NCBI RefSeq assembly: GCF_006345805.1
Contig: NC_043005.1
Location: 20,832,001-20,896,000 of the forward strand
Direction of reading: 5' to 3'
Length of the DNA stretch: 64,000 bases
Source: Octopus sinensis
Taxonomy: Eukaryota
This document shows, piece by piece, positions 1 to 64,000 of this stretch. Numbering within the stretch: the first letter of the stretch is position 1; each line of letters opens with the position of its first letter. Position numbers and translations under genes: made by a program. The notes below the pieces were generated by a model. That model searched no databases and was not told the origin of the DNA. It saw only the letters and a program-made list of their open reading frames with translations.

Positions 1-370
1 ACAGACACCTTCATAAGAATTCTGGCAATTTTCCTTGGTAGCAGAATCAGATTGCATCAAGAGTGATACTCAAACCTTTGCCTGAATGTTTTCATTTTGG
101 ATAATCAATTTAGACATACTTTTTCTGATGGTGTGCTCTTGTTTAAGATTGCATGGCTGTAACAACAGACATCTTAGTTGATCACATGTTAAAGGAAGTT
201 TTTACCCTACAAAAGCACACTTTAAGGTTAGTAATGTACAAACTCAGGTGAATTGTTTTGTAACTTGTGGACTATTTTGTGAATTAGTTGTCAGTATATA
301 ATGCACATGTGTGGGTGTGTGAATGTGCATGTCAGCATTTAAAATGTATTTCTTTCTTTTTTTCTTCCAG

Positions 371-604
371 CCAATAATGAACATTTCAAGCTTAAAAAAG
401 TTAGCATACCAGTAGTGGGTATTTTAGGACAGTATAAGAATAAGACCTTAAAGGAATGTAATGAAGAATGCTACAGATATGATGGATGTAATTCTTACCA
501 GTATGAAGAGGAAAATAAATTATGTGTTCTGAGTAATGTGACTCAGTCGACTGATAAACTTAAACCCAGCAAAAAAAAAGTAGATGTGTACATAACTAAC
601 CCTG
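371..604 (+). CDS. Exon A1: PAN/Apple-like domain type A (4 Cys) of a PAN-Sushi repeat protein
   Basis: Polypyrimidine tract ending ttccag|, 234 bp open frame NNEHFKLKKVSIP...TLKECNEECYRYDGCNSYQYEEENKLCVLS...DVYITNP, donor G|GTCAGT; phase 1-1; paralogous to exons at 27223, 40346 and 63827. Confidence 0.9.
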
Positions 605-2386
605 GTCAGTAGACTATTTTCATTTTATTTATTATATGCATGTATTTTTGTATTTGCATCTGTGTGTGTGGCAATACTGCATGGCTAGGAGACATGGGCT
701 TTGATCTCAAAAGACATGAGAAGACTTGAAAGAAATGAATCGAGCATGCTCTATTCACTATGCAAATGTGTGCATATATGACGTAGTATAAATGTGCTGA
801 ATGCAAAACTGGTTTTAAAGAGAAATCAGATGTAGTGTGCAAGAAAGAAGACTATGCTTGTATGGACATGCTATGCATATGGATAACTAAAGATGGGTAG
901 AGCTTATGTATGATGGAGATGCAGGAAGACATGGGATGGAGTACTGATGGCTGACCTCAGGACACTGAATGTCATAGAAGTGATCACAGAGCACTGCAAT
1001 GTTTAGCAATATGTAATTTTTAAGAAGACTTGCTTTTTGCTTTACAACTGATTTCTGGCAGAACTTGGTTTGTATTGTGTGTGTGTGTGTGTGTGTTTGT
1101 GTATGGTGTGTGTGAGTACAAATGGGCATCTCACTCATATTACGTTTTCCTTATATCTTTCTCAACAGACCTTTATTCCTCCTTAAACCTTGCTACCTGA
1201 GGACATTTCAGTTGTTTCTTCCTTGCTACCTGAGAACTTTTCACTTGTTAGTCATTTTCTATTCAGTAATATTGCTCTCTACATCTACACATTTCACTGG
1301 TTATCCTCTCTGTCACCATATTATCCTTCCTCTTGCAAACCCATCCACCCTCTTGCATACAACAAGAGTAACTTAGTTTCATGCTGCTTGCCTCATCCTC
1401 AGTCATGAGCACCCAGTCCCTAGTGTAATAGCTAGTGTTCACTCAAGCCAACAATATATTGTAAACAAAGCGACCATCAGTAACTGATTTGCAACAAGTA
1501 AACCAGCTGGTTGTAAAATCTCAAGGAGATCAGAGTAGTAACTATACTAACAAGTCAATCACCACATGAAAGTGAGTGTTCCATATACATACATACATAT
1601 ATATATATATATATTGTTGTGTCTGGGGAGAGTCATTCTCTTTTAGTGCCTTATTATTTAACACACTCACCGGTAAAATTTCCACTTATTTCTTATTTTT
1701 ATTTTCTAAAATTTTTGTTGCGTCTTGCAACCTTTTCAATAGTCTTGACTCTGTCTGTTATTTACACTGCGTTCCCTTTTGTTTGTTTTTGCGCATGTGT
1801 GTGGGTCAGTGTGTGTGTGCCTATACATGCATACATGTACGTATGTATGTATGTGTGTTTGCATGTGTATGTATGTATATATGTGTGTGTATGTATATGT
1901 ATGTATGTATGTGTTTGCATCTGTATGTATGTATCCTGCATATTTATGTGTTTGCCTGTCAGTGTTTGTGTATTTTCTATGTATGTGTGTGTGAGCATGT
2001 GTTTGTATATGTATGCACCTCTGTCTCCTGGTGTGTGCATATCTGTGTGTGTGTGTGTTATGTAACTATGTACCATGTTTGTATGTATGGATGTGCATCC
2101 TTATATGTGTGGATCCGTGTCTCCATATGTGTCTGTTCATATAGTCTATATACCTATCCTTCTGTATATTGATCTGTTTATTTACATATCTAAATGCTTA
2201 CATACAGAAATAATAAATAAAAAAATATAAAAAACATAAAATAAAAAAATATTAAAAAATAACAAACATAAAAAACAAAAAAAATAATAATGATTTAAAA
2301 AAAAGGCATACACACACTCTCACACCCACATACATACATACATACATACATACATACATACATTTATCTACCTAACAGTCCACTAA

Positions 2387-2930
2387 CTATTCTACTTTAC
2401 CTGTGTAAACTGTGGGTATGGAGGTATGGTATTTATTGTGTATATTTCCTATTAATATTGGGGAGGTTTCATTTGTAAGGACATATTCTCGTATTTGACT
2501 GAGTGTTGGGTCTTTTGGGTGCTTGGATAAGATGCGGATGTCAAGTTGACCCAAGTTACCTCCATTGTGGTCTTTGGCATGTTGGTAGAGTATGGAGGAC
2601 TGTTTTCTGTCATCATATTGTCTTAGATGTTCATTTATCCGTTCCGCAATGCTCCTAGACGTCTCCCTTATGTACATCATGTTCATGTCCATACAAGCAC
2701 CTTCTATGCATCTTATGCTGTAAACTACATTTCGAGTTCTACAGTTAATACTAGGGCTAATTCTACACACCATGCAGTTATCATTGGTGCATATGGTATT
2801 CTTAAACGGGTACATCCTACATAGTTGTGATCTGATGGAGTTCCCTGGCTTTTCAACAATTTTAATGTTGAGTTTGCTCTCCTTCAGAGCTTTTCTAAAT
2901 CTATGGGCTAGTTCTCCATGGGCTGTGGAG
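2387..2930 (-). mobile_element. Penelope-like element fragment, GIY-YIG endonuclease
   Basis: ORF 2387-2815: C-x2-C...CRTRNVVYSIRC...YIRETSRSIAERINEH...LYQH...IRE, typical of the PLE endonuclease; boundaries approximate. Confidence 0.75.
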
Positions 2931-3289
2931 AACTAGCTAGAATAATGAACTAGTTAGAATAATGAACAATGTGTCCCCACTATGCGAACCCTGTGAAATG
3001 AAGAAACATATACAGAACTTCATACACTGCATGCAGTTCTCTGGATATGATCAGAAAGATAGGGTTCGTGTATACAGGGGGGCTAAAAAGAAATTAGATA
3101 ACATTATACGTAATGATACCAGTGGTACCTGCCCTAGATAGAGAAACAAAGAATGGAATAGAATACAAAGAACTTGTGACAAAGCAAACAGGGCGAACAT
3201 GTGGCATTAAACCGACAAATATCAAGGAGTGATGTTTGTAGAGGCCACAGTTTAGTCCCACTGCATGGCATCTTGTTACCACCTAATGC

Positions 3290-3766
3290 AACAATCAATG
3301 CTCAAGTCTACAGTCAGTAATTAGAGCATTTGAACCAAGCTTTGAAAAAAAAAGACCCGATTTAGTGAGTTGAAAAGGAGTAATGTTTCATCAGGACAAT
3401 GTGCAACCCCACACTGCAAAGATCACATCACAGAAGATTGAAGATCTGGGTTGGAAAAACATTCCTCATCCACCTTATTCTCCCAACTTGCTTCTTCAGA
3501 CTACCATTTGTTTCGTTGTTTACAGAATGATTTGGGGGGACATAACTTTTGCAAACCAGGAGGTGGTCGAAACTACATTTCAGAGTTCTTCACTTTGAAA
3601 CCAAAAGAGTTTTACTTTGATGGGATTAAAAAGCTTGTAAATAGATGGAAGGAAGTCATAGATAATCAGAGAAAGCACATTGATGATTAAATTTCAATTA
3701 AATATAACATTTGATCACTTGTTTTCTTTATTCAAAATTCAGACAGAACTTATGAGATGACCTGAT
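3290..3766 (+). mobile_element. Mariner (Tc1/mariner) transposase C-terminal relic
   Basis: FHQDNVQPHT, PHPPYSPN and ASSDYHLF motifs split across frames. Confidence 0.8.
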
Positions 3767-3771
3767 ATATA

Positions 3772-4496
3772 TCATCATCATCATCATCGTTTAACGTCTG
3801 TTTTCTATGCTAGCATGTGTTGGATGGTTCGAACAGGGCCTGGAAAGCTAGGAGGCTGCACCAGGCTCCAATCTGATCTGGCAGTGTTTCTATAGCTGGA
3901 TGCCCTTCCTAATGCCAACCACTCCGTGAGTGTAGTGGGTGCTTTTTACGGGCCACTGGCACAGGGGCCAGAGGAGGCTGGCAAACAGCCACGATCGATT
4001 GGTGCTTTTACGTGTCACCGACACGGACACTAGTCAGGCGGCACTGCCATCTCCCACATTCGGACGGTGCTTTTTATGTGTCACTGGCATGGGTATCTTA
4101 ACTATAATTTTCATTTGATTTTCATTTTGATGTTGATGAACTTGACACAATAGGTCTCCTCAAGAACAGCGGATCACTCTATGATCCAAGGTTAACACAG
4201 CAGGCCATCCTGCAAACCATGAACTCACTTCATTTGTTGGGTCTTCATAGTCACAGCATATCTCAGAGGTCTCGGTCTTCGTCATTTCCTTTGTGAGGCC
4301 CTACGTGCCACTGGCACGGGTATCACAACTACAATATCCATATGATTTTTATTTTGATGTTGATGAACTTGACACAATAGGTCTCCTCAAGCACAGCAAG
4401 CCGTCCTGCAAGCCATGAACTCACTTCATTTGTCAGGTCTTCGAAGTTACAGCATATCTCCAGAGGTCTCAGTCTTTCATCATAGCCTCTGTGAGG

Positions 4497-4500
<4 letters not shown>
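3772..4500 (-). mobile_element. RTE LINE 3' UTR fragments
   Basis: (CAT)n followed by cgtttaacgtc...gctggatgcccttcctaatgccaaccactccg, the reverse complement of the 3' end of the element at 9490-12470. Confidence 0.75.
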
Positions 4501-4531
<31 letters not shown>

Positions 4532-4823
4532 TTATATGTGTGTGTCTGTGTTTGTCAACCCCACCATCACTTGACAGCCAATGTTGGTGTGTTTATGTCG
4601 GCATAACTTAGTAGTTCAGCAAAAGAAACCAATAGAATAAGTACCAAGCTTACAAAGAATAAGTCCTGGGTTGATTTCTTCGACTAAAAGGCAGTGTTCT
4701 GGCATTTGCAGTTGTCAAATGACTGAAGCAAGTAATAAAATAACCAAAAGAGAATTGTATATAATTCTACTGCCTATTTTCCTTTCTTGCTTAGCTCAGA
4801 CAGTACTACTGATTCACCTTCTG

Positions 4824-5892
4824 TATGGTTGGATAAACTACATGTCACTAAAAACCAACTGATTCTAAGTTTAGTAAAGTTTTTCCAGTCAGATATGTTT
4901 TCCAAGGAGGAAGAGAAATGGAGAAAATGATTGTATTCAATGATGTCAAAAGCAGCTTACTCATGCACAAACACACAGACATGCACAGACATGCAGACAG
5001 ACAGACAGACAGGATGTTCTGCAAATCATGGTAGAACAAAATCTCATCATAACTGTTGAGGAACTAGCAGAGAAGCTTGAATTTGGTCAATCAACCATAC
5101 ATCAACACCTGTGTGCTGTCGGAAAAGTCTGCAAAGTGAGTGAACGAAATCCTTACAAACTGTCCATGTCTAATCACACACACAGAGCATATTTGTGCTC
5201 TTCTTTGCTGTCACATGTCACAAATGAACCTCCTTTGGACTGAATAGTGACTGGTGATTAGAAATAGGTTCTCTATAAAAATGTCAAGTGCCAAAGACAG
5301 TGGTTCGGGAAGGGAGAAACACTGGTACTCTAGGCTAAAGAAGGTCTTCATCCACATAAAGTGCTGTTATCTGTTTGTTGGGATATGAAAGGTTTAGTCC
5401 ACTTTGAAGTTTTAAATCCAAAGCAAATGATAACAAAGGAGATCTACTGTGAGCAGCTTAAGTCAGGAAAAGGAAAAAATGACCATCTTTGGTTTCAGGA
5501 CAAAAGGTGTTCTTCCATCAGGGTCATGCTCAGCCACATACAGTAAGGATGACCTGCCAAAGGCAGAAGCGCTTTGAAATGGAAACAATGTCCCTGCCAC
5601 CATATTCTCTGAATATTGCCCCATCTGATTATCATTTATTCCGTAGTCTTCAGAATCATTTGGATGGGAAAAATATGAATTCTGTAGAAGATGTCAGAAC
5701 AGTACTGGAGGAATATTTTTCATCACAGAGAAGTGAATTTTGGAAGGGGGAACTTGGATGTTTACTAGATAGATGGAAAAGCTTTGCAGAAAATGAAAGA
5801 GAGTATATTTTAGATCCAAAAGAAACTTTGTTCATCTTAATTTTATAAAAAAAAAAGTATAAGAATCGGCATTATTATTGGAATTACTCAAT
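4824..5892 (+). mobile_element. Degenerate mariner element
   Basis: HTH-like ITVEELAEKL...STIHQHL, MLLSVCWDMKGLVHFE and LPPYSLNIAPSDYHLFRSLQNHL; many stops and frameshifts; boundaries approximate. Confidence 0.8.
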
Positions 5893-7465
5893 CATCATCA
5901 TCATTTAATGTACATTTTCTATGTTGGCATGGGTTGGACGCTTTGACTGGGGCTGGTAAGTTGAAAGGCTGAACCAGACTCCAGTCTGATTTGGCATAGT
6001 TTTGAATGGCTGGATGCTCTTTCTAATGCCAACTACTCCGAGAGTGTAATGGGTGCTTTTATGTGCCAACGGTATGGGTGCCATTTGCATTACACCAGTA
6101 TCTGCCATGAATGTGAATTTGGTTGGCTTGATAGGTCTTCTTCTCAAGCATGCCACAATGCCAAAGTCTCAGTCATTGCTTTAATGGGGCCCAATGTTCA
6201 AATGGAACTCAGCCACATTGCCTCCACGAGGCCCAATACTCGAAAGTGCCCTTTGCATGCCACTAGTACCAGCATTGGTCACGACTTTGATTTCACTTGA
6301 CTTGACAGGCCTTCTCAAACACAGCATATCACCAAAGATTTTGGGCAGTAGTCATCGCCTCAGTGAAGCTAAAATTTCAAGGATCATGATTCACCACTTT
6401 GTCCTATGTCTTTCAGCACAGTTGTCTCTCTTGCACAGCACAGCTGATGCCTCTTAAACCTAACTTTTCTTTCAAGATGCTTACAATCTGCAAACAGCAG
6501 AGATAGGAGCTCTCTGAACTTTGCCCAGCCTAATCTTATTCTCACAGCTATGCCCTTGGAACATCCATCTCCGCTACCAAACTGGTTATCTAGATAACAG
6601 AGGCAGTCTACTACATCTAGCTTGCCCCCCACCTTCACCCCCTGCATTTGATGGAGTCTGTTTTCTGTATATTTTCAGTATTGATTGTACATGTTCATCT
6701 TCCACATACAAAGGCTAGTTTCCTTGTTAACCTTCCTCTGTTATTGCTACACCTTTTATGTGTCCAAAGCTTACAACGGGTGCATCTTATGGAATTTCTA
6801 CCTATGCCTTTTCTACAGATCGAGCAGGGCCATCTACATGAAAGGAATTGTCATTTGTCTGCCTTCTTACTTAATAAGACTTTGGTTTTTGTTAGGTTAA
6901 CTCTAAGGTCTTTCGATTCTAGGCCTTGCTTCCATACCTGGAACATCTTCTTTAGTTAAGTTAGTGATTCAGCTATAAGAGCAAGGTCATCAGCATAGAG
7001 GAGCTCACAAGGGCAGCCTGTCTTGAATTCCTGTTTTTGCCTAGAGTACTATGATGACCAAGAGGGAGCTGCACATCGATCCTCGGTGAACCCGTATTTG
7101 TACCCTGAATTCTTTGCTGGACACATTGCCAACGCTCACCTAACTTATAGCATCTTTGTATATAGCTTGTACAACTCTCACCAACCACTTGACTAACACT
7201 AGTTTATGAAGTGACCACTAGATAAAGGAACGGGGGATCCTGTCAAAGGTTTTCTCCTTGTCCACAAAAGCCAAATACAGAGATTTGTCTGTGGCTATGT
7301 ATTTCTCCTGAAGCTGCCTTACCAGAAATAGTATCAGTGGTGCTTCACCCTGGCACAAAACTAAACTGCATCTCCTCTAAGCTAACTTTCTCCCTAATTA
7401 GTTGGGCTGATACTATCTCCATAACTTTTGTCATCTGATTCAACAATTTGATACCTCCGTAATTA
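5893..7465 (-). mobile_element. Degenerate RTE LINE (RT, PHD finger, 3' UTR)
   Basis: The reverse strand matches the 9490-12470 family (ELLYADD, RVNLTKTKV, RLGWAKFRELL); (CAT)n tail near 5893. Confidence 0.8.
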
Positions 7466-8912
7466 TATAAATATATACTTTTGTCTATAAACATACATAG
7501 ATACATACATACATATCTTTACTATCATCTAACATTCATACTGCCATGAGATGGATTGTTCAACATGAACAAAAGAGGCATAGGGCTACCCCAACTTTTA
7601 ATTTCTGTGTTGGCATATTTTCTACAGCTAGATGCACTCTCTGAAACCAACTTAATTAGAGAGTGTACTGGTTACATTTTATGTGGCACCAGAACTGATG
7701 AAGTCACTAAGTATCCACAAGACAAGACTTAATGGTTATAATAATGAGGGATAAGAAACTAAGATGGAAACTCAGGAGTAGGTGACTTGGTAAAGAGGTG
7801 AATACTTGGTTCTCCATCTCAAAAGTCAAAAGAGAAAGAGAGAGAGAGAGAAATAGAGAGAGATGTAATGTTAAGATATAAACTTGGTGTGGATGATAGA
7901 ATAAGATAGAGGAGCAGAAAAGCTGGCAGTGTAGGTAAATGTGCTACAGTGTGAATTGTGTGACAGATGAGTGGAGATAAGGAATGGGTTGGATGCAGAG
8001 AATATCAGTTCAGCAGTAGGGAAATGAAAGAAAGAAATAGTGTACTCCTAAAAATTGATAGAAAAATGAGTGTTAGAGAAGGAGCTGTTGGGAAAGGCTT
8101 GACAGAACCTCAATTCTGCTGCGATGAATGGGTCTTCTCAAGCACAGCATATTGCCATTCATCTCAGTCCTCAAGGAGGCTCAGCATCTTGAAGTCAGTC
8201 TTCTACATTTCATCACATATTTTTCCAAGTTTCCTTCTTTTATATGCCCTTTGCACATTTTATAATCAGCACTTTTGTATACAGCTGACCTCATCCCTCT
8301 GCAGAGGTATATAACATTAAAATCCTCTGTTCTGCACACTTCCTTTGTATGCCAAATTTTAATACAGTATGTTTGTAGCTTGTTGAACAGACACACTGAT
8401 GTTGCACATCCATGAGAGCATGCTAGTTTAAATTCTTTCTAGTTTTTGCCCAAGATTACATAACATGTAGCATTGCTGTTCATACACAGTCATCAAAATT
8501 GGTAATACTTTTCCGAATTTCTCCAAATAATTCTTATTCTGGCAACTATATTTACAGAGCATTCTCCTCCATTGCCAATTAGGCCACCTAGGTAACAGAA
8601 AATATATCCTACTTCTAGGGACCCTCCTGGGTATTACAGAATATGTTTCCTGTGTAACCTTTGTGTTTATTGCTCCTGCCACAAACAAATTCTACTTTTT
8701 CTGTTAATCTTCCTCTGAATCCCCAGCATGTTTTATGTGTTCATAGTTTGCACTGAGTGCTGTATGGAATTGTGACCTACTCCTTTTCTACAGATAGAGC
8801 AGGACTGTTTACTGAAAGGATTGGTATCCTATCTGCCTGTCTGTCTGTATGTATGTATTTATATCATCATCATTTATCTTCCATCTTCCATGCTGGCATG
8901 TGTTGGACCATA

Positions 8913-8977
8913 TATGTGTGTGTGTGTGTGTGTGTGTTTATGTGTGTATTGATATCTTTACATGTGTGTGTGCCTGC

Positions 8978-9066
<89 letters not shown>

Positions 9067-9072
9067 TGTGTG
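8913..9072. repeat. Compound (TG)n/(TA)n microsatellite (representative; similar tracts near 1800-2060, 12900-13045, 37510-37590, 38205-38435, 55260-55465, 58160-58600, 59405-59452)
   Basis: Read directly from the sequence. Confidence 0.95.
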
Positions 9073-9119
9073 TTGTATGCATGTATGTATCATTTATATG
9101 TATGTCATTGTTCAGTTTT

Positions 9120-12100
9120 TTATCAAGATTTCTTGCCAATAGAGAAAGAACTTGTTTCTGACCAGTATCCAAGGCTTCTTCATTGGAATTTGAACATCAA
9201 CAACGTGTTTTTGTTAGTATATATGTATTTATGTATTTACGCAGATTATAATGCTTTGCTTTATGCATGTATTCTCATGCATATTGTTGCATATCTAGAC
9301 ATGCTCATATGTATTTGAATAATAAACTTCTGGAAAGTTGTACAGATTTTTACAGTTCCAGTGATTGATTGGATCTGTAGTCTTCAAATTAGCTCTCTCC
9401 TTTTTGGTTTTGAGAGGCTTCATTTCTCACGATCAGTGTTTAGGCAGTGTGTTACATAACCCAGTGTCTCAATAATTGCAGGTATAAACGACAGAGACCT
9501 TCTCTTTGTGGCTGGTGACTTCAATGGTCACGTTGGACGACATGCTGGGGGCTTCCATGGCGTACATGGAGGCTATGGCTATGGTTCCCACAATGAGGAG
9601 GGAACCAGGCTGCTGGAGTTCTGCGATGCAAATAATCTTATGATTTGCAACACTAACTTCAGGAAACCTACCAGCCACCTAGTCACCTACCGATCGGGCC
9701 AGCATACCAGCCAAATTGACTACATCCTTGCCAGGCAAAGGGAAAGATGGCTACTTATAAATGCCAAAACCTTCCCAGGTGAAGAATGTACCCAACAACA
9801 TAGACTGGTAGTTAGTGACTTTAGGATCAGGACTAGGAGGACAACCAGAAGACGACCAACATGGAGAAGAAGGATCTGGAAGCTTAAAGATCCTGCGAAT
9901 GGACAGGGATTAAGGACATGCTACTTGAAGCCTTTGATGAAGTAGAAGGGGATAGAGTATCACATGGGGTAGAGGGCAACTGGACGTTTCTAAGGGACAA
10001 CCTGCTGAGAGCCACTGACCAGATCTGTGGCTGGTGCAAAGTCCCCTCTCGTCCCAAGGTAACGTGGTGGTGGAACACTGTTGTAGACAGGGCTATTAGA
10101 GAAAAGAGACAGACTTGGAAGCACTGGAAGAATGGTGGTAGCAGGGAATTGTATAAGACTGTCAAAAGGGAAGCTAGGAGACAGGTCTATCTAGCCAGAG
10201 GGGAAACAGTTAAGAAAAAATTTGCCAATGTTCTGCGCCGTGAGGACCAAAGACTGGAGGTGTTTCGTGTTGCAAGACAGTGTGTGAGAGAGAATTGTGA
10301 TGTGGTAGGAGAGAAGTGTGTTCGCATGGAAGATGGTTCACTTGCGCTAAAGAGGATGCAAAGAGAGAGGCTTGGAGAAGCCACTATGAAAGGTTGCTGA
10401 ATAAAGAAAATGAATGGGATAAAGAGAGTCTGCCGAATGTTGACCCAACAGAGGGACCAGCTATCAGGGTTGATAGTTCCTTGGTAGTTAAGGCAATTAG
10501 AAGCATGAAGACAGGGAAAGCCCCAGGCCCATCAGGTATCACTGCAGAGATGCTCAAAATATCTGGTAGTGTCGGCTATAGCCTAGTCACCCGTATAGTT
10601 AATCAGGTGATACACGAAGGAGTCATACCCAATGACTGGTGTAGCAGCATAATAGTCAACTGCTACAAAGGTAAAGGTAATGCCCTAGATACAAATAATT
10701 ACAGAGGTATCAAGCTGTTGGATCAGGTGATGAAGGTTACAGAGAGGGTCATAAGCCAACTAATTAGAGAGAGAGTTAGTTTAGATGAGATGCAGTTTGG
10801 GTTCGTGGTAGGGGTCCACCAAGGCTCAGTCCTCAGCCCCCTCCTATTTATCATAGTCCTCCAGGCAATAACGGAGGAATTCAAGACAGGATGCCCCTGG
10901 GAGCTCCTCTAAGCTGATGACCTTGCTCTAATTGCTGAGTCACTATCAGAACTGGAGGAGAAGTTTCAGTTGTGGAAGCAAGGTTTAGAATCGAAGGGCC
11001 TTAGAGTCAATCTAGCTAAAACCAAAGTCGTAATAAGTAGGAAGGTAGACAAATCACAAACGCCTTCAGGTAGATGGCCCTGCTCGATCTGTAGAAAAGG
11101 TGTAGGTAGAAACTCTATAAGATGCACCAAGTGTAAGCTATGGACACATAAGAGGTGCAGCAATGTCAAAGGAAGGCTAACTAGGAAGATGGTTTTTGTA
11201 TGTGGCAGATGCTCGGGAGCATTAACCTCTGAAAATCTGCAGAAAACAACTTCCGTCACTTTCCAGGGGAAAAAACTAGAAGTAGTTGATAGCTTCCGTT
11301 ATCTTGGTGACCAAGTCAGTAGTGGGGGTGGGTGTGCTGAAAGTGTAACAGCTAGAGTAAGAATAGCCTGGGCAAAGTTTAGGGAGCTCTTACCTCTGCT
11401 GGTGACTAAAGGCCTCTCGCTCAGAGTAAAAGGCAGACTGTATGATGCATGTGTACGAACAGCCATGCTACATGGCAGTGAAACATGGGCTGTGACTGCT
11501 GAGGACATGTGTAAGCTCATGAGAAATGAAGCCAGTATGCTCCGATGGATGTGTAATGTCAGTGTGCATGCTCGACAGAGCGTTAGTACACAGAGAGAAA
11601 TATTGGACCTAAGGAGCATCAGTTGTGGTGTGCAAGAGAGACGTTTGCGCTGGTATGGTCATGTGGCGAGAATGGATGAAGATAGGTGTGAAAAAGTGCC
11701 AATCCCTAGCAGTGGAGGGAACCCGTGGAAGAGGTAGACCCAGGAAAACTTGGGACGAGGTGGTGAAGCACGACCTTCGAACTTTAGGTCTCACTGAGGA
11801 AATGAGCAGCGACCGAGACCTTTGGAAATATGCTGTGCGTGAAAAGACCAAGCAGGACAAGTGAGTCCAGCCCACTTATGCATGCTTTTCCTCCCTTGGA
11901 CACACAAAGACCTGTTGAGGCAAGCGAAGTCGATATCGAACCTCATCCGACGACAGGCACCTATGCCAACCCCCCTTAGCTTGCGAAGACCTGTTGGGGC
12001 AAGTGAAACCGAAATCGAAATCGGAATCGAAATTGAACCAATCCTATGACTGGTACCTGGTAGATGCCAGGACCCCTGGACTGGAGATACGTAAAAAGCA

Positions 12101-12870
12101 CTATCCGAATCGTGGCTGATGCCAGCGCCGCCTCGACTGGCTTCCGTATCGGTGGCACGTAAAAAGCACCATCCGAATCGTGGCCGAAGCCAGTGCCGCC
12201 TCGACTGGCTTCCGTGCAGGTGGCATGTAAAATGCACCAATCCGACCGTGGCTGATGCCAGCCTCACCTGGCACCAGTGCAGGTGGCACGTAAAAAGCAC
12301 CCACTACACTCACGGAGTGGTTGGTGTTAGGAAGGGCATCCAGCTGTAGAAACATTGCCAGATAAGACCGGAGCCTGGTGCAGCCTTCTGGCTTCCCAGA
12401 TCCCCGGTTGAACCGTCCAACCCATGCTAGCAAGGAGAACGGACGTTAAACGATGATGATGATGATGATGATAAACCTCAACTTGTAATCTGGATAGAGC
12501 AACTGCAAATTTCTCAATAGTTCAGTGTAGGTATCCTCTTTTTCACTTATTTTCAGTGTTAACGTCACTATGGAGCTAATTTACAGAACTATACACAGTT
12601 TCTCTTCTATCTCCCAAATCATTATGTCAGGTCTATTGTGCTTAGAATTTGTTGAGGTTTTCACTTGGATAATCCACCAGTACTTCTTTTTATTACGAGT
12701 GGTTATGACTTCTACCATACTGTGGGTTCATATTTCTTTGTTCTCTGGGTTATCATTCCCACGGATTTCATTATAGCATTACTTCTTTGTTACTTCATCA
12801 TATCTCATTGATTAATGATATCATGATGACATTTTCGGACAACTGCATATGATGTGGGTGATATGTATGG
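9120..12870 (-). mobile_element. Restriction-like endonuclease (R2/R4/NeSL-type) LINE 3' fragment split by the RTE insertion (host parts 9120-9489 and 12471-12870)
   Basis: The two flanks rejoin to match the + strand copy at 28490-29260 (KHNRPDIMIWD...Y.ELLRNLQL.YPDY). Confidence 0.75.
9490..12470 (+). mobile_element. RTE-clade LINE, 5'-truncated: APE endonuclease C-terminus, RT, PHD-type finger, (GAT)n tail
   Basis: AGDFNGHVG/SQIDYIL (APE), KAPGPSG/NYRGIKLL/GVHQGSVLSPLLF (RT), YADD mutated to *ADD, internal deletion near 10810, TSD ATAAAC at 9484-9489 and 12471-12476. Confidence 0.93.
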
Positions 12871-12938
12871 TGTTAACTCCACAATGCTTGTATCAGTTGT
12901 CATGTATGTATGTATGTGTGTATGTATGTATGTATGTA

Positions 12939-12983
<45 letters not shown>

Positions 12984-13590
12984 ATGTATGCATGTGTGTA
13001 TGGATGTATGTATGTGTATGTGATGTATGTGTGTGTGTGTATATATATTTCATCATTGTTCCTTAACAACTGTAATTAAAGGGCTATTTACTATTGAAAT
13101 TTTTAAATATTTTCCTGTATATGTGAGAACATTTCAATATAAAATTACCTTTAAAAGTCAATTTAAATGTTATGAAATACATTTCCTCAAGACAAAAATC
13201 ACATTTAAAATTTCTAGTATTGTACAATGGTGCATAACTAATAATGGACCACTTTAAATCTTAGTTAATTTTCCTGTCTTTTAAATCTCAAATGCATTTA
13301 CTAATATTTGTTGAATTACTAACATTTGAAAAATTTCTTCTACACTTGAATGAGGAAGAATTATTATGTAATCTAGATTTCCCATGAATATAGGCAATAA
13401 TATGTAGAATCCCCTCTTATGACCTTTCATTTCCACACTATATTCTTCCTTGAACCCTGATTTTATAAAGGTAATAATTTTGTTTCTGAAATTACAAAAG
13501 CATTCACTTGCATGTGGTATTCATGGTCAAAGGAATTAGTCGTAATCCTCCTCTCAGAAGTATGTATTAAGATGGTATTATTATCAGTAA

Positions 13591-13822
13591 AGGCGGCGAG
13601 CTGGCAGAAACGTTAGCACGCTGGACGAAATGCTTAGCAGTATTTCGTCTGCCACTACGTTCTGAGTTCAAATTCTGCCGAGGTCGACTTTGCCTTTCAT
13701 CCTTTTGGGGTCGGTTAAATAAGTACTAGTTACGCACTGGGGTCGATATAATCGACTTAATCCATTTGTTTGTCCTTGTTTGTCCTCTCTGTGTTTAGCC
13801 CCTTATGTGTAGTAAAGAAATA
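13591..13822 (+). mobile_element. tRNA-derived SINE (family 1)
   Basis: Head aaggcggcgagctggcagaaacgttagcac...gagttcaaattc (B-box-like), body gtcgactttgcctttcatcc...ggggtcgat; decayed copies near 17230 (-), 26420, 22900, 31330 and 52745. Confidence 0.75.
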
Positions 13823-14589
13823 GGTATTATTATCAGTATTATAATTATAACAGATAGTAATAATATTAATTGCTTTTCACGTAATCTAATATGCATAATT
13901 TAAAACAAATTTTTTTACCATATTTAATAAATAGATAACTAATTATTGTGGCATTGAATTTCAATGTTTGTAATTGTTGTGACATAGAACCCCTATGTTT
14001 ATTTGTTATCATGAACTAGAAGGAATGCCAGGGTAATAAACATTTTAAACCACATATACTTAACATATATGCTTCATGTATTTGCTGGTAGGTTGCTATT
14101 TAGTGTGGTGAAGAATACTCTCTCAAAGCACTGGGTGTTAAAACACCTGAAAGCCATGGCCAGGTGAGACAGAGTACAATTCCTCTCCAATCCCCTCTAG
14201 GAGTGATGCGTATTAACAATTTCATCACTTTTGTGGTTTGTCAACATCATGTCCCTTCAGGTTGATGGCCCTGCTCGATCTGTAGAAAAGGTATAGGTAG
14301 ATACTCTATAAAATGTACCCAGTGTAAGCTATGGACACATAAGAGGTGCAGCATTATCAAAGGAAGACTAACTGGGAAGATAGTTTTTGTATGTGGCAGA
14401 TGCTCAGGAGCAACAAACATTAAGTATTTGTGGTTAGTAATGTTTATTATGCTAGCACTGCTATTTCTTATTTGATTTCATTCTTACATATGCATTGTCT
14501 GGACATACTACTCATGGTTTGCATGCTATGTGCATATAAATCATGACCTGTGAAATGATTCATTTCCAATTATGTTCAGGTGGATGATA

Positions 14590-15785
14590 TTAAGAAGACA
14601 TTGATGTCCATCACTCCTAGACAGGATTAGAGATGAGTTGTCCCTCCTGTCCATGACTTTCAGGTGTTGTAACAACTCTTGGGTTAAGAGAGAATTCTCC
14701 ACCATGCTAAATTTCTCCCTACCTGCAAATACATGGTGCATGTGTAGGTTATGTCATGTTTCTGTGGAAGACATCATGCATGTGATTAGCAGCTGCCTTA
14801 CAATGTCATCGTAGTACTCCCTCTGTATGCAGCATGATGTTGTTGCTAAAACAATTTACAATGTCATCCACAAAAAAGACTGTCCTGAAATAAACTTTGA
14901 AAATCCCTCTGTTATGGAGTACATTCATAAGCACTAACTCAAGGAATACTGGTGGAATATTCCATCAAAACATCCACCAAATGTAAACACAACAAGCCAG
15001 ATATTGTTGTTTGGGACAGAGGGGCAAAGGTTTGTACCATCACAGAGGACATTTGCCCTACAAATATATATATCTCTTCGAAAATCAAAGAGAAAGAGGG
15101 TATCTATGGATGACTGCTTCGAAACCTCCAGATTCTATATGCAGACTGTCAATTCATATTCATACCAATAATAATTTTAGCACTAGGTTTTGTTAGTAAA
15201 TGCATAAAGGAGAGTCTGGATGAACTGGAGTTTTCAGAAAAAGAAATTAACCGGCTGATTCGTACATTAAATATGCAATCTGTGAGTGGAACAGTAAAAA
15301 ATATGCAAGACTTTTCCCAAGTTCCAAATGTGAATTTGTCTGTGTTATCTATATCCCTAAGATGGAGCCTCGTATCTTTGTTGGAAACCGACTTCTTCCT
15401 CTGTGGAACATTTATAATACATACATGCATGCATTCATGCTTAACACACTGCCTGAGTACCAATCTTGAGAAATTAGGCTCTCAAAAGCTGAACAAAGAC
15501 AGCTTATTCAAAGACTACAGTGGAACTGTAAAAGTTTAGAAAGCTTTTCAGATGTTTATCATTTAAGTATATATTTTTGTGTATGTCTAGGCATACAAAT
15601 ATATGAATGAGAATGCATACATAAAACAAAGCATACAAATCTGCACCTGTACAGACTCAAAATACTGCATGCATACATGCAAAAATACCCTATTGATGTT
15701 GAAATTCTAATGAAGGAGTGTTGTGTCTAGTTTAGAAACTGGCTCTTTCTCTATTGGTAAGAAATTGTTGAAAATAACTGAATAA
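14590..15785 (+). mobile_element. RLE-type LINE 3' fragments (two pieces)
   Basis: Degenerate C-x2-C...EDIMHVISSC, HDVVAK, EYWWN, HNKPDIVVWD motifs; 3' end shared with 28490-29260. Confidence 0.65.
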
Positions 15786-15943
15786 TACATATACACACAC
15801 TTACGTGTATGTGTTATATCTGTGTGCAAATTTTGTTCATTTGCTTTACTCTATATCTTTTATTGCATTATTGTCATTTCTCATTTTAACCTTCCTCCTA
15901 ACATACATGTGGCATTGATATTTGTTTCTGTTATCATTTCCAG

Positions 15944-16114
15944 TTTACTCAAAGGTTGACTGTGGATCTCCAAAAGATGTTGTTGGTGCATTCAAGTTGT
16001 ACAATACCACCACCTATCAATCTGAAGTTATCTATACTTGCTCAAATGGAGAACAACTAAAGTCAGAATGTGAAAAGGACAGTAAATGGACTCCTGTAGC
16101 ATCTGTTTGTAATG
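15944..16114 (+). CDS. Exon S1: compact Sushi/CCP domain
   Basis: tttccag| acceptor, 171 bp, VYSKVDCGSPKD...YQSEVIYTCSNGEQLKSECEKDSKWTPVASVCN, donor G|GTAACG; C-x2-P...YxC...C-x5-W...C pattern; phase 1-1. Confidence 0.88.
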
Positions 16115-18489
16115 GTAACGTAAATAGTTTCTCTCTTGTCACTGTCTGTGTAATTTAGTGTAATTTTGTGTGTTAAATGGATTTGTCAGAGAAAGTCTGG
16201 TTGATTCCATGACAATTTCCATTGTATTTGTGGCATGTGGGAGGAAGAGAGGAATCTGGTAGTGTCAGCCCACAAGTCCTCCCCAAATGCTTGCAACAGG
16301 GTGGACATGAGTAATTGTACCTAAGGGCCAGGAATTAAATTAGGTGATGGATTAAAGTCTGCCAACCAAACAGTGGAAATGTGGAAGCTTGTTCCCAACA
16401 GTAGGGTTCTACGCAGATTCCATCTATCAAATTTTTTTTTGCTGTGAAGCATATTTTTAAGCACATGTTCTATTCCCTCTTCTACCATCCTCCATCCCAC
16501 CTTTCGTCCTCCCTCACATATCCACCTGCATGCAAACTGCTTCCTTCATATACCAGCCATTTCTAGCTCCCACTGTGTTTTCAAAAGCTTGTGACTCACC
16601 CACCTTGCTGCCCTCTCCAATCCCCAATTCACTTCACTATAAACACCACCCTGTAACTTGGGTGTACGACTCCTGCTTCCCTCTCTGTCACATTTTCATC
16701 ATCTTTTTCTCTGTTTTCTCTCCCTCATCAGAGGAAGATATGTCTCTTTTCCAATGCAAGATCCAGTTGAGGGGTCTTATCCCTCAAGTTATTTGGTGGC
16801 CTCACTCTGCTGGTGCCATGCATAAATCATCCAGTACACTAGCAAGATTATCCAGCCACAGAGACAGCAGAACTTAGTGTAGTCTTCTGATTTGCCTCTT
16901 TCTATTTGACTGTCCTTTACATAGCAGCATAGAAACTGGATACTTAATGATGATGATTATGATGATAATGACCATGATTCCACTCAGTACCACAAGCTTG
17001 TGAAGTAAATTTCTTAATCTCAAAGTTATACCTGAGTATTTTTATGCAGATCTTCCTTAAATTTCTAACTTGGCCTTTTTCACTTGTACCATGTGTCATC
17101 ATCCAAAACCTTGTACAATATAATGCCTCAAGTCCCACTGTAATTAAGGAAATCCATTGAAATAGGTTTCCAGTGCACTAATGACTATTGTAATCCACCA
17201 CCCTCAGTTATAATAAATGCAACTAATAATCACATCTGCTATCTGCCCAAGGCCTGAATTTTTGGTGGAGGGGTCTAATCAATTACATCGATACCTGTGT
17301 TAATCTAGAACTTATTTTATCAACCCACAAAAGGCTGAAAGACAAATTAAATCTTAGCAGCTCTTGAACTCAGAATGTAAAGCTAGAAGTCAATAGTTAT
17401 CAGTGAAACATAATAGCCTCAGTCCTTCAATGTTTTGACTTTGTCCACCATAAACATATTTTCTTATGGCTTCAAGAATATAATATTAGTGGTTCTAGTT
17501 CCATGATAGAATACAAACGATATACTTTGTAAAATGGCCTGTAAGCAAGCAGAGAGATCATAGTTTTGATACGAACCTTTATTCTTGTCTTGTCAACAAT
17601 ATGACAACAAGCTGTGTAGTGCAGGTGCCGTGAAGACGTACGCTTTGTACCTATCTGTAAAGTAGTTGGTGTTAGGCAGACCATGTAACCAAGAATCCTT
17701 GCCACAAAAACATACAAGTGAGAAGTGGTTCACCTATTTTGACCATGGTTTGAAGGGGAGTAACTCTGAATAAAATGGACCCAGATGTGACAAGCAGTCC
17801 AGCCCAAAACATCATCAGGGAAAGTGGACATAATATAATAATGAGGAGATATATACATGTTTATACATACATATATATAAATATATATCTATATATATTT
17901 ATTGATAATAAACACAACTTTATTACCTAGCTTTATCATATTTTCTCCTACATTTGGTCTGTTTATCAAGACTAGCAATAGTACTCAGTTGTTGCTTAAT
18001 GACTCTATTGGAAATAGACTGTACAATGATGATCTACTTGGAGCACTAAATTTTATTGTCACAGTCATCTGTTTTTACACACAGTATATATATGCATGTG
18101 TATATACTGGTCTAGTGATGCAAGCTGGACAATTGCACCCAAGATATGTATATTTAAAAGTCATTTTTTATGAATATAATGCTATAAAAAGTTTTTGCTC
18201 CCACACACACTCATATGTATGTGTGCATATTTCTATAAATATATGCAAATTTATCCATGCATCTTTTCTCCCTACTTTTCCTGGGAAGATCATATAGTGG
18301 AATATGCATGTGTCTCCTCCAGATTTTCCTATTAGAAAAGTAACTGTATGTAGATATTATGACTGGATTCCCAAGCATAACTGACTAAAACTACAGCTAT
18401 TATCAAACTGTCACATTCTCAATCTGCCCTTAGTTCTCCTGTTAGTGGCTCAGCTTAAAGAATCCTTTGCATGATCCTTTCCTGTGGCA

Positions 18490-20380
18490 TTCTAAAGACG
18501 TGTCTGTAATACCAGAGCTGTGACCTCTCAGTGTGCAGAAGTAGCACCGCAACCTAGAGAGACTCCCTCGTCTGAGTTATTTATGTTTTTTTTCATATAC
18601 CCAGGCCTATTTCCCAATTTTTAGGGGTGGGTATATACAATAAGATACACACGAGGCATTCTATTCATTTCCTATCTTAAAATCACTCACCTCCTCTAAC
18701 ATCACACCATTTATACTCATATGCATCCGAACAGCCTTTCCGTCTCTTGAACATCTCATCACCTTACTCTTAGCTACATTCACTTTCAGTTTCCTCCTCT
18801 CACACACTTGTCAAAACCCTGCCACCGATTCCTCAATTGCCTTTTCGAATCTGCCACCAGTGCTGTATCAACAGCAAACAACAATTTACTCACCTGGTAT
18901 TTCTCTCCATTTCCTCCCGCTATTTGGGCTACCCTACCAAAGGCTCTAGCATTTACCTCTTTCACCACACCTTTCTTATATACATTAAACAGCCACTGAG
19001 ACATCACACAACCCACTCTGAACTCTACCTTCACATCAAATCACTCACTTATTTCACCACCCACCCTAACATATTCTCTACTTTTTCTATAAAAACTCTG
19101 TACATCTCTCAGCAATCTACCATCTACTCCATACAACCGTTACACCAGCCACATTGTATCCCTATCCACCCGGTCATATGCCTTATGTTGGTCCATAAGG
19201 ACTGAATACACCTCTCTCCCTTTGGCCAAAATTTTCTCATACATCTGTCTTGGTAGAAATATTTGATGTGTACACCCCATTCCACTCCTAAAACTGCTCC
19301 TCCCCTAGTACGCACTCTGTCATGTTCCTGAACATTACAATCATAATTATCCCATATAGTTTACCAACACACAAGAGACTTGCACCATCAAAATTTCCGT
19401 ACGAGCATTTATTCCCTTTTCCCTTGTACAATGGCAATATACAGGCACTGCACCATTTCTCTGGTACTCTTCCAGCCATATAACAAACATTCTTGAGCCT
19501 CACTAACCATTCAGTCACTGTCACTCCTCCTTTCTTAAGGCATTCCACTGTAAACTCATCTATACTTCTGGTTTGCCATCTTCCCAAGGATTCCCTCCAC
19601 TCCTCATTTCCAATTGCACCATAGTTCCATTCCCTAAAAACAAGCATTCTCCTCTCTCCTCCTACAGCCCTTATACTTGCCTCTCTAACATCCTCCATGT
19701 TTAACAGCTCACAAAAATACTCTGTACATCTCCTTTGTACATCCTTGCTTCCTTTCAACAAATTTCCATTTACAGCCATCACACTTTCATCCCTTCTTGC
19801 AGCTACCTTTTTTACACTCTGTACTTCTTTCCAAAACATCTTTTTATTTCTTACAAAATGTTTACTCAGCTTTTTCCTGAACCTTTCACTCACCTCCTAT
19901 TTCGCCACCCTACCACTCACTTTACTCTCCTCTTCAATTCTTTGTAGTGATCATAAACCTCTCCATCCTTTTTCTACAACCACTCTTCAAAGATCCTTTT
20001 CTTCTCTGCCACTGCATCCCTTACCTGCTCATTACACCAATCACTACCTTTCCTCACAGCCATTCCAACCACTTGTGTACCATATACCTCAGAGGCACAT
20101 CTCATTACTGCCTCTCTAAAAGCCTGCTCCACATCTACCTCCCATTTCTTAACCTGTTCATATTCACCTCTCAGTTTCTCTACCTACTCTTGCTCCTGCT
20201 CTCGCCCATCCTGTTCACTCATCTTCACAACCTCTCTCCTCCCTGTCACTCATCTAACAACCCTGCATTATATAAGCTGTCAATTAATGCCATTCTGAAA
20301 ATCTATTGGGGGGACAACAAATTTCTTCTTCTTCCCATTGGTACCCTATTATTCATTAACAAACATGAACACCAGTGAAG
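18490..20380 (-). mobile_element. Second RTE-family LINE relic (RT)
   Basis: ORFs 19288-19893 and 18786-19034: KKMFWKEV, W..ACILPLYKGKG, LGEEQ, GCVMSQWLFNVY, LLFAVDTALVAD. Confidence 0.8.
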
Positions 20381-20578
20381 ACAGGCATGATGCCTAAAGG
20401 GAAGTTAGGTTCTTTGATCAAACTCTCCTTTTCTGCAGACTGAAAGAAATTCAAATGACAGCGAGATCTATCTGTGACCCATGTCCCACTAAGTATCTTT
20501 TAGTCCATGTTTATCTCCCCATTCTCTCCCACCTCATACATATGCAGCATTGGTAAACATTACAGTTTTCAATTACAG

Positions 20579-20749
20579 ATTATGCGCAAATAAATTGTGG
20601 AACTCCAAAAGATATTGATACTGCATCAAAGTCATATAAAACCACCACCTATAAATCTGAAGTGACCTATACTTGCCCAAATGGAGAAAAACTAAAGTCA
20701 ACATGTGAAAAGGGCAACAAATGGACTCCAGTAGCTACTGCTTGTAAAG
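20579..20749 (+). CDS. Exon S2: compact Sushi/CCP domain (absent from the ORF track)
   Basis: aattacag| acceptor, 171 bp, DYAQINCGTPKDIDTASKSYKTTTYKSEVTYTCPNGEKLKSTCEKGNKWTPVATACK, donor G|GTAATG; phase 1-1. Confidence 0.88.
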
Positions 20750-21034
20750 GTAATGTAAATATCTTCTCTCCTGTTGTCTTGATCTGTCCATTTATATTTG
20801 ATTTTTGCATTAAATCTTTTTATTAGAAAAAGACTGGTTAACTCCATGACAATTTCCATGGTGTTTTTGGTTGGTGAGAGGAAGAGAAGGAACTGTCCTC
20901 AGACCAGAGACCTCTCCATATGCTTGCAACAGACTGAAATCCATAAATAGTAGCCAAGGGCCTGGTAATGCTATTAAATTGGGTGATTTGAACTGATAGA
21001 CTAAAGAGTGTGAATACCCACTGTGAAAGAAATG

Positions 21035-21602
21035 TATTGGATCGTCTGGAAATTTCGTGCCGATTTATAGTAGCTTACATTTTGACTTATTTTAGAACAT
21101 GGTTGAGTCCATAAAATAGGATTTGACTACATCTCCATTTAGAGCACAGTTTAAGCTATCTTTTCATAGAAGACAGTTTATGGTCCTATAATCTGTGTTA
21201 ATTCTGTAACCCTTTAAAATAGAAGATAAGAAACTTCATTTTCGGCACTTGATGCTTTGGGAACCAGACAAAAATTGCTGCAGCTTGGCTGGGATGTGTT
21301 ACTCCACCCTCTAATTTCACCAGTTATTGCTCCTTCCAAAGTCCACTTATTCGGGTCTCTGTAGAATAGTCTTAATGGTAAATTTCAATTCCTTGGATGA
21401 CGTAAAAAGATACCTTGATGAATTCTTTGCCATGAAACGACCTCAATTCTGGGAAGAGGGTATTTTTAAGTTAGAGGGAAGATGGAGACGCATTGTCCAA
21501 CAAAGTGGTTCATATTTGGTTGATTAAAAATGTAATGGCAAGTATTTATTGATATTTTTTTTTCCTTTAAAATTTGGCACAATCTTTCCGGACAAGCCAA
21601 TA
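21035..21602 (+). mobile_element. Internally deleted mariner with terminal inverted repeats
   Basis: TA-flanked TIRs tattggatcgtctggaaatttcgtgccgattt and aaatttggcacaatctttccggacaagccaata; residual C-terminus FNSLDDVKRYLDEFF...GIFKL.GRW. Confidence 0.8.
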
Positions 21603-23166
21603 CTTCAAGTGCACTCTGATCCTCTTCCTCATCGTCATCATCATCATCATCATGTAATGCTCATTTTCCAAGCTGACATGGATTGAACTGTTTGACAGGT
21701 TTCAATGGTCCACAGGATTGCATGAGGCCCAAATGTCACTTCTGGCATGGTTTCTGTTGCTTGATGCACTTCCTAGCACCAACCACTTTACAGTATGTAC
21801 TGGGTGGTGCTTTCTTTCATGAAACTGGCATTAGTGAGGTCAGGCAAAAGTATGACAAAGAGACAAGCACAGGTATCTTACTATAGAGGAAATACATGGC
21901 CACCCCAGTTTTGCAAGGGTGGGTGAGAGTAGTTCGAAGGGAGAAAATGATTGTGGTGACAGATATCCTGATCATACTTTCTAGGTGCAAGAAGGTGAGT
22001 ATCAGGCAGAATATAACAAGGTGGAAAGAAAAGTGTGGATAAATTAATATAAGTATGGTGGGAGAGTTATAAAAATAGTTAGAGATTGGGCTATAGGTGG
22101 ATGGAGTGAGTGATGAGAAAGAGTGAAGCTGTGGTTGATGGAGGGGGAGGTTAATGAAATCACTGAGGTTAATGAAAGCACAGGAGAGGAGTAATTGGTG
22201 GAAAGTAGTATGACAGGGATGATTATGAGACAGAGATAACTGGTAGTGACAAAGTGAGGATAAAAAATGTGCTGATTCTGTATCTCAAATGATTTCAGCT
22301 GCTTAATAGTGACATGTAAAACTGAACATAAAGATGAAAATAATGTGACAATCCTCTTGAATGTAAAAGAATCTCTTTGCACAGGCCAGTGGAAGACTTC
22401 TATCATCAAATGTTCAGTCTGAGCTTCAAGGGCAAGTTTCCTCTCCAATTATTGTTCCTGTGCTACATGTTTATGCACAGTAATCTCCATTAACTCTAAC
22501 CATTTTTGCCACTTTTTTACATTCAGTACTTTCCTCTCTTCTCTAAAAGTGCAAATTTGAGTGAGAGATTGATGAAAGAATGTCAATTTCTGTTATCTGA
22601 TCTTTCAGCTCACAATGTCTTGAGCTATAGCTTCAGATCAAGTAAGACTGCCTTCTCTGCCCAGTTAATGAAGGGTTTGGGGCAACCACCTTGGATTTCT
22701 TTGATTCTGTGATTGAATGTTTATGTGAAGAGTGGGGCTGAGCTATCCACTAATCACCACCTAGCTGTCTACAACCTGAGACTACAATAGACAGAACTCA
22801 CAAGACAAGACCAGGTGATTTACAGAATAAAGTGGGGACCTTTGTCGAATGATGGGATTAGAAACAAATATGTAGACAACAATTTCTGTTGTTGGTTATG
22901 GTGATGTATTCACATGATCATTCTAGCATCAGACAAAATGTGTAGTGGTATTTTTCTAATTCTTTAACTTCTGACTATAAATCCTGCTAATGATAATGTT
23001 GCTTTTCCAGGGCAATAAAATGTAGGGACCAGTCTAATTTTATTGGTCTCACCAGGGCCAAATAAATTAATTAATTTCTGCCTCAAACTTTTGACCTTCT
23101 TTTTATGTGAGAAATTTATAGTATTGTTGTTATTTTTCATTCTTCTTAATTATATTTTGACTCTAG

Positions 23167-23403
23167 ATGTTCAGATCCATTTTGTGAAAGTAAAAAATGC
23201 AACTCTGGATGTAACAGTAAAAACATTATGGAGTAAGAAAAAAGTAACAACAGATGCATGTGCTGAAAAATGTTTTTCTGACAAAACTTGTGCATCATTT
23301 GAAATAGAAAAAACAAGTGGACTCTGTTACTTATCAAAACAAACTGCAACATCCTCCAAAATAAAAACAGACCAAAGCAGAGATTACTACCAACGAGTAA
23401 AAT
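23167..23403 (+). CDS. Exon B1: PAN/Apple-like domain type B (4 Cys)
   Basis: actctag| acceptor, 237 bp, DVQIHFVKVKNATLD...DACAEKCFSDKTCASFEIEKTSGLCYLSK...SRDYYQRVK, donor T|GTAATT; phase 1-1. Confidence 0.9.
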
Positions 23404-23929
23404 GTAATTATTCTTTGTATTTTATTATTGGAATTCTCTTTTCTATTTTTTTTCTGATATTTCTGATTCCATTCCTGCTACATAGTATATATACACAACC
23501 ATCTCTTTAAAGATATTGAGAAAGTTACTCATATGGACAGACATAAAGACATAGCTGCAAAAGAAAAAGAAAAAAAAGAAAGAAAGCAGTACAAAGAAGT
23601 GTAAATACTGCTAGGGTATTCCAATATGGCAATTGTTCAACTTGAACACTTTTAATACTATTTTCATTTTCTTTTTATCTGCTTTCATGTTTTTTTGAAT
23701 ATTTCAATTATTAAACAGTGGACATGCTGGTGTAATGTCTTGAAGGGCTGATTTGAATAAATCAACTCCAGAACTACTGTTTTTTTAAAGACCTGGTACT
23801 TCTTTTATTAGTCTGTTTTGCAGGGATGTAAAGAAGCTAACAACTGTTGTCCAGCAGTGAGGGTGGGGTTCAAACTCAGACACAGTCACGCATATGCATA
23901 TATAGATGAATAAATAAATAGATAGTGAT

Positions 23930-24692
23930 TTCTGGGTAGGACAGCCTGGCCATGTGGCACTAATTTCTGCCTAGTCTTCAAAGGAACATGCAGTCTAGCA
24001 TTATCCTTATGTAAGATGTCACATTTTTGGTTGTCTTCTTTAATTGGTTTTTGTTGGGAACAATAATAGTCTGAATTTAATGTCTGATTTTGTGGAAGTA
24101 GCTCAGAATGCAAATGCCTTCCAATCCCACCAGATACAGAGCATCATCTTCCTTGGATACAGACCAGCTTTTGGAGAGATTGAAGGCAGTTCATCTCATT
24201 TTCCCCAAGATCTTTCTAATTTTATGCTGTAAATAATCCATTTGTCTTAACCCATGATCATTCTTTTAAAATGTGGATCCTTTTTGTTTTGTCTGAGCAG
24301 AGAATCCCAGATGGAACATTCACCATTTTGCAGGTCAAAATTTTCAGTTGTAAACCTATTGAACCACTCACGAACAGTACTTTTATCTATGACATCATTT
24401 CCATACACAACACATATCTTCTGTGTTGTTTATGTAGTGTTTTAGCCTTTCAAGAAATAAAAGAGCATTAAATGATGAAGATGAATTTCATTTTCCTTCA
24501 TTTTCAATTTTATCATAAAAACAGTGGAAGTAAATAATCCACACAATATTCAAAAAGAAACATGAGTTAAGATCTCCACTTTCTGAATATATACATATCT
24601 TATATTTTCTTGTCACATGATAAAACAGATCACATAATTAAAATTAAGCATCACCAATTGAAAAACGCTATGTACATTTTTACCAGCCCAAT
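23930..24692 (-). mobile_element. Mariner relic
   Basis: ELLPQNQTLNSDYYC and ILHKDNARLH on the minus strand; boundaries approximate. Confidence 0.65.
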
Positions 24693-25089
24693 ATATATAA
24701 CCATACATGCATATACATACACACATGCACACATATATATTCTCCAAATCATGGGGACTCCTTTGAAGAGAGCCTATAAATATGGAAGAAGTGTTATCCA
24801 GAATTGATGGCAGCTTTCACACTCATCTTTGAAGAGTCTTCAACCTTCCTAATGTCAAATACCCTGGAAGCTGTCTCGTAGGTATGTCACTGCATGAACA
24901 GAGGCAAACAGCATTTCTGTTTGATCTCACAAACATGCTTTTTTATTGAGCTAATAGTGTTCCACACCACCAAGGGGAAAAAGTATACTGGACCTCTGCT
25001 TCACAAATAATGTGGTGCTCATCCATAATGTTAAGGGGACACAGTTCTCTTATAACTTAATAGAAGTAATAGTGTATGGTCCACAGAAA

Positions 25090-26420
25090 ACTGCAGCATG
25101 CAGGTTACTAGAAGCACTCATCTTGAAACATTCTTAGGAATATCTCACACTTTAGTACTAATGGGAGACTGGAATAGTATTTTGGATGCACGGAAGGATT
25201 GTGTTAGTTTAGTACAATGCAGAAATGTATGTAAAAGCCTTGGAAACCTCAAAAATTTCCAGTTATCTGATAGGTACTGACTGGATTTCTCTGATGTGCA
25301 TGTGTGGACATGGAGCAACTACAACATGTGATCCAGATAATATTTAGATAGAGCATTTGTTAGCTCAGAAGATTAAGAATAATGTAGGTTGTCCACAATT
25401 TCGATTGATCAGCAGTACAGATTGCAAATTTGTGATATGCACATTCAGTTTACATAGGACGCATAGAGAAGGACCCATTTACTGGAAGTTCAATGCATAA
25501 TTACCAGCATGCAAAGACTACAGGGACTGGATTAGCAAACTATTTAAGTGGCAGTTGAATGGGACTGCCATCAACAACTGGTGGTGGGTTGCCCTGAGAA
25601 GGGTAGTTAGGGTAGAATTAATGATATTTAGCAATGCAAGAAATAGATTAGAGGGAGCACTAGTTGTCAAACTAGCAGTGGCAATTACTAAAGGCATCAT
25701 GACTGATAAGTTAGCAGTGAGAATGTGGCGAAACATAAAGGATACATTTTTAGACCCAGTGCTCATGCACTCAATTATGAAGGAACTAAAGCAGTCCAGT
25801 GGGCCTGAACAGTAGAGATGGGATGTGGCAACAAAACCATGATCAGGTCTTTGATGGATCAAGACAGGCTTGTGCTACTTGGTTTCAAGCAGATGTGTGC
25901 AGCTTTCCTGCTGAACTTTGCATGGCTGTTTGGGGAGGGTGATGGGTTGACAATGGTAGCAGGCTTTAGTTCATATCTGGATGGCCTACCTTGGCTTTTT
26001 TTACTGAATGCCATATTCTGCAGAAAGCCAATAATGGCTGAAATATGGCAGGTGATGATTCATTACACAAGTCGCATATCACTCGGTTCAGATGATCTGC
26101 CTCGTGAATTCTATGTATTCAGGCCATATTTGTTCAGTAGTTTCTTTGCAGACATCTACTGTAACTGGCAGCTGAATGGGAGAATTCCTAGAGATGTTAG
26201 CTGGGGTGTGGTAGCATTTGTGAGAAAGGATGCTGACAGTAAGGATCTGCCAGAGAATTTTTGACCCACTGCTCTGTTAAACACAGTTTAAATTTTTAGC
26301 CAAGGTTTTAGTGAAAAGGTTGGTGCTTGTCATTGGTAGTCTGGTCAGGAAGCATAAACATGCACAATCCCAAACAAGTCAATCCATGACAATCTCCACC
26401 TTCTGTGATACATCATAGAT
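25090..26420 (+). mobile_element. L1/Tx1-like LINE relic (APE plus start of RT)
   Basis: LVLMGDWNSILD, YLDR, YWKFNA, SLGSDDLPREFY and degenerate RP..LLN motifs. Confidence 0.65.
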
Positions 26421-27222
26421 ATGAGCTGGCAGAACAGTTAGCACACTGTGTGAAATGCTTAAGAGAATATCATATGTCCTTATGCCTATTCTTCCTTTTG
26501 GTGTCGATTAAATAATTGCCAGTGGTGCACTGGGGTCAATGTAATCAAATATCCCCTCCCACAAAGTTTAGGTCATGTGCTTGTTGGGGGGAAAAGATTA
26601 TGATTATTATTTATCATCAAAACTCATCATCATTATTATTTCATAGATATTTTTACATATTTGATAATTAGAAGTACAAATAAATGAAGTTTTGAGTAAA
26701 ATTTGAGAAAAATATCTTGTGATTTGTTGTGTACAGGGACAAGCAAATCCATCCAGAAAATAGTTTTTCCAGTATAAAACTCCCTTCTCAGAAGTAATGT
26801 GAAATCCAGTACATCATGAGACATGTTTCAATCTTTACCTCGGAGCTTTGGTTGTAAAATATTGATTTGTACATCCCTCTCTCCCTTGGTGTGTTTTCAT
26901 TTAAAATTGAATGGCCATAACAACACTGGATACATTGGGGAACTACCAGTTTAGTGGGGTGTTGACCCCCTACAAAATTGCACCATTGGAAGAGAGATGT
27001 TCAAATGCATTGTACAAACCCAATTATTGAGACAAGGTTTCAAATATGTCTGAAAATGTTCTACTACTTGTATGCATTCTGATTAGTGTGTCATTTTGTG
27101 AATCAATTATTTGTTCATGATAAAATTATACCCTGTTTGCCTCAAAATATTCATTATGTGTGTGTTTTTTTGTGGATGTGTGAGCATAAAATGTATTTCT
27201 TGGTTTCTATTTCTTTTCCCAG

Positions 27223-27453
27223 CTGACACCCCTTTGAAGCTTAAGAAAGTTAGCATACCACAGAAGAATACTTTACAACAGCTTAAACAGAAGACCTTAA
27301 ATGAGTGTAATGAAGCTTGTCAACAATATGAAGGATGTAATTCTTATGAGTACAATGACCAGGATAAACTGTGTGGTCTGAGCGATGTGACACAATTGAC
27401 TAGTGAACTTAAACCCGACGATGGAAATTGGGATGTTTATCTCATGAGTCCAG
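27223..27453 (+). CDS. Exon A2: PAN/Apple-like domain type A
   Basis: ttttcccag| acceptor, 231 bp, DTPLKLKKVSIPQK...TLNECNEACQQYEGCNSYEYNDQDKLCGLS...WDVYLMSP, donor G|GTCAGT; phase 1-1. Confidence 0.9.
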
Positions 27454-27997
27454 GTCAGTAGAGTATTTCTTTTTTATTTATATGTTCTTAATCCTGTATT
27501 TATTTACACGTATGCATCTGTGGGAATATAATATATACAGTGTACAATATATACAGAATATAGTATATACAGTGATTATTTGTTGTTTGGCATTTACGGT
27601 CCCGGTTATTCGTGGGACCGATAATTGTTCGCAGTAATCACCACATATTTGTGGAATTGTAAATATTGTCTGTGATGTTTTATTGCATTTTCCATGGTAA
27701 TATATACTTTCTCACACTTGTTAAGGCTAAATTATTAATAATATTGGATCGTATTTGCAAGTTTTCTGGACACTCCTTCACAGCTGAAGATCCCTCTGAT
27801 TAGAATTACTGCGCATCAAGTCGCTTGATATTTTTTTTAATACAAGTACGCTGTATCTTGTATGTCTTATTCTTGCTTTCAATGAAAGCTTGTTAATTCG
27901 TATAGTGACATCTATTTATATTTCATGCATACACTCTCTCTCTCTCTCTCTCACTGTATTTGTCTCTCAACAACAACAACCTATCAATGTAGTGAAA

Positions 27998-28032
<35 letters not shown>

Positions 28033-28079
28033 GTACAGAGGTGGGCATTGTTAATTGAAAAATTAACTTCGTTCAGCAT

Positions 28080-28418
28080 GAAACCATCAATTCTTTGCAA
28101 ATTTAACAGAAGTTAACTTTAATCCATTAACGTTAGCTTTCATTGAAAAAGGCATATTTACATTTTAATACCTCACTGACTGTGTTGCCTCATAACTTCC
28201 AGAAAAATGGATACTTTTTAATGAAACCTAATTGCTTATAACCTGTAGAATGGGAGGAAACCAATTCTTTGCAAATTTGAAGATCCATTAACGTTAGCTT
28301 TCATTGAAAAAGGCATATTTACATTTTAATACCTCACTGACTGTGTTGCCTCATAACTTCCAGAAAAATGGATACTTTTTAATGAAACCTAATTGCTTAT
28401 AACCTGTAGAATGGGAGG
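28080..28418. repeat. Local direct duplication (about 136 bp identical core)
   Basis: atccattaacgttagctttcattgaaaaagg...cctgtagaatgggagg occurs at about 28122-28257 and 28283-28418. Confidence 0.9.
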
Positions 28419-28489
28419 TGAAGATTTATTGGAAACAAATTTTTTTAGGGGTTAGAGACTGTCACTACATATACCTGATGATTGTATAA

Positions 28490-29260
28490 TGCATGATATC
28501 ACCCACATCAAAATCAGTTGTCCGAAAATGTCATCACAGTATTATCTACTGATGAGACATGATATTGTAGCTATGACACTCTACAATGGAATCTTTTGGC
28601 AGGATAACCCTGAGGAGAAAGAAATAAGAACCCACTGCATGGTAGAATCCATAACCACTCTTAAGAAAAAGGAGCATTGATGGAATGTCCCAGTAAAGAC
28701 CTCAATGAACTCTAAGCACAACAGACCTGATATAATGATTTGGGATAGAGAAGAGAAATTGCATACAGTTGTGGAAATTAGCTGCCTACCAGATGTTAAC
28801 ATAAAGCTGAAAATCAGTGAAGAAGAGAATATCTATACTGAACTATTGAGAAATTTGCAGTTACACTATCCAGATTACAACTTCAGGCTTATGACTGTAA
28901 TTACTGGGGCCCTGGCATATGTAACACTCTCTAAATACCATTTGTGCGAAATTAGGCTTCTCAAAACCAGGAAGCAGAAAGCTAATTCGAAGACTACAGA
29001 TCCAATCCATCACTGGAACAGTAACAATCTGTAAAACTTTCCAGAAGTTTATCATTTAAATATATATCAACATGTCTAGATATGCAAGTATATGCATGAG
29101 AATACATGCATAAAACAAAACATATGAATCTGCACATATACATATATACAAACAAATATACTCGGTTGTTAATGTTGAAATTCCAATGAAGGAATCTTGG
29201 ATCGAGGTTAGAAACTGGCTCTTTCTCTATTGGCAAGAAATCTTGAAATAAAACGTAACA
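28490..29260 (+). mobile_element. RLE-type LINE 3' end
   Basis: ORF 28705-29034 KHNRPDIMIWDREEKLHTVVEISC..D....K..E...Y (PD-D/ExK-like restriction endonuclease). Confidence 0.75.
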
Positions 29261-29418
29261 ATGACATACATAAACATATATATGCCTATTTCGTCTGTGT
29301 ACATGGTTCTTCCGTATGTTTCAGTCAAATCTTTATTCTAAATTTGTCATTATCTCCCCATCCTTACACTTCTCCTAACATATAATTACCATTGATACCG
29401 TTTTCTCGATCATTCCAG

Positions 29419-29585
29419 TGTTTTCCAAAGTGGATTGTGGACCACCAAAAGACATTGCTAGTGCTCAAAGTCCTATAAAAGCACTACCTATAAATCTAAA
29501 GTAATCACTTGTCCAGAAGGAGAAACATTAAAATCGAGATGTGAAGACGACAATAAATGGACTCCAGTACCATCTACCTGTAAAG
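29419..29585 (+). pseudogene. Exon S3: Sushi/CCP exon with frameshift (pseudo-exon or assembly error)
   Basis: Intact cattccag| acceptor and G|GTAATG donor, but 167 bp instead of 171. A 1-bp deletion near 29465 and loss of the Tyr codon before TC give an in-frame TAA at 29502-29504. Conceptual repair: VFSKVDCGPPKDIA...TCPEGETLKSRCEDDNKWTPVPSTCK. Confidence 0.8.
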
Positions 29586-31589
29586 GTAATGTAAAGAGGC
29601 TCTCTCTTGTTGTTTCCAACTACATTATTTAAAAAAAATTTTTTTTGTGCTAAGTGTTTTTGTCAGAGGAAGAAACGCTGTGTCCATGCCAATTTCCATT
29701 GGGAATTTCACTGTTGGGAAAGAAAGAAGTTATTGTCAGAGCAGAAACCTCTTCAAATGCCTGCAAGAGCGTCGGCTTTGTGAGCACAGGAAGAATGGAA
29801 TCTTGTCCCTACCTGAAATTTCCATGGAGTTTTCATCAACTAAATTTCATGTGCAAGGCCTAGATGTGAAGCAAATTCTTAAGCATAGAAAACCCTGCGC
29901 AATAGTCCATTGTTTTTAAGCAAAACTATTATGACCACAGCTATAACTCAGCTCATGTAATTTTTTTCTATAATTTCTCTCTTGACTTTTCTCATCCATA
30001 TTTTGTGTCATGATCTATTACTCGGTACAATACAATGCACTGTGTTCTTCTTTACTAGAATTCAGCAATCCTCTGAAGTAGCCTTCTGATGCTCAAGTGA
30101 TATTCCATCCAGTCCATAATCCTAAATTATAATAACACAAATAATAATCATGATTCTTTCTAAATTGGGAAAAGAAAGCCAATAATTTTCTATATGTTGT
30201 AGATTGACTTCCATTTTGTTGTTTTTAGATAGATTACTGGTTTGAGGATGTATCCATCGGTTACAATTCAATTAAGTTTAATATCCACTAATTAAGTTGA
30301 CTATCCACTAATTAAAATCAGAAAAATATCATGGTTTTTATAACTTACCTTGGAAATTTCTAGAAGCCTTCTGAAATATCATTTAAAATAGTTTAGGCTA
30401 AAACTGAGAATGATTTTGGCTGAAATCTATGTATGCATGTTTAAAATGTGAACTGTCATTTTGAGAATGTGTTTGTGATAAAATATCTTCGTTTATGAAC
30501 TTTGTAGCTTGTGTCGAGGTGAATAGATGTGAGTTGTACATGAGAGATTGCGTGTAGAGCTACAGAGAAGACATATGTCTTTGACTAAAACTGGCAGGAA
30601 CTTAGAACTTTTACTGTGTAGCTCAGAATGAGGTTGGTGTCCCAGAACGAGGCTACTGTATCAAAGCAAGGCTAGATGTCTCATCGATGTATTCGTCTGC
30701 TGTGTCGGTCAGCTTACATATTACTATGTAATATTTAGCTCTGCTAAAAATATTTTCAGCCATTGAGAGAACTTATAGATTTTGTTTAGTTTTCATTTCC
30801 TATAATCATACAAACAAAAAGCTTTTACTACAAATAGATGATGTTTAGTGAGTATCATCAACTCCAGTTCTTCACTAGTATTTTACACTTTTGACCTTTG
30901 CAGAAATGAAAGGCAAAATTGACACTGGCTGGATTTAAACTGAATACATGAAGTGCTTGAATACATATCATAAAGAATTTCTCTCAATTCTGACACCAAC
31001 TTGTGTGTTTTTCCACTGAAAATGATGAAAGTGAAATTGTATTTGGTTTCCAGGGCAAAATGTTGCATAATCAGTAAATTCATGTCTTGCAGTGACTAGC
31101 CATATATAGTTACTTCTTTTATATTCTGGATTCAAAGACTATCTGGATATATATTCACCTTTCATCATTCAAAGGTTGATAGCACTAGTTCTAACCAAGT
31201 ACTGAGTTTCATGTATTCATTTCTTTATATGCATTCTCAATGCAAAATGTGTCGCTTTGCATTTGTATTAGAAATCATCATAAATACTGTTTTTATCCAC
31301 AATAATTGTAATTATTTCAGTTGTTAAAGGTGATGCATTTGCAGAATCATTAGAACATCAGATAAAATGTGTGGTGGTATTTGTTTTGGCACTTCAGCTT
31401 CTAATTCCAAATTCTACTGATTATAATTTTGCTGTTGCAGGGCCAAGAAATTACAATCGCAGTCAAGAGTAGAGGCCATATTTTATTGATTTCCTCCTAC
31501 CTAAAATTTTTATCTTTTCTATGGTAGAAATTATTATTGTTGTTATTCTTTGTGTCTTTACATTCATCTAAATCTTACTCCAATTCCAG

Positions 31590-31826
31590 TCGCTGAGTTG
31601 CATTTTGCAAAAGTCGCAGATGCAATTCTGGATGTATCTGGGAAAACATTGGTGAAGAAAAATATAACAGCTGATGCTTGTGGAGAAAGATGTTTGTCTG
31701 AGCCAAATTGTATAGCATTTGAAATAACTAAAAGAGGTGGAAACTGTTACTTAGCATCTGAAACTGCAGATTCCACCAAGAAAATGAAATCAGACAAAAG
31801 CAGAGATTATTACCAACGAATAAAAC
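31590..31826 (+). CDS. Exon B2: PAN/Apple-like domain type B
   Basis: attccag| acceptor, 237 bp, VAELHFAKVADAILD...DACGERCLSEPNCIAFEITKRGGNCYLAS...SRDYYQRIK, donor C|GTAATT; phase 1-1. Confidence 0.9.
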
Positions 31827-32269
31827 GTAATTATTCTTTGAATTTTACTATTGGACTTTCTTTTCCTGTTCTCCTGAAATTTGTGAATCCATTTGTACTT
31901 TATAGTGTATAAACAACCATTTTTGTAAACGCATTGAAAAATTTACCTAGAAGGACAGGTATGGAATAGTTTCTGAAAAAGAAAAAGTAATATTAGGCAC
32001 TGTAAATACCCTGAGGGCATTGTCATATGGACTTTAACCACCTTGAAAAATGTTATGTTTGTTTGTAATTTTTTTTTTCTTTCTGCCAAAAAGGAAATGC
32101 TTGTTGTTTGCCTTAAACCTGAATAAGTGTATTTATTGGAGCACCTTGTGTCTTACATGTGTAACGGGGTTACTACCTGCAGCCTACAGTACAATGCTAT
32201 CCATTCTTTTCAACTAATACTGGGAAAAATGGAGTAGCACAAGAGGTAATGAAGAGGTGTGATTTTGAC

Positions 32270-33360
32270 AATATCGTCTTTCATTTGTGGCAGATGCACA
32301 GGGGCAATTAACACATGCCAGGGGGAGAAACTAGAAGTAGTTGATAGCTTCTGCTACCTAGGTGACCAAGTCTGTAGTGGGCTAGGTGCTCAGGGAGCAT
32401 TACCAATAGAATAAGAATAGCCTGGGCAAAGCTTAGAAAGCTTCTACTCCTACTGGTGATAAAGGGCCTCTCATCAAAAGTAAAAGATAGATTGTATGAT
32501 GTATTTGTGGAAACTGCCATGCTTTGCAGCATTGAAACATGGGCCATGACTGCAGATAACATGCATAGGCTCAAAAGAAACGAAGCTAGCATGGATGTGT
32601 AATGTCAGTATGCACGTACAACAGAGTGTAAGCGCCCTGATAGAAATGTTGGACAGAAGAGGCATCGGATGTGGTGTGCAAGAAAGATGTTTGCATTCGT
32701 ATGGTCATGTACTACGGATGGATGAAGAGAGCTGTTTGAAGAGTGCCACTCCCAAACAGTTGAAGAAATCTGCGTTAGAGGAAGACATAAGATGAGGTCG
32801 TCAAGCATGACCTTTGAACGTTGGGCTTCACAGAGGCAATGACGAAAGATAGAGAACTCTGGAGATATGCTGTGACTGAGATGACATGGCAAATACAGTT
32901 CACAGCTGTAACCTACACCAGTGTTGCATAGTCAGCCCACTCAAAAGTACCTTGGATTGTATGGTGACCTGCTGTGCTTGAGGAGACCTATTGAGTCAAG
33001 TACATCAAAATCAAAATCAAATAGAAATTGTAGTTGTGATCCCCATACTGGTGGCATATAAAAAACACCATCCAAACGTGGCCCTTGACAGGGCTACCTT
33101 GATTGGCTTCCATGCCCGGTGGTATGTAAAAAGCACTAAATGATCATGGTCATTGCCAGCCTCTTTTGGCCCCTGTTCTGGTGGCATGTAAAAAGCACCC
33201 ACTACAGTCTTGGAGTGGTTGGCGTAAGGAAGGGCATCCAGCTGTAGAAAGACTGCTAGATCAGACTGGAGCATGGCGCAGTCTCCTGGCTTCCCAGACC
33301 CCAGTTGAACTGTCCAACTCATGCCAGCATGGTAAATAGAGGTTACGCGATGATGATGAT
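32270..33360 (+). mobile_element. RTE LINE 3' fragment with (GAT)n tail
   Basis: Similar to 11200-12470; ends ...gttacgcgatgatgatgat. Confidence 0.8.
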
Positions 33361-33619
33361 TATATATATATATAGATATATGTATGTATATATATCTATA
33401 TAAGAGTATTCTAGTTTGATGGAAGCATTGCATATTGTTTGCGAAATATATCGTGTCTTAAATGGCACAACAATGCAGAGTGAACTATAATAACTATTAT
33501 AATTTAATTATTCTTAATCTGAGATAATATTTCCGAATAAGAAATTCTTTCTTCAGATATTATTAGGAATTTATTGAGTTGCTGCTATATATCTATATGT
33601 ATATATATATATATATATA

Positions 33620-36600
33620 TGACCAAAGACTTGAGGTATTTCGTGTTGCAAGACAGTGTGTGAAAGAGAACCATGATGTTGTAGGAGAGAAATGTGTTCG
33701 CATGGATGATGGTTTGCTTGCACTAAACAAGGCTGCAAAGAGAGAGATTTGGAGACACCACTATGAAAGGTTGCTGAAAAAAGAAAATGAATGGGAGAAA
33801 GAGAGTCTGCCAAATGTCGACGCAACAGAGGGACCAGCTATCTGAGTTGACAGTACCTAGGTAGATAAAGCAATTAAGAGTATAAAGACAGGGAAAGCAC
33901 CTGGCCCGTCAGGAATCAATGCAGAGATGCTCAAAATATCTGGCAGTGTCAGCTATAGCCTAGTCACCAGTATAGTTAACGAAGGAGTCATACCCATTGA
34001 CTGGTGTAGCAGCACCATAGTCAACTGCTACAAAGGAAAATGTGATGCTTTAGATACAAATAATTACAGAGGTATCAATTTGTTAGATCAGGTAATGAAG
34101 GTCACTGAGAGGGTCATAGCCCAACTTATTAGGGAGAGAGTCAGTTTAGATGAGATGCAGTTTGGGTTCGTGCCAGAGAAAAGCACCACTGATGCGATAT
34201 TTCTGGTAAGACAGCTGCAGGAGAAATACCTAGCTAAAGATAAACCTCTGTATCTGGGTTTTGTTGACATGGAGAAAGCCTTTGACAGGGTCCCCCAATC
34301 CCTTATCTTGTGGTCAATGAGGAAACTAGGGATAGATGAATGGTTAGTGAGAGCTGTACAAGCCATGTAGAGGACGCTGTCAGTAAGGTGAGGGTTGGCA
34401 ATGAGTGCAGTGAAGAATTCTGTTGGAGGTAGGAGTCCACTAAGGTTCAGTCCTCAGCACCCCCCTATTTATCATAGCCCTCCTCGCAATAACAGAGGAA
34501 TTCAAGACAGGATGCCTCTGGGAGCTCCTCTAAGCTGACGACCTTGCTCTAATTGCTGAGTCACTATCAGAACTAGAAGAGAAGTTTCAAGTGTGGAAAC
34601 AAGAATTAGAATCGAAGGGCCTTAGAGTCAACCTAGCTAAAACCAAAGTCCTAATAAGTAGGAAGGCAGGCAAACCACAAATCCCTTCAGGCAAATGGCC
34701 CTGCCTGATCTGTAGTAGAGGCGTTGGTAGAAACTCTATAAGATGTACCCAGTGTAAGCTATGGACACATAAGAGGTGCAGCAATATCAAAGGAACGCTA
34801 ACTGGGAAGATAGTTTTTATCTGTGGCAGATGCTCTGGAACAATAAACACTGAAAATGTGCAGAGAACAACTTCCACCACATTCCAGGGAGAAAAACCAG
34901 AAGTAGTTGATAGCGTCCGTTACCCAGGTGACCTAGTCAGTTGCTGGGGGGGGGGGTGCTCTGAATGTGTTGCAGCTAGAATAAGAATAGCTTGGGCAAA
35001 GTTCAGAGAGCTCTTACTTCTGCTGGAGACAAAGTGCCTCTTTCTCAGAGTAAAAGGTAGAATGTATGATGCATGTAAGTTAAGTTAATTTTTTGGCTCA
35101 AAAAGCAAAAAGCAAGGCCATGTAGGGGGACATGGAGTTATGTACAGGGAGGATGTTCATGCAAAGAGTTCAGGCCATTTCTGGTCAAGAGAGACTTTGA
35201 ACTGAGCGGTCGTTGGCATCTTCACTATCTCATCCGGCAGCATATTCCATGGATCCGCAACCCGGACGGTGAAAGCCCCTCTCCTTCGATGGAGATGAAA
35301 TCGTCGCAGATAGAGTTTTTCGGAGTGACCCCGCAGCCGACGCTCTGGAGCAGGAGTGAAGAACAGTTCTTTCGAGAGGTTACACTTTCCGCTTATGATG
35401 TTGTGAGTAAGAATGAGATCACCACGGCGTCATCGTTTTTCTAGACAATAAAGGTTGAGTGTCTTCAGCCTTTCTTCATAAGACAAATGCTTGAGACCAA
35501 GAACCATGCGGGTAGCCAGCTTCTGGACTCTTTCAAGATGATGTATGTCTTTGAGGAGATAAGGAGAAGAGGCTTGACTCCTGTACTCCAATATAGGTCT
35601 CACCAGCGTGACATAGAGCGGTAGGAATATGGCTGCTGTGAGCATTCCGAATGATCATCGAATCAAAAACAGAACTCCACGTGCTTTGTTAGCAGCATGG
35701 ACTCACTGGGCCGAAGGCGAAAAGGAAGAATCCAGTAAGATACCCAGGTCCTTTACCTGGTCAGTCCTCTCTAGCAGCAGACGACTTGGCTCGAAATCAA
35801 GTTGAGTTGCAGGAGAAGAGCCAACAGGCAGATGACAGCACTTTGACATGTTCAGACACAGGTCCCATTCGTTAGACCATCTCCAAACTTGGTGGAGGCA
35901 TCGACGAAGATCATCTATATCACCACGAGGAGCGACAAGGATCACAGTCCTGACGGCATACACTCACAGGTTATCAAAGCGTTGGCTCCGGTCATCTGCG
36001 AACCTTTAACACTTCTATTCAATATGTCATTGGTGACGGGTGTTATACCTGTGGACTGGAGAACAGCGGTAATCTGCCCAATTTTCAAGAAAGGGAGCCG
36101 CGAAGACCCGCTCAACTACCGACCGGTTTCCCTTACAGCAAGATGTTCGAAACCATCCTTAGAAAAAGTATGTTGCTCCACCTCCAAAACACAGCCTCTA
36201 TTCCCAACACTGCTTTGTGCCGAAGAGATCATGCTTGACCAACTTACTGGTAATGGAAGGATTGGTGACGCATATCCTGGATGATGGTGATGCTGTTGAC
36301 ATCGTTTTTTGGACTTTGCCAAAGCTTTTAACTCAGTTAACCACCGCCTATTACTTGTCAAGCTTCAAGCATATAGTTTCCATCCAGATATTGTACGATG
36401 GGTTGGTGCCTTCCTCTCAGATCGCTCCTTCCAAGTCCAAGTTAATGGTTCGCTGTCCGACGTCTCCAGTGCAAGCAGTGGCGTGCCTGAAGGTTCAGTG
36501 CTTGGGTCATTATTTAGTCTTCATAAATGACTTGCCTGACGACCTCACTCAACACACCCTTCTATTTGCATGTGTATGAACAGCCATGCTACATGGCAGT

Positions 36601-37510
36601 GAAACATGAGCTGTGACTGCTGAGGACATGTGTAAGCTTGCAAGGAATGAAGCCAGTATGATCTGATGGATGTGTAATGTCAGTGTGCATACTCGACAGT
36701 GTGTAAGTACCTTGAGAGAAAAGTTGGACCTAAGAAGCATCAGATGTGGTGTGCAAGAGAGATGAATGCACTGGTATGGTCATGTGGCAAGAATGGATGA
36801 GGATAGCTGTGTGAAAAAGTGCCACACCCTAGTGGTTGAGGGAACCTGTGGAAGAGGTAGACCCAGGAAGACCTGGGATAAAGTGGTGGAGCACAACCTT
36901 CAAACATTAGGCCCCACCGAAGCAATGACTAGTGAGTGAGACCTTTGGAAATATGCTGTGCTTGAGAAGACCCAGCAAAACAAATGAGACAATAACCTTG
37001 TGACCTATGCCAGGGGTGTAACCAACCCACTTATGCGTACCTTTCTTCATTGGACACTAAACTCTGCATCTGAAGACCTGTTGAGGCAAGTGAAATCAAA
37101 ATCAAATTTCATGACTAGCATCCGTGCTAGTGGAGCGCTAACAGCACCATCCGAGTGTGATTGTTGCCAGAGCAGCTAACTGGTTTCCATGCCAGTGGCA
37201 CATAAAAAGCACCATTCGAGCATGATCATATCCAGCGTCGCCGTACTGGTACTTGTGCCGGTGACACTTGAAAAAAACATTCGAATGAGGTCCATGCTAG
37301 TACCGCCTGATTGGCACTTGTGCCAGCAGCATGTAAAAGCACCCACTACACTCTCGGAGTGGTTGGTGTTAGGAAGGGCATCTAGCTGTAGAAACTCTGC
37401 CAGATCAGGATTGGAGCCTGGTTTATCTATCTGATTCACCAGTCCTGAGTCAAATCATCCAACCCATGCTAGCATGGAAAGCATATGTTAAACGATGGTG
37501 GTGATGATGA
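33620..37510 (+). mobile_element. RTE LINE (RT, PHD finger, 3' UTR) interrupted by a CR1 insertion
   Basis: ORFs 33927-34370 (QFGFVPEKSTTDAIF...DMEKAFDRV) and 34591-35088; the element resumes at 36567; (GAT)n tail near 37495-37510. Confidence 0.9.
35077..36566 (-). mobile_element. CR1-clade LINE, 5'-truncated with 5' inversion
   Basis: Minus segment LYVTLVRPILEY...LERVQKLATRMV...YEERL; plus segment SPDGIH...NYRPVSLT, DFAKAF, GVPEGSVLG, LLFA; TSD TGCATGT at 35070-35076 and 36567-36573. Confidence 0.9.
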
Positions 37511-37540
37511 TATATATGTGTGCGTGTGTGTAAATATATG

Positions 37541-37589
<49 letters not shown>

Positions 37590-37768
37590 GGAGAGTTTAC
37601 AAAAAAAAAAGACGAAGACAGGTGGTGTACAAAACAAACAGATGTATTAGTATAACGCTCAGGAATAGAAAAACTCTTTTACGTTTGGAGCCAACACTCT
37701 TCTACAGAAAGGGACACAGAAAATAAGGAGAGAAACAAGTAATACACATATATATATATAAGTAAATA

Positions 37769-37803
<35 letters not shown>

Positions 37804-37808
<5 letters not shown>

Positions 37809-38110
37809 TTATAATTAAGGGCTAAAGAAGGTTATTCTAAAGCTAATACACTGATTTATCCACTTCTGCTTTTTCCATAATCACATGTGAGTATTTTATT
37901 TATATTCCCTCGTAAGCTCTACTGACGACGAATGTATCCTTTATGGGATAAATTCCGAAATTGATTCAATATAGAGATAACGAAATTTAAATTTTCTAAA
38001 GGTTAGTTGCCTGCTTTCAGTTCAATTTTCCTGTAACAAGTGGATTATAAGTGGATAAATCAGTGTATTAGCTTTAGAATAACCTTCTTTAGCCCTTAAT
38101 TATAAGATGT
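37804..38110. repeat. Perfect 62-bp inverted repeat (37804-37865 / 38049-38110) enclosing a hammerhead-like motif; probable Penelope pLTR remnant
   Basis: acatcttataattaagggc...tttatccactt is the exact reverse complement of aagtggataaa...ttataagatgt; embedded between (TA)n tracts. Confidence 0.85.
37916..37976 (+). ncRNA. Type I hammerhead ribozyme-like motif
   Basis: ctcta-CTGACGA-c gaatgtatcct ttat gggataaattc c-GAAA-ttgattcaa-TA-tagag: stems I and II plus a near-palindromic stem III; C-C mismatch at the base of stem II. Confidence 0.65.
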
Positions 38111-38333
38111 TTATACTTCAACCGTAAAGGTTTTTTTTATATACTGCCATGCTTTTTGATGGAATCCTTTTCTGTAGAGATAGGGACTTCATCCTATATT
38201 GTTAGTAGTATATATATATATATATATATACATATATATATACATATACACACACACAACATATACATATGTAAATATATATCTATATCTATCTATCTAT
38301 CTATCTATCTATATCTATCTATCTATCTATCTA

Positions 38334-38404
<71 letters not shown>

Positions 38405-38681
38405 GTGTGTGTGTGTATATATATATATATATACACACATATGCATACTTATCAACATAAAGTCATAAGGTGCCGCACGAGTGGAAATATATATGAAAGA
38501 AGGTTTGAAAATGCAATTATGATATTTGTTGTGTTAAGTACTGATTATCACAAAAGTATTAAAATACAGAAATACATTCTTTGATAATAAGAAAATGTTA
38601 AAAACAGTTTACAATAAAGTTTTTGAGAAAATAATCAGAACGGGACTCCAAAAAGTAGAGTTCAATAAAAATCATGTTTGG

Positions 38682-38723
<42 letters not shown>

Positions 38724-38961
38724 ATATAGTTAATCCAAACATGAAAACACAACAGCGCAAGGACGAGGAAGTATAGTGTTACTGGACGCTCAGGAAAGGA
38801 AAGAAAAAGGAGGATTTAACGTTTCAAGCGGAGCACTTCGTCAAAGACATAGGAAAAGGAAAGATCCAAGGAAGGGAAGACGGAGGAAAACAATCGCCAA
38901 TGGTACACACGTGCTCGACACAGAAGGAGATATATTTAAGAATTTAAGTATTAAGGATTTA

Positions 38962-38995
<34 letters not shown>

Positions 38996-39059
38996 AAATA
39001 TATCTATATATATGTGTGTGTGTGTGTATAAATGTATCCACATATATATATACACACAT

Positions 39060-39560
39060 TGCTGGAGGCTTTCCTGCTCTTCATATCCTTCATACCTTTA
39101 TCTACCCTGCTACTGTCTATTGAGATTGCTGGTCCCTCTGTCAGATCCACTTCAGGTAGCAATCCCTTCTCCCATTCATTCTCTACATCTAGTAGTGTTT
39201 CATAGTGACGTTTCCTTGCCTCTTCCTTTCCAGAGTTACTGTAAGACATTGGCAAACTCCTCCCTTTCTGCTTCACTCCTAGCTAAGTATACCTGCTTCC
39301 TAGCTTCCCTTCTAGCTGCCTGATGTAACTTCTTTCTAGTCCTTCCAATCCTGTTTCTTTGCTGTAAGGGCTTTGAAACCATTTTGTTTCAGCACCACGT
39401 CACCTTAGGACTGGCTAGGACTTTGCATCAACCACAAATTTGGTCTGCAGCACTCAGCAAGTTGTCTTGTAGGAACTTCCACTTACCATCTATGTTACAA
39501 GTTTTTAACTTCTCCTCCTCATCGTCCCCATCGTCCTTCTCCTCCTCCTCCTCCCATCAT
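39060..39560 (-). mobile_element. RTE LINE internal fragment
   Basis: HYETLLDVENEWEKGLLPEVDLTEGPAI matches the 10316-10912 ORF. Confidence 0.7.
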
Positions 39561-40345
39561 ATGCTTCATATAGGATGTCTCTAAATCTTTAACTAATCAA
39601 AGAATCCTTAAGTTTCCAAGGATCCTTTAGCCTCCAGGATCATTATACTCTTTTCAGTAATACCACATTGAATCTTACTATACCATCTTCAACTTTTACT
39701 TGAAATCTTAATGCTAAATAAGGAAACACTACTACTACTAATACTACTTTCTATACTGAAAGTATTAGATGAATACATTGAAGTATTATGCACCGCAGCA
39801 TGGCCACAGCTCGTGAGCTGAAACTAGATAAAATAAAATGAATAAATAAATCTGAAATTTTAAATAAAATATTAGAAAGCCTTCCTGAAAACAGTTTTTA
39901 GCATAAGACATCCTTCTCAAAATCCATGTAAATTCTGGTATAATATGAGTCATACTTTGAACTTCACATTTATGATTCAGTTGCAGATAATACATTTATA
40001 CATCCCTCTTCTGACAGTGTGCTTTTGTTTATGATTTAATGGCCATAACAACACTTATTCATCGACGGTCTACTGAATATCACTTTGACCCTTTGAAAAT
40101 ACATCATTAGAAGTGAGGTTATATAAATGTGTTATTTGAAACTTAAATTTTGAAATGCATTTACAAATGATCTCAAGATGTGCTACAGTTCACATGAATC
40201 TTTTTCAAGTTGTCATTTTGTGGACCAATTATTTGTTTATAATAAATTGTGTATTCAAAACAAATTTTTCACCAGATGTTTTATAATATTAAACGTGTGG
40301 ATTTAAGAATGTATTTCTTGTCTTTTTTCTTTTATATTTCTCCAG

Positions 40346-40579
40346 CAAAAGATGAAATTATTAAATTTAAAAATACTATGATACCAGGAGAAGATACTTT
40401 TGAACGAGTGGATAATGTGAGCTTAAAGGAGTGTGCTCAAGCTTGTCATCATAATCCAAAATGTAATTCTTATGAGTACCATGAAAAACATAAGTTCTGT
40501 GATCAAAGTAATGTGACTCACTTGTCTCATGACCTTCAACCCAGCAAATGGGGTTGGGATGTTTACATCATTAACCCAG
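40346..40579 (+). CDS. Exon A3: PAN/Apple-like domain type A, His-rich variant
   Basis: tctccag| acceptor, 234 bp, KDEIIKFKNTMIPG...SLKECAQACHHNPKCNSYEYHEKHKFCDQS...WDVYIINP, donor G|GTCAGT; phase 1-1. Confidence 0.9.
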
Positions 40580-40979
40580 GTCAGTAGTGTTTGCATTTCA
40601 TTTTTTTGTGTGTGCTTGCATGTCAGTGTGTTTGCATGTATTGTCATATGTGTGTGTATATATGTATCGGTCTGTCTGAATGTCAGTCTTTCTGTCTATC
40701 TATATCTATCTACCTATTTCTGTCTGTCTGTACCTCTGGATTTACTGATTCTACCTTCATGGAATTCTCTGGATTTTTTTTTTTTATGTTAATCATTCCT
40801 ATTTACTACAACTTTTGAACATTTTGAACTTTTATACTTTGTATATTAGTACTTTGCTATACTCACTTGTCTTTTACTTTTTTATTTTTTCTTCTCTTCT
40901 CCCTTGTTTCTCTTTTTTTATTTTTTATTTTTAAATGTTTCCTTCTTTTTCTCTCCTTTTTTCCTCCTTTTTCCACCAT

Positions 40980-43900
40980 GCCTAATTACAAATCCTTTCA
41001 CCTCCACCCTCACCACCGCTGAAAGAAACACCTTTCCACGCTTCCTTTCCACTGCTTTTTAATCTTTCCCTAGTGGCTTTCAAAAAAATCACTCTTCTGT
41101 AGTCATGCTTCCTTTCTCAGATGCTGCCAAAGGTTTCCGCCTCCATTTCCTCCTGACTTATCATTCTGCCTCTGCCATCCTACTCTTACACTGCACCACT
41201 TCCTACTGCCTTATGTGTGTCACCATTTATTCTAATCTCTCCAAAATACACACCCTTGACTGCCTTTTCCCACTTGCTTATTACACCTGTTTTTCACCTA
41301 TTCATTGCATATTCCACCTTATGTTTGATGCTCCATCTAATTCACATTTTCCATGACTTTCTCGCTTCCACTAAACAACATAAACTCCACTTACTCTTTC
41401 ATCCTGTCCTACCTAATGCCCTTACACCCACCCCTCCCAGATCTACTCACTCCAATCCTTCAAGTACTCCAACCCCTATGTGCTACTTCTGCTCTTTCCT
41501 CCCTGCTTTCACCACCACTCCCACATCTACCTCCTCTTCCTCTTATTTCAGTCTATCATTACCATTCCTCCTGGTTGTCCCCTCTCTGAGGTGGAGCAAA
41601 CTCTTCTCAGAACTCTCTTCTCATCCCCCTCACTCCATCTAATACCGAGTTTCAGACCTGTGCTAATATTCATAGCTTTGTGCACCATCTCAGGCTACAT
41701 GTACATTTCCACAACACTTCATCTGCATCTGAGGAAGGGGACTACTTCACTGACCATCCCACTGGACACCTGCTCCTGGCCAGTTTCAAGCATTTGATTA
41801 TTTTGCAAGTATCTGCCAACATATTGTAGACTGGTTCAACTATCGCAGGCATCCCTGACAATGTAACATCTCCTGGGTCAAACTTTCAGCCATTCGATGT
41901 TTCCACCGCTGCAAAATATCATCATAAATCTAGCTGTGTGGTGGTATGGCAGGCAGACCTTTACAAGTTTGAAGCTTTCCACCAACTTCAAGATACCGTC
42001 TACTGTTGCCCTCAGCCCTCCAACCCCACACCTAACTATGAACAGAATATGTCCTCTGCTATTCATGATCTCATTCCCTCCTCCCCCCCAACCTCATTGT
42101 CTGCACTCTATGCACCCACCACTATTTACTTCCCTCCCAAAACTCACAAGCTCAACAACTCTGTTTGCCCCATCGTCTCTGCCTGTAGCTGCCCTACAGA
42201 AATTATCTCTAAATACCTTGACTGTATCCTTGATCCCCTAGTGGCCTCCCTTCCACAGCCATGACTCTAACTATGGTCCTCATCTCTTTAATTCTTTCTC
42301 TTCTCCTTCTGGCCCCTCTAAATTTCTGTTCACTCCTGATACCAAGAGTTTATATATGGTGATCCCACACAACAAAGGACTTCTTGTGCTGAAACAATTT
42401 CTGGACTTTCAATCTAGCCCCCAACTTGAAAACTCCGCACTTCTTCATCTGCTGAACCTGTTCTCTCCTTCAACTGCTTCTTGTTTGTAGGGGATTTTTA
42501 CCAACAAATTTCAGGACTGGCTATGGGAATGAGAATGGGCCTAAACTATGCAAACTTGTTTGATGGCTATGTTGAGGCCGAAATATTCTCATAATTCACT
42601 GGTCCCACTCCCGAAGTCTACAATCATTATATCAATGACTGTATCTGCGTAACCTCACTCTCCCACAAACAACTAGACTCCTTCCTCTCTTTTGACCATT
42701 TCTTCCATCCTGCCCTTGAATTCTCCTGCACTATCTCTAACTCATCTGTCGAATTTTTCAACATTTTTGTCAGTATACATAACTCCGCTTTCACTACCGA
42801 CATCTACTACCGATGCACTGACTCACACTCCAGCCTTAACTTTTCCAACACCACCATCCTTCCAGGCACCCATCATCATTCCTATCATATCACTGACTCC
42901 TTTACTCGCACCTCTAGTAATGACGTTTACTGTATAACAGTGTAGATATTGGTGGTTATGTCAGGTTATCAATCATTTAGTTGCAAGGTATTGACAGAAC
43001 ACTAGAAGTAATATAATTTTGTAACAGCGTTCGGCATGTATGTTGACGATACTGACATTGCATCAACATCACCATTATAAGACAGTTTAAACAGGATAAG
43101 AAAATGTGTTTTTAATAGCAACGGGGAGATATCTGTGAAAGTGAAATTAGGAAGTCATGTTTGTGTTAAGAATGTTATTTAATTTCTTCATACTAGGTTG
43201 TCTGTATTCTCTCATTAACAAAAGTTTGGGTATAACTTCATAAGGTGTATGCAAATCTTTAGCTAATTCATTTTCCTTATAATAATATGATGAGAGTTCA
43301 TACAGGAAAATACCAAGACAAAGACAGGATTTAACATTAATATTTTATTTACAGAAAGTCAAAATATTCACAATTAATTTATCACAACATAATATTGAAT
43401 AGAGAAATTGAAGTAGTTATCATAAAGAAGAAAAAACATGTTTTGAATAATTCTGTCATGAGAAAGATGACAGGAAAAATTTTCTTATCTAAATCCTCAA
43501 AAATACTCTAAAAAACCGTTTAGGAAAGCATGACATAATGTCATGAAGGATGAAGAATGCCAGAATGAGTGACAAGGTCTCATATGGTAAACCAAGTGTC
43601 ACTGGATAATTTCCCAAAAATCAGAGTTTTATAACTACTGCAAACCCGTTTCTAGGAATCTTTCTTCAGGGTAAAAAAAATGTTTCACAAAGATTAGAAT
43701 CGATGTATAAACTGTAAAATTGACCAATGAAAAAGCATAAGACATTTATAAACAAAAGATAGCCGACACAGCTATGACATCATGCTGCTTCTAAAGTCTT
43801 AACTGTTACAACTGATCTCTTGCTCTCTTTGTCCTTCCCTGTACATGAGTCAAAAGGGAAGCTACTTGCCTCACTGGTTCGCTTAACACCTCTGAGACAT

Positions 43901-44100
43901 CTGACTCAGCAATGACACCCCAGTCTTGCACCATTTCTGCTCTACTGGTCATTCACTAGAACATCTGTGTTTGGACTGTCTTTGCACAGGAACCATCGAG
44001 ACTCATGCCTTTGTTTGTTAACAAGAATCAATCTTCTCTCTTTGCTCCTTTGCACCACATGGGCTCAACTCACTTACTCTCTTCATCTGACACCAACCAC
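40980..44100 (+). mobile_element. Degenerate Penelope-like element (RT and GIY-YIG remnant), with an unrelated insert at about 42920-43790
   Basis: YFPPKTHK...PIVSACSCPTEIISKYLD, D.KSLY..IPH, YQQISGLAMG..MG..YANLF, YIND motifs; boundaries approximate. Confidence 0.7.
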
Positions 44101-44838
44101 ACATCCTCTCTTCATTTGATACCAACCCAATACCACTCCACACATACTGACCACTTCCCAGCACCCACACAACACACCATCAATCACACAACCACTCACA
44201 ATCTTTAGTACCATTACCACACTTACCACTATATGAGCAGCTACACACACTGTTTAACTGTACACACACCATCATGCACACTCCCACACACATACAAACA
44301 TATAATATCTGAATACAGATGGTATATACTCCCACATAACTTTTGCCCACACCATACACATGCACATTGTTTGGTCACAAACAGATAGGAACACACACAC
44401 ACACACACACAGACTAAAACACGCGCACACACCACATGAAAAATCACTCATCAACTGCTACTCAAAACATACACACACACGTCAGAGTTACTCGCTACTA
44501 TTCACAAACACAACACATGTCAGAGTCACTTGTCTCTGTTCACACACATACATGTCAGAGTCACTCACTGCTATTCACACTCACACATTTACACACAACA
44601 TTCTCACGTACCAACGCATGCATTTGCACCTTCCCTTGTTGGGATCACTAGCACTTTATTATCTCCCTTATGTATGTTTGCATGCATACATGAAGATATG
44701 TACACATGTGTGTGTATGTGTTTATGTGTGTGGTTGTATATATATATTTTCATATATATATTTTCATTTAGAGTTAGTAGGCCCCTGCATCCCACCATAT
44801 AAAAGAATTTTAATTTAAATACTTACTACTTATATCTC

Positions 44839-44933
44839 AGCTACACTTGTTTCTTGAGGTTCATTTCCTGGTTCCTTAACCCCGCCGTGTTTTGCTGGAA
44901 CCTTTCTTAAAATATAACCCCAATCATCAGGCC
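44839..44933 (-). ncRNA. Type I hammerhead ribozyme with extended stem II at the 3' end of the Penelope-like element
   Basis: Minus strand ggc-CTGATGA-ttggggtt...ggttcc...ggaacc...aacctcaa-GAAA-caagtg-TA-gct; intact core on the same strand as the PLE ORF. Confidence 0.7.
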
Positions 44934-44984
44934 TCTACATCACTTTATCATAGCTTGATACTAAAAACTATATTTTAATTTTTT

Positions 44985-45405
44985 AGGCGCAGGAGTGGCT
45001 GTGTGGTAAGTAGCTTGCTAACCAACCACATGGTTCTGGGTTCAGTCCCACTGCATGGCACCTTGGACAAGTGTCTTCTGCTATAGCCTCGGGCCGACCA
45101 AAGCCTTGTGAGTGGATTTGGTAGACGGAAACTGAAAGAAGCCTGTCGTATATATGTATATATATATGTATGTGTGTGTATATGTTTGTATGTCTGTGTT
45201 TGTCCCCCTAGCATTGCTTGACAACCGATGCTGGTGTGTTTACGTTCCCGTCACTTAGCGGTTTGGCAAAAGAGACCGATAGAATAAGTACTGGGCTTAC
45301 AAAAGAATAAGTCCCGGGGTCGATTTGCTTGACTAAAGGCGGTGCTCCAGCATGGCCGCAGTCAAATGACTGAAACAAGTAAAAGAGTAAAAGAGTTTAA
45401 GAGTA
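44985..45405 (+). mobile_element. tRNA-derived SINE (family 2), near full length
   Basis: A box-like tggctgtgtgg, B box-like ggttcagtccc, internal (TA/TG)n, (AAGAGTA)n tail; decayed copies near 4540, 51430 and 63650 (-). Confidence 0.8.
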
Positions 45406-48400
45406 AATAAGTATGTGTAAATAAGTTGTACCCTACTGTACAAGCCATAATTTAATTCAAATAAAAAATTACAAAAAATAAAATAAAATAAAATAAAAAA
45501 TAAAGATAGAAATAAAAAATACGAATAAAATAAAAATTTACAAAAACTATGTTCTCACGTAACTTATGTCTATAAATATAAAATTAATAATATAAAGAGA
45601 TAAAAAAATAAAATAAAATATATACTTGTGATGATATAAAATGGTATAAAATGAAAGGAATGGCAAAAAAATACATTCAAATAAAAATGGAAGCAACATC
45701 GAATAAATATTTTCGAATAAAAACTATAGTATGAATGACAAAATACAAAATTTACAAATGATACGAATGATAACAATTAAAAATTTACAAAGTAAAAATA
45801 ACTTAAGGGTAACGTAAAAGAATATCCGTTGACTCCATTGTCCTACTAGGTCTTAATTTCGGCTTGACATCGCAAGGTCCAGCGAATTACACTCCCACCT
45901 ACTTCCTTCTTCTTTTAAACTATTACTTAATTAACATATTACCTTAATAGTAACCATGGTCCAGGAAATACAAAAATGCATCATGGGAACATTACTTTTT
46001 TTATTTCGTATTATTCCGTATTATTCCCACCCTTTGTTCACTCACACCGCACTGCTATTCCTTCCCACATCTAATGGTAAGTTAATTTAACCTAGTACGT
46101 TCACATTAAATAATAATAATAGTAATAATACTTACGCTTTAAATTTAGGGTTTGGAATTATTAATTAGGGATTTCAATCTATGTTTACATTTAATTTTTC
46201 TTTCCTCCTGAGCATTTAGAAGCCACGTTTTAGCCCATAATATCTCCATGAATTCATGGGTACATAACAGACATGACCTATTTCCAATTCTATATGATTT
46301 CGCTTTACATATTATATCCCACTTTAATTCATAATTGATTCCTTTCGACTTTAAACTCCAAACGTATTTACTTAGTCCTGTTGAATTCATAAGTTCCTTA
46401 TTTTTACATGAATTCAAGTGCTGTGCTATTTGTTGTTTAATTTTATTCAATGTCGACCCAATATATGGATAATTTTCAATATTTGTATTATTTATTCCAC
46501 TATTTTCATTTTCATCTACTTTTACAGAAGCCACACATTTATATACTACATCACTTACATTACATCTTCCATTAAGTTTACAGTAGCTTTTATCCCTACG
46601 ATTACAACTATTATGATCTCCAGCCCTCCTATTCAGATGCTTATTTAATTTATCATAGTAATATTTATTCAGCCTATACTTATTTATTGATGAAATAATA
46701 TTCCCTACATTGTTAGTTGTTGAATACCCCACTCCTATATTATTTTCAGAGAATACTTCCATATATTTTTTATTATCCATAATAAATGATTCTATTGTAT
46801 TAGTGATATCTTTAATAATATTACTTTTAACTTGAGTACCATATTATCAACCATATTATTTTATTATTTTTATTTATGTTTATATTATTAATCCCCTTAT
46901 CTTTATTTACACAAGTTTTGTTATTATCTTCTATATTATTTGTATTATTTGTATATAAGTATTGTCTCCATTATGATTTTCTTTTAATTTTAAATCCTTC
47001 CCCATTAAACTCAACCTATCCTTATACTTTATACCATTTATATTTTTCCTGTGTTTTATGTGTTTTATCATCTTGAATTCCATAACATGACGGTGTGTTA
47101 TCCTATTCTGACTATTATACATATTTTTCTTTTTCTTTTTATTATTATATACATTTCTATTCTCGTTTACATTTACATTTATCTTACTTCCTATATTAAC
47201 ACTATTTAGGTTACTTACATTTTTGTGTTTTATATAATTATTCCTATTAATATTCTTATTATAGAATTTAATTTCTTCCTTATATCCAGCCTTCCTTAAT
47301 GCTTCATTATAGTAGTCAGCGTGTTTTAGGAAGCTCTCACAATTCAAAGAGAGCATTTATATCCTTTTCCCTATGTTATCTATTAGTATCTTTTTTACCG
47401 AGGGTGGGGGGTGATTACTATCTGCATTTATGTATTTTAGGTTTTCATTAAGTTTATGGAAAGGCTGTATTGTATTAATTCTGTAGTAATGTTCAAATTT
47501 GCATCTAAAAAGTTTACGTTATAATGTTCATTATATATAATAGTTTCTAACCCATGATTTTTAAAAAACCTGTATAATTTCTTTTTATAATTTTCAAGAG
47601 TTCTATTTGTACAATTTTTTGTTATTTAACGTAAATCATCCCTATATAAGCCCCCTTCAATATTTAAATTTTCTAATTTTAATTCAGAAAGCAGGTATAT
47701 CCCAACTAGGTCGGTTACCTGTGCTGAATTTGGTGCTCCCATAGGTACATCAAAATGTTCCCTTGTGTCCTTTCTAGCCCATAATTTATTTTTGTGTTTA
47801 ATGTGTGTTTTTCTTGCCATTTGGATTACCTTAATTTCCTCCATCATCATTCCTGTTCTATTTTTAGCATATATCAAGGCCTTATTCAACACTATTTCAT
47901 TTATGGAAGCATAATAATTATCAATATCTATTTGTATGAACTTATATTCCTTATTGTTTTTTATATTTTTAAACTATTGTAAAGTTTCTATTGTACTGCC
48001 CCATAACATAACTTTAGGTAACCTAAATTATTTAATTTGTTTATATATTTATCTAATATTAATTTACTTAATTTCCCTAGGTCCGACTTCCATGGGCATA
48101 TTAGTCGGACTTTAGGGTCTGCATAGAAATTATCTTTATGGTCTTTTAGCGTTATCCTTGGGTGCAATGGCACATAGGGTTCTGTTTTTTATCTAGTTCA
48201 TAATTCATCATAATTACTTTATAACACTTATTTATTTTCTTTAAAGTATTATTTTGGACTATTTTATATTTTTTGTTGATTTCTTTCTCTAGTAAACTAT
48301 CATCTACCTTAGGATATTTGTGATTTGTTACCTCTACTACTTATTGAGACTTTGGTCTTTGCTAGGTTAACACAAACCCACCAACTCTAGACCTTGCTTC

Positions 48401-48442
48401 CACACCTGCATGTACGTGCATGTATATACATATATATATTTA

Positions 48443-48474
<32 letters not shown>

Positions 48475-48589
48475 GTCAATAAAACATATATCAGAAAAGA
48501 AGTAGACCCTAAAGGATATAACAGTACTTATTGCAACAAATTAAAATTTCATATCCACAGAAACCAATAAGAGGTGCAGTGAAGTACTT

Positions 48590-49240
48590 GGAGTTCCAAG
48601 TTTCAACCAGAAATGTAGATTATATCATATTTCTGTGGAAGACATCAACCACAATTAACAGCTGTCCAAAAATGTATCAAGGCACTACCTCCCTATGCAA
48701 CACGATGTTGTTAAACAAACAATTTAAAATACCATTTGGAAAAAAGACTGTCTTAGAATAAATGTAGAGAATCCCCCTGTTATTAAAATGTTCACAAAGA
48801 TCAGCACAAGGAATACTAGTGGAATATTCTCATGCAATCATCTGTCACGTGTAAGTATAACAGGCTGGATATTGTTTGGGATAGACAAGGAAAAGTATGT
48901 GCCGTCAAAGAGGTCAGCTGTACTGTTGATGTGAATATCTCTTTGGGTATCAATGAGAAAGAAGATAACTATGGACAACTGCTTCAAAACCTCCAGCCTC
49001 TATATCCAGATCAGAAACTTACACTTATACCAATAAGAATTGGATTAATTGGGTTTGTAAGTAAATGCCTGTCAGCCTGGAAAGCTTAGATTTTCAGAAA
49101 AAGAAATTAACCAACACACTCACACATTATAAATTCAGTCTGTTACTAGAACAGGAAAGCTATGCAAGACTTTAGGGATATTGTTTACAATATCTACATT
49201 TCAATGCTGGATCTTTGTATCTTTATCTGAAACCAACTAC
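48590..49240 (+). mobile_element. RLE-type LINE 3' fragment
   Basis: CKYNRLDIVWDRQGKVCAVKEVSCTVDVNI...KEDNYGQLLQNLQPLYPD. Confidence 0.7.
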
Positions 49241-50152
49241 TACTTCAGAAGAAAAAATTTAAAGGATTAAAAATGGAATAGAAACAAATGCATGCATACA
49301 TCCATCCATCAATTAATCCATCCATCGATCCATCCATTCACACAAGCACACATACATACATACATACATCTGTCCATCCCTCCATAATACATACGTACAT
49401 ACATGCATGCATGCATGGTGGCTGCCCCCTCATTATCGAATATGGCCATTGCACGAAGCTTAATCAATGTTGTTATCATGCAATGCCTGTGCAAGAAGAT
49501 TTTTTTAAAGTGGGGAAAGGCTGTGCACTGAGTCAATCTCACTCACTAAGCAACAGCAGCCATAATCCAAAAAGAAGAACAAGTCAACATCATCGGTAAC
49601 CACTGAGCCGCAGGTTTTATATTGGAGTTATCCCAGTTACCTGAGTTACCTTCTCCTAGAAGGATGCTCTAACAAAGGCTAGGAGTCTTTCATTCCCAAT
49701 GGTTTAACTGCATGTTCGGGTATTCAGTCCGATTATTTCTATGTCCCCGCGCATGATACAGCCTTAAGACATTTATTGGATGGCCGTTCACTCTTAAGAG
49801 TTCCTCCACCCTTTGACGGGTTTTGTTTTTCATCCCGCAGGGTGTCCAATAAACACCCTCCTCACCAAGCAAGCTTGGTGGGGTTGCCAGTTTAGTCGCC
49901 GACGACCCAACCATGCAACAGGTTGTCCTGGGTTACATGTTACAGACATACATACATACATATATACATACAAGCAAACAAGTAAAAAATAAATACTTAT
50001 TTGCATGCTGTTATGTATATTTTTATATTCCAGTGCAGAATTCTCAGTTTGATTCACTTGTTATCTTTACTGTAATGTTATTTAATTCCTTATTCTCACC
50101 TGCTTTTAAACATGCAAGCACCATTAGTGTAAATTTCTCTTTCCAATTCCAG

Positions 50153-50323
50153 ATTATTCACAAATTGAGTGTGGACCTCCAAAAGAAATTGTTGGTTCAG
50201 TGAAGTCCTATAATTCCACCTTGTATAAATCTGAAGTCACCTATACTTGCCCAAAAGGAGAAAAACTGAAGTCAATGTGTGAAAAGGACAATGAGTGGAC
50301 TCCAGTTGTATCTTCTTGTAATG
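50153..50323 (+). CDS. Exon S4: compact Sushi/CCP domain
   Basis: aattccag| acceptor, 171 bp, DYSQIECGPPKEIVGSVKSYNSTLYKSEVTYTCPKGEKLKSMCEKDNEWTPVVSSCN, donor G|GTAATA; phase 1-1. Confidence 0.88.
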
Positions 50324-53001
50324 GTAATATAAAATGCTTGTTGCTTTCCAAAAGACATAGCTGTGAAGTAATTTTCAACTACACAGCCAAAACCTCCATG
50401 CAAAACCACATTGTTGTTTATCAAATTTGTTGTCTCCACAGCTATAATGCACCTCATCTTGGTTGTTTTGCTCTTAATTTCTCACTTGAACTTTTTCATC
50501 CATACTTTAAGTTATCAATCAAGATCCTCCACAATACCCTGTGCCCAACTTTACCAAAACTTGACAATCCTCTGAAAAACAGAAAAAGATGAGGATGATT
50601 CTACAATATTCATTAATATTGCAGGACAACTGCACTATCAAACTTCACCCCGATAACCATGGATAAGTGAGCTCTGCCATTATTGTTCTCTAAACCTACA
50701 TGTTTATGCCATATAGTTTTCATTCACTCAAGCCTGTTTTGCTTCTTCTACCTATCTTTTAATTATTACTCATGAGGACAGTATCTTCCTTTCCATTCTC
50801 ACTTTCTTTGCAACTGAAACTTCAAAAATACTAATAAGAGATTGGCTAAGCAAGAAAGTCACTGTTATCTGATCTATCAACCGTATCCACCTTGCAACCT
50901 CATTTGCTATCGCCACCAAGCAAGAAAACTGACTTCTTTGATTGTTTGAAGGAATGTGTGAAGCAATCAGCTTCATAGGCTTGTCTCATATCCAGATCTA
51001 TCCCATGTAGAAGACCATCTGTTTGACATAACTCTGCAAGTTAGCAGTATATAGAAAATGAAAGACTACATGCAATATTATTTCATTTTACCACAAGTAT
51101 CTGGAACATTTTTTGTGATGCACATTTATGACTAGATTTTATCTTGGGCCAGTAGAACCCTTTTGTAGCACTGCTGAGCCAAGCACTTTAGAATATTGTC
51201 CATAGAATTCCCTGAGAAAAAGCATTGAAAAATGAATTGTCATTTTATTTTCATTGTTGCTTAGAGCAACCCTGAGAGTATCAATATATTGTTAGAATGG
51301 AACACCTACAAATCTCATTGCTCAGGTCACTTTTGATGTAGCATTAAACAAGATGTGTGTCCTAGTCTTTTTAAGGCTTTTGAGTGTGATTGAAGGAAAT
51401 TTTGCTTATAAGTTTAACATATTGTGAGCAGGTGAGGCTGTATGATAAGAAGCATGCTTCCCAGCCACATAATCCCAGGTTCAGTCCCACTGTGTGGTGC
51501 CTTGGACAAATGTCTTGTTCTATAGTCTCAGGCCAACCAAAGGTTTCTGAATGGATTGGTAGACAAAACTGAAGGAGCCTGTCATACATGTGTGTGTGTG
51601 TGGTCTTTATGTTTGTCTTCCACCATTACTTGACAACTGGTGTTTGGTGGAAAGAGGCTAATAGAATAAGTACCAAGATTTAAAAAATATAAGTAGTGGG
51701 GTCTATTCTTTTAACTAAAAATTCTTAATATTGGAGCCTAACAGATCTAAGTTATACCCCAGGAAGTGCTCTTATCTCATTCAACACAACCATCTGATCC
51801 TTCAGATGATCATGCCAAACATGATTCAATGTTAATATATTTATTTCAATAATAAATACTTACATACTCAAGCTGGGCATGGTCTATGTTAATGTCACAG
51901 TTTGAAAAAGGAAGGTGGCCCTAGAATCCCATGACACAGCTTTATTTTATTCTGTCATAACTTGTTTACTGAAAAATAAAGCTACCACCTTGTAATGTAT
52001 TAAAAATTCCTTGTTTAGACACATGGCCAAACAAAATTTGAGAAATCAATGTAATTCTGTGATATTCATGTCTTTCTTAAGAGCTCCAACTCCCTATATA
52101 AAGTGAACTGAATTAACTTGCAAACCAAACTTAATTAATGGACTCAATCTACTCTATCTGTGTTTTTACTAAATGAACAGCTAGAAGAAAATACACAGGT
52201 CATCTTCCTGCAGGGTAAAAATGTATATTAAAAATTAGCTGTTTACTGAACAGCAATATTATATTTGATTTAAATTTCACCCCTGGTGGGTGCTCAAATC
52301 ATTATGTTAATGACTTATTTTGGTCATGAGATTCATAAGTGACAACCTTTTTTCTTCATCTCACTAAAAGTACAATATTAATTTAGAATTTCTTAGCTTG
52401 CTACATTAAGTTGTGAGTGTCTATATTTACTACACATTTTTATTTCTTCGCTCGATAATGAAAGGGAAGCTATTTTTGTTCTATAAGGCAAAACGTTGCA
52501 AGATCAGTTAATTGATGTGTTACAGTCCTTGTTATGACTAAGTATAGTTAGTGTCGTCCATTTACATAGTGGCTTGAAATCACAACAGAATATATTTCCC
52601 CTTTCATACTTCTGTGGTTGATGAAATGAGCATTAGTCATATACCGAGGTTGATATATTGTCATGTATCTTCACTGCAGAGTGTGTATCTTTAATATTGG
52701 TTATTTCAACAATCATTATATTTTTGTATTCTTGTGATGAAGGGTAATAAATCAACAAAGTCATTTGAGCATCAGAAAAATGTGTTGTGGAATGTGTTCT
52801 GGCTATTTGACTTTTGAGTATAAATCCTGCTGATGCTGACTTTGCTCTTCTTGGGTCAATAAAATGTAATGCTTGTCTGGTGCAGAGGTCAACCTTATAA
52901 ACTTATTCCTTCCTCTAAATCTTGGCCTTGTTTCTTTATTGCAATGTATTGTTGTTGTTATTGGTATATTTCATTGCCTTAAATTTATTTTTTAACTCTA
53001 G

Positions 53002-53238
53002 ATTCTGCGATCCATTTTGTGAAAGTAAATGATGCATCTCTGGATGTGACGGGGAAAATATTGAGTAAGAATGCAGTAACAGCAGACGCTTGTGCAGAAA
53101 GATGTCTTTCTGATGAAAATTGTTTATCATTTGAGATGTCTAAAGGAAATGGTAAATGTTACTTATTGAAGCAAACAGCAGCTTCCCACAAGAAAATAAA
53201 AACAGACAAAAGCAGAGATTACTACCAAAGAGTAAAAT
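53002..53238 (+). CDS. Exon B3: PAN/Apple-like domain type B
   Basis: actctag| acceptor, 237 bp, DSAIHFVKVNDASLD...DACAERCLSDENCLSFEMSKGNGKCYLLK...SRDYYQRVK, donor T|GTAATT; phase 1-1. Confidence 0.9.
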
Positions 53239-55274
53239 GTAATTATATTTTGTATTTTATTATTTGATATTTTTTCCTCTTTTTCTGTACTCACGATTCC
53301 AATTTGTACTTCAGAGTTATTTGTGTGAAGACACATATGACAGACATAAACATATTCTAAAAATATGCAGTATTAAGAACTGTGAATACTGGCAGCGCAT
53401 TCTAACACAAACTTTGTTCACTTTGAACACATTAATGCATGCTTTTGATTAATATTCTTTATAGAGGGAAGAAGCTTTTGTTTTCTGAAACCTAGACAGT
53501 AGTAATGGCAGCAGCAGTAGTGATAGTACAGGTCAAAATAGCATTAGCAGTAATGTTTCTCTTCATTTCCATATGTGGGTGTGGTTTAGTGCTATTACTG
53601 CATAGTGCCTCAAGATTAGAAGCTGTTGTACTTAATCTGATATACATAAATTACACTAAGGGAAATGCCAAACTATGTGGTTGTTCATCTATATTTTGGC
53701 ATGGTTATGGCAGGATTCTTTTCTATCACCTTCCATTATACACATGGAGAGTACATTTTGTCATGCTACTAGAAGTAGAGAAATTGTTTGCTGTGAGTGA
53801 AGAAGCTTCTTAATATAAAATAAATTCCCATTTACTAATTGTGAGAACAAAATAGCCAAGAAATGAACTCAGTTTTATTTCAAGGATGTTGTTGTTTGCT
53901 GCTGAAATATTTCCTTCTTGAAACAGAGAACACCAACAGAAATTTACTAGTTTTAGTGATCACAAAGTTAGCAGTCTCATGAATACTAGGATTTCAATAC
54001 TGTAACAGAGAATTTTTCTCAGTGAAAATGAAGGCAAGCCATTTCAATATGTATATCTATGAGGGCCTTCAACTGGGCTGAAGTTGTAGAACTCATAGCA
54101 ATCTTTATTCTGGTCACCCACAAGAGGTTCAATTGCATTGACAGATCAGGTTTATACAGGGACAATTGCCTCGCAATTCCAAGTAATATTAATGGCCATG
54201 CCATGAATATATAAAGAAAACCTCAAATGGAATCTTAAAGAACTAACATTTTAACTTAATGAACATTACTTTAGACTTGAAACCAGGTATAAGAGAGTTA
54301 ATACTCCTACAGGAAGCCTAATAAGAAAAACAAACATTTTCAGAGGAATTACCAGTATTTCCAGAGCGCATTATGAAACATTGAATCTGGTTTTCCTAAA
54401 AGAATCTCCAATTTATTCTCAAATAGAGATACTTTTGACAATATTTTGTGCAATACAACGAGGTGTTAGCTAAAATTGTATTTAGACAGCAGTTAGTTTA
54501 AACAGATTATGCTCCACTTCCAAACCTGAAGAAAACTAGGAAATAAAATAACTTCTCTTCAGTCTAAATGTCTCCATAAGTACTGCTAGAAAGGTTTAAT
54601 CCTGCATTAGACACTCTTTCTCATGTGCACATCAGCACCATAATCTTATGAATGTGCATAGTATTATGAATAGTTACTTCTGTCCAGAGTTTTCAGCATT
54701 GTATGTTGCAATTGAAAAAATATACTCATATCCAGCTTTTATCTGTGACACCTACATTTAGCTGCCAAAGCCAATCCCCATCTCTCTGCTGTGAGAATTC
54801 AGCCTTCAGAAATAGTGGTTTTTAGAGCAAGCATCACTTAACCTGATTGTTTCCTAATGAATTACATGGGAGTCTCACCCGATAATTTCAAGGAAAGATA
54901 CTCCTTCAAGTTCTTGTTTAGGAAGAAGTGTGCCTCACTATCCTGTTTTACATGGAGACGTTAGGAACAGAAAAATGATCCTTGCAATATAAACTCAGGT
55001 ATACTCATCAAATTGACTCCCTCATCAGAAGTCAATCTTTCTACTCTTAACTAGGTCAGAGAAAGCGCATACATATGTGTGTACATATGCAAGTGGAGTG
55101 CTTGAATGAATATTTGTATGTAAGTATATATTCATGGGTATGTATCTATGTATGTATGTAGCTATGCATTCCTCTATGTAAGCATGCATGTATATAATGT
55201 ATGTGAGAATATATTTGATATGAGGCTTCAACTAACAATATAATATATATTCATACTCACATACATACATACAT

Positions 55275-55306
<32 letters not shown>

Positions 55307-55467
55307 CTATACATATATAAATAAATGCATACATACACACATATATATATATGTATACATATATCTATCTATCTATCTATCTATATATATATATATATGC
55401 ATACATATATAAATAAATACATACATACACACATATATATATATATGTATACATATATCTATGCATA

Positions 55468-57010
55468 TAGGCAATTACGGAGGAATTCAAGACAGGTTGC
55501 CTCTGGGAGCTCCTCTATGCTGACGACCTTGCTCTAATTGCTGAGTCACTATCAGAACTGGAGGAGAAGTTCCAGGTGTGGAAGGAGGGTTTAGAATCGA
55601 AGGGCCTTAGAGTCAACCTAGCTAAAACCAAAGTACTAATAAGTAGGAAGGTAGACAATCTACAAATGTCTTCAGGAAGATAGCCCTGCTCGATCTGTAG
55701 AAAAGGTGTAGGTAGAAACTCTATAAAATGTACCCAGTGTAAGCTATGGACACATAAGAGGTGCAGCAATGTCAAAGGTAGGCTAACTGGGAAGATATTT
55801 TTTGTATGTGGCAGATGCTCGGGAGCATTAACCCCCGAAAATCTGCAGAAAACAACTTCCGTCACTTTCCAGGGGAAAAAACTAGAAGTAGTTGATAGCT
55901 TCCGTTATCTAGGTGACCAAGTCAGTAGTGGGGGTGGGTGCATTGAAAGTGTAACTGCTAGAATAAGAATAGCCTGGGCAAAGTTTAGGGAGCTCTTACC
56001 TCTGCTGGTGACTAAAGGCCTCTCACTCAGAGTAAAAGGCAGACTGTATGATGCATGTGTACGAACAGCCATGCTACATGGCAGTGAAACATGGGCCGTG
56101 ACTGCTGAGGACATGCGTAAGCTCGCGAGGAATGAAGCCAGTATGCTCCGATGGATGTGTAATGTCAGTGTACATACTCGACAGAGCGTTAGTACCTTGA
56201 GAGAAATGTTGTATCTAAGAAGCATCAGTTGTGGTGTGCAAGAAATACGATTGCGCTGGTATGGTCATGTGGCGAGAATGGATGAAGATAGGTGTGTGAA
56301 AAAGTGCCAATCCCTAGCAGTTGAGGGAACCCGTGGAAGAGGTAGACCCAGGAAAACCTGGGACGAGGTGGTGAAGCACGACCTTCGAACTTTAGGCCTC
56401 ACTGAGGAAATGACCAGCGACCAAGACCTTTGGAAATATGCTGTACGTGAGAAGACCAGGCAGGACAAGTGAGCCCAGCCCACTTATGCATGCCTTTCCT
56501 CCCTTGGACACAAAGACCTGTTGAGGCAAGCGAAGTCGATATCGAACCTCATCCGACGACAGGCACTCATGCCAACCCCCTTTGCTTGCAAAGACATGTT
56601 GGGGAAAGTGAAATCGAAATCGAAATCAGAATCGAAATTGAACCAATCCTATGACTGGCACCCGGCAGATACCAGGGCCCCTGGACTGGTGGTACGTAAA
56701 GAGCACTATCCGAATTGTGGCCGATGCCAGTGCCGCCTCGACTGGCTTCCGTGCCGGTGGCACGTAAAATGCACCAATCCGACCGTGGCTGTTGCCAGCC
56801 TCACCTGGCACCTGTGCGGGTGGCACGTAAAAAGCACCCACTACACTCACGGAGTGGTTGGCGTTAGGAAGGGCATCCAGCTGTAGAAACATTGCCAGAT
56901 AAGACTGGAGCCTGGTGCAGCCTTCTGGCTTCCCAGATCCCCGGTCGAACCGTCCAACCCATGCTAGCATGGAGAACGGACGTTAAACGATGATGATGAT
57001 GATGATGATG
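55468..57010 (+). mobile_element. RTE LINE, 5'-truncated recent copy
   Basis: Near-identical to 10863-12470 including the 3' UTR; ELLYADD intact; (GAT)n tail at 56989-57011. Confidence 0.92.
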
Positions 57011-58440
57011 ATACACACACACACACACACACACACATATCTATATATGTAAATTGAAGGAAATAGAGAAATACCATTCATACATTAAAAATTTATGTGC
57101 ATCATAATATAATATACTATAAAAAGATATAACGAAATATAACAAATAATTAAAAGAAATATAAATCCAACAATTTGTTTCGACTCATATCAACCAGTTT
57201 ATTTACAAAAATTCACATTTATAGATATAAGTCTCTCCATTTATTCAAAATCAGACAGAAATTCTATGCAAGGACTGTAAAATTATAAAGTAGACTGATT
57301 TAAAATATGTGTATGTTTTCAACCCTGAGTGATAATAATTCAAAAATATAATCAGTACAATAAGAACAGCAAAATTCAAGTGGATAAAACAATTCAGTAG
57401 AGAAAATTTACAACAGACATAAAAGGTTCTTATGGATCTCTAAATAATATTAATCAAAATATATTTTAATCGAAAATAATTACTGGTTATTTTATTATAT
57501 AATATCCGGCAAGTAAAGTGAGATCACAGCTATGTCCGACACCACTATTGCATAACCAGCCCATTTGAAAGTAACCTTGAATCATGAGGCAATATGCTGC
57601 ACCTGTTGAATTAAGGAAAATCAATCAAAAAAATCAAATCAAAATGGGAATCGTAGTTGTGGCCGATGCCAGTGAGAAGAGCTGTTGAGTCAAGTGAAAT
57701 CGAATTGTGGCCAATGACCTGGCAAGTAAAGTGAGATCACAGCCGTAGTCTATACCAGTGTTGCATAACAAGCCCATTTAAAAGTACCCTTGAATTGTTG
57801 GGTGATATACTGCACCTATTGAGTCAATTAAAATCAATCAAAATATCAAATCAAAATGGAAATTGTAGGTGTGGCTGATAATAAGCACCATACAAGTGTG
57901 GGTCGATGCCAGTGCCGCCTGACTGGCTGTCCATCCTGGTGGCACTGAAAAATGTTAAAAAATAAATCATTTTAGCAGATGTCTGTTAAAATGATTTATT
58001 GATGAGCACTTCTTTATATTCTCCTTTATAAGATTGAGGCATTTTTGCACATTATTCTTCCTGTCGGATTTATTTTCATACATCTATCAAAACATATGTT
58101 AGTGATATGGTGATATAAATAATTTAGATAACATTTTAACTGATTGCCTCTAATTATTCTCATATATGTGAATATATGTATGTATGTTTATATATATATA
58201 TCTATATATATATATATAAACTCCCCCAGATGCACATACACATATAGATATGTATACATGCAGACACACACACATATATATATAAAAACATGCATACACA
58301 CATAAATATTTATCTACATATATATACATAGACATAAGTATATATACACAGAAATAAACATACTTACTACATATATGTACATACCCACACATATATACTT
58401 ACATATATATATAGCTACATACATGTACATAATCATATAT

Positions 58441-58486
<46 letters not shown>

Positions 58487-58747
58487 CATATATACATATA
58501 TTTATATATATACATATATTTATATATATACATATATTTATAAATGTGTATATATATATATATATATAGATGTATATATATATGGGTGTGTGTGATTGTG
58601 TATAGAAGAATATATTAATAAAAAGAATTCCAACCTTGTCTGATTTTCACGTTTTATTTACAATCTTATAATGATATATTTTAAGATAATATATTATAAT
58701 TGAATAAAATAAAATGAAATAGTAGAATGTTAAATATTCATTCTGAT

Positions 58748-58792
58748 TGAACTAGTACTTTCATGCATTGAATTCTGCAATCTTCGGGTTCA
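58748..58792 (-). ncRNA. Minimal type I hammerhead-like motif (one core substitution)
   Basis: Minus strand tgaac-CCGAAGA-ttgca gaattcaa tgca t-GAAA-gtac-TA-gttca; palindromic stem III. Confidence 0.55.
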
Positions 58793-59402
58793 TGTAGTAG
58801 TGTTGACAGTCATGCTTCACAATTTTTGACTGTAGCAAGATGATTGATTCTGTGCTATAAATACAGCTGGGAGAGGCTCCAGAGTGCTAGGTTTTGCAAA
58901 CTGTATTCTGACCAATCAGTGTGTAGTATCACTCAATTACTTAAGCTGATTGGTTGGTTGAGCTGATTGGTTTAGGCATCACGCTTTGTTGGACATGTCA
59001 AGAGTCCTGTATCTTGACCCTGGCCGAAGCAGCAATTGTTGAGTTATTTTTAGAAATGTTGTAAATATCCTTTGTCAGAGATTTTTATATTTTTATATTT
59101 CAATTGTCATCATCATCATTGTCAGCACCTTAATTATTGTTGCTAGTGGTGATGGTGGTGGCAATAGAACTTTTAACCCTAAATAAGATAATTTTCCTGC
59201 TATCTTCATCTTGATCACCTTTAGTATTGTTGTTGTTGTTAGTGGTCATGGTCGTAGCAGTGGAAGTAATACCCCTAAGTATTATTATTATTGCTTATTT
59301 AGCTTGGGTTCGAATTTATCAATAAAATTCTTTTCTCTGATTTTCCTCTGGATTTCACTTGGGCTGTGTAATTTGTAGAATGGAAATATTATATATATTT
59401 TC

Positions 59403-59456
<54 letters not shown>

Positions 59457-59499
59457 CTGCATATTCAATAAAAATTAATAAAATTTTCTAAACACATAT

Positions 59500-60500
59500 T
59501 TAGAAGAGTGTGTACAAGATAGAACTTGTTTACATCTGTCATTAAGGAGTTTCTTCTTAGATGACAAGTGTAAACGTGTCTGCATGCATGTTCAGATTTG
59601 ACAAGGACTGAGATGATGTGCTCAATTGTCTCATTGTTGTGGTTGCACATTCTATCAAGTTTTGCAGGGTATTGGCCATGGAGTGGTTTTTCTCTCAATT
59701 TCATCTTCACTATATTTTGTAATTCTTTTTTCATGCTGTTTTTTGTCTCTGACCATTTCTGCCATGTTGTCATCTGAGGTCAGTTTAGCAGTGTACTTTG
59801 TTTCTGTCTTATATTTTGTCACCTCCATAAGTATAGAGAAAAGAATTGTCTTCTACTTGTGCTGCTTTATTACATGCAGTAACCTTCCATATTTTGTTTC
59901 TAATTACTTTCCTAGTGTAGCTGTTGTTATATTATAGTAGTTCTCTACCTTTGTCAGGCCACGGACTCCTTGTGAGGAGGGTACATATGTTGTAGATATA
60001 TTTTGTCTGCGTGTGCTTTAGTGTGGTGACTTAAGTATGTTGTCAATATTTCTCTGTTTTCTATTATCTAAGTATCTCAATTCACTGATCTTCCAGTTTA
60101 TTATGTTTAAGATGTAATCTATGGCTAGTATGGCTAGCATGTTTATTCCTATTATCTTACTTTTAGCATTAAGTTCAGAGTTTAATATTAGACTAACTCT
60201 TCTGCAGTACTCTCTAATTTTCTTTTGCATTTCTGTGTGTTGTATTTCAGCTATTTTATCTATTCATAAATATTTGCAGGAGTGATTGTGGCCTAATTCT
60301 TGGATTTCTTTGTCAGGTGCAGTACTGATTAATTTGACTTGCCTTAGTGTAACTCTAGCAAATTTGTCCAGCCCCATGCACATTCTGATGTCCTTGCTGA
60401 AACGATCGACAATTTGGAGACAGATTTTCTGCTCCATGGTGCATTTAGTTAAAATTTTAAAGTCATTCATGTATTGGAGATGGTTTAGTCTTAAGTTCAT
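59500..60500 (-). mobile_element. R4/Dong-like RLE LINE relic
   Basis: LNHLQYMNDFK, M.MGLDKFA, ILNSELNAKSKIIGIN, KPLHGQY, ETIEHIIS. Confidence 0.75.
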
Positions 60501-60774
60501 TTCTACAGATGTTCTAGAGAAACTATAGCCAGAACTGATTTTTGTTACAGCATTATTTTGTATTGAGACCGATGTAAAGAAACAATTGAAGACAAAAATG
60601 AGTAATGAGTGTATATAACAAAATTTGGGGGTTTTGCCCTTTCATCAGCACCTATATAACCCATTCCCACATCTGAACATATTGCTTATATAGCCACTGC
60701 ATAGAATGGTGTTAAGTTATTGGGTATACCAATTTACATATTAGACATATTCCTGGAGCTGGTACATAAACATT

Positions 60775-61116
60775 AATGATTTGTAGGTATGTGCTACTTT
60801 GTTATGCAAACATAATATACCATAAAGCATACTAAATGTTTTCATAAGTCAGTACCCAGTTCTACTCAGTCAGCAGTGCTTCTTACATTATTTTGTTAAG
60901 GTTATTTCTACACCTGACATCTCGATAGGAAACGTTGTAGCAAAGATCAGTTCTGGCTATAATTTCTATAGAATTTCTGTAGAAATAACCTTACCAAAAT
61001 TATTTTAAAAGCCCTATTGATGCCTGAGAATGTGGTAATGACTTATAAAAACATTTGGTATGCTTTTTAGTATATTATGCTTGTATAAAGAAGTAACACA
61101 CACCTACAAATCATTC
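60775..61116. repeat. Imperfect long inverted repeat (foldback/MITE-like)
   Basis: 60775-60911 pairs with 60978-61116 (aatgatttgtagg...ggttatttctaca / tgtagaaataacc...cctacaaatcatt); 60501-60551 also pairs with about 60933-60984. Confidence 0.7.
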
Positions 61117-61639
61117 AGGTTTATTGTTTATCCCTAGAACCTATAAACAATAGTGGTTTCATTTAAAAAACTTGTCTGTGGGGTTAGAGAAAGGCAGAAA
61201 GTAGGGGTGACAGTGAGCCTGCTTGGAAATTCCTTCTTCTGATGGGTATAGAGCAGGTTTTAATGATTTGTGAGTCATTTTTTAATGTTATATTGGTTTT
61301 CCAGTTTGTCATTGCATGTTTAATATAATTTATTAGTGGTGGGATGACCTTATTCATGGGGAGAGATTATCATTGTTATTATTATTATTATCATTATTTT
61401 CATTAGCATCTTCTTTCAGTTCTCGTTCCACTTCTTGCTAAGTGTGTTCCTGACACCTAGGGCAGTGAAACATACTGTATACATTGGTAGGCCATTAAAA
61501 CAAACACATTCGTTTGTTCATTGACAGTCATGTGATAGAGAATAAGGGATGACAGAGAGAAAAAGGAAAAAATGAAAAAGAGAAAAGTAAATAAATACAA
61601 TAAATGGGACAAAGGAGAGCAAATTCACAGAGATGGTGC

Positions 61640-63020
61640 TCATTTCAATACCTGTGATGTACCAGTTAAGTCAGTCTTTTGCAATTCTTGCATGGATGGT
61701 AAGCCAGGGATCATTCTTAAATAATTTCCAAATCACTGGAAATTGTAACCATCTTGAAATGCCACATGTTTTCGATTTTGATTAGCAAATCTTTATATTT
61801 TCGGAGCTTATAAAGTTCTTTTACTGAGATATTATGGGCACAAGGAATACTCGTGTCAATCAACAAATAGACTTTATTTCTTTTGTCTATCACAATAAAA
61901 TCTGGTTTATTTGCCTTGATGATTCAGTCTGTACATACTGCGAAGTCCCAAAAATAGTTACATTTTCTCCCTCAGTTACAGCTTCAGAGTGGTACTCGTA
62001 CCATTCGTCAGCAGTTTTGAATTTATAATACCAATAAATTATCCTATGTAGATATTGGCCAACTCTGTCATGTCTTGATTTGTACTCTACAAGTACTAAA
62101 ACCTCACATATAGAGATTAAGTGGTTGACTATATCTATCAGCACTTTTGGTCAATACCTTTTATCATCACATTGGTTTGATAGTTTGGGGTTAATAAGCT
62201 CTGATCGTGGGCAACCAAGATAAAACCATCATTCTCTGCCTATAGCACTGAGCTCCATAGCCACTGATAAGTGTGCTTCTGGTCTACATCAGCTTGTTTG
62301 CTATGGGCCACATAGTTGCCATGCAGTTTTTGTTCCCACCCATCAGACAATTTTTCAAGCACATTTTGCTTTGCTATTGATTCACCTTCTTTGCAACTAC
62401 AGTTGCTGCACTTCCCTCATGCTGTTCAACCTGAGTATTATGCATAAACTCACTTGAACATTTTTTCCCCTCCTTCGTAACTGAATGAAGCTTCCTCTTT
62501 CATGGTGTTCCATGAGCATCCAGTCCTTATATATTTCAAGATATTTTGGTGGTTTTGTAGATTTCAAATTGGATAAATCTTGATCTCCTTGAGCTCTGGG
62601 TAGGCAAAAATCGTCTGCCTCTGCCTTTGGGTGGTGCATTTTATTGCAAGTCAGCAGGTTACGGATTTTTCTGTCAATCTTCCTTATTTTGCTCACATTC
62701 CAGTTCAACACATTGAAACTGTAAATAACAACCAGAACTGCTAAGGAATTTATAGCTAACACCTTGTTATGTGCATTTAACTCAGATTTTAGGACTGCTT
62801 GAACTCTCCTGTAACACTCTTTCTTTATCTTCTCATTCATACTTGCATGTTGAATGCCAGAGCCCCCATTTATTCCGAGTTATTTGTGAGTTTGTTCCTG
62901 CTTGAGTTATTTTATGAGTGTGTCAAAACCACTGAATATGAAGTCTTCAGTGTTCCTTTCTGTAAAGTGGCCTTAGCACATTTATCAAGACCAAATTCCA
63001 TCCCATTATTACAGGAAATG
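61640..63020 (-). mobile_element. R4/Dong-like RLE LINE 3' half
   Basis: VLKSELNAHNKVLAINSLAV, MHHPKA, YKSRHDRVGQYLH..I, ENVTI, followed by degenerate PD...D...K.Y endonuclease. Confidence 0.8.
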
Positions 63021-63826
63021 AAATTTTTAATATAATATGAAAAAGCCATCTGGTGCATTATGAAATCCTAATCCAACCAGAAAATTATGTTTTTGCATAA
63101 GACAATCTTCTCAGAATAAATAAGAATTCTGCTACATCAGGAGACATACATGAATGCTCACCTGAATAGTTTGGTTGTACGTAATCCTTTCATACATCCC
63201 TCCCCTAATGGCATGTAATTCTTTAATATGGCATGGCAATTACAACACTTGATACATTGGTTAACTACCTGTTCTACCACTCTTGCATGAATTCTTAAAA
63301 GGGTATCATTTTGGAAATAATTTTTTTATTTCTTTTACCTTTTAATTGTTTTATTCATTAGACTGCAACCATGCTGGGGCACTATCCTAAAGAATTTTAG
63401 ATAGATGAATTAACCCCAATAGTTACATTTCTTTAAAACTTGAAACTTTTTATGATAGTTTATTTTGCCAAACTGCTAAGTTACAGGGACATAAACACCC
63501 CAAAACCAGATGTCAAGCAGTGGGGGGGGGGGACAAACACAAATACAAACATAAAGATTATCTGTCTCTCTGTCTATCTCTCCCTCTTTCTTTCTCTCTC
63601 TCTCACACACAAACACACACACACAGTGGACTTTCAATTTCTCTCTATCAAATCCACTCAAAAAGCTTTGGTTGGCCTAAAGATATAATAGAAGGTGCTT
63701 GCTCAGAGTGTCACACAATGGAAGAGAACCTAAAATCTTGTCATGTGTTTAAGAAGCAAACTTCTTACCATAAATCCACGCTTTTGAGTAAAAAACATAT
63801 TTCTTGTTTTCTTTTTCTTTTTTCAG

Positions 63827-64000
63827 CTGACAAACCTTTGCAGATTAAAAAAGTTAGCATACAAGAGAAGGATACTATTGGAAGGCTTAGAAATGTGAAA
63901 TTAAAGACGTGTAATGAAGCTTGCCATCAGTATCCGGGATGTAATTCTTATCAGTACAATGAGAAGGCTAAATTCTGTGATCTGAGCAATGCAACTGAGT
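63827..64000 (+). CDS. Exon A4 (truncated by window end): PAN/Apple-like domain type A
   Basis: tttcag| acceptor, DKPLQIKKVSIQEKDTIGRLRNVKLKTCNEACHQYPGCNSYQYNEKAKFCDLSNATE..., open to the window end; most similar to A2. Confidence 0.88.

Follow-up and report, generated by a model that had tools for sequence, protein, structure and literature searches.

Titin and nebulin with their super-repeats and apolipoprotein(a) with its kringle array are giant repeat proteins encoded by one exon per domain. Strict, i.e. prekallikrein-type, apple domains contain six cysteines, and the third disulphide links the ends of the domain. In Toxoplasma, MIC4 is reported to bind galactose (PMC6608980, PMC6829480). 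The GON domain of ADAMTS9/GON-1 is reported to act in ER-to-Golgi transport (PMC3338439). The nearest described relatives of the array presented here are the coleoid salivary GON proteins (GON-Abd-1, R4G2C1; GON-Sep-2, R4FJA6; Octopus LOC106874924). They share with it a basic PAN domain (B), a second PAN domain (A) and a compact Sushi domain (S) in the order B-A-S, and they have a GON C-terminus as is present in the array model P0172 (58%). The Sepia forms consist of S-GON or A-S-S-GON. The GON-Abd-1 protein group is recorded with 18 peptides and 43% coverage among the entries of Table S1 of the O. vulgaris posterior salivary gland proteome (PMC7693380). Among the abstracts and passages retrieved, a search for the GON domain together with the posterior salivary gland gave no match and the recent venom papers covered had no passage on the family; combining GON domain, PAN and mollusc yielded only an unrelated match. 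Whereas the compact protein has one cassette in 465 amino acids, the array consists of tens of cassettes organized in super-repeats. A signal peptide and gland expression were seen for the compact form only, not for the giant.

The window, i.e. the whole 64-kb stretch of Octopus sinensis DNA that was analysed, contains eleven phase 1-1 exons on the plus strand in the order A S S B A S* B A S B A. Exons of classes A and B code for PAN domains, those of class S for Sushi domains. Positions refer to a 13-exon super-repeat, domain numbers to the public protein model P0174 and bit scores to Pfam PAN_1 or Sushi:

A1, 371-604, + strand: PAN class A, 234 bp, phase 1-1, position 1; PAN_1 35.9 bits; identical to domain 33.
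S1, 15944-16114, + strand: compact Sushi/CCP, position 2; Sushi 21.6 bits; 1 difference to domain 34.
S2, 20579-20749, + strand: Sushi, position 3; Sushi 21.6 bits; 1 difference to domain 35.
B1, 23167-23403, + strand: basic PAN class B, position 4; PAN_1 40.1 bits; identical to domain 36.
A2, 27223-27453, + strand: PAN class A, 231 bp, position 5; PAN_1 41.9 bits; 1 difference to domain 37.
S3*, 29419-29585, + strand: Sushi, position 6, 167 bp, frameshifted, splice sites intact; counterpart is domain 38 (open).
B2, 31590-31826, + strand: PAN class B, position 7; PAN_1 36.7 bits; identical to domain 39.
A3, 40346-40579, + strand: PAN class A, 234 bp, position 8; PAN_1 36.8 bits; 1 difference to domain 40.
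S4, 50153-50323, + strand: Sushi, position 9; Sushi 21.8 bits; identical to domain 41.
B3, 53002-53238, + strand: PAN class B, position 10; PAN_1 43.9 bits.
A4, 63827-64000, + strand: PAN class A, position 11, runs off the window end; PAN_1 26.5 bits; 57 of 57 residues identical to domain 42.

A3 is a His/Trp-rich subtype of class A with the WGWD motif also seen in the compact paralogue. Of B3, P0174 includes just 49 of 78 residues; O. bimaculoides P0001 has the whole domain (79%). The original prediction had given all exons canonical AG/GT ends and a length and donor typical of their class. This applies to the nine intact exons, which have pyrimidine-rich AG acceptors, lengths of 231-234 (A), 171 (S) and 237 bp (B), and the donors GTCAGT (A), GTAA (S) and GTAATTAT (B). 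It applies only in part to S3*, which has 167 instead of 171 bp, and to A4, the donor of which is not inside the window. Joined, the nine intact exons gave 1,923 bp. One frame was free of stops, as had been predicted; the other two contained 48 and 83. The ten open exons scored against class profiles with E-values of 2e-26 to 2e-39, whereas the best values in the reversed window were 0.61-1.5; therefore, the exon set is not due to chance. A six-frame profile search of the 64-kb window detected neither an additional A, B or S exon nor a GON exon, and neither a start nor an end exon lies within it. Rfam returned 0 matches, and a sequencing-run search listed no RNA sequencing run containing exon B2. 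On balance, the eleven exons probably belong to one 13-exon super-repeat of a giant Octopus gene and would be spliced at the junctions predicted from the sequence.

The assignment to PAN and Sushi families was borne out. PAN_1 exceeded its gathering score in all seven PAN exons (26.5-43.9 vs 21.4 bits), and the three intact S exons passed the Sushi cut-off by about 1 bit (21.6-21.8 vs 20.7). PAN-class exons encode a C-x3-C helix and a four-Cys core, with four cysteines in every PAN exon of the window; class S is characterized by the invariant residues C6, C32, C42, W48 and C55. A strict apple domain was rejected, as only four cysteines per domain are present and the third disulphide is missing. 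The folds were checked with a model of O. sinensis P0009, a 90%-identical stand-in for the window domains. The PAN fold of class B matched the HGF N-domain (Z 13.2, rmsd 1.7, 79 residues aligned), and model residues 234-289 matched many CCP modules over about 52 residues (Z 4.2-5.2, rmsd about 2.5). The B fold further resembled two leech proteins, anti-platelet protein at Z 9.3 and rmsd 2.8 over 78 residues, and saratin at Z 5.7. By sequence, B domains align with the HGF N-domain at E 0.0018. They are basic (mean net charge +6.9), and 23, 24 and 22 of 32 B domains have Lys or Arg at the aligned basic positions of HGF-N; the B domain of the compact paralogue lacks the two Lys preceding the first Cys. 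The best solved relative of the class A profile was MIC4 (E 1.1e-7). The likenesses to HGF-N and MIC4 are at 14-25% identity. Of 139 full domains, 138 have four cysteines and 95 carry N-glycan sequons, which fits a secretory product. An HExxH metalloprotease motif was absent from all eleven proteins scanned, in which no catalytic motif was found either, and the four models on the O. vulgaris contig had no transmembrane-like stretch. Weak Pfam hits on long protein models (MBD, SH3_3, Get5_N, Binary_toxB, Nup188_N) were discarded as sums over repeats because no single stretch passed by itself.

The gene is not hidden as originally proposed. The automated 4,470-aa public model P0174 carries the same exons in the same order with 4 differences in 660 residues; the window exons map one to one onto its domains 33-42 and, again in order, onto domains 1-11 of O. 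bimaculoides P0001. As anticipated, the array continues on either side of the window: P0174 has 32 detected domains ahead of those of the window and 24 behind them. The neighbouring models total 10,471 aa with 152 domains. Public models are fragmented into 3-6 pieces per species and are misnamed 'ADAMTS-like' or 'SVEP1-like'. None of the 13 array models checked starts with a signal peptide; each begins inside a repeat domain or shortly ahead of one, as a fragment would, indicating that the true N-terminus is missing. A GON domain, the only C-terminus found among array models, is present in P0172 and P0004 and absent from the window and from P0174. The accession order in O. bimaculoides is compatible with more than one large gene. 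vWA, EGF and pentraxin domains were absent from P0001-P0009, P0174, P0172, P0012, P0011 and P0168. A model of the GON domain (pLDDT 89) matched no solved fold, with a best Foldseek E of 0.12 (procollagen C-propeptide) and a best VIA Z of 3.4; such model-based searches demonstrate neither kinship nor novelty. The first 40 GON residues have a sub-threshold COLFI likeness, the sole hint of assembly through GON.

The predicted restriction to one lineage was upheld in that all nine matches of the B-exon profile among long proteins were from Octopus. There was also no full-length match to a characterised protein family; the original remark that the architecture was not recognised as a named family nevertheless needs amendment, because the cephalopod salivary-gland GON-domain protein is a small named relative. 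PAN+Sushi and PAN+GON pairings were common in molluscs in Atlas matches, in short proteins. The first Atlas matches (0.90-0.91, fewer than 170 shared features) are leads only. Literature searches with six locus identifiers, octopus PAN-Sushi proteins or octopus apple domains were negative. Identifiers of the giant were not among the skin mucus table rows listed, nor were its two older accessions among the rows listed for the salivary proteome.

A plain (Sushi-PAN-PAN)n period, as first suggested, had to be abandoned. The real unit of the super-repeat comprises 13 exons in the order A S S B A S B A S B A S B. O. bimaculoides shares it, and P0001 of that species consists of exactly two such units. 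In P0174 the identity between domains of the same class peaked at lags 13 (78%, 22 pairs), 11 (72%), 24 (77%) and 37 (71%), compared with 53-66% at the remaining lags between 1 and 40; lag 3 had no excess (55%). A single period of 13 everywhere was rejected as well, since P0172 peaked at lags 8, 12, 16, 20 and 24, partly because this model has partial or missing domains. Position labels clustered on the domain trees (13 vs 25.9, 13 vs 23.9 and 15 vs 34.0 changes; none of 200 shuffles was as low). dN/dS was below 1 in eight of nine paralogous exon pairs. The range of 0.38-1.13 is weak constraint. Neutral decay would leave nine stop-free exons with all 36 cysteines with a probability of 1.6e-4 at only 5% divergence. 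Exon anatomy, domain identity, super-repeat, collinearity across Octopus species and purifying selection are established, as are the compact paralogue and its presence in a salivary gland proteome.

How did this array arise? GON-Abd-1 (P0167) consists of signal peptide-B-A-S-GON, and its orthologues are located on the same chromosome-scale contigs as the array in three Octopus species. Signal peptides are present in P0167, P0169, P0170, P0021 and P0156. The A domain of GON-Abd-1 and the final A ahead of GON in P0172 fall outside the 44 other array A domains (SH-aLRT 92); the branch separating array and paralogue is not starred in the tree. Because the compact paralogue holds one B-A-S cassette, the giant likely originated from tandem copying of it. 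We lean towards the view that a giant Octopus gene grew by cassette duplication and encodes a long, non-catalytic, likely secreted chain, a predicted multivalent cross-linker of glycan-coated surfaces. The PAN-PAN-Sushi cassette of a compact salivary-gland GON gene would have been copied in tandem; with one-domain exons of phase 1-1, copying or skipping any block would keep the reading frame, and the array would lengthen through unequal crossing-over. The predicted product would be no shorter than about 4,500 aa; if P0174 joins P0172, this minimum rises to about 8,750 aa and the chain would end in GON. Like the heparin-binding HGF N-domain, the basic B domains may recognise glycans that are sulphated or acidic; A domains may resemble apicomplexan apple domains in binding neutral sugars, and Sushi domains would be spacers. 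These specific ligands, assigned by likeness of motif and charge, are tentative. Rather than catalysing a reaction, the protein would then serve as a gel, glue or coat in a secretion from a gland, such as mucus, saliva or egg cement. A bolder version is doubtful: one octopod-specific gene of close to a megabase might encode one secreted chain of at least 9,000-10,000 residues, with about 150 PAN/Sushi domains in titin-like super-repeats and a GON cap. The gene would have evolved from a protein of the venom gland and would still grow and lose exons within species; its product would be a glycan glue, polyvalent and polycationic, of a size undescribed in any cephalopod secretion.

Exon S3* needs separate consideration. 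Compared with its sister exons it has a one-base and a three-base gap, which result in a stop at 29502-29504, while AG and GT sites are intact. With S3* spliced in, the haplotype in the window could yield a truncated product. It is a highly unlikely alternative that the array is decaying or dispensable and that this haplotype is a null allele. The retroelement copies which fill the introns would agree with decay, as would O. bimaculoides P0005, which stops inside its own copy of the S3* exon. The counterpart is, however, open in P0174, O. sinensis P0009 and P0001, ten of eleven exons are open with all cysteines present, and dN/dS is mostly below 1. Further, both gaps could be an assembly error. 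Two random indels land in one exon with a probability of 0.09; thus their clustering is no proof of a real lesion. A broken exon among intact ones would also be harmless if it were skipped, as expected for a bank of interchangeable exons, or several mid-sized genes, which generates recognition proteins of varied length in immunity, sperm-egg or self recognition. The common 1-1 phase keeps any subset in frame, dN/dS reaches 1.13, and the fragmented models and their order leave space for more than one gene. Yet adjacent exons differ in class and their order is fixed between species, unlike in Dscam, which has clusters of alternative exons of the same class; only two GON-bearing Octopus clusters were found, and 64 kb passed without a start or end exon. 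We consider such an exon bank unlikely.

Still less likely is a venom or saliva component which acts on prey by binding collagen or haemolymph proteins like leech LAPP and saratin, with the array raising avidity. The leech-like B fold is in line with this, and the proteome table places the compact paralogue, which is named within the coleoid venom-gland set, in the posterior salivary gland. On the other hand, the proteome rows listed do not include the older accessions of the giant, the literature passages retrieved record no activity for the compact paralogue, and a chain of thousands of residues would presumably diffuse poorly. Nematode and insect PAN-ZP proteins typically contain PAN arrays, and the structural neighbours in the Atlas included ZP-bearing clusters, each at a TM under 0.5. 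That the octopus product is likewise tethered to a membrane or is a ZP-type protein of the apical matrix is nonetheless hardly probable at all, as the 10,471 aa of models contain neither a ZP domain nor a transmembrane segment and GON is the sole C-terminus found.

With the secreted cross-linker as the preferred reading, the locus would be a clean case of a small gland protein turned into a giant extracellular protein by exon-block duplication. The stages are at hand: a sister gene with one cassette, intermediate cuttlefish forms and recent repeat copies of 83-98% identity. The labels 'ADAMTS-like' and 'SVEP1-like' can be corrected, and so can the metalloprotease label on cephalopod GON proteins, which is wrong because no catalytic motif is present. 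Small B-A-S units now offer a way to test what the venom-gland GON proteins do. The locus also yields a candidate for a structural component of octopus secretions, which current annotation splits into uninformative pieces. Symmetric exons and tandem growth are already well known, and this limits the surprise.

Compared with known systems, the array shares the PAN fold with the HGF/plasminogen N-domain and the apple domains of prekallikrein and factor XI; HGF-N and array B have in common the four-Cys core and a basic KK...TAD.C..R/K motif. Unlike these proteins, the array has neither kringle nor protease, and it has dozens of copies with Sushi spacers. Tandem PAN pairs occur in Toxoplasma MIC4, Sarcocystis SML-2 and Eimeria MIC5, the best solved sequence relatives of class A. 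These apicomplexan adhesins, which resemble class A by sequence, are from an unrelated lineage, have far fewer domains and contain neither Sushi nor GON. ADAMTS9/20/GON-1 shares the GON domain and SVEP1 the many Sushi domains. Identity with ADAMTS9/20 was dismissed as the metalloprotease motif (HExxHxxGxxH) and Pfam matches to TSP1 were absent, identity with SVEP1 as its vWA, EGF and pentraxin domains were all absent from the models. Titin, nebulin, apolipoprotein(a) and the Dimorphilus PAN arrays P0034 and P0042 have tandem growth of symmetric exons, higher-order periodicity and recent near-identical copies in common with the octopus array. Titin, nebulin and apolipoprotein(a) are built from other domains, whereas in Octopus three exon classes form an extracellular 13-exon super-repeat and a one-cassette sister gene survives in the cluster.

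The plus strand of the window carries eleven exons, which run A S S B A S B A S B A; A and B encode PAN and S Sushi/CCP domains, and the third S is frameshifted. This class-specific series, as originally predicted, was recovered in two ways, by searching the window with its first exon and by scanning for open AG-GT segments. Nine exons are intact. The A exons measure 234, 231 and 234 bp (donor GTCAGT), the S exons 171 bp (donor GTAA) and the B exons 237 bp (donor GTAATTAT). They are phase 1-1 throughout and join, as expected, into 1,923 bp with zero stops in one frame. The 171 bp proposed for all S exons applied to the intact ones; S3 is shorter. The other two exons are:

29419-29585, plus strand: S3, frameshifted Sushi exon of 167 bp, with a one-base and a three-base gap versus its sister exons and a stop at 29502-29504; both splice sites kept
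truncated by the window end, plus strand: A4, PAN exon of class A

Introns range from 2.0 to 15.3 kb, with a mean spacing of 6.3 kb per exon. All ten open exons matched the class profiles with E values no higher than 2e-26; on the reversed window the profiles gave E 0.61 or worse. Pfam identified PAN_1 in all seven A/B exons and Sushi in all three intact S exons. The first 30 intron bases past the donor are 50-90% alike inside each class, which indicates that exons were duplicated together with their flanks.

The feature is real, and its exons code for protein and are under selection. Synonymous differences among paralogous exons amount to 22-52%, and dN/dS was 0.38-0.77 in eight of nine paralogous pairs (1.13 in one). 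In a simulation of neutral change the probability that nine exons all remain stop-free with all 36 cysteines was 1.6e-4 at 5% divergence and 2e-8 at 10%; openness was partly a criterion for selecting exons, yet only one of the eleven found by homology was broken.

The introns contain retroelements and related sequence. The LINE-type copies belong to one element with endonuclease, reverse transcriptase and a PHD-like finger in broken reading frames; the three plus-strand copies are 86-89% alike, the older inverted piece 76%. By their motifs, three open stretches look like Penelope-type reverse transcriptase/GIY-YIG ends and another resembles the end of a mariner-type transposase; further fragments were noted by eye. 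No Pfam match at E 0.001 was obtained for the three Penelope-like stretches tried, the mariner-like stretch or the three decayed fragments.

9400-12450, 33620-36990 and 55469-56987, plus strand: LINE-type retroelement copies
6495-7096, minus strand: LINE-type retroelement, older inverted piece
2387-2932 (minus), 46145-46843 (minus) and 41830-42930 (plus): open stretches with motif likeness to Penelope-type reverse transcriptase/GIY-YIG ends
5483-5848, plus strand: motif likeness to a mariner-type transposase end
19288-19896 (minus), 35847-36579 (plus) and 62397-62879 (minus): decayed non-LTR reverse-transcriptase-like fragments

The gene had been called hidden. This did not hold. Among 1,422 candidate proteins the B profile matched nine long ones, all from Octopus. 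In P0174, a predicted protein of 4,470 aa, probably of O. vulgaris, domains 33-42 match the window exons in the same order with four differences over 660 aligned residues. Thus, the window and P0174 represent one locus in different haplotypes or assemblies; its gene was already predicted, though uncharacterised. The model has defects of its own: B3 is reduced to 49 of 78 residues and the protein begins inside an A domain. Its S3 copy is open. The lesion in the window may be an assembly error. If it is real and the exon is skipped, the frame stays and one spacer is lost; if the exon is spliced in, this haplotype gives a truncated product. The O. bimaculoides model P0005 ends within its own position-6 Sushi exon copy, near the site of the three-base gap, where a GTAAT donor-like word occurs; this may be coincidence or a weak spot.

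The period is not the simple Sushi-PAN-PAN of the original prediction but a unit of 13 exons, as judged by the lag peaks of P0174 and the domain string of the O. bimaculoides model P0001. P0001 reads ASSBASBASBASB twice, and its domains 1-11 match the window exons in order; P0003, from the same species, has one unit plus ASSB. When four partial B pieces of P0174 were counted as slots, its same-class identity was 78% at lag 13 (22 pairs), 77% at 24, 72% at 11 and 71% at 37; all other lags up to 40 gave 53-66%. Domain trees were built by class, with 42 A, 39 B and, as a quick tree, 54 S rows. Position labels clustered on them more tightly than in 200 of 200 shuffles, a result inflated by near-copies; near-clade grouping was limited to position 8 of class A. 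The labels were assigned from the domain string alone, with P0006-P0008 rows unassigned and some P0002 and P0004 labels uncertain. Most domains of the window unit are 83-98% identical to the neighbour one repeat upstream, so the duplication is recent.

Four models on one contig, probably of O. vulgaris (P0174, P0172, P0012 and P0006), are non-overlapping, with a best cross-model array-domain identity of 78%. Their combined length is 10,471 aa, in which S domains number 65, A 46 and B 41 (partials counted); a single GON domain closes P0172. By accession, the named records lie close together (CAI9728787, -791, -792 and -796). In O. bimaculoides P0003, P0005 and P0001 have consecutive accessions and map in order along P0174; P0007, the P0006 orthologue, comes next. 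P0002 and P0004 match P0172 and carry older numbers, so their position does not follow from accession order. Possibly P0174 and P0172 form one gene, coding for at least 8,750 aa, with a second gene behind it; other arrangements are also conceivable. Extrapolated from the window's exon density, the four models together would span near 1 Mb. All 13 array models lack a hydrophobic leader at their start. Later hydrophobic stretches occur only in two O. sinensis models, inside inter-domain inserts resembling read-through intron.

With the GON end of P0004 as query, shorter proteins yielded only two cephalopod clusters (2 of 124 candidates). One is GON-Abd-1, a 465-aa protein from the octopus Abdopus with the architecture signal peptide-B-A-S-GON; the other comprises Sushi-GON proteins including cuttlefish GON-Sep-2. 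The names reportedly go back to a survey of venom glands by Ruder et al. (2013). A Sepia model, P0019, reads A-S-S-GON. In O. vulgaris, O. sinensis and O. bimaculoides, GON-Abd-1 orthologues lie on the contigs that carry the array. A quick tree was computed from 51 A domains, excluding rows of P0012, of O. sinensis and O. bimaculoides and two short ones of P0006. In it, a branch with SH-aLRT 92 (not starred) separates the remaining 44 array rows from the A domain of GON-Abd-1 and the last A of P0172; the PAN pairs of Sepia and other cephalopods branch still further away. The position-8 A subtype retains the WGWD-type motif of this compact paralogue. In the simplest history the compact gene would have been duplicated first, B-A-S then copied in tandem, and a four-cassette block plus one extra S copied thereafter. 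In an O. vulgaris posterior salivary gland proteome, the protein group with R4G2C1 and LOC106874924, that of the compact paralogue, is represented by 18 peptides (43.1% coverage, 48 spectra; PMC7693380, supplement Tables S1, S5). The giant's two older accessions were absent among the matching rows listed in that supplement (PMC7693380), and no array identifier tried was among the rows listed in a skin mucus supplement (PMC10138644).

Gene growth by symmetric exons is established, and many short proteins of molluscs combine PAN with Sushi or PAN with GON. New here are the architecture, the super-repeat, the size and an origin traceable to a salivary-gland gene. The array was undescribed in the literature searched, mostly outside subscription journals, including passages of PMC7656900, PMC12607849, PMC3879455 and two bioRxiv venom preprints. 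Short secreted PAN-GON proteins, often misnamed ADAMTS9-like, are widespread in other molluscs (P0057 from Haliotis, P0058, P0047 and many matches of 290-420 aa), a family from whose broader range the cephalopod GON proteins likely come. Other secreted proteins of octopods (P0037, P0119, P0134) show that the B-A PAN pair is mobile as an N-terminal module: as four PANs alone or before VWD-C8-TIL-VWA in Argonauta, and before a Thr-rich stalk and three WSC domains in Octopus. PAN arrays apparently expanded separately in an annelid, Dimorphilus, whose proteins P0034 and P0042 (1,964 and 3,398 aa) carry long, near-identical arrays of their own.

The structure predicted for the O. sinensis protein P0009, 89-92% identical to B2, A3 and S4 (pLDDT 75, pTM 0.51), matches apple/PAN structures and bore out the domain identities: B superposes on PAN/apple structures and S on CCP modules (Z 4.2-5.2). 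The top match of B is the HGF N-domain (Z 13.2, rmsd 1.7, 79 aligned), followed by leech anti-platelet protein (Z 9.3); SML-2 and MIC4 superpose at Z 8.5-9.1. The HGF N-domain is also the closest solved sequence relative of B (E 0.0018), with KK...TAD.C..RC common to both. At the basic positions of this motif, which in HGF are heparin-binding residues, 23, 24 and 22 of 32 B domains have Lys or Arg. Mean charge per domain is +6.9 for B, +2.6 for S and -0.3 for A. HExxH was absent from all 11 proteins scanned. The closest solved sequence relative of A is Toxoplasma MIC4 (E 1.1e-7), which binds galactose (PMC6608980, PMC6829480). These likenesses, the charge and the lack of HExxH point to a glycan-binding chain. 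The product would be a disulphide-bonded, glycosylated, polycationic beads-on-a-string chain with dozens of binding sites for glycans, acidic as well as neutral, through which it might gel, glue or coat a secretion. We consider this role likely; ligands, tissue and secretion are inferred. The GON domain may serve binding or export, the latter by analogy with ADAMTS9/GON-1, whose GON domain acts in export (PMC3338439).
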